The position numbers and the translations under genes were made by a program. Below are positions 1-60,465 of a stretch of 60,465 bases of DNA, in pieces. Source of the stretch: a virus (Duplodnaviria; Heunggongvirae; Uroviricota; Caudoviricetes). How positions within the stretch are numbered: position 1 is the first letter of the stretch; every line of letters begins with the position of its first letter. The stretch lies in the IMG/VR virus record IMGVR_UViG_3300031994_001875, positions 72,147-132,611 of that record, one strand, 5' to 3'. The notes under the pieces were generated by a model. The model had not been told where the DNA came from. It worked only from the letters and a program-made list of their open reading frames with translations, and searched no databases.

Positions 1-100
1 CCATGTTATCCCAAACTAACATCTTTCGCTTTTCTCCATTCCAAGAGGTCAGTTCGGAATACTGGGGATAAATCGCATTTACATTAATCTTTTCGTACAT
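1..100 (-). CDS. hypothetical protein, runs off left edge
   Basis: Hand-translated MYEKINVNAIYPQYSELTSWNGEKRKMLVWDNM..., starts 4 nt after pncA stop. Confidence 0.55.
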   Translation of the reverse strand, partial: MYEKINVNAIYPQYSELTSWNGEKRKMLVWDNM

Positions 101-104
101 TCTT

Positions 105-644
105 TTAGTCCGCGTTGATTACATCAATCTGCTGCATAGTGAGAACATACTTGGTTGCCTTCTTACAGAACTCAATTTCTTCGGGAGTGTTACCCATAAA
201 ACCGCAACCAGCGAAATCCACAACGATTCGCTTATTTGGATATGCCATACGCAATCCGATAGCCTGAGCCATTGGGCAAATTGGCATTACAGTTCCGAAA
301 ATGTAAAATTCGTCAATGTCTTCAGCTAGACCAAAAATTTCCTTCCACTTGTCATAACCAAATGTAGTCTTTTCTACAATAATTGGATTCTTACATGCGT
401 TGAGAATAGCCTGGGTCTGCTTCCAACCTTCTGTTCCCTTGATACAATGGGGGACTGGGAGCTTCTTACCTTCAAGAGTTTCCATATATTCTTCTGTGTG
501 AGTGTCGGCAGTGAGAACCACCGGGCGTTCTGCGTTCTTACAGAGATTTACACGATATTCCAAAGTTTCTACAAACTTAGGGTTAGGAAGTGCTCCAGTT
601 TCAAAATCAATTTGATTGTCAACACCAATAATCTGTCGGGCCAT
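105..644 (-). CDS. pncA: nicotinamidase (isochorismatase-like cysteine hydrolase)
   Basis: VDNQIDF, DTH, PHCIKGT, EKTTFG and nucleophile-like PIC motifs; AAGGAG SD. Confidence 0.85.
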   Translation of the reverse strand: MARQIIGVDNQIDFETGALPNPKFVETLEYRVNLCKNAERPVVLTADTHTEEYMETLEGKKLPVPHCIKGTEGWKQTQAILNACKNPIIVEKTTFGYDKWKEIFGLAEDIDEFYIFGTVMPICPMAQAIGLRMAYPNKRIVVDFAGCGFMGNTPEEIEFCKKATKYVLTMQQIDVINAD

Positions 645-685
645 TTTTAACTCCTTGTTAAATTGTTTTTTCTTTTTGTATTGTT

Positions 686-751
686 AATATAGTAAATTTT
701 ACTGTGTTTGTCAATGGATTTTATGGATTTTTATGTAAAATTATGTTTACA
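686..751 (-). promoter_or_regulatory. sigma70-type early promoter with upstream TGTAAA-N6-TTTACA operator
   Basis: TTGACA 714-709, 17 bp, TATATT 691-686; palindrome 734-751, 19 bp upstream of -35. Confidence 0.85.
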
Positions 752-1056
752 TTACAATTAAAATCCGTTTTTATATTATCCAGTTTATTCTCAATAATTG
801 AGTTCTTTGCCAGTTGAATTAGTTTTGCTACATGTTCACGAAGTTTAGTTTCATCGTAATATGCTTCAGCTCCCCAAAAACATTTTTCTTTCTCGTTGAA
901 TGACATCGCAGATAAGATACTTCCGTCTTTGAAATTACTAGCAATTACAAACCCAGGAAAATGTTGATACTTCCCTACACTACAGTCATCGTGAACTGTA
1001 ATCGTTAAACCAAAATCTTGTGCGACCTGGTTAAAGATATTAGAACATGCTACCAA
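721..1056 (-). CDS. DF-tail family protein (with C-terminal run-on)
   Basis: ...LDNIKTDF followed by 12 extra residues reading through the operator. Confidence 0.75.
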   Translation of the reverse strand: MVACSNIFNQVAQDFGLTITVHDDCSVGKYQHFPGFVIASNFKDGSILSAMSFNEKEKCFWGAEAYYDETKLREHVAKLIQLAKNSIIENKLDNIKTDFNCNVNIILHKNP

Positions 1057-1762
1057 TTTGCCATCCTAGATTGTATTTGTCATTTGCTTCTTTACAGAGA
1101 ACTTCAATATCACCACCTGCTAAAATCTTCTTTCGCAATTCCAACAGAACTGGTTCATATTCTTTCTTGTTCAGTTCCATAAACGCATCAAACTTATCAA
1201 TTTCGGAACTGAATTCGTCAAAATTCCATTCCTTGTTATCCCAATATCGGTAGTTAGTTGGGCATGTGGCGACTGGAACCATAATGCCATCAATGGCTTC
1301 TTCACCGAGTTCTTTATCAATTTGTGCGGAAAAATCGGGGATTGTATAACCTGGCATTTCCATTTTAGTAACGATAATTGGTTTCTTTAATCTGATCTGG
1401 TTCTTGTTTCGTGTACCAAGCCAAATCTTCAAACAAGGACCATTACTAGCATACTTTGTTAGTGTTGGGTCAAAATAGTTAAAATTGTCAATGGTGGGTG
1501 CGATAATTTCATAAAAATCTTCACCATTATCAAACTGGTTGTATAACTTTGTTCGCATTTCATCAGGTGTGAGAATTGGATTGAGTTTACCGCCGAGGTC
1601 AGTATTACCCCAGGCTTTACAACCATACTTTTCACACAATTCATAAATCTTATTATATGCTAACAACCATTCACCAATGGCTTCAGGATTCTTAACATCC
1701 TTTGGGTCATAACTGTCCGCATCGGGATAGTGACGATAATACTTATCTTCCAATACCATCAT
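1040..1762 (-). CDS. hypothetical protein
   Basis: 240 aa ORF, GGAG SD, coupled to neighbour. Confidence 0.75.
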   Translation of the reverse strand: MMVLEDKYYRHYPDADSYDPKDVKNPEAIGEWLLAYNKIYELCEKYGCKAWGNTDLGGKLNPILTPDEMRTKLYNQFDNGEDFYEIIAPTIDNFNYFDPTLTKYASNGPCLKIWLGTRNKNQIRLKKPIIVTKMEMPGYTIPDFSAQIDKELGEEAIDGIMVPVATCPTNYRYWDNKEWNFDEFSSEIDKFDAFMELNKKEYEPVLLELRKKILAGGDIEVLCKEANDKYNLGWQIGSMF

Positions 1763-1776
1763 AATTGAAATTCTCC

Positions 1777-2148
1777 TTATTTCATTGGATGTTTGAGTTT
1801 AATTTCTTTAATAACTTGTATAGATTGTGCTATATATGTTCTGCCATCTAAACATTTAACTGTTATCGGACTATTCTTACCCGAATAGTATCGTCCTTCA
1901 CATGTTTCACCATTTGGTTCAATATGAATAACATAAGCAGTTCTTTGTCTTTCTTCTGCTGACTCTCGGTCCCATTTAAACATATAATGGCACCCGACGA
2001 TTTCTAACACATACAAAATACCAATTATTACAAAAACAACTTTTTCGCTGAAATATCCTTCCAACTCAGCACCAGCGAAAAAATTAAATAGTGTGCCTAA
2101 AACACCAACCATCAATAATATCATAACTATTTCTTTAAAAATATCCAT
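1777..2148 (-). CDS. membrane protein, two N-terminal TM segments
   Basis: Two hydrophobic stretches; TAATG coupling. Confidence 0.7.
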   Translation of the reverse strand: MDIFKEIVMILLMVGVLGTLFNFFAGAELEGYFSEKVVFVIIGILYVLEIVGCHYMFKWDRESAEERQRTAYVIHIEPNGETCEGRYYSGKNSPITVKCLDGRTYIAQSIQVIKEIKLKHPMK

Positions 2149-2525
2149 TAGAAATCTTCCTTGATTTTATCAATGTCAATCTGATTTACATAGGCTTTCA
2201 AATCTTTTATACTCTCAGTTAACATCTTTTTAAATTCTTCAAAGTTCTTTGGATGTTTAGCAGCATATTCTCCGTTTTCAACGCGCTGGTAAATTTCCAT
2301 AAATTCATCAAACCCATTAGTAAATTCATAGATTGAAGGTTCTATTTCAGTTGGTTTCATTGGTTCTGTCAAATCAACCAAATAGAATGTATACTGCCCA
2401 TGTTTGAATGACCAACCATTAGTCTGACTATCATTATCATAATCTTCTTCATCAGAACTATTATAATATAGTCCCTGGTCTTTCATAAACTGGCGGTAAT
2501 CTTTTAATGTAACTTTTTTCTTCAT
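2148..2525 (-). CDS. DF-tail family protein
   Basis: ends IDKIKEDF. Confidence 0.8.
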   Translation of the reverse strand: MKKKVTLKDYRQFMKDQGLYYNSSDEEDYDNDSQTNGWSFKHGQYTFYLVDLTEPMKPTEIEPSIYEFTNGFDEFMEIYQRVENGEYAAKHPKNFEEFKKMLTESIKDLKAYVNQIDIDKIKEDF

Positions 2526-2905
2526 TCAAAATCTTCCTTTAAGTCTTTGAGATTTTGCCATTCCAAATACTGCTTATAATTCTTTGAAAAATTAATTAGA
2601 TAGTTCTTAAAAATTTCCAAATACTTATAATTGAATCTTATACCACACATAGACCAATCAGGATGGTCATCTTTATTGAATTGGAACCTCCAACATTCAG
2701 TATCACCATCCGTAAAGGTTTTAATGATACCCAAAATTTCGTTTTTATGTGTTGGAAGTTTCATTGTATGAAACACCTGGAATGTGTATGTATCTTTTAA
2801 ATCAGTATAGTCTTTTCGTGCTACTGTATAACCCAGGTCCCGAGCAGTCTTTTCAAGAGCATTAATAAATTCAGTTTCGCTCATTTTTCTAAGTTTAAGC
2901 ATCAC
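2522..2905 (-). CDS. DF-tail family protein
   Basis: ends LKDLKEDFE. Confidence 0.8.
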   Translation of the reverse strand: MMLKLRKMSETEFINALEKTARDLGYTVARKDYTDLKDTYTFQVFHTMKLPTHKNEILGIIKTFTDGDTECWRFQFNKDDHPDWSMCGIRFNYKYLEIFKNYLINFSKNYKQYLEWQNLKDLKEDFE

Positions 2906-3077
2906 GCAACTCCGTTCTAATTTCTGTTACAGAAATACCAGCAGGTCCGAAAACCTTTTCCCGGCAACGATTTACACAATTCTTGAATGTTTCAGCATCG
3001 TCATCGTTTTCAATTTTGGCTTCGTAATCGTTATGTCCATCTGTGAATTTGAAATAGTGAATAAACTTGGAAACCAT
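2895..3077 (-). CDS. hypothetical protein
   Basis: Start moved to MVSKFIHY (TAATG overlap with upstream stop). Confidence 0.6.
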   Translation of the reverse strand: MVSKFIHYFKFTDGHNDYEAKIENDDDAETFKNCVNRCREKVFGPAGISVTEIRTELRDA

Positions 3078-3448
3078 TAAAAGAAATTCTCCTGCCATTC
3101 TTCATATTCTTCTTTTGTCTGTAATGGCTCCTTGGTAGATACCCAACTCCAATCCTTACCATAAGAAGAACCATAACCCATATTATCTGGGTCATCTGAT
3201 AAATCTTCAGCAGAGAAATTGATAATGTTATCACCGAGTTCATTGAAAACCATAGCAATAAAATATGGCGAAGTATCAATGTTATCTACCAAATTGGTTT
3301 TTACATCAGTCCAAAATTTATTCCATTCTTCTTCATTTTCTACCGTTCCATCAATACGATTAAACTGTTCATCGTATTTCTTTTCGGCCCATGATTCAAC
3401 GCCTGGGGAGTTATCTTTCGTTACATAGATTACAGTCTTAAACTTCAT
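3077..3448 (-). CDS. acidic hypothetical protein
   Basis: 123 aa, GGAG SD. Confidence 0.7.
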   Translation of the reverse strand: MKFKTVIYVTKDNSPGVESWAEKKYDEQFNRIDGTVENEEEWNKFWTDVKTNLVDNIDTSPYFIAMVFNELGDNIINFSAEDLSDDPDNMGYGSSYGKDWSWVSTKEPLQTKEEYEEWQENFF

Positions 3449-3460
3449 AGTTATTTCTCC

Positions 3461-3880
3461 TTATTTGAAATCTTTGTCAGCATCCATTTCTAGTTTGTTT
3501 GCTTTTTGTTTCTTGTTATGTGTTTCTAAAAAAGTGATATGGGAATCAAAATCGTCAATTTGTTTACGGAATTTCTTCAGTCGCCATTTCACCAAGAACA
3601 AATAAAATTCGTGTTCACTTGAGTGCCAATCTTCAGGTTTGATAGTATTATTTTCAACATTCATTGATAATTCAGGATACAAATTAATTTTCTTTACATA
3701 CTGAACACCATCTCTTGTAATAATATCTTCAAATTCAATATAGCCAACTGGTACTTTACCCTGTTTGCATCGTGTATCGTATGTAAGAATTACGAATCTC
3801 TTTGAGTAATTGTATGTACACAATTCAATCAAATAGCCGTATTTATTACACACTTTTTCTACTTTGTCATAACGAAACAT
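3461..3880 (-). CDS. DF-tail family protein
   Basis: ends LEMDADKDFK. Confidence 0.8.
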   Translation of the reverse strand: MFRYDKVEKVCNKYGYLIELCTYNYSKRFVILTYDTRCKQGKVPVGYIEFEDIITRDGVQYVKKINLYPELSMNVENNTIKPEDWHSSEHEFYLFLVKWRLKKFRKQIDDFDSHITFLETHNKKQKANKLEMDADKDFK

Positions 3881-3883
3881 ACA

Positions 3884-4102
3884 CTATCCCCTGAAAATGT
3901 AGCCGTGTTCTTTCCAGTCTACATAGGTCATAAATCCCCAAATGATAGCGGAAATTGGGCAACAGAAAATATTGGCTAATGTAATGATTACATCTGTAAT
4001 GAGCATGAACTTTAGCATATTCGTGCTTCGCAGGAATAGCCCCAGGAATGGCCCGAGATGAACTACAATGTTAGCAATCATTAACAGTGAAATCAATTCC
4101 AT
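3884..4102 (-). CDS. small membrane protein
   Basis: 72 aa, 2-3 hydrophobic segments. Confidence 0.65.
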   Translation of the reverse strand: MELISLLMIANIVVHLGPFLGLFLRSTNMLKFMLITDVIITLANIFCCPISAIIWGFMTYVDWKEHGYIFRG

Positions 4103-5223
4103 TAGTCATTCTCCTTCTTGCGAAGCCAATCCTTGATAATCATTTCGTGGTGGAAAGCCAGCTTTGGCAAATCGTTAATGTTGAACCAACGATGTTCAGC
4201 AGCATCGTCATCAGCTTTGGCCTTGTCCATCATCTTCTTTGGAATACGAACACTAAACGCAGTATCAACAATCTTCATACGCGGGTCAAAATTGTGTCCA
4301 TAGGTCTTAATTTGTACGAACTGTTCCGGGTCCATATCAAGAGATGTTTCTTCACGAAGTTCTCGGGCAGCACCATAATTCAAATCTTCGTCGGTCTTTT
4401 CAAAGAAACCACCAGGGAGTGCCCAAAAGTTTTGGAATGGAGGTTTCTTTCTACGAATTAGCAAAATCTGTTCGCCATTGTAAGCAATCGTATCTGTGGT
4501 GACCGATGGTTCACCCCAACCATTCTTCTGCTTGGCTACTGCGTAATCCTGAAGAAATTTTGCTTCTTCCTTGTCATAGTCAAACGAATTTTGGTTGTAG
4601 AGTTTGTGTTCCTTGATATAACGGAAAGCCTGGTGAGTGATATAATTCTTCACATCTTCATAGTGGCAATCGGGGTTGCGGGAAAGAATTTCACGAACCT
4701 GAGACGAACTAACAGAATGGGTAATGTTGAAAGTTGTAAATTCAACATTCACACCAAACTTTGGCATAGTATGAACCACACCATTATCATTGAAGCCCTG
4801 TTCAAATCCCATTCGGCGGAAAACCAAAAAATTGAAATGCTTCAAAAGCAAATCCCAGTTCACCCATTTGGCATCACACAAAGCCTTCCATTCATCTTCA
4901 CCAACAACAATCGTAATGTCCTTCATGGTCAAACCATTGTTAGCTGCGATATAATCACACAAGAACTTGTATGTCCTATCACTCTGGCTCTTAACTTCAA
5001 TGTTGCCCTTTTCCATATCAAACTTGGAATGGAGCATTTCAAACACCATAGCCATTCGGTCGGAACCGAGAGCCTTGTAATTCTTTTCGTCATTGTTTAC
5101 CACACCAATCATGAGTTTATCATTCTCACCAAGGCGCTTGTAAATGGATTTAAGAATGTCAATGTGGGCAATAGTAATTGGGTCAGCGGAAAGACCATAG
5201 TAATAAATCATAATTAGTTCCAT
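4102..5223 (-). CDS. nadD: bifunctional nicotinate/nicotinamide-nucleotide adenylyltransferase (NadD-like) + Nudix (ADP-ribose pyrophosphatase-like)
   Basis: N-term ADPITIAH (HIGH-like), VVGED, SSSQVR; C-term LPGGFFEKTDEDLNYGAARELREET Nudix box. Confidence 0.85.
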   Translation of the reverse strand: MELIMIYYYGLSADPITIAHIDILKSIYKRLGENDKLMIGVVNNDEKNYKALGSDRMAMVFEMLHSKFDMEKGNIEVKSQSDRTYKFLCDYIAANNGLTMKDITIVVGEDEWKALCDAKWVNWDLLLKHFNFLVFRRMGFEQGFNDNGVVHTMPKFGVNVEFTTFNITHSVSSSQVREILSRNPDCHYEDVKNYITHQAFRYIKEHKLYNQNSFDYDKEEAKFLQDYAVAKQKNGWGEPSVTTDTIAYNGEQILLIRRKKPPFQNFWALPGGFFEKTDEDLNYGAARELREETSLDMDPEQFVQIKTYGHNFDPRMKIVDTAFSVRIPKKMMDKAKADDDAAEHRWFNINDLPKLAFHHEMIIKDWLRKKEND

Positions 5224-5468
5224 CCTTTCATTTTGAGAATTTGATTCTTTTCTTCAGTTTCATTTTCCATGTGGAGCAAAACAACATTTTCGCCAAAACG
5301 ATAAGCCCAAATGCGTTCATCATCCCACAAAGATTTATGTTCGGCAATATGCTCAAATGCCTCATCCACATCATTGAAATCTTCGCAAATGTGGTGAGTT
5401 ACATTTGAAACCCGCCAAAAATCGGCGTTTCTTGGTTGCCATTCAAGCAGATATTCAAACTGTGCCAT
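5214..5468 (-). CDS. hypothetical protein, first gene after early promoter
   Basis: Start moved to MAQFEYLLEW (AGAGGT SD). Confidence 0.7.
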   Translation of the reverse strand: MAQFEYLLEWQPRNADFWRVSNVTHHICEDFNDVDEAFEHIAEHKSLWDDERIWAYRFGENVVLLHMENETEEKNQILKMKGWN

Positions 5469-5499
5469 AGTTGTTACCTCTTTTCTAAGTTCTAAGTAT

Positions 5500-5565
5500 A
5501 ATATAGAAAAAATTGGGCTATTTGTCAATAGCCCAATGTTAAAAAATTGTAAATAATTGTTTACA
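5500..5565 (-). promoter_or_regulatory. early promoter + terminator hairpin + operator
   Basis: TTGACA 5528-5523, 17 bp, TATATT 5505-5500; 11-bp hairpin 5512-5537; palindrome 5548-5565 (19 bp). Confidence 0.85.
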
Positions 5566-6180
5566 TTAATTGAAATCTGATTTAATTTTATCGTAAGTAT
5601 CAATCATTTGTAGTGTTTTTTCTTCAAGTTCTTTAATGGAATCTCGCATTTCTGTTAATTTTTCAAGATTTGCCATAATTCCACCATCTTTAAGCATTTT
5701 ACACAAATGTTTAACACAGTTAAACCCGTTTTTCATTTTTTCTTCACTATCTTTAAGAAATTTTCTTGCTGTAGAAAATCCTGAAAAGTGATTCTCATAA
5801 ACTGGTATCATTCGGTGATAATCATTCTGCTCAACTAAATTATATTTGCCTTCAATGTTAAAGATAAAATACTTACAAACTGTGTTCCAACCATCAACAA
5901 TCCATTTATTATTATTTGGTTCATAACCAAATCTAAAACGCAAACATTCAGCATCTTCCCAGTCTTCAATTAGTGGTGTTTGTTCAATTATCTTACGAAT
6001 TGAAGGTTTCAAATCACCACACCAACCGGTTAATGAGAAATAATCTTTGTCTTTATAATGAGTCAAAGATAATTTGTTTGTTAGATTATAACTAGGAAAT
6101 AGTTTATGGAAAATATCTGCGATAACAGATAAATCTATTTCTTCGTTGCAGTATTGAACATCATTTGTTATAGTAATCAT
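5566..6180 (-). CDS. DF-tail family protein, long coiled-coil type
   Basis: ends YDKIKSDFN; last gene of operon. Confidence 0.8.
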   Translation of the reverse strand: MITITNDVQYCNEEIDLSVIADIFHKLFPSYNLTNKLSLTHYKDKDYFSLTGWCGDLKPSIRKIIEQTPLIEDWEDAECLRFRFGYEPNNNKWIVDGWNTVCKYFIFNIEGKYNLVEQNDYHRMIPVYENHFSGFSTARKFLKDSEEKMKNGFNCVKHLCKMLKDGGIMANLEKLTEMRDSIKELEEKTLQMIDTYDKIKSDFN

Positions 6181-6311
6181 ACCATTTTCTTTTTGATTAG
6201 TTCATCAATGTTTCTGCGTAAATTTTTGATAGTTCTCTTTTCCTGTTTGAAAAAGTAAACTGTGGCTGTTATACCCAAAACACCAAATAAAACTTTAACT
6301 AATTTCTTCAT
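6177..6311 (-). CDS. small membrane protein (44 aa, not in ORF track)
   Basis: MKKLVKVLFGVLGITATVYFFKQEKRTIKNLRRNIDELIKKKMV; ATGA overlap with next gene. Confidence 0.6.
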   Translation of the reverse strand: MKKLVKVLFGVLGITATVYFFKQEKRTIKNLRRNIDELIKKKMV

Positions 6312-6744
6312 AATATCCTTCTTCAAAGTGGTCTAAACATTCTTCAATAATTGGTTGTAAAGATTTATAGAATAAACGAATATCGTCAGTCCACTTGTAA
6401 TTGACTACTTCCGGGACCATTCTACCGTGTAATTCAAATGTACTATCACAATGTAATGACCCAATGTCAAGATCTGAGAACATCAAATAAACATACAAAT
6501 CTTTATTCTTGATATACTGAAAAAGTCCACAATCATAAATTTGTTCATTCTTGATTTTATATCCGGTTTCTTCTTGTAATTCACGAATTGCGGCATTCAA
6601 GGTGGTTTCACCCTTTTCAATATGTCCTTTTGGTATATCGTAATTACCAAAACAGTTGGCCTTTCTTCCATTTGGCTGGCAAGCCAAAATCTGTTTTGGA
6701 TTCTTTTTATTCACAATAATAAAACCACAACTTAATTCTTTCAT
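6295..6744 (-). CDS. Nudix hydrolase
   Basis: PKGHIEKGETTLNAAIRELQEETG Nudix box; start at MKELSCG. Confidence 0.85.
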   Translation of the reverse strand: MKELSCGFIIVNKKNPKQILACQPNGRKANCFGNYDIPKGHIEKGETTLNAAIRELQEETGYKIKNEQIYDCGLFQYIKNKDLYVYLMFSDLDIGSLHCDSTFELHGRMVPEVVNYKWTDDIRLFYKSLQPIIEECLDHFEEGYYEEIS

Positions 6745-6804
6745 AAAATTTTCCTTTAATCTATTTATTAGCCACAAAACCAATGAATAAACCAAAGGTG
6801 AATT

Positions 6805-7053
6805 TTATTGTGGCTGGAAACTTGTTCGCAACATATTGTCTAGTTCTTCAAAAGACCTAATATCCCAGGCAACTTTGTTTCCCAACTTGTCATACATGTA
6901 TATAATCTTTTGACCTGGGTTATTACACATCATTAAATCGTATGCTGCGAGACGAAATTCCTTCTCTCCCATACGAACACCAACTAGGGCACCCTTGTCA
7001 TTTTTCAAATATACTGGTTCTACAATTTGGGGGGTTTTCTTTTTCCAAAACAT
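6805..7053 (-). CDS. hypothetical protein
   Basis: 82 aa, GAGG SD. Confidence 0.6.
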   Translation of the reverse strand: MFWKKKTPQIVEPVYLKNDKGALVGVRMGEKEFRLAAYDLMMCNNPGQKIIYMYDKLGNKVAWDIRSFEELDNMLRTSFQPQ

Positions 7054-7063
7054 TGTGTACCTC

Positions 7064-7396
7064 TCAATTAAAATCTTTCTTTATGGCTAGTTCATTTACA
7101 AATGCTTTTATTTCTTTAACTAAAAGGTCTGTATTCACATCTTTCTTAATCAATTCAAGAACTTTTGTTGTTATTACATTTTCTGTTTTAGACTTGACTA
7201 TTTCTAAAATATAATCAATATCTAACTTTTGACCTTCAACTGAACAGAAACCTTCGTAATCAAATTCTTCAATAAAAGCCCGTAAAAGATTATTGTTATG
7301 GGTAGAATACAGATTATAAAATTTGAGTAAGTAGACTCCATTATGTTGTATATGGAATCTAATCTCACTCAATTTTTTATAATCCATAACATCCAT
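7064..7396 (-). CDS. DF-tail family protein
   Basis: ends ELAIKKDFN. Confidence 0.75.
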   Translation of the reverse strand: MDVMDYKKLSEIRFHIQHNGVYLLKFYNLYSTHNNNLLRAFIEEFDYEGFCSVEGQKLDIDYILEIVKSKTENVITTKVLELIKKDVNTDLLVKEIKAFVNELAIKKDFN

Positions 7397-8805
7397 TAAG
7401 CGGATTCACCCACTGGAGTGTAGATGTCCTTGAGCCAAACATCCACGAAAGCAGGGAGCAGAGCACGAATTTCTTCAGTAGTCATATCGTCAATGCTCTT
7501 ATAGTTGTAGACCGACTTAACATAGTTGATGTAGCCTTCATCGTGGCACATAGTCTTACCAATGCTATCCGAGAGCTTCACAACTGGCTTGCCATTCACT
7601 TCCACAACCTTCATAACCATGCTCAATGGCTTCTTCTTTGTTCCACATACAGTGGCACCGAGATATGTTCCGATACCGAAAGCAATCTTGATGCGACCAT
7701 TGAAGTGCTTTGCGATGGCGAGAGCCTTGTCAATGTCAAGACTATCACTCCAACATGCCACCTTAGAACGAGGGTCAATGCCCAACTTCTTGTAATGGGC
7801 AATCAACATTTCACCCCAGCGAATTGGGTCACCGCTATCGTGACGGCAACCATCAAAGAGTTTTGCGAACTTGAGACCGAAATCTTCCAAGAAACTCTTG
7901 AAACCATAGTTGTCGCTGAGTGCGATACCCAACTTGCCATCGTATTCGTCTGCCCAATCTGTGAGCTTCTGCTTCTGGGCATTAGCAATAGGAACACTAT
8001 CCAATCCCTGGTAGGTAGCATCCAATTCGTGAGCGAAGGTGCCAATCGCCTTGCAGTTATGCTTAATGGCGAGATACACATTAGATGTTCCAACAAATGC
8101 CGGGCACATAGCCAACATGCGACCAACCATATAATCTTCCCAGTCGCTAGAAATCGTGCGGCGAACAGAGAAATCGGAAATCGTGAAAATAATGCCAGCT
8201 CGGGTAGCAGCATTGACCTTAATAATTTCGTTGTCAAGATTCGTTTTTGCTTTTTCCCAATCAAGTTCTTCATCGGCCATCCAAAGAGCCTGAACGATAT
8301 GGAGAACATAAATTTCAAACGGAGAAACATTCTTTTGAGAACCTTCTGCTTCTACAAAGAGTGTGGTATTCTTCTTGTCAGTAAAACACTTGATATGACG
8401 GCGCTTCAACTGGAAATCTTCAAGAAATTCCACATAATCGTGAGAGAAATAATCCTGCTTCTTAAACCAATCCAATTCCCAAGACTGGAACTTCAAAGAA
8501 CAAAGCCAATCCAATTCCTCGTTAATTCGCTTACAGAGTGGAGCGAGATTCACACCCTTGGTTCGGCACTTAAATTCCCACTTCGCTCTATCGTTTGGGC
8601 GACGGTGAACATAAAATTGCTGCTGGGTGAACTTGTAGAGGTCAGTTTCTGTAAGATAGTTTATGATATGCTTGTGAGCATAAAAATCCGCACCATCATG
8701 TACCTTGAGCCTAGTGGGCTTCTTCGTGGTGGTGGCTACCTTCTTTGCCTGCTTCTGCTTCTTAATGTCATTCTTCTTAATCTGCTTTGCCTTTGTAATT
8801 GCCAT
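7396..8805 (-). CDS. pncB: nicotinate phosphoribosyltransferase
   Basis: TDLYKFT, DFSVRR, GTSN, GTFAHE, RHDSGDP, FGIGT, VKLSD motifs. Confidence 0.93.
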   Translation of the reverse strand: MAITKAKQIKKNDIKKQKQAKKVATTTKKPTRLKVHDGADFYAHKHIINYLTETDLYKFTQQQFYVHRRPNDRAKWEFKCRTKGVNLAPLCKRINEELDWLCSLKFQSWELDWFKKQDYFSHDYVEFLEDFQLKRRHIKCFTDKKNTTLFVEAEGSQKNVSPFEIYVLHIVQALWMADEELDWEKAKTNLDNEIIKVNAATRAGIIFTISDFSVRRTISSDWEDYMVGRMLAMCPAFVGTSNVYLAIKHNCKAIGTFAHELDATYQGLDSVPIANAQKQKLTDWADEYDGKLGIALSDNYGFKSFLEDFGLKFAKLFDGCRHDSGDPIRWGEMLIAHYKKLGIDPRSKVACWSDSLDIDKALAIAKHFNGRIKIAFGIGTYLGATVCGTKKKPLSMVMKVVEVNGKPVVKLSDSIGKTMCHDEGYINYVKSVYNYKSIDDMTTEEIRALLPAFVDVWLKDIYTPVGESA

Positions 8806-8835
8806 AATTTACCTCTTTGTTTAAAGTTTGAGTAT

Positions 8836-8901
8836 AATATAGTAAATTGTTAGTCCATTGTCAATAGAAATAATGTAAAATTATGTAAAAATTTATTTAC
8901 A
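8836..8901 (-). promoter_or_regulatory. early promoter + operator
   Basis: TTGACA 8864-8859, 17 bp, TATATT 8841-8836; palindrome 8884-8901 (19 bp); extra half-site 8874-8879. Confidence 0.85.
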
Positions 8902-9601
8902 CTTGGAAATCTTTCATCATTTCTCGTTCTTTTTTGAAATTTTCCATTAACTTGCTATTATATGTGTCCAGTTCTCGCTCTATTTGGTTGCGTTCAGTAC
9001 ACAATTTTCCTATCTTATTATCGTAATCTTTTATTACTAATTTCTTTTGATATGTAAATTCAATCACATCTTGAATTTCTTTTGACTGGCTCCAGGTCAA
9101 TCCCTTTTGAATGGTATCAACTGAGAAATCAATGAATTTTTGAATATACTTTGTTGCTGTCGGAACTGTCATTACTCGTTTTGTAATGACCTGTGGTTCA
9201 ATCCATAAATCAGTAGTGCCCCAAGTATGAATTTCTGTATTATTCAGTTTAGATGTTACAACATCATTAATATAATTGTTGTAATTGCTTAACATATTCA
9301 TTGAAGGAACTCTAACTCTAACTTCTATATCATAACCAACAGCTACACGAATTTCACCACGCAATTTTTCAGCAATCTTTTGAAATCCTGGGTTATCAGC
9401 AAAATTTATTCTATAACACATTTTATCAATATAAATTTTTCCCCTCTCAGAACCACCATCGTATAACTGGTTCACTACAAGTTCTTCACCATTACACTTA
9501 AATGAATCTAAAAATGAATAAATCTCATCATTCATTTTTTCTTTATATCGTGCTATTCGTTTTTTTGTATTGGAAGGGTCTATCAAATCATTTAGTTTCA
9601 T
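8897..9601 (-). CDS. DF-tail family protein, long coiled-coil type
   Basis: ends EREMMKDFQV. Confidence 0.75.
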   Translation of the reverse strand: MKLNDLIDPSNTKKRIARYKEKMNDEIYSFLDSFKCNGEELVVNQLYDGGSERGKIYIDKMCYRINFADNPGFQKIAEKLRGEIRVAVGYDIEVRVRVPSMNMLSNYNNYINDVVTSKLNNTEIHTWGTTDLWIEPQVITKRVMTVPTATKYIQKFIDFSVDTIQKGLTWSQSKEIQDVIEFTYQKKLVIKDYDNKIGKLCTERNQIERELDTYNSKLMENFKKEREMMKDFQV

Positions 9602-9602
9602 A

Positions 9603-9941
9603 TTAAAAATCCTTCTTTATTTCGTTTAAACTTTGTCTTACTTTTTTACCTAAATCTGTTCTAAAAAATAGCCATTCATCAAATCGTGATACAGCACCTT
9701 TGATTACATTATGAACTTCTTCTATATTATCATCAAGTTCATTAAAATCATATTGAAAATCAGTTATAGCATCAATGGATTCAAGGTAATCACTGTAAGA
9801 AAAAACACCATCAATATAAGAAAGCAAAGTTTCCCCATATTTGACTGCCCAAAAATCACTATTTGGTTTTTTGGTTTCTATATTGACTTGAAAGTGTTGA
9901 CTTCTCAACCAATCAATCAAATCTTGATGGATATGTTTCAT
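9603..9941 (-). CDS. DF-tail family protein
   Basis: ends LNEIKKDF. Confidence 0.8.
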   Translation of the reverse strand: MKHIHQDLIDWLRSQHFQVNIETKKPNSDFWAVKYGETLLSYIDGVFSYSDYLESIDAITDFQYDFNELDDNIEEVHNVIKGAVSRFDEWLFFRTDLGKKVRQSLNEIKKDF

Positions 9942-10555
9942 TGAAAATCCTTCTTGGCATCAATAATTAGTTTCAAATTCTTGTAATACTTTTCTTTGTA
10001 ATCTTTTAATGATGTGGCTTTCTCCAAAATTTCTTCTTCTCGCCTTTTGATTTCATCTGCGAAAGTCTGTAAATCTTGTTCTTCAAGAAAATCTTCAATA
10101 TCAGCAATTCGTTTCTTGTATGCTTCAATTTGTTCGCCAATATGTTTAATCAAAGTCTCAACAATTTGGTCATCATTATCCACCTCTACTTTAACATTAT
10201 CCATAAAGAGTTTTTGACTATAAAACCCTGTTGACGAAGGTCCATCTACAGTTTTCATTTTAGTAACATAAGACTTAATGGCGTTAATGTTCAACTGTGG
10301 CAAAAAATCATAAGCTGTGATATTGAATCTCTTTTCTTTATGATTTATCAATGTAATAAAGAAACTGAAGACCCTTGCATCATCGTCAATGTTGAAGAAT
10401 CTAATGGGAATACGATTTTTAATGTCTTTAAAATTAATGAACACATTTGCTTCATTATTGTTATACATTATATTAAATTGAGCTTCTTTAAATCCTAGTC
10501 CGTATGGGTTTAGAATTTTGTTTACAAATGTTACAATCTTACTAGCAGTTCCCAT
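9938..10555 (-). CDS. DF-tail family protein, long coiled-coil type
   Basis: ends IIDAKKDFQ. Confidence 0.8.
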   Translation of the reverse strand: MGTASKIVTFVNKILNPYGLGFKEAQFNIMYNNNEANVFINFKDIKNRIPIRFFNIDDDARVFSFFITLINHKEKRFNITAYDFLPQLNINAIKSYVTKMKTVDGPSSTGFYSQKLFMDNVKVEVDNDDQIVETLIKHIGEQIEAYKKRIADIEDFLEEQDLQTFADEIKRREEEILEKATSLKDYKEKYYKNLKLIIDAKKDFQ

Positions 10556-11220
10556 TAGAAATCCTTCATTACATCAATTTTGAGTTTAATAGCCTGTTGC
10601 ATTTTGCCGTTAATTTCACTTTTACGATAATGTAATTCGCTCAGCTTTTCATTCAATGCAGCAATTTCTTTATCCAAATCGGTCATCTGTGAAGTGTAGT
10701 TGGTTACATCACTATCATTTAGAATGTTGTCAAACATGCTGAATGAATGTTCCACTCGGCCTATAACCTTATTGAGAGTTACAAAAATATCGTCAGTTTC
10801 GTTGTTGTATCGGCACTGTTCGGACTTATAAGACTTGGTAGTAAAAAGATACATTGATGTATCATAGAACTTACCATCATCGTTTTTACCCCTCATTCGT
10901 TTATCAATAAAGAAACGGAAGGTGTCAATGTTTTCTTCTTCCTTCAAGATATGATAAACAATGACTTTTGCGAAATACAACTTACCTAATTTGTTGTAAT
11001 ACTTGAGTTTAATAATTGGTTTGTCAGTTTGAACAAATTCTCGGCATCGGTCAAGAGTTGGTGAATCAATATCGCAATAGCGAATAATGATAGTGTTACC
11101 ATCCACCGGGTGAATTTTCTTGAGCTTAGTCTTTTCTTTTACATCTTTTGAAAACTGGCGTACCAAATCTAAGGTTTGAGCCCGTTGTGCTTCTGCATCC
11201 CAACAATCTATTTTAGCCAT
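10555..11220 (-). CDS. DF-tail family protein, long coiled-coil type
   Basis: ends KIDVMKDF; likely start MAKIDCW. Confidence 0.8.
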   Translation of the reverse strand: MAKIDCWDAEAQRAQTLDLVRQFSKDVKEKTKLKKIHPVDGNTIIIRYCDIDSPTLDRCREFVQTDKPIIKLKYYNKLGKLYFAKVIVYHILKEEENIDTFRFFIDKRMRGKNDDGKFYDTSMYLFTTKSYKSEQCRYNNETDDIFVTLNKVIGRVEHSFSMFDNILNDSDVTNYTSQMTDLDKEIAALNEKLSELHYRKSEINGKMQQAIKLKIDVMKDF

Positions 11221-11887
11221 TGAAGTCATCTCCCAATTTAATAAGGTTCATTACACTCTTGGCAGTCTTGGTTACAAGATTTTTCTTTGCCAGAGTAAGT
11301 TCTTTTTGTTGTTCATTTAATTTAGTCATATTGGTTTTAAAATCACCAGTATGTAAAATCTCATGTATCTTTATGTTGTCTTTAATTTGTTTCTGTAATG
11401 TGTTAATAGTTCCAATAACATGTTGTTTGAAATCTTCCAAATCTTCCAACGAATAAATGTCATATTTCAGTTGGTTGCCTTGAGTCATATAATTTTCGTA
11501 ATCACCAAAACCATAAGGTTTATCATTCTTTCGTAAAGATGCTTTAACAATCTCAGGCATAAATTCATCAGTTATTTCAAAATCATAATACATTTCATTG
11601 TAGATTATGAAATAATCGTCAAGCATATTACAATCATATTCTATGGCACTGTAATTGGTGTAATCACCCCATTCACCACAAGAAACTTTAATTTCATATC
11701 TAAATATGTTATCTGTAATTCTATAACCAGTTGTATAAATTATACCTGGAATAGTCTTGATAACTGTATCAAGAAATGGTACTGGAGTGAACTTCATACC
11801 TTCCCACCATTTAGGATTGCACACAGAAGATTCAGGTACAGTATCGCTCAAATCAACATTTACCAATTCTATTTTATTCAAAAACAT
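11213..11887 (-). CDS. DF-tail family protein, long coiled-coil type
   Basis: ends LIKLGDDFNG. Confidence 0.8.
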   Translation of the reverse strand: MFLNKIELVNVDLSDTVPESSVCNPKWWEGMKFTPVPFLDTVIKTIPGIIYTTGYRITDNIFRYEIKVSCGEWGDYTNYSAIEYDCNMLDDYFIIYNEMYYDFEITDEFMPEIVKASLRKNDKPYGFGDYENYMTQGNQLKYDIYSLEDLEDFKQHVIGTINTLQKQIKDNIKIHEILHTGDFKTNMTKLNEQQKELTLAKKNLVTKTAKSVMNLIKLGDDFNG

Positions 11888-12492
11888 TACATATCCTTTG
11901 CTAGATTAAGAACATTCTTAAATGTTTGAACACATTTGTTTACATAGTCATCTCTAATTTGTTCGGCTTCTTTAATCGTATTTTCTAGTTCTTGTATTTT
12001 AGTAGCCATTTTGTTAATTTCTAGACTGTTAAGTACATTACAAATGTTTTCAATTTGAGTATTGAACCATTCAATATGATTTTCAATAGCCTTGCGAACT
12101 TTTAGAGCATCTTTTTCGTTATTGACTGTGTATCTGTATGTTCGTTTGGTAGTAGTATAACACCCTTCAAACCAACGCTTCAATGAGAATTCTGTATCAT
12201 AAAGTTTGTTAATAACATATCGCTCCGGGATAGTTTGTTTGTAAAAATTGATGTGCACAGTCATTGGTGTAGTATCATTTGGGTCATCATCTTTAACTAC
12301 AGTACATCGTTGTATGGTAATATCCATATACATTTCGTTTGGAACATTCACACAAGTGAAACCATTTAGAATGTTGGACCTACGAATATATTCGTTATTA
12401 AAACTGCGCCCATAATATCTTTTCTTAAAAGATTCTTCTGTGACTCCATCAAATATCACATCCAACATTTTTTCATAGTTTACTTTGTTCAT
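11887..12492 (-). CDS. DF-tail family variant (DM), long coiled-coil type
   Basis: ends VLNLAKDM after heptad-rich helix. Confidence 0.75.
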   Translation of the reverse strand: MNKVNYEKMLDVIFDGVTEESFKKRYYGRSFNNEYIRRSNILNGFTCVNVPNEMYMDITIQRCTVVKDDDPNDTTPMTVHINFYKQTIPERYVINKLYDTEFSLKRWFEGCYTTTKRTYRYTVNNEKDALKVRKAIENHIEWFNTQIENICNVLNSLEINKMATKIQELENTIKEAEQIRDDYVNKCVQTFKNVLNLAKDM

Positions 12493-13343
12493 TAGTTCTT
12501 ACCACACATTTTTACGAAATCATCTTCACTCAAAAGAGTAGTTCCCTGCTTACGAGCCTTAACGGCCTTGCTAGATGTGGAATTTACATCGGCGAGAACA
12601 AGATAATCAGTATCTTTCTTCATAGATTCGTGGATAACACCACCATTCTTTTCAACCAATGCCCACAGCTCCTTACGAGGCATACTAGCAGCACCCGTGA
12701 AGCAGAAAGATTTACCACCCAACGAACCACCCACAGCAATTTTCTTGGGAGTGGCAGCCTTAATCGTTACATACTTGAGGGTCTTTTCCATATCTTTCTT
12801 CAGCATTTTCAAACCCTCGTGGAGTTTCTTGGATGTAATATCAGCTACACCATCACACACAAATCGCTGAGAAGAATTTGAACCAAAGAAATCTTCAAAC
12901 TTCTTAAATCCATAGAATTTGATAATGTTCTCAATGACCTTTTCGCCAATGCTATCAATGTTGTAGCCAGCGATAAACTTTGCCAAGGTCATTGTCTTAT
13001 GGGCATCCAGTTCTTTCTTCATCTTTTCGGCAGAACGAACACCAAAACCAGGAATAGTAGCAATCTTTTCCAAATCCATAGTGTAGAGCGAAGAAATGGA
13101 GTCAATCACATTGTTTTCAATAAGTTTGTCAATGGTAGAACCACCAAATTCTTTAATATCCATCGTATTAGTCCATTTGTTAATGCGACCCGCATACTTG
13201 GATTTACAGAAATCGTTAGAGCATTTGAGCTGGCAGTGATTATCACTCAAAACCAATTCACCTCCACAAACAGGGCATACAGTGGGGAGATTCCATTTGT
13301 GGGATTTTGCGATAGTTGCTAATTCGTTCATTAAATACCTCAT
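12492..13343 (-). CDS. ligA: NAD-dependent DNA ligase, C-terminal half (Zn finger, HhH, BRCT)
   Basis: CPVCG...CSNDFC Zn finger, IPGFGVRSA and IDSIGEK HhH motifs, GKSFCFTG...TDYLV BRCT. Confidence 0.9.
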   Translation of the reverse strand: MRYLMNELATIAKSHKWNLPTVCPVCGGELVLSDNHCQLKCSNDFCKSKYAGRINKWTNTMDIKEFGGSTIDKLIENNVIDSISSLYTMDLEKIATIPGFGVRSAEKMKKELDAHKTMTLAKFIAGYNIDSIGEKVIENIIKFYGFKKFEDFFGSNSSQRFVCDGVADITSKKLHEGLKMLKKDMEKTLKYVTIKAATPKKIAVGGSLGGKSFCFTGAASMPRKELWALVEKNGGVIHESMKKDTDYLVLADVNSTSSKAVKARKQGTTLLSEDDFVKMCGKN

Positions 13344-13355
13344 TTGTTTTTTACA

Positions 13356-13421
13356 AATATAGAAAATCCACCGACTATTGTCAATGGATTTTTGGCTAAA
13401 CTTTGTAAATTTTTCTTTACA
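13356..13421 (-). promoter_or_regulatory. early promoter + operator
   Basis: TTGACA 13384-13379, 17 bp, TATATT 13361-13356; palindrome 13404-13421 (19 bp). Confidence 0.85.
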
Positions 13422-13835
13422 TTACTCAAAATCGTCTTTGATTTTTGCCAAGCACTGGCTCTCTCTGGCTCTTTTTTCCATTTGTGGTAGTTGGTATCTA
13501 ATCATAGCCAACTGGCTCAGAGCAGTCAAGGACTGATAAGGCCTGCCAAAGGCCCATATTGAGTAAACAATACCAGTATAATCTTTTAAGCCAGTTGTAT
13601 CGGAATAATTCACAAAACGACCGACTTTCAGTTTAAGATTTTCTGTTAGTTTGTATATTAGTATAGCCCTGCTATAATCAAATACCAAAACTTTATCCAA
13701 ATCTTTAAATCCAAAAATCCTTTTAATGGCACTATTAATACTGGTTATATCTTTTCCTGTTAATCTATCTTCATCCTTCAAAATCTTCCAATGCTCCAAT
13801 GTGTAATGAGATAATAGAATGTATTTTATTCTCAA
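13422..13835 (-). CDS. DF-tail family protein (start uncertain)
   Basis: ends LAKIKDDFE; 5' end overlaps upstream gene, possible indel near 13761. Confidence 0.65.
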   Translation of the reverse strand: MRIKYILLSHYTLEHWKILKDEDRLTGKDITSINSAIKRIFGFKDLDKVLVFDYSRAILIYKLTENLKLKVGRFVNYSDTTGLKDYTGIVYSIWAFGRPYQSLTALSQLAMIRYQLPQMEKRARESQCLAKIKDDFE

Positions 13836-14400
13836 TTCCGTAAATTTGGTTATGCTTCAAATCAATTTCTTCTTTGATTTTTTTAATATCATCTAGCAAA
13901 GAATTTACAGTTGGGTCATTCACTAATTCAATCGTATGTTCAAAATTCTTGGATTGTTCATTCAAAATCTTGCCCATAACCTTAACCAAATCACCAAACT
14001 TAACTTCTAGTTCTTTGTTTTCCATTTCGTTTCTTTCAATGTATTCTTTCTTTAAATCTTCAAATGAGTTATTCTCTAAAAGTTTTTTCATTCGTTTTAG
14101 AGTCCAATCATTCAAAAGATTTTTCAGTTTATACACTCTATAACAGATTCTAACTTCAATTTGGTTAAAATCCATTAAATCCATATATGGCCTTGGAACA
14201 ACAAACTCAATACCAATAAGATATTCTTCAGGCTTTACAAATAAAGTTGCTTTTTCATATTTGGGCTGTGGCAAATGAGCCAAATCAAAAACCATCTTAT
14301 AAATGGTTCCTTCTTTGACTGGGAATGACTTAACAACAAATTGGGGGAACTCAAGTTCTCCCCTAAATTTGTTTACTAATTGTTGTACATTTGTTTCCAT
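13771..14400 (-). CDS. DF-tail family protein, long coiled-coil type
   Basis: ends IGALEDFEG. Confidence 0.75.
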   Translation of the reverse strand: METNVQQLVNKFRGELEFPQFVVKSFPVKEGTIYKMVFDLAHLPQPKYEKATLFVKPEEYLIGIEFVVPRPYMDLMDFNQIEVRICYRVYKLKNLLNDWTLKRMKKLLENNSFEDLKKEYIERNEMENKELEVKFGDLVKVMGKILNEQSKNFEHTIELVNDPTVNSLLDDIKKIKEEIDLKHNQIYGIENKIHSIISLHIGALEDFEG

Positions 14401-14403
14401 AAT

Positions 14404-14772
14404 TTACATTGTAATTGCTTCTGCGAGCTTAGTAATTTCCTTATCTTTTACATTTCGTGGAGAATCCCCGGCATACACATCAATAGCCATATTGAGCCAC
14501 TGGCGCAGTTCGTCACTTTCCAATCCCGACCACATAGTACCATCAAATGAGTTAATCTTGATACCGTGCTGGAGAAATGCCTTCAATCTACGATAGAACT
14601 TATCACGATATTCAATTCTCTTCAACTGAGCCTGAGCTGCCTTAACCGGATTTGGCTTGGTAGTACAGGTTTCGGCACGCATATTGTCCTTGCTATCAGG
14701 GACGTATGATTCGTAATTCTTTGCGAACTCAAACAGAAATTCCATCTTATCTTCGTGGGTGTATCGTGCCAT
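14404..14772 (-). CDS. hypothetical protein, first gene after early promoter
   Basis: AAGGAG SD, 122 aa. Confidence 0.75.
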   Translation of the reverse strand: MARYTHEDKMEFLFEFAKNYESYVPDSKDNMRAETCTTKPNPVKAAQAQLKRIEYRDKFYRRLKAFLQHGIKINSFDGTMWSGLESDELRQWLNMAIDVYAGDSPRNVKDKEITKLAEAITM

Positions 14773-14814
14773 AATTTTTACTCCTTGTTAATGGTTATTT
14801 TTTGTTTCCATTCT

Positions 14815-14871
14815 AATATAGAAAAAAGAAAGCAGAGTGTCAACCACTCTGCTTGTAAATAATAATTTACA
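14815..14871 (-). promoter_or_regulatory. early promoter + terminator hairpin + operator
   Basis: TTGACA 14843-14838, 17 bp, TATATT 14820-14815; 10-bp hairpin 14830-14854; palindrome 14854-14871 (10 bp). Confidence 0.85.
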
Positions 14872-15439
14872 TTTTCGTCAGTTTTCTGTAATCATAAACA
14901 TAATTCATAACTTTTGGAACATATTTAAATGTTTGTTGGTGAACTTCCGTTCCCTTGATTTTTCCAATCAAATAGTCCCTATATTTTCTTGCCCCAACAT
15001 TACCACCATTATATCCAGCTGCTGCTAACTCATAACTACCAAATTTCTTTTTCAAATGATACAAATACGCAGTACCGATTTGGATATTACTCTCAATATC
15101 GTACAAGTTCTTATATTCAATATCGTATTTGTTCGCAATATATTTGGCAGTTTTCGGCATTAACTGCATTAGACCAATGGCGCCGCAATATGATTTGGCA
15201 TTTACATTGAACCTGCTTTCTGTTGTCATGATTCCTAATGTGAAATGGAAATCCAAGTCATATTTGTCAGATTCTTGATAAGCAATTTCGCTAATCTTGA
15301 ATGCGTCTTGGGTTGTTATGTTTTTATTTACAGTTTGGACTATTTCCGCACCTTTTGCAATCATATACAAATTGGTGAAGTCATGAGAACCAAAACTGAT
15401 AGAAATGAGTATTGTTATTAAAATGATTATCTTTTTCAT
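14867..15439 (-). CDS. soluble lytic transglycosylase (SLT domain) with signal peptide
   Basis: TESRFN catalytic Glu, GAIGLMQLMP, AAAGYNGG; start MKKIILITIL. Confidence 0.9.
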   Translation of the reverse strand: MKKIIILITILISISFGSHDFTNLYMIAKGAEIVQTVNKNITTQDAFKISEIAYQESDKYDLDFHFTLGIMTTESRFNVNAKSYCGAIGLMQLMPKTAKYIANKYDIEYKNLYDIESNIQIGTAYLYHLKKKFGSYELAAAGYNGGNVGARKYRDYLIGKIKGTEVHQQTFKYVPKVMNYVYDYRKLTKM

Positions 15440-15449
15440 AGCGGTAGCA

Positions 15450-15478
15450 AATATAGTAAAACTATATATATTTGTCAA
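15450..15478 (-). promoter_or_regulatory. sigma70-type promoter without operator
   Basis: TTGACA 15478-15473, 17 bp, TATATT 15455-15450. Confidence 0.7.
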
Positions 15479-15484
15479 CCTCTT

Positions 15485-15916
15485 TTAGGAAAAATCACCA
15501 CTCATTTTCAATTCTTTTATTTTATTTTGAGCTTTCTTATAGTTTCTGTAAACATCTTTTAACATATTTTTAATGTCATACAGGACGTCAATAGTATCTT
15601 CAGTTATATATCGTGATTCACTATTACGCAGTTTAAGGCTATATTCTTCTTCAATTTTATCTGCGTTGTATGTTATGTTATGATAGATTTTTACTTCGTA
15701 ATTGAATCTGGCAACAATGCGTCGCATACTTCTATTTTCTTTTTGATAATGAAAAAATATGTCACCCATAAATTCATTATCAATATAAAACGAATGCCGA
15801 CCTTCATCGTTATTTAATCGTGGTTCATGAACTTCAAATCCAATCTGGTTAAGTTCTTCGGCAAACTTTTTGATAATGTCCAGCATTGCTATTTTTGTTT
15901 TAAATACAGATGCCAT
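15485..15916 (-). CDS. DF-tail family protein
   Basis: ends ELKMSGDFS. Confidence 0.8.
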   Translation of the reverse strand: MASVFKTKIAMLDIIKKFAEELNQIGFEVHEPRLNNDEGRHSFYIDNEFMGDIFFHYQKENRSMRRIVARFNYEVKIYHNITYNADKIEEEYSLKLRNSESRYITEDTIDVLYDIKNMLKDVYRNYKKAQNKIKELKMSGDFS

Positions 15917-15927
15917 TAGACTTTACC

Positions 15928-16170
15928 TTAAATATCGTCAAGAATCCTGAACAATTTAACATATACTGGTAGCAATAACAATGTTTCGCACAACAGAATT
16001 AGTAAAAAATACCAACCGCAACCATGCGATAGCCAATCACTAACAAACAAACTTGTTAAACCCATAAAAATTAACGCAAGAATTGAAGCAACCAATTTGA
16101 ATCCATCAGTTTTGAATAGTCCAAATGTTGACTTAAATGCGTCTTTGTAAATTTCTAGTAATTTATTCAT
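15928..16170 (-). CDS. small membrane protein
   Basis: Two hydrophobic segments. Confidence 0.7.
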   Translation of the reverse strand: MNKLLEIYKDAFKSTFGLFKTDGFKLVASILALIFMGLTSLFVSDWLSHGCGWYFLLILLCETLLLLPVYVKLFRILDDI

Positions 16171-16178
16171 AGTTCTCC

Positions 16179-16499
16179 TTATTCAAAATCCTCGCTAACA
16201 CTTTCTAACAAGAACTTTTCTTTAACTGATTTAACTATTTCTATAAATTTCTTTTCATTCAATCTCAACGAATCAGATAGAAAATCACTGAACTTGTATG
16301 AAAAAATTATCTTTGTTCCATACAAATGATAAAAATTTAAATCTTCAGTTAATAGTTGTGCACGGATTTTAAGTGTATCATTTGAAAAGAAAGAATCACT
16401 GTTTTGGTAAATCCTCTCCTTAGTGAAACCATTTTCTTTCATGATTTCATCTATTCTCGTTAGAGAATCCCACATATTTTTAACTCGTTCAATGTTCAT
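16179..16499 (-). CDS. DF-tail family protein
   Basis: ends LESVSEDFE. Confidence 0.8.
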   Translation of the reverse strand: MNIERVKNMWDSLTRIDEIMKENGFTKERIYQNSDSFFSNDTLKIRAQLLTEDLNFYHLYGTKIIFSYKFSDFLSDSLRLNEKKFIEIVKSVKEKFLLESVSEDFE

Positions 16500-16930
16500 T
16501 CAAAATCCGTATCCATTTCCAAGCGTTTCTTTTTGGCTTCGGCAGTCTTAATTTGTTTACAAATAACATTCAACCATTTAATATATTTTTCAATATCCGA
16601 TTCGTGTAAATCACGCCTGCAAGTCACCTGAATTTTAATCTTGTGCTGCATTGAAGTCTTTGTAAATGAAGATTTATCTGTAAATGTGACCTTTGAATTA
16701 AGACTTAGTAAAACTGCTTCAGTCGGATAACTCATATAAAAAGCAACAAATCCAACTGGATAACCCATAAAAGTAAAACTAATACTACTAGAATAGGGTT
16801 TCATCCAGGTCGGAACACTATTAAATGAAGTTTTTACACCACATTCAGTTTCAATACGATCAGCAAACGGCTGAAGCATTTCTTTTACTTTGTCTTCAGT
16901 GTATTTTGGGTCATCATACCAACAATTCAT
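16496..16930 (-). CDS. DF-tail family protein
   Basis: ends RLEMDTDFE. Confidence 0.8.
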   Translation of the reverse strand: MNCWYDDPKYTEDKVKEMLQPFADRIETECGVKTSFNSVPTWMKPYSSSISFTFMGYPVGFVAFYMSYPTEAVLLSLNSKVTFTDKSSFTKTSMQHKIKIQVTCRRDLHESDIEKYIKWLNVICKQIKTAEAKKKRLEMDTDFE

Positions 16931-17461
16931 TTAGCCTCCATAAACATCGTGGATATTCCACAGATAATCATCCATTCGTTCTTCGCTCATCCCATCAATG
17001 TATGCGATTTTCTTCATATAGTTAATGAACTCCTGCTTCTTCATTTTAGTTAGTGCTTTGATACTGGAAGAAGAAAGATACTTATACTTTTCATTTGTTG
17101 AAAAATAAATCGTTTCAACATTTTCATTCATCTTCTTTGTGTACCATTCCTGGGTCATTTCGCTTTCTAGGTCTGTACCATTACGAAGGCCTTTAACGAT
17201 ATGGGTAATTCCATTCTTTGAGCAGTAGTCAGCTAGAAATTCGTTTGCTGGAAGAATGTCAATGGTTACACCATTAACACCGGCCTGGTCAAGAATTTCA
17301 CGAACCCATTTTACCCGCTCGGTCCTGCCCTTTAGATATGTCTTGCTGGGGTTATCTGCGAACAATAGTGTAATGCCACCAAATGAGCGAACTGCTCTCC
17401 TTATAATGTCTATGTGGCCTGCGTGGATTGGGTCAAAAGAACCTGCGTAAACTGCTTTCAT
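16931..17461 (-). CDS. coaD: phosphopantetheine adenylyltransferase
   Basis: YAGSFDPIHAGHIDII, KGLRNGTDLESE, SSSSIK match CoaD signature positions. Confidence 0.8.
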   Translation of the reverse strand: MKAVYAGSFDPIHAGHIDIIRRAVRSFGGITLLFADNPSKTYLKGRTERVKWVREILDQAGVNGVTIDILPANEFLADYCSKNGITHIVKGLRNGTDLESEMTQEWYTKKMNENVETIYFSTNEKYKYLSSSSIKALTKMKKQEFINYMKKIAYIDGMSEERMDDYLWNIHDVYGG

Positions 17462-17811
17462 TATTCAAAATCCTCTTTAACAGAAAGTTCATTAATATCA
17501 TTTCCAAATTCTTTCTTCAACAGAATTATGTTGTTCAAATCCATTATAGCATGGTCAAGAAACTTTTTGGCTTTATTAATATCTCTCACATCCACACTTT
17601 TATATGAAGTTACTTCAAAACATTTATAATATGAACCATAAACTATTGTAAATGTAGTAACTATATGAGTCATTTGTTGTCCTGAAGAAAACCAACATAA
17701 AGTGTTATTCATAATCTTACTGGTGTGATACACATTATACCACCCACCTTCATGTTTCAATTCTAGTTCAGGATATTTGGCAATCAAATTTTTAAATGCT
17801 TTTAGTGTCAT
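17461..17811 (-). CDS. DF-tail family protein
   Basis: ends ELSVKEDFE. Confidence 0.8.
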   Translation of the reverse strand: MTLKAFKNLIAKYPELELKHEGGWYNVYHTSKIMNNTLCWFSSGQQMTHIVTTFTIVYGSYYKCFEVTSYKSVDVRDINKAKKFLDHAIMDLNNIILLKKEFGNDINELSVKEDFE

Positions 17812-18008
17812 TAGAACTCAATATAAATTAATGCTTCGGCAGCAGCCGCAGGTGTACAACCCTTGTTATACATTTCTTCCAATACGGCACAATAATCAGA
17901 ATCGTAATTTGTGCCATACCAACTTGTTTTCTCGCTTGGGTCAACTGAACCATTTGAGTTTTGTACAAATATATTCCAAACATTATCAAGCCAAGTAGTC
18001 AAATTCAT
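17811..18008 (-). CDS. small acidic protein, first gene after promoter
   Basis: 65 aa, AAGGAG SD. Confidence 0.7.
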   Translation of the reverse strand: MNLTTWLDNVWNIFVQNSNGSVDPSEKTSWYGTNYDSDYCAVLEEMYNKGCTPAAAAEALIYIEF

Positions 18009-18031
18009 CTTTACTCCTTTGTTTCAGATAC

Positions 18032-18075
18032 AAAATAATAAAAATCAGATTAATTGTCAATTATTATTTTGTAAA
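18032..18075 (-). promoter_or_regulatory. sigma70-type promoter with operator half-site
   Basis: TTGACA 18060-18055, 17 bp, TATTTT; single half-site 18070-18075 at 9 bp. Confidence 0.6.
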
Positions 18076-18080
18076 TTTTT

Positions 18081-18548
18081 TTAAACCAAGAAACCCTTTC
18101 CACCTGTGAGTTGGCGAATAATGGCAGCTTTCTTTTCAACTCCCATGTGGTCAAAGTTTGGATAGAGCCTTCTAGCTTCTTTCCATTCAGGAGTTAACTT
18201 ATTTTCATCACCATAAGATTTAATATGGTTTTCGGCTTCCTGAACCATATCTTCAATGCTGTTGTACCATTCAGGTTCACTCCAGTCAACTGCTACCCAA
18301 GGCTGCATTTGAATCATATAGCCTTCACCAACAGGATAATCTTCTTCTTTAGCTTCTTCTTCGTTTGTAATGAATAGGACCTGGAAACCTTCCAAATCAA
18401 CATATCCATCTTTCATAAAGCTGATGTAACCTTCCCCTTCATCAAGAACTTTCCAACTTTCGTGCTTCAAAAAGGTTTCCTTGATTTTATCCTTCGTAAA
18501 CCGAGGAACATCATAATGTTTATGCGTGTTTTCAAAAATATTTCTCAT
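18081..18548 (-). CDS. hypothetical protein
   Basis: Start MRNIFE (TAATG coupling). Confidence 0.7.
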   Translation of the reverse strand: MRNIFENTHKHYDVPRFTKDKIKETFLKHESWKVLDEGEGYISFMKDGYVDLEGFQVLFITNEEEAKEEDYPVGEGYMIQMQPWVAVDWSEPEWYNSIEDMVQEAENHIKSYGDENKLTPEWKEARRLYPNFDHMGVEKKAAIIRQLTGGKGFLV

Positions 18549-18808
18549 TATTTTACCTCCATACACGAATAAGCATACTGCAACAACTCCGAATGGTAAG
18601 ATGAAGTATACATCCCAACATCGTTACAACCAAACATACACTGTTTTTCTTGAACGGAAAAATAGTATTTCATATCAGATGCTTTAGTAACAAATTCATA
18701 ACCAGCCTTTTCACAAGTTTCCTTTGAAGAAAAACCAGGAACAGTTGTTGTGCCAGAACCAGCTGCATGACCAGTGTGATATAATGTAAAAATAAGTAGA
18801 ACCCACAT
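18548..18808 (-). CDS. small secreted/membrane Cys-pair protein (paralog 1 of 3)
   Basis: MWVLL leader, FSSKETCEKAG, C-terminal SC. Confidence 0.7.
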   Translation of the reverse strand: MWVLLIFTLYHTGHAAGSGTTTVPGFSSKETCEKAGYEFVTKASDMKYYFSVQEKQCMFGCNDVGMYTSSYHSELLQYAYSCMEVK

Positions 18809-19056
18809 TATTTACCTTCCTTTTCTTCATAGTCCTTAAGTTTCAAATGTGCCTGGATAATAGACCACTTCACAAGATGATAAAAACCAAGGAAAAATCC
18901 AATACCAGCACCAACGGCTATAATAGCCCAATTTACATCATAAGCATTGTTAAGGCGAGCCGTAATCAAGTCACCAATCGCAAGTGCAAAAGCCGGAGCT
19001 GTAAATGCTGTGTAGATAATCCAGAATGCGTAAATTAGTTCGCTTTTGTTATTCAT
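18808..19056 (-). CDS. small two-TM membrane protein
   Basis: Start MNNKSEL with GGAG SD. Confidence 0.65.
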   Translation of the reverse strand: MNNKSELIYAFWIIYTAFTAPAFALAIGDLITARLNNAYDVNWAIIAVGAGIGFFLGFYHLVKWSIIQAHLKLKDYEEKEGK

Positions 19057-19459
19057 ACTTTTCTCCTTGTTTAAAGTCATTTTCAAGTTCAAGTTTTTTC
19101 AAATTTGAATTAAATTTTTTCTTCGCTTCTTCCAACACTCTGATACTCAACAAAGATATTTGGATTTCTTTTTCCAACTGTTCAGCATTGTAAATTTCAT
19201 TATATGGCTCAGGAAAAGTTATTTCTGTTTCGCCTTCACCATCTATAAATTGTGCCAAATTCAAAGATACATATCTGGAATATTTAACATGGTCTTCACC
19301 TGTACTATATCCAAACAAAAGCACTCGGTCATAATTTTCATCAACTGCATTTACACTCTTCACATAGCAGCGATAAAATGGTACTATATCATCATCTAAA
19401 ATGTCAAGTTCCAGTTCTGGAAATTTCGCACAAATGTTTCTAACCTGGTAATCTTCCAT
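19049..19459 (-). CDS. DF-tail family protein (extended tail)
   Basis: KLELENDF then KQGEKYE, which encodes the next SD. Confidence 0.75.
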   Translation of the reverse strand: MEDYQVRNICAKFPELELDILDDDIVPFYRCYVKSVNAVDENYDRVLLFGYSTGEDHVKYSRYVSLNLAQFIDGEGETEITFPEPYNEIYNAEQLEKEIQISLLSIRVLEEAKKKFNSNLKKLELENDFKQGEKYE

Positions 19460-19476
19460 TTGACTAACCCATCAGT

Positions 19477-19932
19477 TTAAACAACAGTGTTATCCTTAAT
19501 TAATTTTTCAACATATTCATCTAAAACTGGTTCATCAATAAGCTGAGGTTCATCAAATCCATCTGCATCTTCGTTTTCTTCCCAGTATTTATCTGATATC
19601 TTTTCTTTTTCCGCTTCCGCTTCATCAGCAACAGAAGTATTTCCAATCTTTATATCATACAAAGTCGGAAAGCCAAGTTCATTCAGATAATTACTACTAT
19701 GTTGTTGGTAATCTGCAGGAATAGTTGAATCAAATCCAAATGTTTTGACGTGACTCTTAATGAGATTAGGAAACTCAGGACCAGCTGACGGGAAAGATTC
19801 TTCTCTATCCCAAAAACGGATAGCTTCTTTCAAAATAGTTTTTGCTTCGGCTTCGGATACATCAAGCTTATCCCAGTTAAATTTCTGCTGAGAATTTATG
19901 TCAAAGTATGCCCATTGTAAATTAAGTAACAT
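19477..19932 (-). CDS. acidic hypothetical protein
   Basis: 151 aa, GGAG SD. Confidence 0.7.
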   Translation of the reverse strand: MLLNLQWAYFDINSQQKFNWDKLDVSEAEAKTILKEAIRFWDREESFPSAGPEFPNLIKSHVKTFGFDSTIPADYQQHSSNYLNELGFPTLYDIKIGNTSVADEAEAEKEKISDKYWEENEDADGFDEPQLIDEPVLDEYVEKLIKDNTVV

Positions 19933-19947
19933 TTTTGTTCTCCTGAA

Positions 19948-21063
19948 TTAAAATTCGTAACCACTAGCATATTTGCCGGTAGTGTTATCTTTCACAATCT
20001 TCGGAATAATCATACCACAGCGGCAAATCGTCACGGTGTGTCCGATTTCAATTCCCATTTCTTCCAAACAAGCAACATTACAGAGAGAAGCCCTCTTAAT
20101 CGTAGCACCCTGTAAATCAACAGGTTCAAGAATAGCCACAGGGGTCAATGTGCCATTCTTCATTTGCCATTCAATGTTTACAAGTTTCGTTTGTTTGTAA
20201 ACCTTGGCGGGCTTCAGTGCGATATTCGTCTTTGGGCGAGGATTTGTACGCATATCGTTCATGTCAATTTCGTTCTGCTTCCAAACGATACCGTCAATGT
20301 CATATTCCAAATCGTCAAACTTATCAAAAATTTCTTTGAGATAATCCATAGCCTTCTTGCCTGTGAGATTATCAAAGAACTTGTATTCCGCAACCTTGAA
20401 ACCATTCTTTTCAAAGAAATTAACGAGTTTTTCCTGAGTGCCAAATTCTTTGTTGTTGTCAAGATACTGAGCATCGTAAACAACCACATCCAATTTGTCG
20501 CAATCACTACCATCAAGGCGCTTCATTACACCCGTAGCAGTATTACGGCAGTTCTTGTATTTTCCCTTAAAATACTTTTCAAAATTCTTACGAGAAAGAA
20601 GAACTTCGCCACGAACAACGCCAGTATACTTTTCTTTGAGCTTCTTCGGCACATAGTTCATTTTGCTAACATTTTCTGTAACATCATCACCAGTAATACC
20701 ATCACCACGGGTCACAGCTTTCGTGTAAATGCCATCGTCATACCAAATTTCCAGGGAAGAACCATCCATCTTAAATCCGCCGAGAACCTTCTTGGGATTA
20801 ATGGTGGAAATCCAATCATTCATTTCAGTTTCTGTATTTGCTTTTGACTGAGAACCCATCAAAATTCGGTGTTCAACAGTATCAAAACCCTCGGTATGGT
20901 CAGCACCAATGAGAGTAGTCAAAAGGGGATTTTCAGGGTCAAGGGATTGGAGTTCATCAACAAGAGCATCAAACTCACCATCGGAAATTACCTCGTTTCC
21001 GTTATAGTACAGTTCCTGGTTTTTCTTGATTTCGTTTTCCAATTCTTTAATGCGATTTGCCAT
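19948..21063 (-). CDS. ligA: NAD-dependent DNA ligase, N-terminal half (adenylation + OB domains)
   Basis: YY..ISDGEFD domain Ia, KMDG active-site motif, TRGDG, RGEV, DIDGIV, RCGMIIPKI. Confidence 0.92.
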   Translation of the reverse strand: MANRIKELENEIKKNQELYYNGNEVISDGEFDALVDELQSLDPENPLLTTLIGADHTEGFDTVEHRILMGSQSKANTETEMNDWISTINPKKVLGGFKMDGSSLEIWYDDGIYTKAVTRGDGITGDDVTENVSKMNYVPKKLKEKYTGVVRGEVLLSRKNFEKYFKGKYKNCRNTATGVMKRLDGSDCDKLDVVVYDAQYLDNNKEFGTQEKLVNFFEKNGFKVAEYKFFDNLTGKKAMDYLKEIFDKFDDLEYDIDGIVWKQNEIDMNDMRTNPRPKTNIALKPAKVYKQTKLVNIEWQMKNGTLTPVAILEPVDLQGATIKRASLCNVACLEEMGIEIGHTVTICRCGMIIPKIVKDNTTGKYASGYEF

Positions 21064-21092
21064 ATTTTGACCTCTCTTTTATTTCTAGTTAT

Positions 21093-21158
21093 AATATAGA
21101 AAAAATTGGGTCATTTGTCAACCCAATTTTCGTGTAATAATGTAAAAAATAGTTTACA
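21093..21158 (-). promoter_or_regulatory. early promoter + terminator hairpin + operator
   Basis: TTGACA 21121-21116, 17 bp, TATATT 21098-21093; AAAATTGGGT/ACCCAATTTT stem; palindrome 21141-21158 (19 bp). Confidence 0.85.
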
Positions 21159-21159
21159 A

Positions 21160-21483
21160 TTAGAAATCTTCTTCTAATTCTTTTATATTCTTTTCTACTT
21201 CATGTTCTTTGTAACTTTTAATATACGATTCCGCAACAGCATTTAAATCGTAATTTAGTGGTTCATTTATATTTGTAACATAACTTTTGCTCTGACCCCA
21301 GTATGAATCATAAGCAATCATTTGGTTTCTACTATCAAATTCGTAAATAATGAAGTTTTCCAAAATTGGTGAATTTGGCAATTTGAAAAGATAACATGTT
21401 GGTTCAGGGTCACCTACCCATCCATGTAATACACATTCAAAACCTTTTGGTAATAAAATTTCTTTTAATTCGTCAATAGTCAT
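21160..21483 (-). CDS. DF-tail family protein
   Basis: ends IKELEEDF; operon-terminal. Confidence 0.8.
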   Translation of the reverse strand: MTIDELKEILLPKGFECVLHGWVGDPEPTCYLFKLPNSPILENFIIYEFDSRNQMIAYDSYWGQSKSYVTNINEPLNYDLNAVAESYIKSYKEHEVEKNIKELEEDF

Positions 21484-21923
21484 TATTTAAAATCCTTTTC
21501 TGCTTTGTTGAGTTTATTTTGAACAATCCTACTTTTTGCTTCTCTTATGGATTGTGGAATTATATTATTTTGGTTAATTAGCCAGTTTTCAAACTTATTC
21601 CAGTCAAACTTTTCAACCTTCAAAACATTCTTTCTGTCTTTATTTGGAAATAAGATACACCCAGTTTTTGATTTGGTTGGTACAAGTTCACTATAACAGA
21701 TATAGTATTTGTTCTCCCAATACTTAAATGATATGCTTACCATTGGTGAAATTCTATAAGAATATCCCTGAAGAACACCGGGTAATTCGTATGTAGTTTT
21801 TCCACCATACATCCACAAATGATAATCAGATCGTTTATTGTTATCATAATCTTTTATAAAATTATATTTAACACATAGTTCATTCATTTTGTCAATGAAT
21901 TTTTGGTCTATCATTCTAATCAT
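21483..21923 (-). CDS. DF-tail family protein
   Basis: ends LNKAEKDFK. Confidence 0.8.
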   Translation of the reverse strand: MIRMIDQKFIDKMNELCVKYNFIKDYDNNKRSDYHLWMYGGKTTYELPGVLQGYSYRISPMVSISFKYWENKYYICYSELVPTKSKTGCILFPNKDRKNVLKVEKFDWNKFENWLINQNNIIPQSIREAKSRIVQNKLNKAEKDFK

Positions 21924-22494
21924 TTACTACTCCCAAAGTAGAAAGTTTAACAGACTTCATATCGTCTTTTCTAATGTAATTTTTATCCAATCTCTCAGAT
22001 AGAAATTCACAAATTGGTTTAATGATTTGGATTTGTTCATCGGTAAAAATAAATTTCTTATTCACTACTTTATTATACCAAGCCATTAAGTCAGTTCCCA
22101 TTTCTTCGGAAGTAGCAGCCCAATCGGCACACATTTCGTACAAATAGGTTTCTTTCATTTGGGTACAATTCACACCCATAGAAACATAACTACTTTCTCC
22201 CCAGTATTCACAGTGGTGTTTATTGGTTCTGATATGCTCCATTACTACATAGTGAATTTTCAATTTGTCTTTTTCTGTAAGTGGACCTGGAATATATCTC
22301 AATGCTTGACGAACCAAATTTTTCAATTTTAGTTTGTCTTTATCGTGGTTCATAATTCTGTCAATGTCAATAAACTGTGGAGAAATCTTACCATAATGAA
22401 GAAGTTCAAAATAGAAATGCTGAACTCGCTTAATGTGTGTTTTGATTCGCTTTCTATATTTGAAACTGTATTTGATTATTTGAAATAACTTCAT
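21916..22494 (-). CDS. HD-like metal-binding protein (DUF5662-like)
   Basis: HIKRV, NHDKDK, NKHHCEYW, EMCADW pattern. Confidence 0.55.
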   Translation of the reverse strand: MKLFQIIKYSFKYRKRIKTHIKRVQHFYFELLHYGKISPQFIDIDRIMNHDKDKLKLKNLVRQALRYIPGPLTEKDKLKIHYVVMEHIRTNKHHCEYWGESSYVSMGVNCTQMKETYLYEMCADWAATSEEMGTDLMAWYNKVVNKKFIFTDEQIQIIKPICEFLSERLDKNYIRKDDMKSVKLSTLGVVND

Positions 22495-22757
22495 TAGATA
22501 AATTCCTTCTGTATCTTCAATTTTTCAAATTCTTCTTTTATTTTTAGAACTTGTGATTCTTCCCAACTGATTACAACGGCATTACCTTCTTTGTAAGAAA
22601 CATTTATTTCGTCTAAAAATTCTTTTTCCCAATTAGTAAGTTCACAAATGTCAGCATCAAACACATAATGTAAATCTTTGTCAATCTGTTTAATAATACG
22701 ATTTAACAGTTTCATTTTCATATTTAACTTACACAATTTTTCTAATCTACTCATCAA
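22494..22757 (-). CDS. DF-tail family variant (EF)
   Basis: ends LKIQKEFI. Confidence 0.7.
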   Translation of the reverse strand: MMSRLEKLCKLNMKMKLLNRIIKQIDKDLHYVFDADICELTNWEKEFLDEINVSYKEGNAVVISWEESQVLKIKEEFEKLKIQKEFI

Positions 22758-22983
22758 ATTCCTCTTGTATCTTCAGTTCTTCTTTTTGCATTCTTATAGA
22801 TTTTTTACCCAACTCATTTAATCTATGCCATTCCTGTTCAACTTCTAGTTTTTGGGTTTCTATTACATGACTGTCACCAAAGGTTTCTCGTCTAGTTTTT
22901 ATATTAGATTGCCACGATACAAACCCACTTATATAATTTCCATTACCGCGTCTAATTTGTTGTTTTATTTCTTGTATAGTCAT
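22747..22983 (-). CDS. DF-tail family variant (EF)
   Basis: ends LKIQEEFDE. Confidence 0.7.
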   Translation of the reverse strand: MTIQEIKQQIRRGNGNYISGFVSWQSNIKTRRETFGDSHVIETQKLEVEQEWHRLNELGKKSIRMQKEELKIQEEFDE

Positions 22984-23285
22984 TCAAAATCTTTCTTTAT
23001 TTCACGCTGGAGTAAAAGTTCTTTTGAGTGTTTAACCATGTTAATGAAAAATTCTTCGTCATATTCACCATCATTGGTTAAATAAAGTGAATTATCAGGA
23101 TAGTAAAAATCAAATGAGTTCCCATTTTTATCGTAAACATAACCACCATCTTTATCAATACAAATTTCAATGTATGGTGATTTACAAAACAAACTAGGAT
23201 AGGTTGATAAATCATCTTCATCAGGAGCAAACCCCATTTTTAATAGAGTTTGTCTTAAATGATTTTGTACATTTTGATTAAGCAT
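22980..23285 (-). CDS. DF-tail family protein
   Basis: ends QREIKKDFE. Confidence 0.8.
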   Translation of the reverse strand: MLNQNVQNHLRQTLLKMGFAPDEDDLSTYPSLFCKSPYIEICIDKDGGYVYDKNGNSFDFYYPDNSLYLTNDGEYDEEFFINMVKHSKELLLQREIKKDFE

Positions 23286-23875
23286 TAATGTTTATCCATT
23301 ATCTTGTGAAATTCTTCCAAATGTATCTTTTTAATATACGCATCTCGCTCTTCAGGATTGAGTGGAATACCGGCTTTTACTTTTTCTTCAGCGATTGCTA
23401 GAATAGCATTTTCCTTCTTTAGATTGGATTCCATTCTTTCAATCAATTCTTCAGCTTGTTTCTTCCCTTCATATCGGATTTTCTCAATGTCATTTTCTGT
23501 AAGAACATTCATATCGCAACCAAAAATCTGTCCAGTAGGCAATACTACCTTGTATTCATTACTATTGAATACAAATTCTTTGTATGTGTTTGCTTCCTTA
23601 ACATAAATCTTGTGCTTTGGCTTTTGGTATTCCGCCTGAGTATAGTTTATCTTGAACTTTTCAACATCTTCACATGTGTAAACAGTTGCTAAAAATTCAC
23701 TGGAATCAACATCGTTTTCTGTAACAAGAAATTCGTCTGGTACATTTGAACCATTGGGGATTTCTAACGGAATGTAACCATGCTGGACTAGAGTTATAGC
23801 CAGGCAACCACCCATAATAAGGGTAATCAACACAATGCCAAAAATAAAAGCACAATCTTTCCAAAAGTTTTTCAT
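23285..23875 (-). CDS. membrane-anchored hypothetical protein
   Basis: N-terminal TM, C-terminal coiled coil. Confidence 0.75.
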   Translation of the reverse strand: MKNFWKDCAFIFGIVLITLIMGGCLAITLVQHGYIPLEIPNGSNVPDEFLVTENDVDSSEFLATVYTCEDVEKFKINYTQAEYQKPKHKIYVKEANTYKEFVFNSNEYKVVLPTGQIFGCDMNVLTENDIEKIRYEGKKQAEELIERMESNLKKENAILAIAEEKVKAGIPLNPEERDAYIKKIHLEEFHKIMDKH

Positions 23876-23891
23876 TGTGGCATCTCCTTTG

Positions 23892-24236
23892 TTAGTCTTT
23901 GATTTTGTAGATTACGATAAACGCATCATGCGGTATCTTATACCATTCAGCATGAGTGAAATAAACACCATACATTTCATCAGCAAATCGTTTGATTTCT
24001 TTCTTTTCTTCACTATTGGTTTCTGTCTTGTAATCACCATAAGCCTGGGAAGCAGCCAAACAAACACCAGTTGTGTCAGTTTCAACTCGGTCTCTTCCAG
24101 CCATCTTCTTTGCGAACCATTCTCCCTTGAATGTTTCGGCAAAAATCGGTTCTTCAGGTTCATCACCAATACCATTGAAATTGCGGAAATAATCGTATGT
24201 TTCTTTGTTCTTCCAAATGTCAAGTCCAAATTCCAT
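23892..24236 (-). CDS. hypothetical protein, first gene after early promoter
   Basis: AGAGGT SD, 114 aa. Confidence 0.75.
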   Translation of the reverse strand: MEFGLDIWKNKETYDYFRNFNGIGDEPEEPIFAETFKGEWFAKKMAGRDRVETDTTGVCLAASQAYGDYKTETNSEEKKEIKRFADEMYGVYFTHAEWYKIPHDAFIVIYKIKD

Positions 24237-24264
24237 TGTTTACCTCTCTTTGTTTTATAACTAT

Positions 24265-24330
24265 AATATAGCAAAAAACACCCAAACTGTCAATAACAAT
24301 CTGGGGTTTTATTGTAAAATAATGTTTACA
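24265..24330 (-). promoter_or_regulatory. early promoter + operator
   Basis: TTGACA 24293-24288, 17 bp, TATATT 24270-24265; palindrome 24313-24330 (19 bp). Confidence 0.85.
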
Positions 24331-24333
24331 AAA

Positions 24334-24696
24334 CTAGAAATCTTCTTGGATTTTCTGTAAATTTTGGTTTACATTATAATCTTTTTCTTTCTTTAACATT
24401 TCGTATTGTGCTTGTGTAAGCAAATCTATACATTCCAATAAACGAACTTTGTTTAATTTACCAATGGGATAATTAAACAACTGAACTTCTGTTATGTTTT
24501 TATTTGTTGCTAAATCCACACTCATATAACCACCTGTCAAATTAGTATCTTCGTGGGTTACATAAAGATAAACTGAATGCTGAATTGGAAATTCTGCGTC
24601 TTCCAACTTTAATTCCCACATTGGAAAATATGGGTTAATTGTACAATTAAACAACTTGGATTTTAATACCAATTTTCTAATTTCTTCTACTGTCAT
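24334..24696 (-). CDS. DF-tail family protein
   Basis: ends LQKIQEDF; operon-terminal. Confidence 0.8.
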   Translation of the reverse strand: MTVEEIRKLVLKSKLFNCTINPYFPMWELKLEDAEFPIQHSVYLYVTHEDTNLTGGYMSVDLATNKNITEVQLFNYPIGKLNKVRLLECIDLLTQAQYEMLKKEKDYNVNQNLQKIQEDF

Positions 24697-25064
24697 TCAA
24701 AATCCTTGCTTGCTAATTCTAGTTGAATACTGTTTAACAATTCTTTTTCTTTAATTGTTATTATATTCTTTTGAGCTGCAAATTTAGCCAAATGTTTTCT
24801 TAAAACAGATTCTTTCAATTTTTCTAATTTAAAACTGAATACAGTATCACCATCACTATATTTGTTCGCTTTTGTATCAGGGTACCAAATAGACCATTTA
24901 CCACTAACTTCTTCTTCATTCACAACAACATAATAAGAATAAGTAAAACCGGGTAGTTCTTCAATAGTACCCTTAGCATCAAAATAAATCCCAAAAAAAG
25001 ACCCAGTATCTTTCTTAAATAATTTCGTGCTATTTACAATCTGTGCTGCGTGTGCTGATTTCAT
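24693..25064 (-). CDS. DF-tail family protein
   Basis: ends LELASKDFE. Confidence 0.8.
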   Translation of the reverse strand: MKSAHAAQIVNSTKLFKKDTGSFFGIYFDAKGTIEELPGFTYSYYVVVNEEEVSGKWSIWYPDTKANKYSDGDTVFSFKLEKLKESVLRKHLAKFAAQKNIITIKEKELLNSIQLELASKDFE

Positions 25065-25411
25065 TTAAAATCCTTATTTATCTTTTTCAGTTCAATTTTT
25101 TCTCTACATTTCTGTATTTTGTTTATTATCTTTCCAATATGATTTCGTGCTTGTTCATAACTCTTTACATCTACCAAACAACCAGCCACAACATTTACAC
25201 CAATGTTAATGTCGGAATAATCAGTTAATTTGGTTGCTACATAAAAACTAGAAAAACACCCATTTTCACAAATGCGAAGCATTTCTACACTATCACCAGG
25301 GTTATATTCATATCTCGCAGAATAGATTTTATATCCTTCATCAAAAACACGAACTTTCATACCAAATTCGTCAATCAGTTTATGCCACATTTCATTCTTA
25401 ATCTTCATCAT
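25061..25411 (-). CDS. DF-tail family protein
   Basis: ends LKKINKDFK. Confidence 0.8.
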   Translation of the reverse strand: MMKIKNEMWHKLIDEFGMKVRVFDEGYKIYSARYEYNPGDSVEMLRICENGCFSSFYVATKLTDYSDINIGVNVVAGCLVDVKSYEQARNHIGKIINKIQKCREKIELKKINKDFK

Positions 25412-25763
25412 TACAGAAATCCCAACTGAGTTCAGTTTCCAAAATCTTTGTTTTCAACTCTTTCAATAGTTCCATTTGTTCATCAAGAAACCTTTTGAGT
25501 TTATGTGGTTTTGAAAACTTTTTCTCACAACCCCAACCAGCTATTTCATAATCCAAAACATAGCCATCAACACTCATTACAGGACTAATAGGATATACGG
25601 CTGCCGTACCTGGGATAACACCCCATCTATCTTTTTTATAAAATTCAATGTACTGCATTGGCTTGTTATATCTGTTTGGAATTCTCACGAAAATATAATT
25701 TTCCTGATTATCCATTTCAAAGCCGTATGTTTCTATTATAGATGTAAATTCTTGTTCTGTCAT
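25398..25763 (-). CDS. DF-tail family protein (extended tail)
   Basis: ends ETELSWDFCNDED. Confidence 0.75.
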   Translation of the reverse strand: MTEQEFTSIIETYGFEMDNQENYIFVRIPNRYNKPMQYIEFYKKDRWGVIPGTAAVYPISPVMSVDGYVLDYEIAGWGCEKKFSKPHKLKRFLDEQMELLKELKTKILETELSWDFCNDED

Positions 25764-26128
25764 AGATTATCCATAGCAATTTTTATTAATTCAATTCTTT
25801 CCTGTAATCTCTTATATTCAACTGAGAGTTTCTTGGCTAATTCCAAAGCCGGTTCAATTTCTTCAAACATAACTTCATTAAAGAAACAAATACCAAAATT
25901 CAATGTCTTTTCACCCTTAAGAAATTTGTCTTGTTCTGTAATGTATAACTGTGAACTATTACAAATCTTAAAAATTGTCTCCTTCATTCCAGTACAACGA
26001 TACTCACCGATACTAATGCGACCATCTGGTGCAGGAAGAAAAATGTTAAAATTTTTCTTTGACTGTCCCTGGTAAAAACATTCAAACCCTTCTTTTTCAA
26101 ACAGTTTCTTAATATCGGCGGTTTTCAT
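25760..26128 (-). CDS. DF-family-like protein with degenerate tail
   Basis: FEKEGF N-helix cap; ends LIKIAMDNL. Confidence 0.7.
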   Translation of the reverse strand: MKTADIKKLFEKEGFECFYQGQSKKNFNIFLPAPDGRISIGEYRCTGMKETIFKICNSSQLYITEQDKFLKGEKTLNFGICFFNEVMFEEIEPALELAKKLSVEYKRLQERIELIKIAMDNL

Positions 26129-26634
26129 TAGTTAAAATCCTCTTGTAAACTATGTAGGAAAATTTGTTCTTTTAGTTCATTAAGATGTTCATTGTAAAAT
26201 GTAATAAAATCTTCTATTTTTTCAAACCCAACACTGATATGTTTTTCTGTATTGTAGTAACAGAAATACTTACCATCAGTAGCATCTGGGTCATATTCAA
26301 ACTTTACAGTTCCATTCAAAATGGAATAACCATTCTTCATATTTCTTCCATAACTAGAAACATTGGCACCGCAAGCCTTGAGTTCAACCATATTGTCAAA
26401 ACCCCACTGTTCCCAGGAACGCAAATTCATAATAAACGCATTTGGACTTGGTGGAGCAGGCCTACGAATTGACGGTTTTGGTGATGGTGATTTCTTTGGT
26501 AGTGGCTTTTTAACCACTGGTGTTGGCTTAGGAACCTTGGGTTCTTTCTTCGGTTCCACGAATTTATCAGTCTTAATCACAATAGCAGCGATTGCGATAA
26601 AGATAACGAATAAGATAAAATAAATTAGATTCAT
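26128..26634 (-). CDS. membrane-anchored DF-tail protein
   Basis: N-terminal TM, Pro/Lys linker, ends LHSLQEDFN. Confidence 0.8.
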   Translation of the reverse strand: MNLIYFILFVIFIAIAAIVIKTDKFVEPKKEPKVPKPTPVVKKPLPKKSPSPKPSIRRPAPPSPNAFIMNLRSWEQWGFDNMVELKACGANVSSYGRNMKNGYSILNGTVKFEYDPDATDGKYFCYYNTEKHISVGFEKIEDFITFYNEHLNELKEQIFLHSLQEDFN

Positions 26635-26984
26635 GTGAAGTCCTTTATCATTTTAAGTTTTTCTATTAGTTCTTTCCCTTTTGAAATTTCGTAGTTTAAT
26701 TTTCGCAAGATATACATTCCAGCAGCATAATCACATACACTATTACTATTAAATGAGATGTTTATATGAGTTTGTTCAGTTCCCATACAACATGTAAAAT
26801 GAACACATGCTTCTGTACATATTTCAAATTTTAATTTTTTTACATCAAATTCGCCAACCCTAGATTCTTCAAAATAAATTAGGATAAAATCCGAACTGTA
26901 ATATCGTTCACTTGTAAATCCTAATTCACTAAATTCTTCGGCATACTTGTTAAATTCATCATTAGTCATTAAAGTCCTCTTCAA
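26631..26984 (-). CDS. DF-tail family protein
   Basis: ends LKMIKDFT. Confidence 0.8.
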   Translation of the reverse strand: MKRTLMTNDEFNKYAEEFSELGFTSERYYSSDFILIYFEESRVGEFDVKKLKFEICTEACVHFTCCMGTEQTHINISFNSNSVCDYAAGMYILRKLNYEISKGKELIEKLKMIKDFT

Positions 26985-27432
26985 TTTTATCCAATGATTT
27001 ATACATTTTATCCAAACGAGATGCTTTTAACACTCTTGTTAAATTTTCTTCCAAAAATGCCATCAACTGTTGTTCAGTATAATCTTCAGGAATTGTTTGG
27101 GTCTTGTGTTCGCTCAAATCACTATTAAAAGAAGTATGTTCTTTTTTATTATCATAGTTCACATCCCAAATATCAATTTTCTTCGGTTTAGTAGATACAT
27201 AGTCGGTAAAAATGATTTTAGTCCAGCAAGTGGCTACATAAATTTTGTTTCCGATTCTCGGATTACAATCCATCATATAGCCATACCAACGCACAGCTCC
27301 CAATGGTCTGTATTGGTGTTCATTGTGGTAGATGAAATCGCAGTGACCAACATCCCAGTCAATGTTGGTTTCAATTCCCAAACTATCGCACAGTTTTACA
27401 ATCTTCTTTTCTAATCGTTTATTCCACTTCAT
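26962..27432 (-). CDS. DF-tail family protein
   Basis: ends LDKIEEDFND. Confidence 0.8.
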   Translation of the reverse strand: MKWNKRLEKKIVKLCDSLGIETNIDWDVGHCDFIYHNEHQYRPLGAVRWYGYMMDCNPRIGNKIYVATCWTKIIFTDYVSTKPKKIDIWDVNYDNKKEHTSFNSDLSEHKTQTIPEDYTEQQLMAFLEENLTRVLKASRLDKMYKSLDKIEEDFND

Positions 27433-27435
27433 AAT

Positions 27436-27801
27436 TTACTTATTCTTGTACTTCTTAACGAGATAATTGTCACGGGTACGGTTCAAACGTCTTAAATTGT
27501 CTTTCAAATCTTCATCAATTAGATTACAAATTCGCTTTGATTCGTCATCCAATGCCTTCTCCACACAATTTGCATTTAGAACAATTTCATTCTTTACAGA
27601 CTTGATGTCCTTTTCAAGAAGATAAATGTGAAAATCCGGGTCGGTATAGAAACCAATAATGTAAAACCCACCCAAAATCAAAAATACCCATCCACTGATT
27701 CGGAATTTCAAAGTTTCACTATCTGTTGCCATACAAATACCGAGAACAATCATAAAAATTGCCCATACCAAACCCAATGTTGCGAGTCCTGAAAGTTCCA
27801 T
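27436..27801 (-). CDS. two-TM protein with Cys-pair helical hairpin
   Basis: 2 TM, C-x12-C, ends YLVKKYKNK. Confidence 0.7.
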   Translation of the reverse strand: MELSGLATLGLVWAIFMIVLGICMATDSETLKFRISGWVFLILGGFYIIGFYTDPDFHIYLLEKDIKSVKNEIVLNANCVEKALDDESKRICNLIDEDLKDNLRRLNRTRDNYLVKKYKNK

Positions 27802-27814
27802 AGTTCTTTCTCCT

Positions 27815-28210
27815 TTAGTTAAACTTTTGAACCAAATACCACTGCTTTCGTCTTTCCAACATCATTTGCTGGTTTCCATATTTCTTCAACATAATTCTAC
27901 ACTGTAATATATCTTCATCCGAAATTGAATGAAAACAGTATTCCTTTGCGTGTTCAATATCCTGTTTAGTTTTATTAATGTCCTGGTCAACACACCAAAG
28001 ACGAAAATCTACCCTAAAAAATCCAATGAACACAATGATAAACACAATAATCATTGGAACATAAATCTTCCAGGCTTTTACCTTAAACACCATAATACAA
28101 GCCGCAACTGCAAGCAAAATAAAATTCGCATTTAAGATAATATCCATTATATCTACATAAAGCATAGTTTTCTCCTTATCGTCTGAGTTCGTTCTTTTCC
28201 AGTTCACCAA
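27815..28210 (-). CDS. two-TM protein with Cys-pair helical hairpin (paralog)
   Basis: 2 TM, C-x12-C, ends YLVQKFN; true start probably downstream of track start. Confidence 0.7.
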   Translation of the reverse strand: MVNWKRTNSDDKEKTMLYVDIMDIILNANFILLAVAACIMVFKVKAWKIYVPMIIVFIIVFIGFFRVDFRLWCVDQDINKTKQDIEHAKEYCFHSISDEDILQCRIMLKKYGNQQMMLERRKQWYLVQKFN

Positions 28211-28553
28211 TCAACACCAACATAGCAGCATTGAGATTAGTTTCATTTGCGAAAATGGTGTCAGGCTTCAATCCAATGGCATTAGTTCCTTCCGCCATAC
28301 CCCAATAGAACTTTTCGGACTGATTGTTCTTTACCAATTTGGCGAGAAACTTGCTACAGGGATACTTGTGAAGAATTCCCTTGAAAGCAAATGCCGTTTC
28401 ACCATTTGAGAGATGGAAATACTGAACAACAGGAGATTGAACCTTGTAATTCTTCAAACGATATTCTGTACAAACAGAATCCAACTGATTCTTTTCAATT
28501 CCATACTGGGCAAGAATCTTTTCAACCTGTTCAATAGTGAGATTAGACTTCAT
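28176..28553 (-). CDS. hypothetical protein, first gene after early promoter
   Basis: AGAGGT SD. Confidence 0.75.
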   Translation of the reverse strand: MKSNLTIEQVEKILAQYGIEKNQLDSVCTEYRLKNYKVQSPVVQYFHLSNGETAFAFKGILHKYPCSKFLAKLVKNNQSEKFYWGMAEGTNAIGLKPDTIFANETNLNAAMLVLIGELEKNELRR

Positions 28554-28585
28554 GTATTACCTCTCTTGTTATTGTTGTTATTGTA

Positions 28586-28651
28586 AATATAGATAAAAAA
28601 TAGCAGTTTGTCAACTAACAAACTGCTTATTTCTGTAAAATTATGTTTACA
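28586..28651 (-). promoter_or_regulatory. early promoter + terminator hairpin + operator
   Basis: TTGACA 28614-28609, 17 bp, TATATT 28591-28586; GCAGTTTG/CAAACTGC stem; palindrome 28634-28651 (19 bp). Confidence 0.85.
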
Positions 28652-28668
28652 ATTATGTAAATAAAAGT

Positions 28669-29463
28669 TTACCAACCGTCAAATGGGTCAATTCTTGGTC
28701 GGCCTTCGTCTTTATCGTGGTAAATGACGTCCATGTGATTAACATTTTTAGACTGCTCTAACTCTTTATCTTCCAAAATGTCATTCTTCTTTAATGGGTC
28801 ATTTATGTTATACTGCTCTGGGAAATCTTTTGTAGCAACATCCCAGATTGGGTCATCTGTATCACTGATGGTTTCATTTTTATTGTCAATAGTTAGTTTA
28901 GTATCTTTGTAAACTTTCAATGTTAATGTATATGTGTGTGACTGTAATCCAAATGCTTCCTGATAATACTTAACATCTCTAATTTCGTAGAATGTTTCGT
29001 TTTGTGGCAAATAAACTACATCACCAATTCTAGGCACAAAATCGTCATAAACTTTTGGTGTGTTTCTGTCTTTTCCACCATAAGTGCTCCAGTATTTGAA
29101 TGCTGTTACCCCAACATAACAGGTGATAACATCTTCACCCCAAATTCCTTGTAATTGGTATGTTCTAACATTTGGTGGTAATTGCTCAGTATACATTACA
29201 ATGTTAAATGCTCTTTGAACAACCTGTAATTGGTCTTCTCCATAGATTTTATCTCTTACCAAATTCTCGGAAACTTTATAATAAACTACCTGGAGACCAA
29301 ATGTGCCATACGCATCAGTTGTATATGCTTCTGCTTGTTTACCTTCGTCATCAGTCACCATATTACCGGTATCTGTATTATAACAATCCCAATCATTTAC
29401 TTTTGGCATTGTGGAACATAACCAAGGATATGAATTTATATTTGTATCTACTTTTCCAGCCAT
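28669..29463 (-). CDS. neck protein, T4 gp14-like
   Basis: PRIGDVVYLPQNETFYEIRDV...AFG...YTLTLKVY resembles the gp14 core. Confidence 0.7.
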   Translation of the reverse strand: MAGKVDTNINSYPWLCSTMPKVNDWDCYNTDTGNMVTDDEGKQAEAYTTDAYGTFGLQVVYYKVSENLVRDKIYGEDQLQVVQRAFNIVMYTEQLPPNVRTYQLQGIWGEDVITCYVGVTAFKYWSTYGGKDRNTPKVYDDFVPRIGDVVYLPQNETFYEIRDVKYYQEAFGLQSHTYTLTLKVYKDTKLTIDNKNETISDTDDPIWDVATKDFPEQYNINDPLKKNDILEDKELEQSKNVNHMDVIYHDKDEGRPRIDPFDGW

Positions 29464-30281
29464 TATACTACCTTAATTACACCATCTTCATGCCAGTCAA
29501 TTTGTAAGAAATTATAGTTAGAATGTAATGTTTTACCAAATTCAAAAAATGCTACGGGTAATTCATTCTTACCTGTAAATCCCTTATTTTCATCCACATA
29601 GGTCAATAAGATACCGGCAGCACCATAATCCATTGAATCTTTATTGGCAGGTGTGTTATTATCCATTATGAATGAAGTTGCTGATAATCTACAAACATTT
29701 TCTTCTAATTTGTTTTCGTTTACACCAAATGACTGATATTCGGTTTTGTTATATTCTTCTTTGAAATTGTATTCGTTCTTGAAATACTGCATAGTAGAAG
29801 AATTAGCTGTGGCAGTTACACTCCAATCCAAATCATTTGTAATCCAACTTCCATCGTGGTTATTTGAGAAAATTCTTGACGATACAGGATAGTTAATCAT
29901 CTTTTCATAAGACTGCTCGGAACTTTCACCAGTATCATTATTAAATGAATTAACTGCGATATTCTGTAATGTCAAATCAGTAGAAATTATTTGTGAAGAT
30001 AATCCTTTTGTACCTATCAATTTACCAGCTGAATCTTTTACATTCCACATATAAGGTTCTTGAAGGTCACCCAATCTCAATAGATTATAGTCAACTAATT
30101 TTTCTTTATCTACTGCATTAGCATTATTAAGTCCTTTTAATCTATAATAATTGGTCTTAAAGAAATTGGAATCAGTAATGTTTACTTTCAAATTTCCATA
30201 GTTTATGCCTTTAATTTGCCCAGTTCCCAAGGCAAATTTATAGGAATTTGTTACACATTTATTTGACGCAGACCAAGCCAT
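29463..30281 (-). CDS. putative virion/tail protein
   Basis: In structural operon; C-term LPVAFFEFG..FLQIDW.DGVI. Confidence 0.55.
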   Translation of the reverse strand: MAWSASNKCVTNSYKFALGTGQIKGINYGNLKVNITDSNFFKTNYYRLKGLNNANAVDKEKLVDYNLLRLGDLQEPYMWNVKDSAGKLIGTKGLSSQIISTDLTLQNIAVNSFNNDTGESSEQSYEKMINYPVSSRIFSNNHDGSWITNDLDWSVTATANSSTMQYFKNEYNFKEEYNKTEYQSFGVNENKLEENVCRLSATSFIMDNNTPANKDSMDYGAAGILLTYVDENKGFTGKNELPVAFFEFGKTLHSNYNFLQIDWHEDGVIKVV

Positions 30282-33200
30282 TATTGAACTTCCAAAATAA
30301 TCTTTTTAGTTTTCTTTGTATTTATTCTTAAATCTAGTGCTGGGAACGAAATAGCATTACCTGTAATAGGTGCGTTCTGGTCATTATCCAAGAACATAAC
30401 ATTTCTACCAAAACTATCTACAACCAACAAACCACCCAAATTCATATTAGAAGAAACACTGGTTGTATTGAATGTTCCATACTTGTTAATGTTTTCTCTA
30501 ATGGCTGCTGGTGATAGATATTCACCCAATGAAATTGTACTTAGTCTACTTTCGTCTAATTGTTCAGTTAATGTTAAGTCAGTACCATAACCCATCATAG
30601 AATTACTTGCAGTGAATGTTACAGGGAGTTTGAAAGCAAATGCGTTTTCAAGAGTGTTATATGTTGTATGAACTTGATTATAACTACCTGATGTAGCAGA
30701 GTATGTGTAGTAGAAATAACTATCGGTAGAATTTCTTGCTTTGAATGTTACTTTATCAGTCCATTGAATAGAAGCATTGTTATTAACTACCCAAGTTGGG
30801 TTATAGTGTTTCATAATGTTCTTTACAAATCTCTTTGGTGTGTTATATTGTCTAGTGTTAATATCATAACAGTTTAATTGATAATATTCAAATGCAGTTG
30901 TATTAGCATTATTTGGAGAATCAATATAACCTTGATTACCATTATACCAACCATCAGGAACATTGATAACAGTAGTATAACCATCGTAAGTATTCTGTGT
31001 TCCGTTTGCTATAAATCTATCTACCTGATCTTGTACAAGACCATCAAGATAAAGACCACTGTTAGCAGAATACAAATCGGCAGATGCAGTATCCCATTTC
31101 AAATAAGAAGAAACTTCTTTATTTGTATAACCATAATGTGTACCAACACGATTCCAATACTTCTTAATCAAATACAATTCTTTCGCATTGAAATAGTTGC
31201 CAGATAAATGTTCTGGTGATAAATCAGTAGAAGTAGGTGGTAATTGCATATAGTGCCACTGGTTAATGTAATCATCATACAATTCTATCCAATTATCCAC
31301 ATTAGAATAACAACCATTCATTACAATAAGTTTAGAAGCCATATTGCGTTTGTTATAACCACCAAATCTATTAGTAGCATCGTAGTTTGGATAATAGAAA
31401 TCCTGGTGAAGAATATCATAAGGTCCCCAATAACCACCATTATTAGACCATCTATAATCGTTGTTAGTTAGTAGGTCAGGAATAAACTGGTACATTTCGT
31501 GGGATTGTGTAATACCGCCATTGTGAGCAGATAATTCAATAGGATAATCTGTTCCCCAATAGATACCCAAATTACTTAAGGATTGTTTACTCTTGTTTGT
31601 AGCACCTTCATACAATGCTGTGGCAGCACTGTTAACTGTATATGAAACACCTTCAATTACATTGTTCTTGATTTCGTAAATACCAACATATTTCTTTGTA
31701 CATGTACCAGAGTTCAAAGCAGAGAACGCAGATCTATAATCACCAGTATCTTTCAAGTCAATAACATCAGGAACCCAACCTTCGTTTTCTTCAAAATGGT
31801 TAGCGAAATATCTAAATGGTTCACCAACATTTGATAAAGCAGAAATTTGGCAATTATTAAATGCTAATGAGTTAAAGAAATAGATACTGTTGTTAGTTGT
31901 GGCATAATCAACCTTACCAATCAAAGCACCAAATGCGTTTTCAGGTCGCTTAAAGTTTTCTGTTGAATCGTAGTTGTCTTTATAAAGAACTGTACTATTG
32001 TTTACTACACATACCATATTTTGATAGTATTCATTAACACCATAAGTAGGAATATATCTACCAAACATACCACCAACAACGAAGATAGGTCTTAATTTGT
32101 ATGAAATTACATCGTTAGTGACTGTAGTAGCGGTGTTAACTGTGTATTCTAATGAAGCAGCATCAGGACGAGTTTCGTCATACCATGCTTCACAGTACAT
32201 ACTCAATAAATTCTTCTTACCAGTATCATTATCACTAGCACTAGCCAAAGCACCTTGGATATATTGTTTTACTGGTTCGGAGAATACAGGAGTTTGTTTA
32301 TAATAAACAACATCACCATTTTCAGGCTTACTTTCCAAATCATACTTTAACTGGTTATCCATATAAACAGATACCTGGTCAATATAACCATTAGCCTGCT
32401 TACCAGCAAGACCACCAATAAATCCTACGAAGTTGGATGTGTTTTGAACAATAGCACTTACTTGAATGTTAAGAGCTGTACCGTAGTTAGCACCAATTAT
32501 AGTACCAACATTATATGCAGCTCTAGCATTTGGTTGTGGTCGCATAGAAACACGGGTCATTTCATATTCAGGTTCCAATGCGGAACAATCTCTATAACCA
32601 CTATTTCCAAGTACCTTTTGGCACAAATTACTATTGAAATTTTCTACCCAGGTTTGTGGGTTATCTAATTTACCAACTGCACGAACAGTGAAATAACCAT
32701 AATTATCTACACCGTAATATAATGGGTTTCTAATGATAGCGGCAGCTTCGTAGTTATTATCCAAATCGTAGTTGTAAGTATTTGAAGCGATGTTTCTAGT
32801 GGTATTAACACCAACATAACTACCATTATATTGTATCATTGAACCTAACTGATATAGGTATAAACTATTTGGACTTGGGCATCTAATAGACCAGTCAATG
32901 TTATTTTCTTTGTATGCGGTTGAGTTTTTCCAACTAGCATAACCATTAGCAAAGAACATAGCATAGAAACTCTGTCCAGTTACTGCGAAATCAAAAGCTG
33001 ATAGATTAGTGTCAACACATAGACCCAATCTATCATCAGCAAATTTTCCCTCATTGAAATAACCAACATAAGGGCAAATGTTACCTGGAGAGTTAATACA
33101 GAAAGAGTTTAGATACATAAAGTTTTCATTGTTTGTATCAAATTTCTTTCTTACAATCTTTTCAGTTTCATTCCATTTATAACTGTCGGACTTGTTTGTT

Positions 33201-34102
33201 ACAGAATAAACACTTGGTACACAACCATATATCTTGAATGAACCAAGATTCTTCGCATCAATGTTTTCAATCTTACCATAGTTTCTACCAACCAACAATC
33301 CACAGTTAATATCTCTACCATCATTCTTAATGTGGGTCAAGTTAATTGGCTTTTCACAATCAATAGAAATTCTATTGAAATCACTATGTTTCAAAATGAA
33401 GTTTCTAGCAATACCTTGTGAACCCAAAACACCAATTACACCATTATCAGTGTATTGTGCTTTAACTGTAATATCAAATGTGAAATAGTTACCATCCAAG
33501 ATACCATTGAAAGGGTGTTTTTCGTCATAACCAATAGGTTTAGAAATTACACCGTCAAAGTTATCACCAATAACACCAATAATTTTATCGTTTTGGTTTA
33601 CACGTTCTGCGAACCATTCCAATTCATCCTTGGAACGAATAAAATAGAAACCACTATTTAGATACTGGTCAATATATGGGTTATTTGCTACTGTAGCGGA
33701 ATAGTAATTTTTAAAATTGTTAAAGTTATCCTTTGTTACATACATTGGTTTATTATTGAGTTCGTCATCGTCTAAAACTTTAGTCCAAGTGAATGTTAAT
33801 GGAACACCATCAACTAAAGTAGCACCCTTTATTCTAGTAGCATCATCAATTCTAATATATTCTTCTTTACCAAACTGATGTGGGTTAATATAGTTTCCAA
33901 CAATATCAAAACTATTAGGGTTTCTTTTATCAGCAACATTCTTGAAATCCATTATGGTTCTATAATGGTCTAAACGAATATCATCAAATTCAAAGGTCTG
34001 TTTAAATGAGTCTGCAACTGGAATGAATGTCCAGGTATCAGCTGATGGAACATTACCTTCTAAATATCTTTTCTTAAAATCGTTAAATACAAATGAACTC
34101 AT
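30281..34102 (-). CDS. large virion protein with GLUG-like beta-solenoid region
   Basis: 1273 aa N/Y/T-rich; PFNGILDGN, CGLLVGRNYG, VGTIIGANYG, IGGLAGK repeats. Confidence 0.65.
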   Translation of the reverse strand: MSSFVFNDFKKRYLEGNVPSADTWTFIPVADSFKQTFEFDDIRLDHYRTIMDFKNVADKRNPNSFDIVGNYINPHQFGKEEYIRIDDATRIKGATLVDGVPLTFTWTKVLDDDELNNKPMYVTKDNFNNFKNYYSATVANNPYIDQYLNSGFYFIRSKDELEWFAERVNQNDKIIGVIGDNFDGVISKPIGYDEKHPFNGILDGNYFTFDITVKAQYTDNGVIGVLGSQGIARNFILKHSDFNRISIDCEKPINLTHIKNDGRDINCGLLVGRNYGKIENIDAKNLGSFKIYGCVPSVYSVTNKSDSYKWNETEKIVRKKFDTNNENFMYLNSFCINSPGNICPYVGYFNEGKFADDRLGLCVDTNLSAFDFAVTGQSFYAMFFANGYASWKNSTAYKENNIDWSIRCPSPNSLYLYQLGSMIQYNGSYVGVNTTRNIASNTYNYDLDNNYEAAAIIRNPLYYGVDNYGYFTVRAVGKLDNPQTWVENFNSNLCQKVLGNSGYRDCSALEPEYEMTRVSMRPQPNARAAYNVGTIIGANYGTALNIQVSAIVQNTSNFVGFIGGLAGKQANGYIDQVSVYMDNQLKYDLESKPENGDVVYYKQTPVFSEPVKQYIQGALASASDNDTGKKNLLSMYCEAWYDETRPDAASLEYTVNTATTVTNDVISYKLRPIFVVGGMFGRYIPTYGVNEYYQNMVCVVNNSTVLYKDNYDSTENFKRPENAFGALIGKVDYATTNNSIYFFNSLAFNNCQISALSNVGEPFRYFANHFEENEGWVPDVIDLKDTGDYRSAFSALNSGTCTKKYVGIYEIKNNVIEGVSYTVNSAATALYEGATNKSKQSLSNLGIYWGTDYPIELSAHNGGITQSHEMYQFIPDLLTNNDYRWSNNGGYWGPYDILHQDFYYPNYDATNRFGGYNKRNMASKLIVMNGCYSNVDNWIELYDDYINQWHYMQLPPTSTDLSPEHLSGNYFNAKELYLIKKYWNRVGTHYGYTNKEVSSYLKWDTASADLYSANSGLYLDGLVQDQVDRFIANGTQNTYDGYTTVINVPDGWYNGNQGYIDSPNNANTTAFEYYQLNCYDINTRQYNTPKRFVKNIMKHYNPTWVVNNNASIQWTDKVTFKARNSTDSYFYYTYSATSGSYNQVHTTYNTLENAFAFKLPVTFTASNSMMGYGTDLTLTEQLDESRLSTISLGEYLSPAAIRENINKYGTFNTTSVSSNMNLGGLLVVDSFGRNVMFLDNDQNAPITGNAISFPALDLRINTKKTKKIILEVQ

Positions 34103-36315
34103 TATCTATCCCATCTTTCAAGATAATCTTGAATATCACTATTGTTAGTTGTTGGGTTTGGTCGGTTTGCTAATATACTAATAGTATTTAGTTTGGTATC
34201 TGCTTTATTTTGTGTTAAATTAGCGGCACCATAAATGGTTTCGTCGGTGTTGTCACGAATTGAAGTTGGTTTTTCTTCATCTGTGTTAGTTCCATTAAAT
34301 CGTTTCCAATCACCCATAATTGTTTTATCGTCACCAGCACCAAATATATCTCTACATCTAGCATTAGCATCATCAGCAGAAATAATCATACTTGGGTTGT
34401 TCTCGTTTGGAATACCATAACCATTACCATTCACATGATAAACAAAGTATAATCCAAAATTACCATTAGCCAACTTTGCGACCACAGGGCAATACTGATT
34501 TTGTACACCGTGGCAAGCAGGTCTTGTAGTATCTTCACTAATTGTTTTACCTGAATATGTCTTTATACCATTTACACCAATGCTAACATTAGAAAATAAA
34601 TATCTTTCACCAGTTTGGTAAATCTTTGTATCGTGTAGACTTTGGAACTTTGTATTATAGTTGTTGCTAATTGTATCTCTTGTTAAATACAATGTTCTGT
34701 AATAATACTGATTTATATTACCATCTGGCATACGAATTGGATTACATATATTCCATTCTACGGCTGGACCTTCGGCAAAGAACAAATGAGAATACAAATA
34801 CAATCTTGCTAAACTTTGTATATAACCTGTATTCTTCAAATTCATAATTGTTTCCAACAAATCCCAACCATCTCTACCGTTCCAGCACATTAGATACAAT
34901 ATGTTGTTTCGTTCAACATAAACACACCAATTCTTAATAGTTTCAACCCAGAACCATGACTGTGATTCACTAATAGCATTAAAGGGGTCTTCAATGTTTG
35001 CTTGTGATGCTGTTGTTCCCTTACTTGAATAGTATTCAGTTGGTGTTTGCCATTTCGTTTCAGGGTCATTCAACATTTCTTCTAGGATAGTTTCTGCTGG
35101 TGGGTCGGCAGTATATGTTTTACCAACTTCCGAGTATTGGTAAGTTTTACCATTGTTTCTTTTTACATTCTTATAAGTGAATTTTTTAATACCTGGTATT
35201 TCTTCGTATGGATTAACATCATCCATATAAGTTGTAACCAAGGTATATTTTTCTACAATGTCAATATCAGTAGCACCATTGTTATCAGTAGAAATAATCA
35301 AAGAATTTTTATCTGTTAATGTAGTAGAAGTATTATAAGGGTCTATATCTTCACCTGAGTGGTTATAAACTAAGGTCTTATCACCATTACCAATGAACTC
35401 AGCTAGAATACCAAGTTTTACTGGACTTACTTTATTCCATTTTTCATCCAAATTAACAGGAATATCACTTCTTACGAAACAATAGTGATAATCACTATTG
35501 TAATTACAAATATATGGATAAACGAATACACCAGACCCTGTATATACTTCAGTAATCCCACCTGTTTCTTCACCATTAGAATCACAATTAATAGTTTGTA
35601 ATTTTACTTGTGGGCATCTTCTACTTTGGAATACTGTAGCCCATAGTTCATCAGATAATATATCTTTATTACAGTTGTTTCTATATGTACAGTCTCCCCA
35701 ATAGTGAGCCATTTTCTTTACGATACATCTTTCATCTGATACACCATAATTGGGAACAAATGATTCGGAACTATCAAATCTCAAATCAGGGAAAACAAAT
35801 AAAGGAACTTGTTCTTTTATTGTTTCACCTGTTGCTGGGTCAGTTCCTCTTGATTCTTCTCTATAATCATAGGGAATATTAATTAAAGAATCCCAAGAAT
35901 AAATTTCATCGTCTGTTATTTCAGTATCAGAAGGGGATTGATACCAATTTTTAAGATATGTTTCTTTGAACTTGACTACAATTTTATCATCTTTTAAAGA
36001 TAACCAACTGGCTAGGATAAAACCAATCCCGTGTTCTACTAATAATTTCTTACTGAATAAGAAATGACCGGTATCGTCTTGTAAAATACCATCGTTTGTA
36101 CTAAATTTTTCTACACTTTCACCTGCTGGAGTAGTAGATGTTAATGAATAAACGAATGGAAATCTATTACATTTATAAACATCTTGTGATAAATCGTTCC
36201 CAGCTTTTGTGCGTAGACGAAGTGGGACTGTGTAGTTCATTGTTGTACGCAAGTCCCATAATTTACCATTTTCGTCTGATTCAATGCTATAAATCTTTGT
36301 TCGGGTTTCAGCCAT
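34102..36315 (-). CDS. putative virion protein
   Basis: 737 aa, first gene after TATAAATA site. Confidence 0.6.
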   Translation of the reverse strand: MAETRTKIYSIESDENGKLWDLRTTMNYTVPLRLRTKAGNDLSQDVYKCNRFPFVYSLTSTTPAGESVEKFSTNDGILQDDTGHFLFSKKLLVEHGIGFILASWLSLKDDKIVVKFKETYLKNWYQSPSDTEITDDEIYSWDSLINIPYDYREESRGTDPATGETIKEQVPLFVFPDLRFDSSESFVPNYGVSDERCIVKKMAHYWGDCTYRNNCNKDILSDELWATVFQSRRCPQVKLQTINCDSNGEETGGITEVYTGSGVFVYPYICNYNSDYHYCFVRSDIPVNLDEKWNKVSPVKLGILAEFIGNGDKTLVYNHSGEDIDPYNTSTTLTDKNSLIISTDNNGATDIDIVEKYTLVTTYMDDVNPYEEIPGIKKFTYKNVKRNNGKTYQYSEVGKTYTADPPAETILEEMLNDPETKWQTPTEYYSSKGTTASQANIEDPFNAISESQSWFWVETIKNWCVYVERNNILYLMCWNGRDGWDLLETIMNLKNTGYIQSLARLYLYSHLFFAEGPAVEWNICNPIRMPDGNINQYYYRTLYLTRDTISNNYNTKFQSLHDTKIYQTGERYLFSNVSIGVNGIKTYSGKTISEDTTRPACHGVQNQYCPVVAKLANGNFGLYFVYHVNGNGYGIPNENNPSMIISADDANARCRDIFGAGDDKTIMGDWKRFNGTNTDEEKPTSIRDNTDETIYGAANLTQNKADTKLNTISILANRPNPTTNNSDIQDYLERWDR

Positions 36316-36322
36316 AGTAATA

Positions 36323-36330
36323 TATTTATA
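36323..36330 (-). promoter_or_regulatory. T4-type late promoter candidate
   Basis: TATAAATA just upstream of the structural operon. Confidence 0.55.
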
Positions 36331-36336
36331 GCCACA

Positions 36337-37587
36337 TTAGATATTCAAAGATGTAGATATTACTGGGAATTCCTGTTCTTTGTAATAACTCATTCTTTCT
36401 TTCCAATGCTTAATCAAATAGTTCTCAACAACTCTTCCAGTTCTTGTCTTGTAAGATAAATCGTCAATAATATCATACAAAATAATCTGGTTCTTTGTTG
36501 CGTGTTTTCTTAATCCACGACCGATAGACTGTAGAACTTTGATTTTAGATTTACTATTAGCATACAAGATAACATCGTGTAGTTTTGGCATATTAACACC
36601 AGTACTCATAGTTGCGTATGTTGCTAACAAAATAGTACCATCTTCCTCTTCAATACCCTTACGAATGTCACTTCTTTCTTCACCACTAACGGCACCGGTG
36701 ATTACAGAAACTTTCTTATCTGGGTATTTTTCGTTCAACCATTCTTTAATTAACTGAACGTGTTTCAAATGGTTCATTAATACCAATACATTATGTTTCT
36801 TGTCTGTGTGTTCTAAAATGTATTCTAGGACTTTGTTTCTATCTTGGTATTCTTCTACCATTTTGACTTCTTCAGGATAACTTCTTCCCTTATTCTTCAA
36901 TACGAAATCGGAAGGATATTTTGCGATAATGTTCGCAATCTTGATTTTAGTCAATACACCCTTGTCAATGAGTTCTTTGGACTTCAATTCAAAGATTACA
37001 TCACCAACAACTTCTCTAATTTGTAACAAATCGCATTTGTCATTAGGGAGTGTACCGGTAGTACCAATTTTGTAATAAGCATTACAACACCATTTCATTA
37101 GTTTACTCATTACATTGGCTTTTACACCATGTACTTCGTCAACGAAAACGGCATTGTATTTTTCAAAAAATTCACTGTCTTTATTTTGTAATGACTGCCA
37201 TGTGGAAATTAACACAGGTTTGTCAAATGTGGCTTCATGTCCACCACCCAATCTTTCTACATCGTCATCCAAATTGTCATATCCATAACTTTCAAAATCG
37301 TCATACATCTGGTCAACAAGCATAATGTTAGGAACGATTAGAAGGATATGTTTCATTTCTTGTTTTCTCAAACAACGGATAATGTTGTAAATCATTAAAG
37401 ACTTACCACTAGATGTACAAGATAATAGAATACCCTTATGATACTTTAATGCTGCTCTTACTGCTTTGTCTTGATAATCACGAATTTGGAATGGGGCATT
37501 TTTCATGTTGTCTTGAATTTGTGCCAAATAGTCTTTTTCATCTATTTCTTCCAAAAATTCGGTATCTCTAAATCCGTTCAAGTTCAA
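36337..37587 (-). CDS. uvsW: UvsW-like SF2 helicase, catalytic part
   Basis: RDYQ, CTSSGKS, DEVH, GTTGT, STGVN, LQSIGRGLR motifs. Confidence 0.9.
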   Translation of the reverse strand: MNLNGFRDTEFLEEIDEKDYLAQIQDNMKNAPFQIRDYQDKAVRAALKYHKGILLSCTSSGKSLMIYNIIRCLRKQEMKHILLIVPNIMLVDQMYDDFESYGYDNLDDDVERLGGGHEATFDKPVLISTWQSLQNKDSEFFEKYNAVFVDEVHGVKANVMSKLMKWCCNAYYKIGTTGTLPNDKCDLLQIREVVGDVIFELKSKELIDKGVLTKIKIANIIAKYPSDFVLKNKGRSYPEEVKMVEEYQDRNKVLEYILEHTDKKHNVLVLMNHLKHVQLIKEWLNEKYPDKKVSVITGAVSGEERSDIRKGIEEEDGTILLATYATMSTGVNMPKLHDVILYANSKSKIKVLQSIGRGLRKHATKNQIILYDIIDDLSYKTRTGRVVENYLIKHWKERMSYYKEQEFPVISTSLNI

Positions 37588-37828
37588 ATGTTGTTCCTTG
37601 GTTTCTAGCCCATAACAACAAATCTTTTACTAATCCTATTGGAAGGATACTTGAACGCATATTATAAGAATGGTGTTTACCATCCCACACACGAAGTTTA
37701 AATCGTGGCTGAAACTGATAGCCAGATACATATTCGGAGTAACGAGAGTAAATGTTAAAGTTAATATCTTCGCTTGCGTCTATTTCTACAAATGATTCAT
37801 TTAATTTTTTAATTGATAATTCTGCCAT
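37568..37828 (-). CDS. uvsW: UvsW N-terminal domain, in a separate reading frame
   Basis: GYQFQPRFKLRVWDG...LPIGLV matches the T4 UvsW N-terminal Arg/aromatic loop. Confidence 0.8.
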   Translation of the reverse strand: MAELSIKKLNESFVEIDASEDINFNIYSRYSEYVSGYQFQPRFKLRVWDGKHHSYNMRSSILPIGLVKDLLLWARNQGTTFELERI

Positions 37829-37857
37829 ATTAACCTATTTTCTTTTAAATATAGAAA

Positions 37858-37881
37858 AAACTCGGAGAAAATTCCGAGTTT
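37858..37881 (-). terminator. intrinsic terminator
   Basis: AAACTCGGA/TCCGAGTTT stem with T-run on minus strand. Confidence 0.65.
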
Positions 37882-37903
37882 CTCATTTTTTATGTATAAA
37901 CTA

Positions 37904-38461
37904 TTACTGGGCTTCTTTTTTCTTTCTTGGTTTTCTCTTTGGTTTCAAATCTTCCACCAACTGACCAGCAACATCTATTGTGTTTGAAGTTTCTTTAATT
38001 TCTTTATCTGTTGCTTGTTCTATAATTGTGCTTTGATAAATAGGTTCATTCTTAAATTCCACAACTGTTGAAAGTGCATCAATGAAATCATTTTTGAAAT
38101 TTGTCCAGTCTGTGTAAGTTTCTGTCTTTGCATCAAATTTCATTGTCACAGTTTTGAAATCGTAAGAAATCACAACTTCATTATCTTTTCCAAATACAAA
38201 CTTGTAAATTGGGCAATTAAGACTATCTAGCATCTTACCAACTTCCACATAGTTTATATGGAAATCTTCAAATGTTTCCTTAACATCTTTAACTGCTTTG
38301 GAAATATCAAATGAATTTCTATCTACCCATTCAAGTAATTTGTCTGTTTTAGTATCTGCTTGTTCAATCTTGGTTAATCGTTTGTTAATCGTGTAAATTA
38401 CCAGGAATAAACCAATCCAAATCAAGAGGTCAATTATGTTCACTATTAAATCAACTGTCAT
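37904..38461 (-). CDS. membrane-anchored protein with basic C-terminus
   Basis: N-terminal TM; ends KPKRKPRKKKEAQ. Confidence 0.75.
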   Translation of the reverse strand: MTVDLIVNIIDLLIWIGLFLVIYTINKRLTKIEQADTKTDKLLEWVDRNSFDISKAVKDVKETFEDFHINYVEVGKMLDSLNCPIYKFVFGKDNEVVISYDFKTVTMKFDAKTETYTDWTNFKNDFIDALSTVVEFKNEPIYQSTIIEQATDKEIKETSNTIDVAGQLVEDLKPKRKPRKKKEAQ

Positions 38462-38496
38462 ATATTCTCCTTTAAATGTGTAATATGTATAATATA

Positions 38497-39369
38497 TTAA
38501 CCTTTTATACGATTTTCTGCTATATTACAATATGTTTCATCTAATTCAATACTTATACAATTTCTATTTTCATTTTTACATGCTAATGCTGTTGTTCCAC
38601 TTCCACCAAAAGGGTCTAATACTAAATCATTTTCATTACTTGATGCTTTAACCAATCTCGTAATTAAATCAAGTGGTTTTTGTGTAGGATGTAAATGGTT
38701 TTCTTTATAAAAATCTATATCTCGCCATACATCAGTTATTCCCATGATAGGATTAAATGTTTGTGCGATTTTTTCATATTCTAAATTAAAATCTAAAACA
38801 ATAGATAGTTTATTCCACAATTCTTTTGTTGGAAATTGTTCAGCAACATTTTTACCAGTATAAATGCTCCACATTCCACCACCATTTGATTTTAAACCTA
38901 ACTTCTCATTTATTTCTTTTGAAGAAAGGCCCTTTTTCAGTTGATGTTCTTTTAAAAATGGTTTAATAAATTGTTTATTGTCTTTTATTAAAAACAAAAG
39001 ACTTTCGGTTACATTTGGAAACATTTTATATTTTTTAGTTGACCTACCACTTACGGCTCTCATTCCTTTATCTATAATAATTTGTTGTCTAAGTTCAAGT
39101 CCTAATGATTTAAAATATGGCACAAGTAATGATAATGTTCTAAAATACCCAAACAAATAAAATGTACCACCTAATCTCAAAACTCTTGTGGCTTCTTTTA
39201 TCCATTCCAAGGACCATTTTACATATTCTTCTTCAGTTTTCCATTTATAATCCCATTTTTCATTTACTACTTTATAATATGGTGGATCTGATACAATTAA
39301 ATCAACTGTATTATCCTTTAAATTTTTCATTTGGGATATACAATCATCATTTATAATACTTATTGTCAT
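38497..39369 (-). CDS. DNA N6-adenine/N4-cytosine methyltransferase (beta class)
   Basis: DPPY, HPTQKP, DPFGGSGTT. Confidence 0.9.
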   Translation of the reverse strand: MTISIINDDCISQMKNLKDNTVDLIVSDPPYYKVVNEKWDYKWKTEEEYVKWSLEWIKEATRVLRLGGTFYLFGYFRTLSLLVPYFKSLGLELRQQIIIDKGMRAVSGRSTKKYKMFPNVTESLLFLIKDNKQFIKPFLKEHQLKKGLSSKEINEKLGLKSNGGGMWSIYTGKNVAEQFPTKELWNKLSIVLDFNLEYEKIAQTFNPIMGITDVWRDIDFYKENHLHPTQKPLDLITRLVKASSNENDLVLDPFGGSGTTALACKNENRNCISIELDETYCNIAENRIKG

Positions 39370-39388
39370 ATATTATCCTTATTTTTCC

Positions 39389-39396
39389 TATTTATA
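39389..39396 (-). promoter_or_regulatory. T4-type late promoter candidate
   Basis: TATAAATA 20 nt upstream of methyltransferase. Confidence 0.45.
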
Positions 39397-39402
39397 ATAT
39401 AG

Positions 39403-39432
39403 AAAAAATCCCCGCAGGAGCAGGGATTTTTT
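39403..39432. terminator. intrinsic terminator (symmetric A/T flanks)
   Basis: AAAAAATCCC/GGGATTTTTT inverted repeat. Confidence 0.7.
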
Positions 39433-39445
39433 CATTTTTGAGAAC

Positions 39446-40354
39446 TTATATTTCAACTATGTAATCGTTATAAGTTGTGTCAATGGAAGTCCTATCTAGT
39501 TTTCCATCTTTATAACACCATTTATCAGCATAAGTATCATGCTCACCTGGATAACCAAATGGATTACATAGAATTTTGATAAGTTCATTTTGTTCATTCA
39601 CATATTCACAGTATTTCCTAGTATGTGTATGCCCACAAATCCAAGTGGTGTTATGGTCTAGTTTTTCTAACCATTCTTCCGCATTGAAATAGAAGAATTT
39701 GTTATCATTACTGAGTCTATGTTTGAAATTTACACCAACCTGATATGGTGCGAAATGAGTTAATATGAACTTTGGTTTTTGGGCAACAATCGCATCCAAT
39801 TTCTGTTTACAATCGTTCCAAATTAACCCAGGTTCTTGACCCATATAACGCCAGTGCTTTCCATCATACCATTTGCGTTTCCATTCGGTGCGATGGTCAT
39901 AGTTTGGGGCACAGTCGCATTTCAAATCACAGGTCATCATACAACCACCAATTCCATTCACAACATTTCCATCCAATAAATGAACATTTGGGAACTTAGC
40001 ACAATGTTCCTTCATTTTTTCAATCTTTTGTTCGGAACTTGCGAATTGTAAATTGGACTTGGAACTTGTAGCACCCCTTACTGTCAAATCGTGATTTCCT
40101 AAACATAGATACACTTCGCAGTACTTGCCAGCTAGCCAATTTATTTCGCTGGTGAATGTGAGATAGTCATTAGCCAAGTCACCGGCTATAAGGATTGCGT
40201 CTGTGGCAGGAACGGCGTATATGTTCCACATCCAATCTAGTGTTCTATACACCATTTCTTCGGTTTTCTCTGTCAAACCACGCAATTCTTCAGGTTTGAT
40301 TACATAACCGAAATACATGTCCGGGTGTAAATCACTCAAAATCAGCGCTTTCAT
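39446..40354 (-). CDS. calcineurin-like metallophosphoesterase
   Basis: SDLH, AGD, GNHD, THF, CGHTH. Confidence 0.85.
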   Translation of the reverse strand: MKALILSDLHPDMYFGYVIKPEELRGLTEKTEEMVYRTLDWMWNIYAVPATDAILIAGDLANDYLTFTSEINWLAGKYCEVYLCLGNHDLTVRGATSSKSNLQFASSEQKIEKMKEHCAKFPNVHLLDGNVVNGIGGCMMTCDLKCDCAPNYDHRTEWKRKWYDGKHWRYMGQEPGLIWNDCKQKLDAIVAQKPKFILTHFAPYQVGVNFKHRLSNDNKFFYFNAEEWLEKLDHNTTWICGHTHTRKYCEYVNEQNELIKILCNPFGYPGEHDTYADKWCYKDGKLDRTSIDTTYNDYIVEI

Positions 40355-40773
40355 AATTTCTCCATATAGTCAATTACTCGTTTACATTCTGCTTCAATTT
40401 CTTCAATAGTCCACTTCTTTCCTCGTTCAATAGAAAGACCAATCATTGAATCCTTTGGATAACTGCAATAATCACCAAAATGGGCATAATCCCAACCAAC
40501 CCAATATGCTTCAGGTTCGCCAAAACTTTCTTCATCCACAAAATCACTAAATGTAAATCCACCATGCGGATTACAACCAGGCCATGTAAATGATATTTTG
40601 TCATAATTCATATCATACCATTTTTCGCCTTCATTTACCCTTACATAAGCAGTTGGGTGGCTACCCATTACACTATAAATTACATACATGTGGTTCTTGT
40701 AAGTATCTTTCTTGATTACTTCATTTGGAACAACATTTGAATTGTATTCTGCTATGTAAGGAAATTCGGTCAT
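40351..40773 (-). CDS. hypothetical phage protein
   Basis: HGGFTF, WVGWDYAHFGDY motif. Confidence 0.7.
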   Translation of the reverse strand: MTEFPYIAEYNSNVVPNEVIKKDTYKNHMYVIYSVMGSHPTAYVRVNEGEKWYDMNYDKISFTWPGCNPHGGFTFSDFVDEESFGEPEAYWVGWDYAHFGDYCSYPKDSMIGLSIERGKKWTIEEIEAECKRVIDYMEKL

Positions 40774-41150
40774 GTAAAATCCTCGTTTGCGTTTTCTAAA
40801 AGTAATTCTTGACGATATTTTTTATACTGTGTTAAATGATTTTCAATCTGTTGGTTCACATGTTCCAAAATTTTTGAAATAATACACACATTAACATCAG
40901 TAGTTTCTATGGTTCGTGTACACAACGAAGTGATAACATAATCTATTAAACTACCAAAAGCGAATTTCTGTAATTGCGTAAATTCGTAAATCTCGCACTT
41001 TTCTCCAATTAGTTCAACTGCGTATTGTTTTGGAAATTGAGCCATTACTTGACTAATGGGCTTAATACGAATACTAAACCCAAATGTATTTTGGCTAAAT
41101 TCAAAATACTCATATTTCAAACACAGTTCTTTTATCTTATCGTAATTCAT
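40770..41150 (-). CDS. DF-tail family protein
   Basis: ends LENANEDFT. Confidence 0.8.
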   Translation of the reverse strand: MNYDKIKELCLKYEYFEFSQNTFGFSIRIKPISQVMAQFPKQYAVELIGEKCEIYEFTQLQKFAFGSLIDYVITSLCTRTIETTDVNVCIISKILEHVNQQIENHLTQYKKYRQELLLENANEDFT

Positions 41151-41166
41151 AAAATCTCCAGCTTTT

Positions 41167-41174
41167 TATAAATA
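41167..41174 (+). promoter_or_regulatory. T4-type late promoter candidate for the peptidase
   Basis: TATAAATA upstream of 41212. Confidence 0.5.
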
Positions 41175-41199
41175 TAGAAATTAAATCACATTTTGTCAA
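41171..41199 (-). promoter_or_regulatory. sigma70-type promoter without operator
   Basis: TTGACA 41199-41194, 17 bp, TATATT 41176-41171. Confidence 0.7.
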
Positions 41200-41211
41200 G
41201 AGGTAGCATAA

Positions 41212-41763
41212 ATGTCAGTTGTAAAACTAACCCAAAATTTTAGTTTAAGCGAATTTACAAACGGAACAATCACACCTTATCAACAATCTTTACTACAACT
41301 ATTAGCAAATAATTTACAGAAAGTTCGTGATTATCTACAACAGTTTAAGAAAGACCCAAAAAAGAATGTTTGTATCGGTATTTCTAGTGGTGTTCGTACC
41401 CAAGCAGATTATGATAGATTGTTAAAGAAAGGTTACAATCCTAGTAAAACATCAGATCATTTCTGCGGTTTACAATTATTAGGAAAACCAACTTTGGGAG
41501 CCGCCGATATTTATGTTACAAACTGTACTTTAAGTTATAAAGAAATTGCGAAGAAAATTATTGAACTAAACAAAAATTCCTTGGTAGATTTCGGTCAAAT
41601 CATTTATGAATATAATCCTGCTACAAAAGCGGAATGGATTCATTTAGGTAATGACTGGACTAAAATCTTTCAAGACCAAGGAATAATTGATGCTATTTCT
41701 AAAACGAGAAAGAAATATCTAATGTCTTTGGATAATGGAAAAACTTACATAGATTTCAAGTAA
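41212..41763 (+). CDS. peptidase M15 family Zn peptidase, probable endolysin
   Basis: SSGVRT, SDHFCG, AADI, WIHLG. Confidence 0.8.
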   Translation: MSVVKLTQNFSLSEFTNGTITPYQQSLLQLLANNLQKVRDYLQQFKKDPKKNVCIGISSGVRTQADYDRLLKKGYNPSKTSDHFCGLQLLGKPTLGAADIYVTNCTLSYKEIAKKIIELNKNSLVDFGQIIYEYNPATKAEWIHLGNDWTKIFQDQGIIDAISKTRKKYLMSLDNGKTYIDFK

Positions 41764-42281
41764 GCAATTATATCTTCCACAATCTTGTTATAACCCTCTT
41801 CAGTCCCATTTGCTTCGGTAAATGGGATTTCGTTTTCTGTTAAGAAATCTTTTATTCGTTTATCAATTTCTTTGGCTTCTTTTTCAGTTTGATTTCTGCC
41901 GTTTGGGTTGTATTTCTTAAAACGATTTACAAAGATATTGAATGTTGGTTTATATTTCTTTGCTTCATACAAACAAACATCTTGATATGGTTTCTCGGTT
42001 GTGTACATCGCACCAACTGCTATTGGACTATCGGTGACGATTACATCAACTTTTCCTAACAAACGATAAATCTTTAAACATTGTTTGCCTGTAACATATA
42101 ATTGGCAGTGTTGTAATGGGAATTGGTCATCTTGCCAAACTCTATCTTTGGCATATTCCGATACATATTCACAATCAATTCCTGCCATTTTTAGTTTGGC
42201 AAAAATGTAAGCAGCACCAGTAGATTTACCAGCACCTGGACCAGCATATAAATTAACTAATAATGTATTCTTGTTTCTCAT
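41745..42281 (-). CDS. P-loop kinase/ATPase (AAA_28 / NadR-kinase-like)
   Basis: GPGAGKST, EYAK, VTDSP. Confidence 0.7.
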   Translation of the reverse strand: MRNKNTLLVNLYAGPGAGKSTGAAYIFAKLKMAGIDCEYVSEYAKDRVWQDDQFPLQHCQLYVTGKQCLKIYRLLGKVDVIVTDSPIAVGAMYTTEKPYQDVCLYEAKKYKPTFNIFVNRFKKYNPNGRNQTEKEAKEIDKRIKDFLTENEIPFTEANGTEEGYNKIVEDIIAYLKSM

Positions 42282-42326
42282 AATAACCCAATATAGAATT
42301 TTTTTCTATGTATATGAGAAATTTTG

Positions 42327-42698
42327 TTAATTGAAATCTGATTTGATTTTTTCAATGTTCATTTGAACTGTCATTTTCTTTTTCATTTCTTGTAATTGGG
42401 AAAATATACAATAAAATTTTCTTATTTTCGGTTCAAATTCAGTAAATTTGATATATTCTTCGCTATCGTTATAATATAAATTCAAATCAGCATCAATTAC
42501 AATGTTTAATGTAGCAACCACATGCTTGCTATTGTGACGCCAAACAAAAAATGCCTCTCTGTCATTTTCATATTCTTCCATATAATCATCACCATTAAAA
42601 ACCCAGTCTTTTGGAAGATAGAAGTAATAATCTTTTTTGTAAACTTCATAATCAAGATTTAGTTCTTTTGCTAAGTTTAGTACTTTTTTAATATCCAT
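42327..42698 (-). CDS. DF-tail family protein
   Basis: ends IEKIKSDFN. Confidence 0.8.
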   Translation of the reverse strand: MDIKKVLNLAKELNLDYEVYKKDYYFYLPKDWVFNGDDYMEEYENDREAFFVWRHNSKHVVATLNIVIDADLNLYYNDSEEYIKFTEFEPKIRKFYCIFSQLQEMKKKMTVQMNIEKIKSDFN

Positions 42699-43090
42699 TA
42701 GAAATCCTCGCTTGCTTTAATTACTAAACCGAGTTCGTCAGCTTTCTTCTTTACATCTAACAAACTATTAGCCATTTCAACCATATATGAAACAATGGCT
42801 TCCAATCGTTCTAATGTACCTACTTCTTCACTGTGTTCAAATTGAGCTGACCATCCATTACCAACACCGGCTTTTACCAAATAAGATGTGTAAACTAGAA
42901 TTGTTTTGCTATTCTCGCTCCAATCAAACAAATCATCTCTATAATCGGTGTCATTTTCATCATCCAAAAGACCTAACTTTGGCAAAAAGAAATAATAACA
43001 ACCTTCTATTTCTTCATGGTTCAAACCATACTTTTCAGCCAACGCAAAAATCTTTTCTCTTGGAAATCCTGTATTTTTCTTCTTACCCAT
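42698..43090 (-). CDS. DF-tail family protein
   Basis: ends VIKASEDF. Confidence 0.8.
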   Translation of the reverse strand: MGKKKNTGFPREKIFALAEKYGLNHEEIEGCYYFFLPKLGLLDDENDTDYRDDLFDWSENSKTILVYTSYLVKAGVGNGWSAQFEHSEEVGTLERLEAIVSYMVEMANSLLDVKKKADELGLVIKASEDF

Positions 43091-43492
43091 TTAAAAATCC
43101 TGCTTGATTGAGTTTATCTTTAAATCCATTCTAATTTTCTTTTCCATAATTTCAGCCAAGTCCAATGCTCTAATTTGTTTCTTGATGAAATTTTCCAATT
43201 CAACACAATCGTTAATATGTGTGCCTAATGGATATTCAGTAATAAATCTACATGTAACTGTGTTATCCGAAGCATCGTAAACTGTTTCTAGTTTTTCAAA
43301 ACAAGCAAAAAATGTTATCTCGCCATTAAATATAGTAAACTTGAACAATTTATCACTATCATTAGTCAATAATGAATGGTCTAAATAGACTGAACAGTCC
43401 CATACATCATTTGTTTGGACTTTTATTATACGCAAATTGTATTTGTTACTCAATTCTAAAATTTCTTTTTCTGTTATGTTAGTCAAAATCAA
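43091..43492 (-). CDS. DF-tail family protein
   Basis: ends INSIKQDF. Confidence 0.8.
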   Translation of the reverse strand: MILTNITEKEILELSNKYNLRIIKVQTNDVWDCSVYLDHSLLTNDSDKLFKFTIFNGEITFFACFEKLETVYDASDNTVTCRFITEYPLGTHINDCVELENFIKKQIRALDLAEIMEKKIRMDLKINSIKQDF

Positions 43493-43790
43493 CCTCCATT
43501 TCTTTTATAGTTTGATTGACCTTAAATTCTTTCAAGAACTTAACATATTTGTCAATGAACTGTGGATTTGCCATTTCGCCATCTCGCCATTCAAACCCAC
43601 CTGAGTTGTTGGTTTCAACAAATGCTATCATATCCATTCCTTCACCACTCAATGTATAAATGGCTACTGGAATAGTTCCATACATCATATAATAAGTCAT
43701 AAAGACCAAACCGTGGATTGCTTTATCTTGATATTTCAAATAAGTTAATCCACGATTTACCAATTCATTTTTTAATTCTTGTCCAGTCAT
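43479..43790 (-). CDS. DF-tail family protein
   Basis: ends IKEMEVDFD. Confidence 0.8.
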   Translation of the reverse strand: MTGQELKNELVNRGLTYLKYQDKAIHGLVFMTYYMMYGTIPVAIYTLSGEGMDMIAFVETNNSGGFEWRDGEMANPQFIDKYVKFLKEFKVNQTIKEMEVDFD

Positions 43791-44104
43791 TGGAAATCCT
43801 TGTTAATTCGTTCAAATTCTCTGTTTTGGGCTAATTTCATTTTATCAGTGGTGATAAATTTAATCAGCTTCATTTCTTCACCTTCTTTAAATGACTTTTT
43901 TATTTCATCATTATCATTAAGGGATACTGTGGCTTCATATTCATTTGGTGAATTATAATTATAGGAGGCATCTACAGTAATAGAAAAATCGTTATTAGTA
44001 TAATAGCACCATTCGTAATCTCTTTGAGAAGAACAATCATCAATACTCAATGGTATATTATGTTGTTCAAATAATCTGTCTAATACTTTTGTATCTTTGT
44101 TCAT
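43787..44104 (-). CDS. DF-tail family protein
   Basis: ends FERINKDFQ. Confidence 0.8.
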   Translation of the reverse strand: MNKDTKVLDRLFEQHNIPLSIDDCSSQRDYEWCYYTNNDFSITVDASYNYNSPNEYEATVSLNDNDEIKKSFKEGEEMKLIKFITTDKMKLAQNREFERINKDFQ

Positions 44105-44412
44105 AAGAAATCCTTTTTAATTTGTTCTAATGCCCATTGTTCTTTTAGTATCAATTTATCTGTTGTAATGAACTTCATCATTTCATTTTCTTGCCCAAAT
44201 ACAAACTGCTTGGCATATTCAACATTATCATATAAAAGTACAGTTGCTTCATATTCAACATGTTTGTCAAAATAGTATTCAACAACAACATCAACATCGC
44301 CTTCTTCATTTTCATAGATACACCAGTAGCAATCTTCTTGTGTACCACCATCACAATTTTCCATTTTCAACTGATGGTCTAAAAATAGTTTTTCTAATAG
44401 TACTGATCTCAT
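44101..44412 (-). CDS. DF-tail family protein
   Basis: ends LEQIKKDFL. Confidence 0.8.
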   Translation of the reverse strand: MRSVLLEKLFLDHQLKMENCDGGTQEDCYWCIYENEEGDVDVVVEYYFDKHVEYEATVLLYDNVEYAKQFVFGQENEMMKFITTDKLILKEQWALEQIKKDFL

Positions 44413-44750
44413 CGGAAATCCTGATTTGCTTTGTTAATTAAATCTTGACTTTGCCATTTCTTGACCTTTTCCAAAATCTTATCACATTCAGCTCGGAAAA
44501 AATCTTCATCCACTTTTTCAATAGTAAATGAACCCACAAGAGAATAATCATAATTTACCAAATTCTTATAGGTCTTTTTCTTGAAAGCCGAAATATGTCT
44601 AATTTTGTGAATGTTTTCAATCACAGATGAAACTTCATACCACATTACAATCGCATTATCCCAACACACAGCATAGTAGGGGTGTCCGGTAGTATAGATT
44701 ACAAAATTATAATCTTTTTTGAGAATGTCTAATGCTCTTGTATGTTCCAT
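44409..44750 (-). CDS. DF-tail family protein
   Basis: ends INKANQDFR. Confidence 0.8.
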   Translation of the reverse strand: MEHTRALDILKKDYNFVIYTTGHPYYAVCWDNAIVMWYEVSSVIENIHKIRHISAFKKKTYKNLVNYDYSLVGSFTIEKVDEDFFRAECDKILEKVKKWQSQDLINKANQDFR

Positions 44751-44809
44751 TTAGATTTTTCCTTTGGCTTTCAATCGGGCTAAATCCATTTTTCGTTTCC
44801 AATTTCGCA

Positions 44810-45307
44810 TTACTTCAAATCTTCCAAAGAAATATCATGTTCACTCATATACTGCTTCACATGAGCAATATGCCATTCTTTTGTTTGAAATTCTTCGTGT
44901 TCCTCCATAAAGGTATTGTAATCATCTTCGTCACAATAAATGTCACCAATACAACGGTCCCATTGAAGGAAATTCTGTTCACACTGACCAATGTCAGTAT
45001 TGAACACAACCACCTGACCCAAATCCCAGCTATCGTCAATATCCGGGAACATTTCTTTAACATCGGAATAATAGAGATAACTATTTTCTTCCAAATCACT
45101 CTTCTGGTCTTCAGTGAGTTTTTCAATTTCGTCCTGGTAACTATCACGCAGGTAATCGGTATCAAATGTGGCATCATCCAAATCAAACGATTCAATGCTA
45201 CCAGTTTCCTCTCCAAACGGACCGAGACCCTTCATTTCAACATCGTATTCTTTATTTAGTTCTTTCAGGAGTTCAAATTCGTTAATGGTGAAATAGTGTT
45301 TTGCCAT
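44810..45307 (-). CDS. highly acidic protein, first gene after early promoter
   Basis: D/E-rich 165 aa; AGAGGT SD. Confidence 0.75.
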   Translation of the reverse strand: MAKHYFTINEFELLKELNKEYDVEMKGLGPFGEETGSIESFDLDDATFDTDYLRDSYQDEIEKLTEDQKSDLEENSYLYYSDVKEMFPDIDDSWDLGQVVVFNTDIGQCEQNFLQWDRCIGDIYCDEDDYNTFMEEHEEFQTKEWHIAHVKQYMSEHDISLEDLK

Positions 45308-45340
45308 AGTGATACCTCTCTTTTTCTTGTTTACATTATT

Positions 45341-45396
45341 AATATAGTAAAAATCGCAGTTTTTGTCAACTACGATTTTGTAAATTATTGTTTACA
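45341..45396 (-). promoter_or_regulatory. early promoter + operator
   Basis: TTGACA 45369-45364, 17 bp, TATATT 45346-45341; palindrome 45379-45396 (9 bp). Confidence 0.85.
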
Positions 45397-45760
45397 AAGA
45401 TGTTCTCAAACCTGTTGTGTTTTCAAAAAATTCTTTTACTTGGTCACAATAAATTCCCTTGATTTCTTTCACCACAACTGGTTCAAATTTCTTGTCAGTG
45501 GGTTTAATACCCTTCATTAAATCGTTGGTGGTGTATTTGCGTTTCTTAATGAAATAGCAGTTATACAAATCCAAACCTTCGTCTAGTTCAATCTTGAAAA
45601 GATTGGCTTTACGGAACATTTTAAACGAGAATGTGAATGTATTATCTGTAATACTAATTGGTTCGGCACCGAGCATGGCTTGAAGTCTACCAAAACCCCC
45701 ATTACACAGGGCTCTTACCATTTCGTTTACCATATAATTGCGTTCTTCTTTCGTTTTCAT
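45392..45760 (-). CDS. hypothetical phage protein (monocistronic, own promoter)
   Basis: IYCDQVKEFFENTTGLRTSL end; AGAGGT SD. Confidence 0.75.
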   Translation of the reverse strand: MKTKEERNYMVNEMVRALCNGGFGRLQAMLGAEPISITDNTFTFSFKMFRKANLFKIELDEGLDLYNCYFIKKRKYTTNDLMKGIKPTDKKFEPVVVKEIKGIYCDQVKEFFENTTGLRTSL

Positions 45761-45783
45761 AGTTACCTCTCTTTTATACTATT

Positions 45784-45839
45784 AATATAGTAAATCCTCA
45801 GTTTAATGTCAACAAAAATAATGTAAAACTATGTTTACA
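45784..45839 (-). promoter_or_regulatory. early promoter + operator
   Basis: TTGACA 45812-45807, 17 bp, TATATT 45789-45784; palindrome 45822-45839 (9 bp). Confidence 0.85.
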
Positions 45840-45880
45840 AAGAATTAAAATAATGTATATTTTTATAAAAAGAGGATAAA

Positions 45881-46153
45881 ATGTACACAGTTTCAATAAA
45901 GGCTAGTGAATTAGCCAAAATTACAACAGAAAACTATCATAAAGGAAAAGAGCATATTGTAGAAGAAATCTCTAAACTCATTAAAGAAGCATCAGGTCAG
46001 GGAAAACGAGAAGTGGATTATTCATTAAATAGTTCGGATTATTTTTGTTGTGTGAATACAGATTTGGCAATAAAAGAATTTGAAAAAAATGGATATACCT
46101 GTTATAAAAGAGAGAGTTGGGATAACAACTTGTACATTCATGTGGAGTGGTAA
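45881..46153 (+). CDS. hypothetical protein (paralog of next)
   Basis: helix-G..FEKNGY..I.VEW pattern; GAGG SD. Confidence 0.7.
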   Translation: MYTVSIKASELAKITTENYHKGKEHIVEEISKLIKEASGQGKREVDYSLNSSDYFCCVNTDLAIKEFEKNGYTCYKRESWDNNLYIHVEW

Positions 46154-46482
46154 AAATGATTCCAAATATAAATGAAATTAGGCAAAGTTCTATATCTATT
46201 GAAAAGATAAATGAATGTAAACAAATTACAGAAACACAAAAAACTATTGATAAATTAGTGAACGAATGTAAAAAGAGAGCCGAAAATGGTTATGGTTATC
46301 TTAATTTAGAATGGCCTGGTCAATATAACATTAGCATAGAGAATGTTTACGATATAGAAAAAGCATTTAAAGATGCTGGATATGAAGTTGGTGTAGGTAT
46401 TGAACATTGGTGGACTATTCCTGACCAAGTTAGAAGTTTTTCTATACAATGGAAAAAGGACCCATTCTATGACCAGTTATAA
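46147..46482 (+). CDS. hypothetical protein (paralog of previous)
   Basis: FKDAGYEV..SIQW. Confidence 0.7.
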   Translation: MVKMIPNINEIRQSSISIEKINECKQITETQKTIDKLVNECKKRAENGYGYLNLEWPGQYNISIENVYDIEKAFKDAGYEVGVGIEHWWTIPDQVRSFSIQWKKDPFYDQL

Positions 46483-46837
46483 ACCTGATATACAAGAATA
46501 TGACTTAGATACTTCAGCAGCTGGATTTCATCGTTGGCATGACGAGTATGTTTCTATGATTGTTTCGTCTTTTATGAGAAGAAGTAATGATATGGTGGTA
46601 AAATCAAGAAATACCAACAATGAAATTTATCTAAGTTGTCATTTGTATGCACTTGCTTGTACTTCATCATTCGTTTGTATGAAACAAAATATGGAAGCGG
46701 TTTTAAATGGGTGTATTCCAATTAAAATAGATTTTGATTTGAAAGATAACGAGTTCTATGTTGTTAATAAAAATCTACCCGAATTAAAACCGTTATATGG
46801 TAAATTCAAAAATCTAAAAGATATATTAGCACTTTAA
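46469..46837 (+). CDS. hypothetical protein
   Basis: Start moved to MTSYKP (AAGGA SD). Confidence 0.65.
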   Translation: MTSYKPDIQEYDLDTSAAGFHRWHDEYVSMIVSSFMRRSNDMVVKSRNTNNEIYLSCHLYALACTSSFVCMKQNMEAVLNGCIPIKIDFDLKDNEFYVVNKNLPELKPLYGKFKNLKDILAL

Positions 46838-46866
46838 AAAAGACCCTCAATTACGAGGGTCTTTTT
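46836..46866. terminator. bidirectional intrinsic terminator
   Basis: AAAAAGACCCTC/GAGGGTCTTTTT between convergent genes. Confidence 0.8.
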
Positions 46867-46882
46867 CTTTTTGTATGGCTAA

Positions 46883-47428
46883 CTAATCTTCAGGTTCTTG
46901 TGGGTCTGCGAGAATAACCATAGTGGCGAGTTCTCGGCATGTCGGATTGAGTTCTCGCTTGATTAGTAGTTCGCAAACATTCTTGTACATTCTGTTCAAT
47001 GCCTTCTCTGCTGGCATATCATAAGAATTGTAAACCATATCTGCGAGTTTTACCAATAGAGCATCTTCACTCATTTTAAGAAGTTTTTCAGTGATATATG
47101 CTTCTTTTCCCATTTGTTCTTTCTTGAAATTGTTGTTGCGAAGTTCCGCACACATATTTGCCACATGTTCATTACATACAGCCTTAATTTCAAGATATGA
47201 AGTTTCGGTATCTTCCATCAAATCGTGAGCGAAAGCAGCATTGATTTGGTCTTCAGTTCCGCCATGCTCCATAACAATGTATGCTACACCACGAGGATGA
47301 ACATAATATGGCATCCCACTGCCCTTTCGTTCCTGGTGGTCATGACGGCCCTTTGAGAAATAATACATAGCCCTACATTTGAGTGGGAAATCAGTTGATT
47401 TAATTCTCTGTCCGATTGCTTCGTACAT
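46883..47428 (-). CDS. RelA/SpoT-type HD hydrolase (small alarmone hydrolase)
   Basis: HDHQERK..PYYVHP, AFAHDLMEDT, VKLAD..YN. Confidence 0.85.
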   Translation of the reverse strand: MYEAIGQRIKSTDFPLKCRAMYYFSKGRHDHQERKGSGMPYYVHPRGVAYIVMEHGGTEDQINAAFAHDLMEDTETSYLEIKAVCNEHVANMCAELRNNNFKKEQMGKEAYITEKLLKMSEDALLVKLADMVYNSYDMPAEKALNRMYKNVCELLIKRELNPTCRELATMVILADPQEPED

Positions 47429-47440
47429 AGTTGCCTCCTA

Positions 47441-47989
47441 TTAGTTAATTTCCATAACCAGGTGAACTTCTACCGTGCCACCACAACCATCATCCCAAGA
47501 AATCGCAGAACATTCATCTTCTTCCTGGTGATTGAGTGGTCGGAAATTCGTTATCCCATACAACTTGTCATCTTCTTTCTGTCCATCAATACATTCCTTC
47601 AATACCTTCTTGTATTCAATGTTCTTTCTGTGAATAGCATTTTCTCGCTTCTTAAAGAACTGAACATCGCATGGGAAACCATCACCATCAAACTGACCGA
47701 AATGAATGTATGCCCACTTCATATCCTTAGTTGCGTGGACTACCACACCGTGCATATCGTGGTCTCCTTCGTCAACCCAAAATGCGTCAGTTACTGGCAA
47801 ATCGTGATACATGTGCCAAATAGCATCTGTATTCTTGTAGAGTTGGAAACTCTTTGACTTATCTTCCGCACAACCACGCTTAGCATACTTCGGCATTTCC
47901 TTGCGGATATATTCATTTGCGTCATCTACATCTTTGTGCTGGTGAATATCAAACAATCTCTTTGAGTTGTGGATAATTGAATAAAACAT
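47441..47989 (-). CDS. hypothetical protein
   Basis: 182 aa, host-like codon usage. Confidence 0.7.
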   Translation of the reverse strand: MFYSIIHNSKRLFDIHQHKDVDDANEYIRKEMPKYAKRGCAEDKSKSFQLYKNTDAIWHMYHDLPVTDAFWVDEGDHDMHGVVVHATKDMKWAYIHFGQFDGDGFPCDVQFFKKRENAIHRKNIEYKKVLKECIDGQKEDDKLYGITNFRPLNHQEEDECSAISWDDGCGGTVEVHLVMEIN

Positions 47990-47990
47990 T

Positions 47991-48596
47991 TTACTTTCTC
48001 CTTATAATTGCTCCTGGATATACAATTCCATTTTTCCTAATCCATTCTTCATATTCCAAATCGTGTACAACATAATCGTCAGGATTTTCTACACATTCAT
48101 ATAGCACCATTTCGGCTAACCAGGGATTTGAATATAAAATCTTTGTTGGATTTTCGGGGCAATCATATCCTTTCAATGTTATCTTCCAAATCCTAACATA
48201 TACATCTTCATAGCCTAATTTTTCCCAATGACGTGCTAGACTTCGTGTTTTGCGTATAAATGGGTCAGTACAAGACCAATCCAAAGTTAGTTCGTTATCT
48301 CGCAAATGGGATTTTCTCGGAGCTGATACATAATACTTAACAGAATCGTTCATTTGCATTTTAGTTTCCCAATTTTTAAGTGAATCAAACGAAATACAAT
48401 CTGTCATTGGAACGGTGTCGGCAATTACTCGGCCATACGCCTGTTCTGTATTCATTTCTCCACCATCACAAATAATATCTCCATACACAATCCAACACAT
48501 TGATTCTGTGTACTGAAATTCTTCAGTCTTCGGTGTGTAATTCATTTGGGCAAATGCGGTAATCGCAAATACAAGAATAAGAAATAGTTTGTTCAT
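47991..48596 (-). CDS. exported protein with signal peptide
   Basis: MNKLFLILVFAITAFA leader; several Cys. Confidence 0.7.
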   Translation of the reverse strand: MNKLFLILVFAITAFAQMNYTPKTEEFQYTESMCWIVYGDIICDGGEMNTEQAYGRVIADTVPMTDCISFDSLKNWETKMQMNDSVKYYVSAPRKSHLRDNELTLDWSCTDPFIRKTRSLARHWEKLGYEDVYVRIWKITLKGYDCPENPTKILYSNPWLAEMVLYECVENPDDYVVHDLEYEEWIRKNGIVYPGAIIRRK

Positions 48597-48597
48597 A

Positions 48598-48732
48598 TTA
48601 TGCTCCTTCTGTAACAACAAGTTCACCCTTATAAATTACCAATTCCGGCTCGGGTTCTTTCTTATGGTTGAAATCTCGTTCGGTTTCGTCTTTCTGTACA
48701 AAATAACTGTGTGTCATAGAACCACCACCCAT
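48598..48732 (-). CDS. small hypothetical protein (44 aa, not in track)
   Basis: MGGGSMTHSYFVQKDETER...TEGA; GGAGG SD. Confidence 0.5.
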   Translation of the reverse strand: MGGGSMTHSYFVQKDETERDFNHKKEPEPELVIYKGELVVTEGA

Positions 48733-48733
48733 A

Positions 48734-48907
48734 TTATGCCTCCCATGTTGCTGTGAGTTTAACAAGAATTGCGTCTAAGTGGTACTTCTTCTGCTTCAAT
48801 GCTGATTCTTTTGAAGAATATGTACGAATACCACCATTACCACGGGCATAATCATGCTCTGACGGAATGTAAAATGCCCAAATCTCAGGAAATTTCATTT
48901 CATTCAT
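48734..48907 (-). CDS. small hypothetical protein (57 aa, not in track)
   Basis: MNEMKFPEIWAFYIPSEH...TWEA; GAGGT SD. Confidence 0.6.
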   Translation of the reverse strand: MNEMKFPEIWAFYIPSEHDYARGNGGIRTYSSKESALKQKKYHLDAILVKLTATWEA

Positions 48908-48919
48908 TTGTTACCTCGT

Positions 48920-49114
48920 TTACTTTTGAACACAAACCCACTTGGCAGCGTCTTTGATTTCGTGATTATATGTTGAAATGCTAAGTTCCCATCTGAGACC
49001 AGCTGCTTTACATCTACCTTCTGTGCTAAATTCGGCAGTCGCAACGGCAGCACCTCCGGAACCACCATGACCCTGAAAGTTAGAAAATGCTAATGTCATA
49101 ATGAGAATCCACAT
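48920..49114 (-). CDS. small secreted/membrane Cys-pair protein (paralog 2 of 3)
   Basis: MWILI leader, AEFSTEGRCKAAG, WVCVQK. Confidence 0.7.
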   Translation of the reverse strand: MWILIMTLAFSNFQGHGGSGGAAVATAEFSTEGRCKAAGLRWELSISTYNHEIKDAAKWVCVQK

Positions 49115-49148
49115 TTTTATTACCTCTTTTTAATGGTTTTACACTATT

Positions 49149-49214
49149 AATATAGATTATTTTATGCAGTTTGTCAATAGAAAAATGACTAAATTATGTA
49201 AAATTAAATTTACA
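49149..49214 (-). promoter_or_regulatory. early promoter + operator
   Basis: TTGACA 49177-49172, 17 bp, TATATT 49154-49149; palindrome 49197-49214 (19 bp). Confidence 0.85.
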
Positions 49215-49225
49215 TAAATAATAGT

Positions 49226-49867
49226 ATGGAAGAATTATACGATAATGTAATAAAAAAGTTACAAAATGATTTACACCCTGACGATTTTCATGACTTAATG
49301 TGTGGAAAAATCAAAAAGCAGATTATTGAAATGGTAATCAAAGAATACACAGATTTGGGTATTACAGATTTAGATTTTATTACTAATCGTGTAAGAGATA
49401 GATTTGGTTTAGGATTTGACCCCAATAGTTCTATTGAAGATAAAGTACTTCGTGACTTGGAATATATGTTGGACTATGAACACAATTTGAAAGGTGCTTC
49501 ACCAAATAAAATCTTTAAAAATGAATACAAAACTATTGAAAGAATGAAAGGTGAAAAATCCGCTGCTATTGCTAAACAAATGATTGACCAGTATAGATAC
49601 AAGGTTAAAAACAATATGAAATTGATTGAAGCACAACAGATTTTACATTCCAAAGGCTTTTTGTTGGAATACAACAAGGAAGAAATCTCACCAGATAAGC
49701 ATGAGTTAATTGAAGAAATCTTGGATGACCCAATGTGTGATTCCGATTTGGATTATTATACTTTGGCGGGCTGGAGTATTGACGATTTGGAAAATTACAA
49801 AAATGAACTTAATGACTTACATAATGAAGAAAGATATGTAAATGACCCTTTCGGAATGGATGAATAA
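49226..49867 (+). CDS. hypothetical protein with internal LxEA..L...G.L.E leader-type motif
   Basis: MKLIEAQQILHSKGFLLE internal; CATAAATA at 49213-49220. Confidence 0.75.
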   Translation: MEELYDNVIKKLQNDLHPDDFHDLMCGKIKKQIIEMVIKEYTDLGITDLDFITNRVRDRFGLGFDPNSSIEDKVLRDLEYMLDYEHNLKGASPNKIFKNEYKTIERMKGEKSAAIAKQMIDQYRYKVKNNMKLIEAQQILHSKGFLLEYNKEEISPDKHELIEEILDDPMCDSDLDYYTLAGWSIDDLENYKNELNDLHNEERYVNDPFGMDE

Positions 49868-49871
49868 AAAT

Positions 49872-49903
49872 AAAAGGTGGTTCGTTTGAACCACCTTTTT
49901 TTT
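49872..49903. terminator. bidirectional intrinsic terminator
   Basis: AAAAGGTGGTTC/GAACCACCTTTT between convergent genes. Confidence 0.85.
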
Positions 49904-50111
49904 ATATAAGAGCAAAGAAGATAGCCATAACAAATAACCCAAACAGAAACAAACACCCATAGTCAGTTTCGCTTGAATGTGTTTGGTGATAATGTTGCTT
50001 TGCTTCTTCTAATGTTTTCCACGATTTACCATTAGCATCCAAATGAGTCCAATTACCATCTGGTGTATGGTAATATGTTTCGTGTGGACCTTCACCAATT
50101 ATTCTAGGCAT
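49902..50111 (-). CDS. small protein with C-terminal TM
   Basis: 69 aa. Confidence 0.65.
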   Translation of the reverse strand: MPRIIGEGPHETYYHTPDGNWTHLDANGKSWKTLEEAKQHYHQTHSSETDYGCLFLFGLFVMAIFFALI

Positions 50112-50437
50112 TATAGAAATCCTGTATTACACTTTGGTTGATTTGTATTATTTGCCAAAACTTCCATTAAAGTATTATAGTTACTTTTAATTAAATTGTA
50201 TTTGGCTTCTAATTCTTTTAGTTGCTCGGCTTGACCAGCACATTTTGCTTTATAAATCTCAAGTTCTTTTTCTAATAAAAGAATATAGTCATCTTTGGTT
50301 AGTTCGTTTTCTTTGATATTGCTACGAAACACTTTTAGTTCTCTTAACCATTCAGCAAGTTGTTTGTGTTCCATTCCACAAGCAGTTCCGCATTGAGATT
50401 TTTCTTCACAATGTTCTATTGCTTCGTCAAGGGTCAT
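50111..50437 (-). CDS. hypothetical coiled-coil protein
   Basis: MTLDEAIEHC..EHKQLAEWLRELK. Confidence 0.7.
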   Translation of the reverse strand: MTLDEAIEHCEEKSQCGTACGMEHKQLAEWLRELKVFRSNIKENELTKDDYILLLEKELEIYKAKCAGQAEQLKELEAKYNLIKSNYNTLMEVLANNTNQPKCNTGFL

Positions 50438-50441
50438 AAAA

Positions 50442-50645
50442 TTATCTCCCTAATATATCACCTGTCCAGCCATCTTTTAAACGAGCTTCAATACAAAGAC
50501 GAAGTCCAAGTGCTTTTTCTTCAACAGTCATATTAAAACTATCAAGTGTTGGAACATGATACCTAAACACTTCTTCTTTAGTATCAGGAAAACGATAAAT
50601 TGCATATTCGTTTTCATAATCCATTTCAAGTTCTTCTAATGTCAT
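50442..50645 (-). CDS. hypothetical protein
   Basis: 67 aa coupled ORF. Confidence 0.6.
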   Translation of the reverse strand: MTLEELEMDYENEYAIYRFPDTKEEVFRYHVPTLDSFNMTVEEKALGLRLCIEARLKDGWTGDILGR

Positions 50646-50649
50646 ATCA

Positions 50650-50817
50650 CTACTTATCCTTCTCAGTTAACCATTCATAAAATTCTTTAAATACAAGATA
50701 TAAATTGATATTGCCATTTTCATCAGTGTGCTTTTTAATAAGCTCCTGTCTTTTCGCTAATTCTTCTTCAGTTATTTTAAGTTTTTCAAATGGTACATTC
50801 ACAGTAAATTTAGTCAT
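50650..50817 (-). CDS. small hypothetical protein (55 aa, not in track)
   Basis: MTKFTVNVPFEKLKITEEELAKRQELIKKH... Confidence 0.55.
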   Translation of the reverse strand: MTKFTVNVPFEKLKITEEELAKRQELIKKHTDENGNINLYLVFKEFYEWLTEKDK

Positions 50818-50823
50818 ATAAAC

Positions 50824-51030
50824 CTACCTATTATAAATGTGGTCAGGTGGAAGATTTGCTTTGCTTACACAACGATATGAAGCTGAAACACCAATTTTTT
50901 TATTCATATCTCTGTACCAACCAGAACCTGCTTCTATACATGCTTTCTTTGTATCAAATTCAGCAGCAGTTAAAGCAGCCCCAGTATTAGTTAATAGAGT
51001 TAAAATTAAAATCCACATTATACATCCCAT
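50824..51030 (-). CDS. small secreted/membrane Cys-pair protein (paralog 3 of 3)
   Basis: MWILIL leader, AEFDTKKACIEAG, YRCVSK. Confidence 0.7.
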   Translation of the reverse strand: MGCIMWILILTLLTNTGAALTAAEFDTKKACIEAGSGWYRDMNKKIGVSASYRCVSKANLPPDHIYNR

Positions 51031-51386
51031 CCATATCTTTGTTTACCGAGTTTCTTGATTTCTTTGATACCGGCTCCATAATTTTCAAGAGTATCTTCAG
51101 TAGTGGTAATTGTTTTCTCAATTACTTTATGAATTTGTACACCTTCTACTTCGTCTAAACTCCAATGACCTCGGTCTACTTCCAATGCCAATGTGTTATG
51201 TAGAAATTCCATTAGAATTTCTTTGGAAGCATACTTCTTATCTTGTTCTCTATTACTCCAACCATAATCACTTGGATAACCTCTGCTGGCATAATTGGAA
51301 AACCAAAAATATAAGGTTTCGTGATGTTCGGCTTTTTCAGCAGGTAATACTGCGTAATACATTTCTTCAATGTGTTCTCTGGTCAT
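51018..51386 (-). CDS. hypothetical protein
   Basis: 122 aa coupled ORF. Confidence 0.65.
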   Translation of the reverse strand: MTREHIEEMYYAVLPAEKAEHHETLYFWFSNYASRGYPSDYGWSNREQDKKYASKEILMEFLHNTLALEVDRGHWSLDEVEGVQIHKVIEKTITTTEDTLENYGAGIKEIKKLGKQRYGWDV

Positions 51387-51576
51387 CTTTTGAAATTCCT
51401 ATAACTGGATTATCTTGTTCGTGTTCGTCAATATAAAAATCTTGTTGTACTGGGTATCTAGCACAAAGACCTAAATCAGGCTTACCAATTACTACATCAA
51501 CTTCGCAATTCCCAAGTGTTTCAATTACTCTAATCCATTCTTTCATTTCTTTTGTTAATTCTACTTTATTATTCAT
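51367..51576 (-). CDS. hypothetical protein
   Basis: 69 aa coupled ORF. Confidence 0.6.
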   Translation of the reverse strand: MNNKVELTKEMKEWIRVIETLGNCEVDVVIGKPDLGLCARYPVQQDFYIDEHEQDNPVIGISKDDQRTH

Positions 51577-52102
51577 AATCTATCTTTTGATAAAAACAAT
51601 TCTTGAAAATATCTTTTATTTCTTCATCAGTGTAAACATAAGTACAACCACATTCACTTAGACCTTCATCCTCGTCAAGTTGGCAGTCAAATCGGTCTTG
51701 AACTTTATCTTCAATTTCTGCACTTCTTGCGTGAATGTTATCTAGCCATTGTTTAAAGAACTTTTCTTCGGTCTTAAAACCACTTTCTCTAATAAAATCG
51801 GCAAATGATATATAACCAGGTTTCATTTCATAAGAAACTTTATAGTCAGTTATCCATTCAAATGCTTCACCCAAAGACCAAAAATTACTGTGAGTAGATT
51901 TATCCCAACCATATTCGTGATACGAAAAATAAAATTCGTATTCAAACAATGGTACTCTATTCTTAATGGCTTCTTGTCGGTCTTGTTCTTCTTTTAAAGC
52001 CTCTGCTTCTTTGGCTTCTTTGGTTTCTTTTTCGTGGAATTCAGTCCATTCTTTAAGAATGTCTGGGTAATTCTTTTTAAGAAATTGATTTATTGTAGTC
52101 AT
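51569..52102 (-). CDS. hypothetical protein
   Basis: 177 aa. Confidence 0.7.
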   Translation of the reverse strand: MTTINQFLKKNYPDILKEWTEFHEKETKEAKEAEALKEEQDRQEAIKNRVPLFEYEFYFSYHEYGWDKSTHSNFWSLGEAFEWITDYKVSYEMKPGYISFADFIRESGFKTEEKFFKQWLDNIHARSAEIEDKVQDRFDCQLDEDEGLSECGCTYVYTDEEIKDIFKNCFYQKIDYE

Positions 52103-52103
52103 A

Positions 52104-52382
52104 TTAAAATCCTGTTGTTGCAGTTACTGGTCTATGTATTCGTGCATTAAATTCTTCACAATCATCGTGAAGCCTTTCAATGGCTTTTTCTACTTTGTCT
52201 TTATCACCACTAAATCTTATATTATACTCAGTTGTATAAGTTTTAAAAAACCATCCACCATCACAATAAGTATCTGTATCTATACTAACAGATATTCCTA
52301 AATCGTCAGCAATTTCATATATTGCTCGTTTTACGCCGCGTACGCGGCTATCAATTTCTATACTACAACTTTCACTATACAT
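52104..52382 (-). CDS. hypothetical protein
   Basis: 92 aa, GGAG SD. Confidence 0.65.
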   Translation of the reverse strand: MYSESCSIEIDSRVRGVKRAIYEIADDLGISVSIDTDTYCDGGWFFKTYTTEYNIRFSGDKDKVEKAIERLHDDCEEFNARIHRPVTATTGF

Positions 52383-52384
52383 TT

Positions 52385-52591
52385 TTATTCTCCAGTATGA
52401 TATAAATTATATTTTAATTTGTTTTCCCAATATGTTTTTACATTAGTCCAAAAATCAGTTAGTTTAATGGATTTAGCCATTGTATAATATGGGTTTACAC
52501 TATCTCCATCCATTTCAAGTAGATAGATTTGGGACTGAGCATAAGCAATTCTCATCCTACAAAGACTGCGATATAATTCATTAGGATTCAT
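52385..52591 (-). CDS. hypothetical protein
   Basis: 68 aa. Confidence 0.6.
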   Translation of the reverse strand: MNPNELYRSLCRMRIAYAQSQIYLLEMDGDSVNPYYTMAKSIKLTDFWTNVKTYWENKLKYNLYHTGE

Positions 52592-52728
52592 TTATCTTTA
52601 CAATTCCTTTCTTTTTCAATTTCTCTTTTGTATTCTATCGGTCTACAAAAATCATCTTCACTACGATACTCAATTACCAGCAATATAATGAACAATACAA
52701 CTGAACCAATTAAAAATATAGCACTCAT
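52588..52728 (-). CDS. small membrane protein (46 aa, not in track)
   Basis: MSAIFLIGSVVLFIILLVIEYRSEDD...; TAATG and ATGA overlaps. Confidence 0.6.
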   Translation of the reverse strand: MSAIFLIGSVVLFIILLVIEYRSEDDFCRPIEYKREIEKERNCKDK

Positions 52729-52967
52729 TAACAAACACCATCTTTTTGTATTCTAATAAAATCTAACTCTTCAAAAATTTCTTGAAGATTACATAAATCT
52801 TCTTGATGTGCAGTATCAAAATAGATTACATAATCATATTTAAAGTCTTGGCAAAAATCTCTAAAGTGGTAATTATGCCAAAAGAACAGACCTTTCCATT
52901 GTGGAATTAAAGTGTCTTCAGTTTGGATTAATCTGTGCCAAGCATCAAATGGGATTTTCTTTTTCAT
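52728..52967 (-). CDS. hypothetical protein
   Basis: 79 aa after TTGAAA-17-TATATT (53002-52974). Confidence 0.6.
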   Translation of the reverse strand: MKKKIPFDAWHRLIQTEDTLIPQWKGLFFWHNYHFRDFCQDFKYDYVIYFDTAHQEDLCNLQEIFEELDFIRIQKDGVC

Positions 52968-53087
52968 TTCTATAATATAACAAAAGCCAGCTATGTTTTC
53001 AATAGCCAGCTTATGAAATTTGTTTTATTGTATACTGAATTATAATTTATTATATTATTGTTAAATTTATATTTACTTATAAATATA

Positions 53088-53095
53088 ATAAATTG
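53088..53095 (+). promoter_or_regulatory. T4-type late promoter candidate
   Basis: TATAAATA 10 nt before aminotransferase start. Confidence 0.5.
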
Positions 53096-53104
53096 AGGTG
53101 AATA

Positions 53105-54178
53105 ATGATAAATTTTACTGTTGGTCCCGTACAAACAAATGATTATGTATTAAAAATTGGTTCCGAACAAGTTCCATATTTTAGAACAGAAGAATTTTCA
53201 AATATAGTATTTGAAAGTGAATACTATATTAAAAAATTTATAAAAGCACCACCAAAATCAAAAGTATTATTTATTACTGGTTCTGGTACAGCTTCTATGG
53301 AAGCTTCTATAATAAATTCATTTAATGAAACTGATAAAGTACTCATAGTAAATGGTGGAAATTTCGGACAAAGATTTGCTGATATATGTAAAGTTCATAA
53401 TATATCGTATGATGAAATTATATTAGAATCAGGTAAACAATTAACAGAAAAAGATTTAGAAAAATTTGATGGTAATAATTATACTGGATTTTTAGTAAAT
53501 GTACACGAAACATCTACTGGGGTACATTATGATATGGATTTAATTAGTTCATATTGTAAAAAATATAATCTATTTTTAATTGTAGATGCTATAAGTTCAT
53601 TTTTAGCTGACCCATTTAATATGGAAAATTATTCGGCTAATATAGTGATAACAAGTTCACAAAAAGCATTGGCCTGTCCACCAGGCATTTCTATATTGGT
53701 TTTAGACGAAACTGCTATTAAACGAATTGAAAATAATAATATTAAATGTTACTATTTTAATTTAAAGGATGCCTTAAAAAATGCTGAAAGAGGTCAAACT
53801 CCATTTACACCAGCAGTAAGTATAATTTTACAAATACACGAAAGACTATTAAATATAGATAAAAATGGTAGTGTTGAAAATGAAATCAATAGAATAAACC
53901 TAATTGCTAATGATTTTAGAACACGAATTAAAAAATACCCATTTGAAATAACATCTAATTCATTATCAAATGCAGTCACACCATTACATCCATTAAATGT
54001 TTCTGCTTATGATACATTCACCACTTTAAAAAACGAATATAATATATGGATTTGTCCTAATGGTGGAAAATTAAAAGATACTATATTAAGAGTAGGTCAC
54101 ATAGGTAATTTAACTATTAATGATAATGATATTTTGTTTAATGCTTTAGATGATATGAATAAAAGAGGATTATTATGA
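53105..54178 (+). CDS. class V PLP-dependent aminotransferase (AGT/PhnW-like)
   Basis: FTVGP, TGSGTASME, HETSTG, DAISS, SSQKAL (PLP Lys), RVGHIG. Confidence 0.85.
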   Translation: MINFTVGPVQTNDYVLKIGSEQVPYFRTEEFSNIVFESEYYIKKFIKAPPKSKVLFITGSGTASMEASIINSFNETDKVLIVNGGNFGQRFADICKVHNISYDEIILESGKQLTEKDLEKFDGNNYTGFLVNVHETSTGVHYDMDLISSYCKKYNLFLIVDAISSFLADPFNMENYSANIVITSSQKALACPPGISILVLDETAIKRIENNNIKCYYFNLKDALKNAERGQTPFTPAVSIILQIHERLLNIDKNGSVENEINRINLIANDFRTRIKKYPFEITSNSLSNAVTPLHPLNVSAYDTFTTLKNEYNIWICPNGGKLKDTILRVGHIGNLTINDNDILFNALDDMNKRGLL

Positions 54179-54627
54179 TAGCTGGAAAAACAGTTGTATA
54201 TACATCTGGTACATTTGATTTATTACATATAAATCATATTAAGATGATAGAATATGCTAGAAAACTTGGTGATATTCTAATCATAGGCGTAAATACAGAT
54301 GAATTAGTTAATACATATAAATCTGAATTGATAGTTCCATTTGAAGAACGTATTGCTATGGTTAAAGCCTTAAAATATCCTGATATTGTTATTCCACAAA
54401 AATCATTAGACCATACAGATAAAGTAAAGAAATTAAACTTTGATATTTTTGTAGTAGGTGATGATTGGGCTGGTAAATATGATTATTTAAAAGATTTAGG
54501 TGTTACTGTTGTATATTTTCCTTATGGAAATGGTGTTAGTAGTACAAATTTAAAACAAACTATATATGAAAAAATTAAACTCCAAGCAGATAATCATTTT
54601 CCTAATGATGTAAATATTAAGGTATAA
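54175..54627 (+). CDS. TagD-like cytidylyltransferase (CDP-alcohol synthesis)
   Basis: GTFDLLHINH, GVNTD, ER, VVGDDW, VSST. Confidence 0.85.
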   Translation: MIAGKTVVYTSGTFDLLHINHIKMIEYARKLGDILIIGVNTDELVNTYKSELIVPFEERIAMVKALKYPDIVIPQKSLDHTDKVKKLNFDIFVVGDDWAGKYDYLKDLGVTVVYFPYGNGVSSTNLKQTIYEKIKLQADNHFPNDVNIKV

Positions 54628-54629
54628 TT

Positions 54630-55217
54630 ATGTTAGTTATAAGTAATAATTGCTGTGGAGGAAGATTTTATAATCGTCATAATTTAGAATTTAATAATCC
54701 TTTTATATGGATGGTTTGTCCTAATGATTCAATAATGTATGTTATGAATAACTTTAATAAAATAAATTGGTTTAATTATGATTTTGAAAAATCAACATTA
54801 AAAAAAAATACTTATATTATTAAAGTAGAAAATGTTATTGAACTTCATTATGTTCATTATAATTTTGATTCAAAAGCAACAAAACTATACACAAATAAAG
54901 ATACAAATGAAGTATATTATTGTAGGATATGGGAATATATTAATCAAAAATATCTGGATAGAGTACAAAGAATGTTAGAATGTAAAGATAAACCAATTTT
55001 CTTAATAAGGGATGAAGCTTATGCAAACTCTAACAGTAAATACTCAATAAAAGATATTGCTTATAATAATTCAGATTACAAAAGAATAATAATAACAAAA
55101 GATAAAAGTGTAACTCGTAATGATGAATTATGTAAAACTATTTTGGTGAATAAAATAGAATTACCATTAACAACTATAAACAAATACTATAATTCAATTA
55201 TATCATTTATAAATTAG
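54630..55217 (+). CDS. DUF1919-like polysaccharide-associated protein
   Basis: ISNNCCGG..LEFNNPF. Confidence 0.7.
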   Translation: MLVISNNCCGGRFYNRHNLEFNNPFIWMVCPNDSIMYVMNNFNKINWFNYDFEKSTLKKNTYIIKVENVIELHYVHYNFDSKATKLYTNKDTNEVYYCRIWEYINQKYLDRVQRMLECKDKPIFLIRDEAYANSNSKYSIKDIAYNNSDYKRIIITKDKSVTRNDELCKTILVNKIELPLTTINKYYNSIISFIN

Positions 55218-56310
55218 TTTTACTAATTATATAATCTACAACTCGTTGTGTAGATTTATCATCTTTATATAAATGTGTTTTATTTAAACTTTCTGTTCTT
55301 TCATTTTTACTCTTATCTATATTATTTGCTATATCATTTACCCAGTTTATTAAATCTTTATTATTTAACAAATAATCACCTTTTATCCATTCTAAATAAT
55401 TTAAATAGAAACCAACTTTTTTTGAATAATCTACTAAATCTTCTATAATAAGACCTATTGGTTTATTTAAAATGATATATTCTTGATATGCTCCAGAATA
55501 ATCAGTTAGTAAAGCATCGGAATTTCCTAAAATATCACTTGTTGTAATTAAATACTTATTTTTAATAGGTTCATTTACAACAACTATATTTGAATACTTC
55601 AACAAATTTTGATAATTTTTTGCTTGTGCGTGATGCATCTGTATAATAAGTAATGTATTGTTATTTTGTAATACATTATTTAATGTATCACATTCAAGTT
55701 TATTATGTAATGCTGTAAGACCATACTCATACTTATTTTTACCAAAGTGTGAAAAACGATGTTCTCTATATGTAGGTAACCAGCTAATAATTTTGTTATA
55801 TTTTATGTTATTATTTGTTAATTCTTGTATAAATCCATTATATAAATCATTTGGATGAAATAATCTATCAGTAGTTGGCATACCTGTTATTATAAATTTA
55901 TTCTTTAAATAAGAAGGATATGCTTTTTCTTCAATTTTTAACATTTCATCTGATGTTGTAATTATAGCATCTAAATATCCAATATCATTATAATACTTTT
56001 GACATTTTTTTAATGTTAAACCATGTCTTACATGTATTCTAAATACATCTGGTCTTGGCTTTTGTATATATCTATTACTATCAATTATAACTTTCGTTCT
56101 TGCTAAAACATTTCTTTTTTCTTGTGTATCACAACCGTGGAACTTAACTATTTTGTAATTAGTCTTTTCATTAAAATTAGAATATACAGCCCAAACTAAA
56201 TCATATTTTTCTTCATATCCTCTTTTGACAAGTTCATTATAAATCTCCAGTGGTGAACCACTGAAATCTGGATAAGATTCAAATAAAATTATTTGTTTAT
56301 GTTCGTTCAT
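55207..56310 (-). CDS. CDP-glycerol glycerophosphotransferase family (TagB/TagF-like)
   Basis: WLPTYR, SDALLTDYSG, YKDDKSTQRV. Confidence 0.8.
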   Translation of the reverse strand: MNEHKQIILFESYPDFSGSPLEIYNELVKRGYEEKYDLVWAVYSNFNEKTNYKIVKFHGCDTQEKRNVLARTKVIIDSNRYIQKPRPDVFRIHVRHGLTLKKCQKYYNDIGYLDAIITTSDEMLKIEEKAYPSYLKNKFIITGMPTTDRLFHPNDLYNGFIQELTNNNIKYNKIISWLPTYREHRFSHFGKNKYEYGLTALHNKLECDTLNNVLQNNNTLLIIQMHHAQAKNYQNLLKYSNIVVVNEPIKNKYLITTSDILGNSDALLTDYSGAYQEYIILNKPIGLIIEDLVDYSKKVGFYLNYLEWIKGDYLLNNKDLINWVNDIANNIDKSKNERTESLNKTHLYKDDKSTQRVVDYIISKTNL

Positions 56311-56957
56311 ATAATTTTAACCATTCAATTAAATTTTGTGATTTAAATGTACCATTCTTTAAATGGTATATGTATCGGTCAATTTTTATTTTTTGTATAT
56401 TCCAAGTTTTTCTAATATCAGCATAAAAAGAATAACCGGGTATCATATAATCCTACACCGTGTTTTCTAATAGCACATCTTTTTTTATCAAAATAATTTA
56501 TATTATCTGATTTAAATTTATCAACATTAATTAAACAGAAATATGGGAATAATCTATTAGGTGGAAATACATCATAACCAACTTCACCAATACAATCAAA
56601 ATCTTCAAGTGTATCAAGATAATCAAAAAAAGTTTTTATGCTTTTCTTAAAAATAATATCACAATCACATAACAAAACATATTTTGTTTTTATACAATTT
56701 TTTAAAGCATAATCTATACTGGCGCAGTGATTTTGTGATATATTATCTTTAAAATAAGGTGTCAATTTATAATTTTTATTATCAATAACAGTAAATTGTT
56801 CAGCAAAATTACTATCACAAGGCTCTTTATTTCCATTATCAAGAATTACTACTTGTATATCTTTTTTAATTTGTTTAAAAAAGGACATCACCATTATTTT
56901 AAGTAAAAAATTACTATTATATGTACAAGTGAATAAAGTTAAATTATCAGTAATCAT
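56297..56957 (-). pseudogene. glycosyltransferase (GT-A fold) interrupted by one extra base
   Basis: Track ORF 56418-56957 (LCDCD); removing one base at 56438-56440 gives YDTGYSFY...LYERT ending at 56297, overlapping next start. Confidence 0.7.
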
Positions 56958-57604
56958 TCAAACCTCTGTGATTTCACCCATTCAGGTCTATTTTTAGAAC
57001 CAGTTAATGCTTTTGTTTCATCGTGAAAATAACAAGGAAATTTATCACTATAATAAACAGGTTTTATATTATTTTTCATTAAAACAGAAGATATAAAACT
57101 ATCATCCATATTAATGTTTATTCTTTCACTTGTTTTAAATCCTTCTAAAATTTTATCAAATAATTCAGGTGGATAGAATGAAGCAGGTCCGCATAAACAG
57201 AATGGAATTTTAGATAATCTATAAGCAATAGGATTAATTTGTTTTTTATTATCTAACCATTTTTGATAGAGTTCTTCTGCATAATTACAAACATAGATAC
57301 AATCGTCATCTGCACTTATAATTGGAACCGATTTATATTTTTCCATCGTAAAGATTACTTTCTTTATTGATTTCCAATTTCGTTTTACCCATAGAACTTC
57401 TATTAAATCATTATCAATAATGTATTTAAGATTATCAGGTAAATCGTTTTCTTTGTTTGTAAATTCTTCTTCAGCTAAAACTAATACTATATGAAAACCT
57501 GGACAATTTTTCATCAAACTAAATATAGTTTTATCTACTGTTGTAATCCTGGCTTTCCAACTGGTCAATGAAATAATTGCTTTTTCACCATTATATTGTT
57601 TCAT
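56954..57604 (-). CDS. glycosyltransferase (GT-A fold)
   Basis: ISLTSWKARI, ISADDDCIY DxD. Confidence 0.75.
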   Translation of the reverse strand: MKQYNGEKAIISLTSWKARITTVDKTIFSLMKNCPGFHIVLVLAEEEFTNKENDLPDNLKYIIDNDLIEVLWVKRNWKSIKKVIFTMEKYKSVPIISADDDCIYVCNYAEELYQKWLDNKKQINPIAYRLSKIPFCLCGPASFYPPELFDKILEGFKTSERININMDDSFISSVLMKNNIKPVYYSDKFPCYFHDETKALTGSKNRPEWVKSQRFE

Positions 57605-58284
57605 TTCATAGCCTTTAAAACTCTGTTAATTTCTTTATAAGCATTTACAACTCTTGCTGTATCATAAACATCACTCATTGGATTTTTATTTCCTGAATTA
57701 GGACAAACTGGGTTGAAACTTGTTAGATAATCTTTTTTATTACTATGTTTTGCTTTACTTAAAGCACCACCAAATTTTAAAATATAACCACGCATATAAT
57801 GGTCAGATATACTATATGAAATCATTTTATCAGTTACACTTTGCCAAAAATTTTCTTTGAAAATTTTGCTACGATAAATCATACAATATCCGTGGAAAGC
57901 ATCGTGGATTAAACAATAAGCATCGGCTGAACCTAATCGTTTAACCATTGTTTCAATATAATTTTTATTATAAAGCCAATCATCATCTACAGTTAAAACA
58001 TAATAATCTTCACCATAGTATTTTTGTAATACAGGAATGAATTTCTTAAATACTTTTGTATTTTTTTCAACCCAATTAATTTGAATTACACCTTCATTTA
58101 ACATAGTAACCAAATCTTCAGGTAAATCTTCTTCCATATTTGGGAACTCTTCCAAAGCCAAATTTACTTCAATACTATCAGGTTGTACAGTTTGTTTCAA
58201 TAATGAATAAACCACATGACTTACATTTCCTATTCTTTTCGTCCAGGAAGTCATTGAAACAATTACTCGCTTATTATTAATCAT
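57601..58284 (-). CDS. glycosyltransferase (GT-A fold), paralog of previous
   Basis: VSMTSWTKRI, LTVDDDWLY. Confidence 0.75.
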   Translation of the reverse strand: MINNKRVIVSMTSWTKRIGNVSHVVYSLLKQTVQPDSIEVNLALEEFPNMEEDLPEDLVTMLNEGVIQINWVEKNTKVFKKFIPVLQKYYGEDYYVLTVDDDWLYNKNYIETMVKRLGSADAYCLIHDAFHGYCMIYRSKIFKENFWQSVTDKMISYSISDHYMRGYILKFGGALSKAKHSNKKDYLTSFNPVCPNSGNKNPMSDVYDTARVVNAYKEINRVLKAMK

Positions 58285-58335
58285 AATTTCACCAATCTCT
58301 TAAACAATGTTATATGTATTAATTTTTATAAATTC

Positions 58336-58722
58336 CTAATAACTAAATGCGTCAGTCCATTCGTCCATTACATCACTTGCCCATCTATCAAGTTTATCTG
58401 TAATGTCAATTTTACCTTGTTTGTCAATTCTTACATTTTGTGATAAATCGTTGAATGTATCTTCAAAATTACCATAATTCAATGTAACTCTTAATATATC
58501 AGTTTTATGATTATATTCACATATCACAGTAACATCGTGAATACCATCACTCAATGTATAAGCAACAGTATTTGGTGTAGTAGATTTAATTTGGTGGGCT
58601 TCTTCTAACTCAAATGTTCGTAGAAGAACTTCGCTTAAATTTTCTACTAAATTACTTATATTGACTTTTTCTACGAGATAGCCAGCAGTTTTTAAGTATG
58701 TAATGGACTCGTGTAAATTCAT
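58336..58722 (-). CDS. leader-family protein, possible internal head protein
   Basis: MNLHESITYLKTAGYLVE. Confidence 0.7.
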   Translation of the reverse strand: MNLHESITYLKTAGYLVEKVNISNLVENLSEVLLRTFELEEAHQIKSTTPNTVAYTLSDGIHDVTVICEYNHKTDILRVTLNYGNFEDTFNDLSQNVRIDKQGKIDITDKLDRWASDVMDEWTDAFSY

Positions 58723-58725
58723 AAA

Positions 58726-59004
58726 TTACCCAGCAAAATAATTTTCAAGTTCAGCTAAATCGTTAGCAATAAGAACCCATTGGTCGCCCTTTCTTATAGC
58801 CAATCCACCTTTAGATGTCATTAAATATCTATCAGCTTTACGAATACCTTTTGTTTTACAAGTAAATGTTGTTCTAAATTGACTATCGCTGTATTCATCT
58901 ACTACATCATAATTTCGTGAAAGAACATTGTAGATTTCTTTACTTGTTGATTCACAAATAAAACCATGTTCTTTCAATACTTCAAATGATTCTTGTAAAT
59001 TCAT
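58726..59004 (-). CDS. leader-family protein, possible internal head protein
   Basis: MNLQESFEVLKEHGFICE. Confidence 0.7.
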   Translation of the reverse strand: MNLQESFEVLKEHGFICESTSKEIYNVLSRNYDVVDEYSDSQFRTTFTCKTKGIRKADRYLMTSKGGLAIRKGDQWVLIANDLAELENYFAG

Positions 59005-59006
59005 AA

Positions 59007-59492
59007 TTAACCCTTCTTTGCTGCTTCTTTTGCCATTTCTATAATTTCAACGGCACAATCATCTGGTGAACTGCCAGCATCAAAATAATCTTTCATAGTT
59101 TCTTTAACTATATCAATATATAGTTCCCAAGAAATACTTGCTCTCAATTCGTCAAAATTTTTATACCATTTTTGAGTCTTTATCCAATTATTTAAGTTCT
59201 TTTTAACTTGTAATTTGTATTGCCAAAATTCAAAATGTTTGTTGGATTCACAAATGTAGCCATTATCTTTTAATGTTTCTAATGCTTCAGTGAGTTCGGT
59301 GGATTCTTGAACTTGTTTTAACTGTTTTCCGCACATTGGGCAAAAGTTTACTTCAAAATCAGTATCACTACTTTCGTCAAAACCATCAAAATCTACACTC
59401 AAAGTAGTTCCTCTTTCATCTGACCATTTTGTCATATAGATGGCGAATTTACCACTATTCTTTCTATCACTGCCTTCGCAAAATTTACACAT
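59007..59492 (-). CDS. Zn-ribbon domain fused to leader-family protein
   Basis: CKFC...CPMCG then ELTEALETLKDNGYICE. Confidence 0.7.
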   Translation of the reverse strand: MCKFCEGSDRKNSGKFAIYMTKWSDERGTTLSVDFDGFDESSDTDFEVNFCPMCGKQLKQVQESTELTEALETLKDNGYICESNKHFEFWQYKLQVKKNLNNWIKTQKWYKNFDELRASISWELYIDIVKETMKDYFDAGSSPDDCAVEIIEMAKEAAKKG

Positions 59493-59495
59493 AAA

Positions 59496-59873
59496 TTATT
59501 CCTTATCTTGTTTTCTAAATATGCGTTTAATGGTAATTTCCAATCTATCATAAGTACAGGTCTTTGAACCATATCCATTAATAGTGTAATTTATTTCAAT
59601 TTCTTTACCATTTACATAATAATCAAATGAACCACCATCTTCAAATTCTGTAACCAAATACCATTCATCACCATTAGCATAAATGTTGTATTTAGTTCCG
59701 GTAATTCCGAGTTTACGATAAATAGATTCTACTTTTATACCCAATGAGAATAACTCTGATTTAATCTTTTGTAGTTGTTCTATTTTGTTGTCAATATATC
59801 TGGTATCAACTAATGATTCTTCCATTAGTAAGCCATTCTTATTTAAAATTCTTTGAGCTTCGCTTAATTTCAT
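59496..59873 (-). CDS. leader-family protein, possible internal head protein
   Basis: MKLSEAQRILNKNGLLME. Confidence 0.7.
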   Translation of the reverse strand: MKLSEAQRILNKNGLLMEESLVDTRYIDNKIEQLQKIKSELFSLGIKVESIYRKLGITGTKYNIYANGDEWYLVTEFEDGGSFDYYVNGKEIEINYTINGYGSKTCTYDRLEITIKRIFRKQDKE

Positions 59874-59888
59874 TGTAAATTCTCCAAA

Positions 59889-60203
59889 CTATGTAGGCAT
59901 ACTTGTATCTAATACAAGTTTACCATTACAATTTTCAACACTGCCTTCACGGTTTGTATATCCTAAGTATTTTAGCTTCTTTCCTGATTTATCGCAAGCG
60001 TAATAAAGATAATCTCCATAATCTTCATCACATTCTTCAAGATAAAATTCAACATCACTCAAAGTATCGTAATAGTAATTGTTGTTATAACTAGACATGG
60101 ACTTTACCCAGTGCCAATTACTACAGTCAATCTCAGTTGTGTTAGTAGCTTCTAAAAGATAGCCATTGTTCTTTAAGACTTCTTCTGCTTCTCTTAATTC
60201 CAT
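59889..60203 (-). CDS. leader-family protein, possible internal head protein
   Basis: MELREAEEVLKNNGYLLE. Confidence 0.7.
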   Translation of the reverse strand: MELREAEEVLKNNGYLLEATNTTEIDCSNWHWVKSMSSYNNNYYYDTLSDVEFYLEECDEDYGDYLYYACDKSGKKLKYLGYTNREGSVENCNGKLVLDTSMPT

Positions 60204-60205
60204 AC

Positions 60206-60465
60206 TTACCCCATTGTTGCAATGTTTCTAATATCTTCTAATGTAGCATCAGGATAATCTTTCTTAATTTCCTTATAATCGTCAAAACTATCAAGTTTGC
60301 AGTATTTTCTAATGTATGCTTGTAATGATGGTTCAAAACCACATCCACCTTTACCAAATGTGAACCAGTGTCTTTTACCATTCAATTTAAATTCACATTC
60401 CCAACCATATAAGGTTTTCCATAATGGACTTCTAATACTTCTGTTTGCGTGAATGTCAATGTCTT
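60206..60465 (-). CDS. hypothetical protein, 5' end outside window
   Basis: Open frame ...WKTLYGWECEFKLNGKRHWFTFGKGG...NIATMG*. Confidence 0.6.
   Translation of the reverse strand, partial: DIDIHANRSIRSPLWKTLYGWECEFKLNGKRHWFTFGKGGCGFEPSLQAYIRKYCKLDSFDDYKEIKKDYPDATLEDIRNIATMG

Follow-up and report, generated by a model that had tools for sequence, protein, structure and literature searches.

Proteins ending in Asp-Phe in an uncultured T4-like jumbo phage probably belong to one undescribed family with a conserved C-terminal helix

Asp-Phe endings in the window and on the whole contig

The window analyzed here, a stretch of 60,465 nucleotides from a 132.6-kb contig of an uncultured T4-like phage, carries up to position 44750 many small minus-strand genes whose products end in Asp-Phe (DF) plus 0-2 residues. 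A first-pass annotation had listed 33 such ORFs, and all 33 were found again on the minus strand at the same stop coordinates. Seven tail variants also proved to be as described, namely three longer run-ons (721, 19049, 25398), two EF endings (22494, 22747), one DM (11887) and one DN (25760); the full-length family profile recognizes 721, 19049, 25398 and 25760 among them (E = 1e-9 to 4e-3). The previous count of 36-40 DF proteins in the window is correct and the set is larger still, since the ending closes 72 of 283 ORFs on the whole contig, far above the approximately 3 expected from composition, and 129 of 423 ORFs in a 210-kb relative. Among the dipeptides at C-terminal offsets 0-2, DF (n = 72) clearly leads over KD, the next in frequency (n = 26), and at offsets 3-29 no DF enrichment was found on the contig. 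Of the 72 proteins, 15 have Phe as their final residue, and in some relatives 3-13 extra residues follow DF.

Both GAT and GAC and both TTT and TTC are used at the tail, and right of 44750 the window contains no DF tails, both as previously noted. The view that the ending marks early, non-enzyme and non-virion proteins is supported. Outside the window, a DNA polymerase (GLDDFFV) and a methylase paralog (GDFFE) also satisfy the pattern DF plus two residues, but theirs is a different, FF-type ending apart from the DF family.

Definition of the family

The tail had been described as about eight residues, hydrophobic-x-x-[ILAM]-x-x-D-F. The ending is real, but the conserved stretch is a C-terminal helix of about 35 residues that is capped by DF. 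With Asp as position 0, this helix shows Lys(-14) in about 90% of members, K/R(-7), L/I(-6) and I/L/M(-3), followed by Asp-Phe and 0-2 polar residues. In a joint core of 140 proteins, where conservation reaches 35 residues upstream of DF, K occupies -14 in 125 and K/R occupies -7 in 108. Among 200 non-redundant members, 185 carry Lys(-14), and all 196 aligned ones keep D-F unchanged; a Gly/Asn column 21 and the aromatic columns 32 and 49 are likewise conserved. K(-14), K/R(-7) and D(0) form a conserved, heptad-spaced charged stripe. A typical member has 100-140 residues and a short N-terminal helix (consensus MTxEEFKxLxxKYGL), with four or five strands bearing conserved aromatic positions between the two helices.

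The full-length profile matches about half of the DF-tailed ORFs (35 of 72 here, 73 of 129 in the 210-kb relative), with 33 members here and 66 in the relative aligned from approximately column 8 to column 115, and the other half miss significance. A search of 1.84 billion proteins with the profile gave 100 matches, of which 99 are further members (88-134 aa) aligned over most or all of their length and sharing the N-terminal motif; 87 of these end in DF plus 0-2 residues. Comparison of the family with Pfam, PHROGs and PDB found nothing. A subfamily of about 200 aa (8897-14400) forms a separate jackhmmer cluster, which did not recruit the short family, and carries the tail region alone, as do some singletons.

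The common N-terminal helix, the aromatic strand positions and a covarying helix contact (see below) identify the core DF carriers as paralogs of one small domain, whose long C-terminal helix terminates in DF. Half of the DF-tailed ORFs stay below profile significance and the ~200-aa cluster stands apart, so that a single family is established for the core and only inferred for the non-core ORFs. The proposal that a tag joins many variable N-terminal domains is not supported, as the core is one full-length paralog family; the ~200-aa subfamily and the singletons, sharing the tail region only, leave a limited modularity.

Family members and other DF-tailed genes in the window

All genes below lie on the minus strand, and E-values refer to the profile. 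At the left, 721..1056 (E = 1e-9) has a 12-residue run-on after DF. The core members 2148..2525 (KIKEDF end, columns 6-115, E = 6e-8) and 2522..2905 (KEDFE, E = 3e-12) show a TAATG overlap with the next start and an ATGA overlap, respectively. Further right lie the DF-tailed ORFs 3461..3880 (139 aa, DKDFK, weak match with E = 4.7), the operon-terminal 5566..6180 (204 aa, KSDFN, no match) and 7064..7396 (110 aa, KKDFN, E = 0.5).

To the long subfamily, linked by jackhmmer, belong 8897..9601 (234 aa, MKDFQV, at an operon end), 9938..10555 (205 aa, KKDFQ, Lys at -14 kept), 10555..11229 (224 aa, VMKDF, weak coiled-coil-type PHROG match), 11213..11887 (224 aa, GDDFNG, the seed that recruits seven long members), 11887..12492 (201 aa, a recruit with the tail variant KDM) and 13771..14400 (209 aa, LEDFEG, 30% identity to its syntenic counterpart). 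Among them are the DF-tailed ORFs 9603..9941 (112 aa, IKKDF), matched in the tail region only (E = 0.04), and 13422..13835 (KDDFE, E = 0.11), with an uncertain start codon and a palindrome at 13404. The latter was lost under a non-overlap ORF filter, and its DF tail is visible in the unfiltered ORF set.

The next core members are 15485..15916 (143 aa, SGDFS, E = 2e-8), with an 87.5% identical copy in the 210-kb relative, 16496..16930 (144 aa, DTDFE, E = 3e-8), 17461..17811 (116 aa, KEDFE, E = 5e-6), the operon-terminal 21160..21483 (107 aa, EEDF), which has the best E-value (9e-16), and 21483..21923 (146 aa, EKDFK, E = 1e-5). In the same region, 16179..16499 (106 aa, SEDFE) matches weakly, with orthologs that keep the tail, 19049..19459 (E = 7.5e-5) has a 7-residue run-on after DF, and 22980..23285 (101 aa, KKDFE) reaches E = 1.4e-3. 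Orthologs of the EF variants read DF, ending in QKDFT or QKDFI for 22494..22757 (87 aa) and in KEDFE or QEDFE for 22747..22983 (78 aa).

The core gene 24334..24696 (120 aa, IQEDF) has 21 orthologs with 69-96% identity, and D and F are invariant in the 13 aligned ones. It is followed by 24693..25064 (123 aa, SKDFE, E = 0.03), the core member 25061..25411 (116 aa, NKDFK, E = 1.5e-8), 25398..25763 (WDF with an acidic run-on of five residues, E = 7e-8), 25760..26128 (tail variant DNL, full-length match with E = 4e-3), 26128..26634 (168 aa, QEDFN), which has a hydrophobic N-terminal segment and matches on its C-terminal half only (E = 4e-4), 26631..26984 (117 aa, IKDFT, E = 2e-3) and 26962..27432 (156 aa, EEDFND, E = 1.7e-4).

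Toward 44750, the core is represented by 40770..41150 (126 aa, NEDFT, E = 1.2e-5), the uncoupled 42327..42698 (123 aa, KSDFN, E = 1.2e-6) and its paralog 42698..43090 (130 aa, SEDF, E = 9e-6), 43091..43492 (133 aa, KQDF, E = 1e-6), 43479..43790 (103 aa, EVDFD, E = 2e-10) and 44409..44750 (113 aa, NQDFR, E = 8.5e-10). Here, 43787..44104 (105 aa, NKDFQ, E = 8e-3) shares 41% identity with its tandem duplicate 44101..44412 (103 aa, KKDFL), for which 17 database matches have 65-100% identity.

Family genes sit in operons behind predicted promoters of the sigma70-type consensus TTGACA-N17-TATATT, and operon boundaries consist of a TGTAAA-N6-TTTACA palindrome and then a predicted early promoter.

Fold models and covariation

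For 24334..24696, AlphaFold predicted a helix-strands-helix arrangement (helix 3-12, strands, helix 83-119), and with a paralog-only alignment the confidence of both helices rose to 70-97. Two structure models had a mean pLDDT of 56 and 65 with the sheet region below 50, and fold comparison of these models of low to middling confidence gave no convincing match. Column 19 of the N-terminal helix covaries with column 89 of the C-terminal helix (z = 7.6), the charges being opposite in 63 cases and like in 12. Since the two helices covary, the C-terminal helix is part of the fold.

Selection, turnover and distribution

The claim that selection acts at the protein level was confirmed by codon comparison among orthologs. 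The F codon was identical in 22 cases, synonymous in 6 and non-synonymous in none, E was the sole substitution seen for Asp, and both codons vary synonymously, while the residue directly after DF was altered in 10 of 21. The family as a whole is under purifying but relaxed selection (dN/dS 0.30-0.39 vs 0.26 for neighbours), and on ortholog average the last 32 codons (0.39) resemble the protein middle (0.38). In one ortholog set, the final 23 residues hardly differ, even at polar positions, with the remainder down to 69% identity.

By BLAST, 27 of 70 members were matched in the 210-kb relative, with a median identity of 33% vs 65% for other proteins; turnover of the family between related phages is far more rapid than that of neighbouring genes. 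Adjacent pairs of paralogs, only a few of them connected by BLAST, show that the family grew by tandem duplication. In a clade of uncultured T4-like jumbo phages from the gut of ruminants (sheep and cattle), roughly one quarter to one third of all ORFs belong to the family. T4-like markers on the contig are gp32, UvsX and a DnaB-like helicase, and a related contig encodes family B polymerase domains.

Interpretation of the conserved ending

We consider it likely that DF forms an invariant cap at the C-terminus of a single, undescribed protein family and is not a tag on unrelated proteins. The members may be early binding proteins for host takeover or counter-defence, in which a constant two-helix scaffold would carry a fast-changing sheet region, and the invariant K...K/R...D-F stripe could either staple the scaffold or serve as a common contact surface.

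A revised form of the docking proposal is rather unlikely, in which the constant C-terminal helix, with its stripe of K(-14), K/R(-7), D(0) and F(+1), would bind one shared phage or host partner and the variable remainder would bind differing targets, giving an array of more than 100 adaptors or effectors. The invariant D-F, the frequent Lys(-14) and the heptad spacing would suit such a surface, but the helix covaries with the protein's own N-terminal helix, so that at least its first half is intramolecular. Similarly, the almost unchanged final 23 residues in one ortholog set favour docking, whereas on ortholog average the last 32 codons are under no stronger constraint than the middle. The 200-aa subfamily and a membrane-anchored member carry the tail region as well, but the distance of DF to the free carboxylate is not fixed. 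As a counterpoint to the scaffold cap, an invariant D-F and a near-invariant Lys(-14) exceed usual scaffold needs.

Very improbable is a role of LxxIxxDF in sliding-clamp (gp45-type) or SSB-type replisome docking, like the T4 gp43, gp33 and gp55 tails or a PIP box. The T4-like markers fit this idea, and T4 offers a precedent, as its gp43, gp33 and gp55 bind one clamp through interchangeable hydrophobic-acidic C-termini (Geiduschek and Kassavetis 2010, PMC2988020). The hydrophobic(-3)/Phe(+1) spacing can, in our own reading, be equated with PIP-box positions 4 and 8. However, the phage's own polymerase (GLDDFFV) and three methylase paralogs ([GDE]FFE) have a different, two-aromatic ending, whereas the family tail has a single aromatic and no flexible linker, and more than 100 competitors for one clamp are hard to reconcile with replication. 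Both systems share a short acidic-plus-aromatic ending among different proteins of T4-type phages, which in T4 docks to one hub; there, a divergent flexible linker attaches the tail to three proteins of unrelated fold, in contrast to more than 100 paralogs of one fold with a rigid conserved helix. In E. coli SSB (DDDIPF) and T7 gp2.5, one hub protein presents a disordered tail, and many partners recognize the carboxylate of its terminal Phe. The analogy drawn to these proteins extends to the presence of Asp and Phe at the C-terminus or close to it and is otherwise poor: the logic is inverted with many carriers, no more than 15 of 72 proteins have Phe as the final residue with run-ons of 3-13 residues elsewhere, and a Lys/Glu-rich helix instead of a flexible acidic coil precedes it.

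Comparison with other gene families

The ASFV MGF360/505 and the poxvirus Bcl-2-like and ankyrin/PRANC families are large, fast-diverging early non-structural families with a documented host-interaction role. Like the DF family they are lineage-specific and keep a scaffold or constant terminal module while sequence similarity decays; they differ in hosts, folds and scale per genome size, and a host-interaction role of the DF family is conjectural. Tandem paralog arrays in phages G and 121Q exceed 30 genes (Hua et al. 2017, PMC5646251), and phage G has some 35 copies of a Zn-ribbon (Iyer et al. 2021, PMC7824862). Common features are many head-to-tail copies of a small protein of unknown function, a very large genome and tandem duplication. 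In contrast to these single arrays, the DF genes are scattered over many early operons, defined by conserved ends and far more diverged (BLAST joins only few adjacent pairs). With 72 and 129 DF-tailed ORFs, some 25-30% of the total, they outnumber those arrays several times over; they are unrelated in sequence and have no Pfam or PHROG model. In T4-type hyperplastic regions, PeSL promoter-stem-loop cassettes flank small early ORFs (PMC2839356, PMC4122927). Those cassettes are exchangeable units bounded by short conserved DNA motifs; here too, such motifs bound the operons of small early genes, in this case palindrome and early promoter, and shuffling might run through the palindromes or the KDF-stop/ATG junctions. 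PeSLs are non-coding.

Tails as predicted ribosome-binding sites

Among the coupled members, 23 of 34 have a codon ending in G before GAT, vs 3 of 26 others (p = 1.6e-5), GAG being rare in the genome. Thereby nAG-GAT contains AGGA, a predicted ribosome site for the next gene, and nAG-GAT-TTY sets it eight bases ahead of ATG in 24 of 34 coupled genes. That DF is nothing but this Shine-Dalgarno site and spacer read in frame, or a cassette junction kept by recombination, is extremely improbable, and packing as sole cause is largely refuted by 33 DF tails in uncoupled genes, by synonymous variation at both codons and by conservation 35 residues upstream. The claim that the tail is kept where no coupled start lies downstream is supported: after the six operon-terminal cases comes the palindrome and/or a TTGACA-type promoter and no coupled start. 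Uncoupled tails use GAA/AAA/TCA-GAT without the site core (TCA GAT at 5566, where a palindrome comes next; GAA GAT at 21160). For five members, a separate start follows at a distance of 4-25 bases downstream, and at 3461 (GGAG), 7064 (a separate GAGG) and 16179 the next gene's own ribosome site lies after the stop. Conversely, quite different endings are encoded by 52 non-family genes that are coupled, and in 35 of these a site core falls within the last 18 bases. In coupled genes, the tail is thus predicted to double as the next gene's ribosome-binding site, a use that overlies the motif and is not its cause. The difference between DF+0 and DF+1 is explained by the single frame that the TAATG and ATGA overlaps have in common, and two unrelated coupled genes end in GGA-TTT (Gly-Phe), as packing would allow.

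Frequency and position of the Asp-Phe ending

Small early proteins with a C-terminal Asp-Phe followed by zero to two residues (the DF family) form a real, very large and undescribed early paralog family. Reading of the ORF ends confirmed that every ORF listed in the first-pass annotation ends as claimed there. The ending is shared by 72 of the 283 non-overlapping ORFs across the contig, while about 3 are expected from composition. DF is the top dipeptide at offsets 0–2 by a wide margin, and no enrichment is seen farther from the C-terminus. Phe is terminal in 15 of these 72 ORFs, followed by one residue in 48 and by two in 9. The same ending was found in 129 of 423 ORFs on the 210-kb contig of a related phage, the helicase of which is 88% identical, and in 19 of 36 ORFs on an unrelated 16.9-kb contig.

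The more distant T4-like contig L026 (ENA, 130.6 kb, 28.5% G+C), which carries family B polymerase, Thy1 and Rnl1, has few family members, some with acidic extensions of 3–13 residues past DF. Since members are present on this contig, the family extends beyond the clade in which it reaches high copy number.

A single domain with a conserved C-terminal helix

A DF-anchored alignment revealed about 35 residues shared among the carriers (numbered with Asp as 0, Phe as +1 and upstream residues as negative). In the joint core of 140 proteins, Lys(−14) is present in 125, Lys or Arg(−7) in 108 and Leu or Ile(−6) in 101, accompanied by Ile, Leu or Met at −3 and more hydrophobic positions back to −29. 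Residues −30 to −1 are rich in Lys and Glu, with heptad-like hydrophobic spacing. For the 120-aa core member at 24334-24696, AlphaFold with a paralog-only family alignment predicted a single helix from residue 83 through the last residue (pLDDT 87–97). Prediction of a homodimer from two copies of this protein with an ortholog alignment gave a score of 0.01, which speaks neither for nor against a dimer.

An alignment of 45 paralogs has a common N-terminal motif, MTxxE...G, and its profile yielded 100 hits with E-values no higher than 0.001 among 1.84 billion representative proteins. All but one of the hits (99) are 88–134 aa long, and the match spans all or most of each protein. The majority of these 99 start with an MTxEEFK...YGL-like motif; 87 end in DF plus zero to two residues, and 12 have 3–13 extra residues after DF. 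Among 200 non-redundant members, conserved columns are distributed along the whole protein (Thr9, Glu12, Gly/Asn21, aromatic residues 32 and 49, Lys100, Lys/Arg107, Asp114-Phe115), and the top covarying pair connects the N-terminal helix with the start of the C-terminal helix by a charge swap (63 opposite vs 12 like charges). Because of these conserved columns and covarying helices, the C-terminal helix belongs to the fold. The parts described before as variable N-terminal domains are, judging from the alignments, the diverged body of a single domain. The idea of a portable tag on unrelated proteins is thus not supported as stated, since about half of the carriers share homology over their full length.

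With one profile at E < 1e-3, 40 ORFs on the contig and 80 in the relative were detected, 33 and 66 of them at full length. The full-length profile is significant for roughly half of the DF-tailed ORFs on contig and relative alike; in some of the DF-tailed set modularity, or divergence past detection, persists. Full-length homology is visible only with profiles. Pairwise comparison detects next to no similarity beyond the tail: BLASTP, phmmer and jackhmmer applied to N-terminal parts alone join only adjacent pairs.

In curated families, ten members had no Pfam hit, no Pfam family occurred in more than 2 of the 99 members, and five small members scanned against PHROGs gave no hit. The best PDB profile hit had an E-value of 0.016, none being significant, and the feature search of the ESM Atlas returned hits limited to unnamed viral clusters. 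Fold searches with both models (pLDDT 56–65) were carried out with Foldseek against AFDB clusters and PDB, by shape search of the ESM Atlas, and with VIA-align against 48,161 PDB chains. The best matches were weak or generic, namely a DUF4304 protein (TM 0.58) and the C-terminal domain of the Mediator subunit Med17 (Z 8.9), besides an Imm63 protein, profilin, levivirus coat proteins, type III secretion chaperones, RWD/E2-like domains and small phage inhibitors. All are of a generic helix-sheet-helix kind, and at this pLDDT no fold assignment was drawn.

A long subfamily at 8897-14400 comprises seven co-oriented genes for proteins of about 200–235 aa whose long C-terminal part is predicted to be coiled-coil-like. 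In jackhmmer, six or seven of these ~200-aa proteins form a separate cluster with counterparts in the relative; the tail is DF in six of the seven and DM in one. One ORF of the subfamily gave only a weak PHROG hit of coiled-coil type (E 7.7e-4). Interspersed among these genes are the small DF-tailed ORF 9603-9941 and a split-ligase gene (12492-13343). The product of 26128-26634 starts with a hydrophobic segment that probably spans the membrane; a Lys/Pro-rich linker connects this segment to the usual C-terminal half.

Tandem duplication and turnover

On the minus strand, family genes follow one another head to tail, as at 24334-27432 and 42327-44750, and in five neighbouring pairs the similarity still reaches beyond the tail. 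The family was thus amplified by tandem duplication. Comparison of the contig with the 210-kb relative gave a BLAST partner for only 27 of 70 members, with a median identity of 33% vs 65% for other proteins; these 27 partners retain the DF tail. The dN/dS ratio is 0.30–0.39 for the family and 0.26 for neighbours.

Tandem paralog expansion in jumbo phages is characterized by many copies of one homologous protein per genome and by adjacent, co-oriented copies with traces of recent duplication, and both features are found here. Phages G and 121Q have arrays of more than 30 genes (PMC5646251), and phage G has about 35 Zn-ribbons (PMC7824862). Should complete genomes of about 400 kb show the same counts, a single unnamed family would make up a quarter to a third of the genes in a widespread group of giant phages of ruminant guts, several times the 30–35 copies called exceptional in jumbo phages so far. 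The family is compact and easily recognised by its conserved ends, has no database model and includes 99 significant metagenome or genome members, and its naming would annotate many hypothetical proteins.

Selection on the terminal codons and the overlaid ribosome-binding site

Selection at the protein level, as proposed in the first-pass annotation, is borne out by syntenic orthologs, in which the D and F codons are kept: the F codon has six synonymous and no non-synonymous changes, and Asp is exchanged with Glu only. The residue after DF was changed in 10 of 21 ortholog cases. The two EF variants of the window read DF in relatives.

In translationally coupled genes, the tail also holds the ribosome-binding site of the next gene. 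A G in the last position of the codon preceding GAT, which gives AGGA, is found in 23 of 34 coupled members and in 3 of 26 uncoupled members (p = 1.6e-5), and the G of GAT is located eight bases 5′ of the ATG in 24 of the 34. Despite this preference, GAG is rare genome-wide. Endings with no residue or one residue after Phe arise because the TAATG and ATGA overlaps with the next start share one frame. Shine-Dalgarno overlap as the sole cause of DF fails on the rarity of this G in uncoupled members and on the 33 DF tails in uncoupled genes. Since, in addition, 52 coupled non-family genes have other C-terminal endings, the ribosome site is laid over the protein motif and is not its cause. With a ribosome-binding site overlaid on its invariant Asp codon, the tail cleanly illustrates dual coding where operons are tightly packed.

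Promoters and palindromes

A TTGACA-N17-TATATT promoter heads each operon, directly after a TGTAAA-N6-TTTACA palindrome; because these promoters match the consensus, the genes are of the early host-polymerase type. The window contains 12 exact palindromes (734, 5548, 8884, 13404, 14854, 21141, 24313, 24356, 28634, 45379, 45822 and 49197) and two with one mismatch, while about one is expected. For 11 of the 12 exact copies, TTGACA-N17-(C)TATATT follows within about 20–30 bases on the minus strand; the twelfth, at 24356, is positioned just upstream of that at 24313. The palindromes mark operon boundaries and may be part of a unit of terminator or operator and early promoter, reminiscent of the PeSL cassettes of T4-type phages (PMC2839356, PMC4122927).

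Possible roles of the conserved tail

Early promoters, fast turnover and a constant scaffold make the family a good candidate for a toolkit of host takeover or counter-defence. That the constant helix has a common partner appears improbable. Similarly doubtful is a reading of the helix, with its invariant Lys...Lys/Arg...Asp-Phe stripe, as a docking module by which more than 100 fast-evolving target-binding domains would be brought to one machine of phage or host (clamp or replisome, RNA polymerase, protease or chaperone), while its terminal codons would serve a second time as ribosome site for the following cassette; this would make a phage-encoded adaptor array akin in logic to viral F-box/PRANC families.

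The nearest system with a shared tail and one hub is that of the T4 clamp-binding tails (PMC2988020), but polymerase and methylases here use a different, FF-type ending. A clamp-binding or PIP-like motif would be a hydrophobic-acidic C-terminal epitope similar to the one on the polymerase of this phage, but the family pattern is [KE][KE]DF[KENQ] vs the two aromatics of the polymerase (GLDDFFV) and the methylases ([GDE]FFE). Searches with PF09116 and PF02916 found no clamp gene on the contig and three related contigs, all of which are fragments. A docking tail of the SSB/gp2.5 type, with a free carboxylate on a terminal Phe and an acidic disordered extension, disagrees both with Phe being last in just 15 of 72 ORFs and with the Lys/Glu-rich helix predicted to the last residue.

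The second ending occurs outside the window (contig positions 13352-15967, 12422-13120, 11685-12425, 9041-9778 and 4121-5071): besides the polymerase, three DNA-methylase paralogs end in GDFFE, DEFFE and EGFFE, and a gp32 homolog has DSDDFF nine residues before its C-terminus. These FF-type endings differ from the tail of the DF family and are candidates for docking to the replisome or the clamp.

Phage type and other genes

The IMG/VR virus contig (132.6 kb, 33% G+C, completeness estimate 35%; window at bases 72147–132611) encodes gp32, UvsX and a DnaB-like helicase, and an 871-aa ORF with the C-terminus GLDDFFV was read as DNA polymerase. Family B polymerase domains were found on one related contig. 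Syntenic relatives are held by metagenome contigs of 120–409 kb, and near-identical contigs are present in sheep-gut libraries. Together, gene content, syntenic contigs and sheep-gut matches are consistent with an uncultured T4-like jumbo phage of ruminant guts. Near-identical contigs from a sheep-gut metatranscriptome span family operons and virion-like genes alike, with DNA carry-over as a possible source. Literature searches retrieved no description of the phage group or the DF motif.

The majority of window genes are on the minus strand. An NAD-dependent DNA ligase appears split into halves 6.6 kb apart (19948-21063 and 12492-13343), one gene carrying adenylation and OB domains and the other zinc finger, helix-hairpin-helix and BRCT. 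Also among the early genes is an NAD salvage set (7396-8805, 4102-5223, 16931-17461) consisting of a nicotinate phosphoribosyltransferase-family enzyme, a cytidylyltransferase-like and Nudix fusion, and a second cytidylyltransferase-like protein.

Two large neighbouring genes, 30281-34102 and 34102-36315, encode Asn/Tyr/Thr-rich proteins of 1273 and 737 aa with no match in Pfam, PHROG, PDB sequences or the phage database, nor by megablast and tblastn against 50,697 phage records. The larger one has about 50% identity to its syntenic counterparts, the neighbouring helicase 87–89% in other related contigs. Both are probably fast-evolving, fibre-like virion proteins. At 52000-58000 the G+C content drops to 23–28% and the strand switches at about 53105-55217, unlike the remaining window; this block may have been acquired recently.
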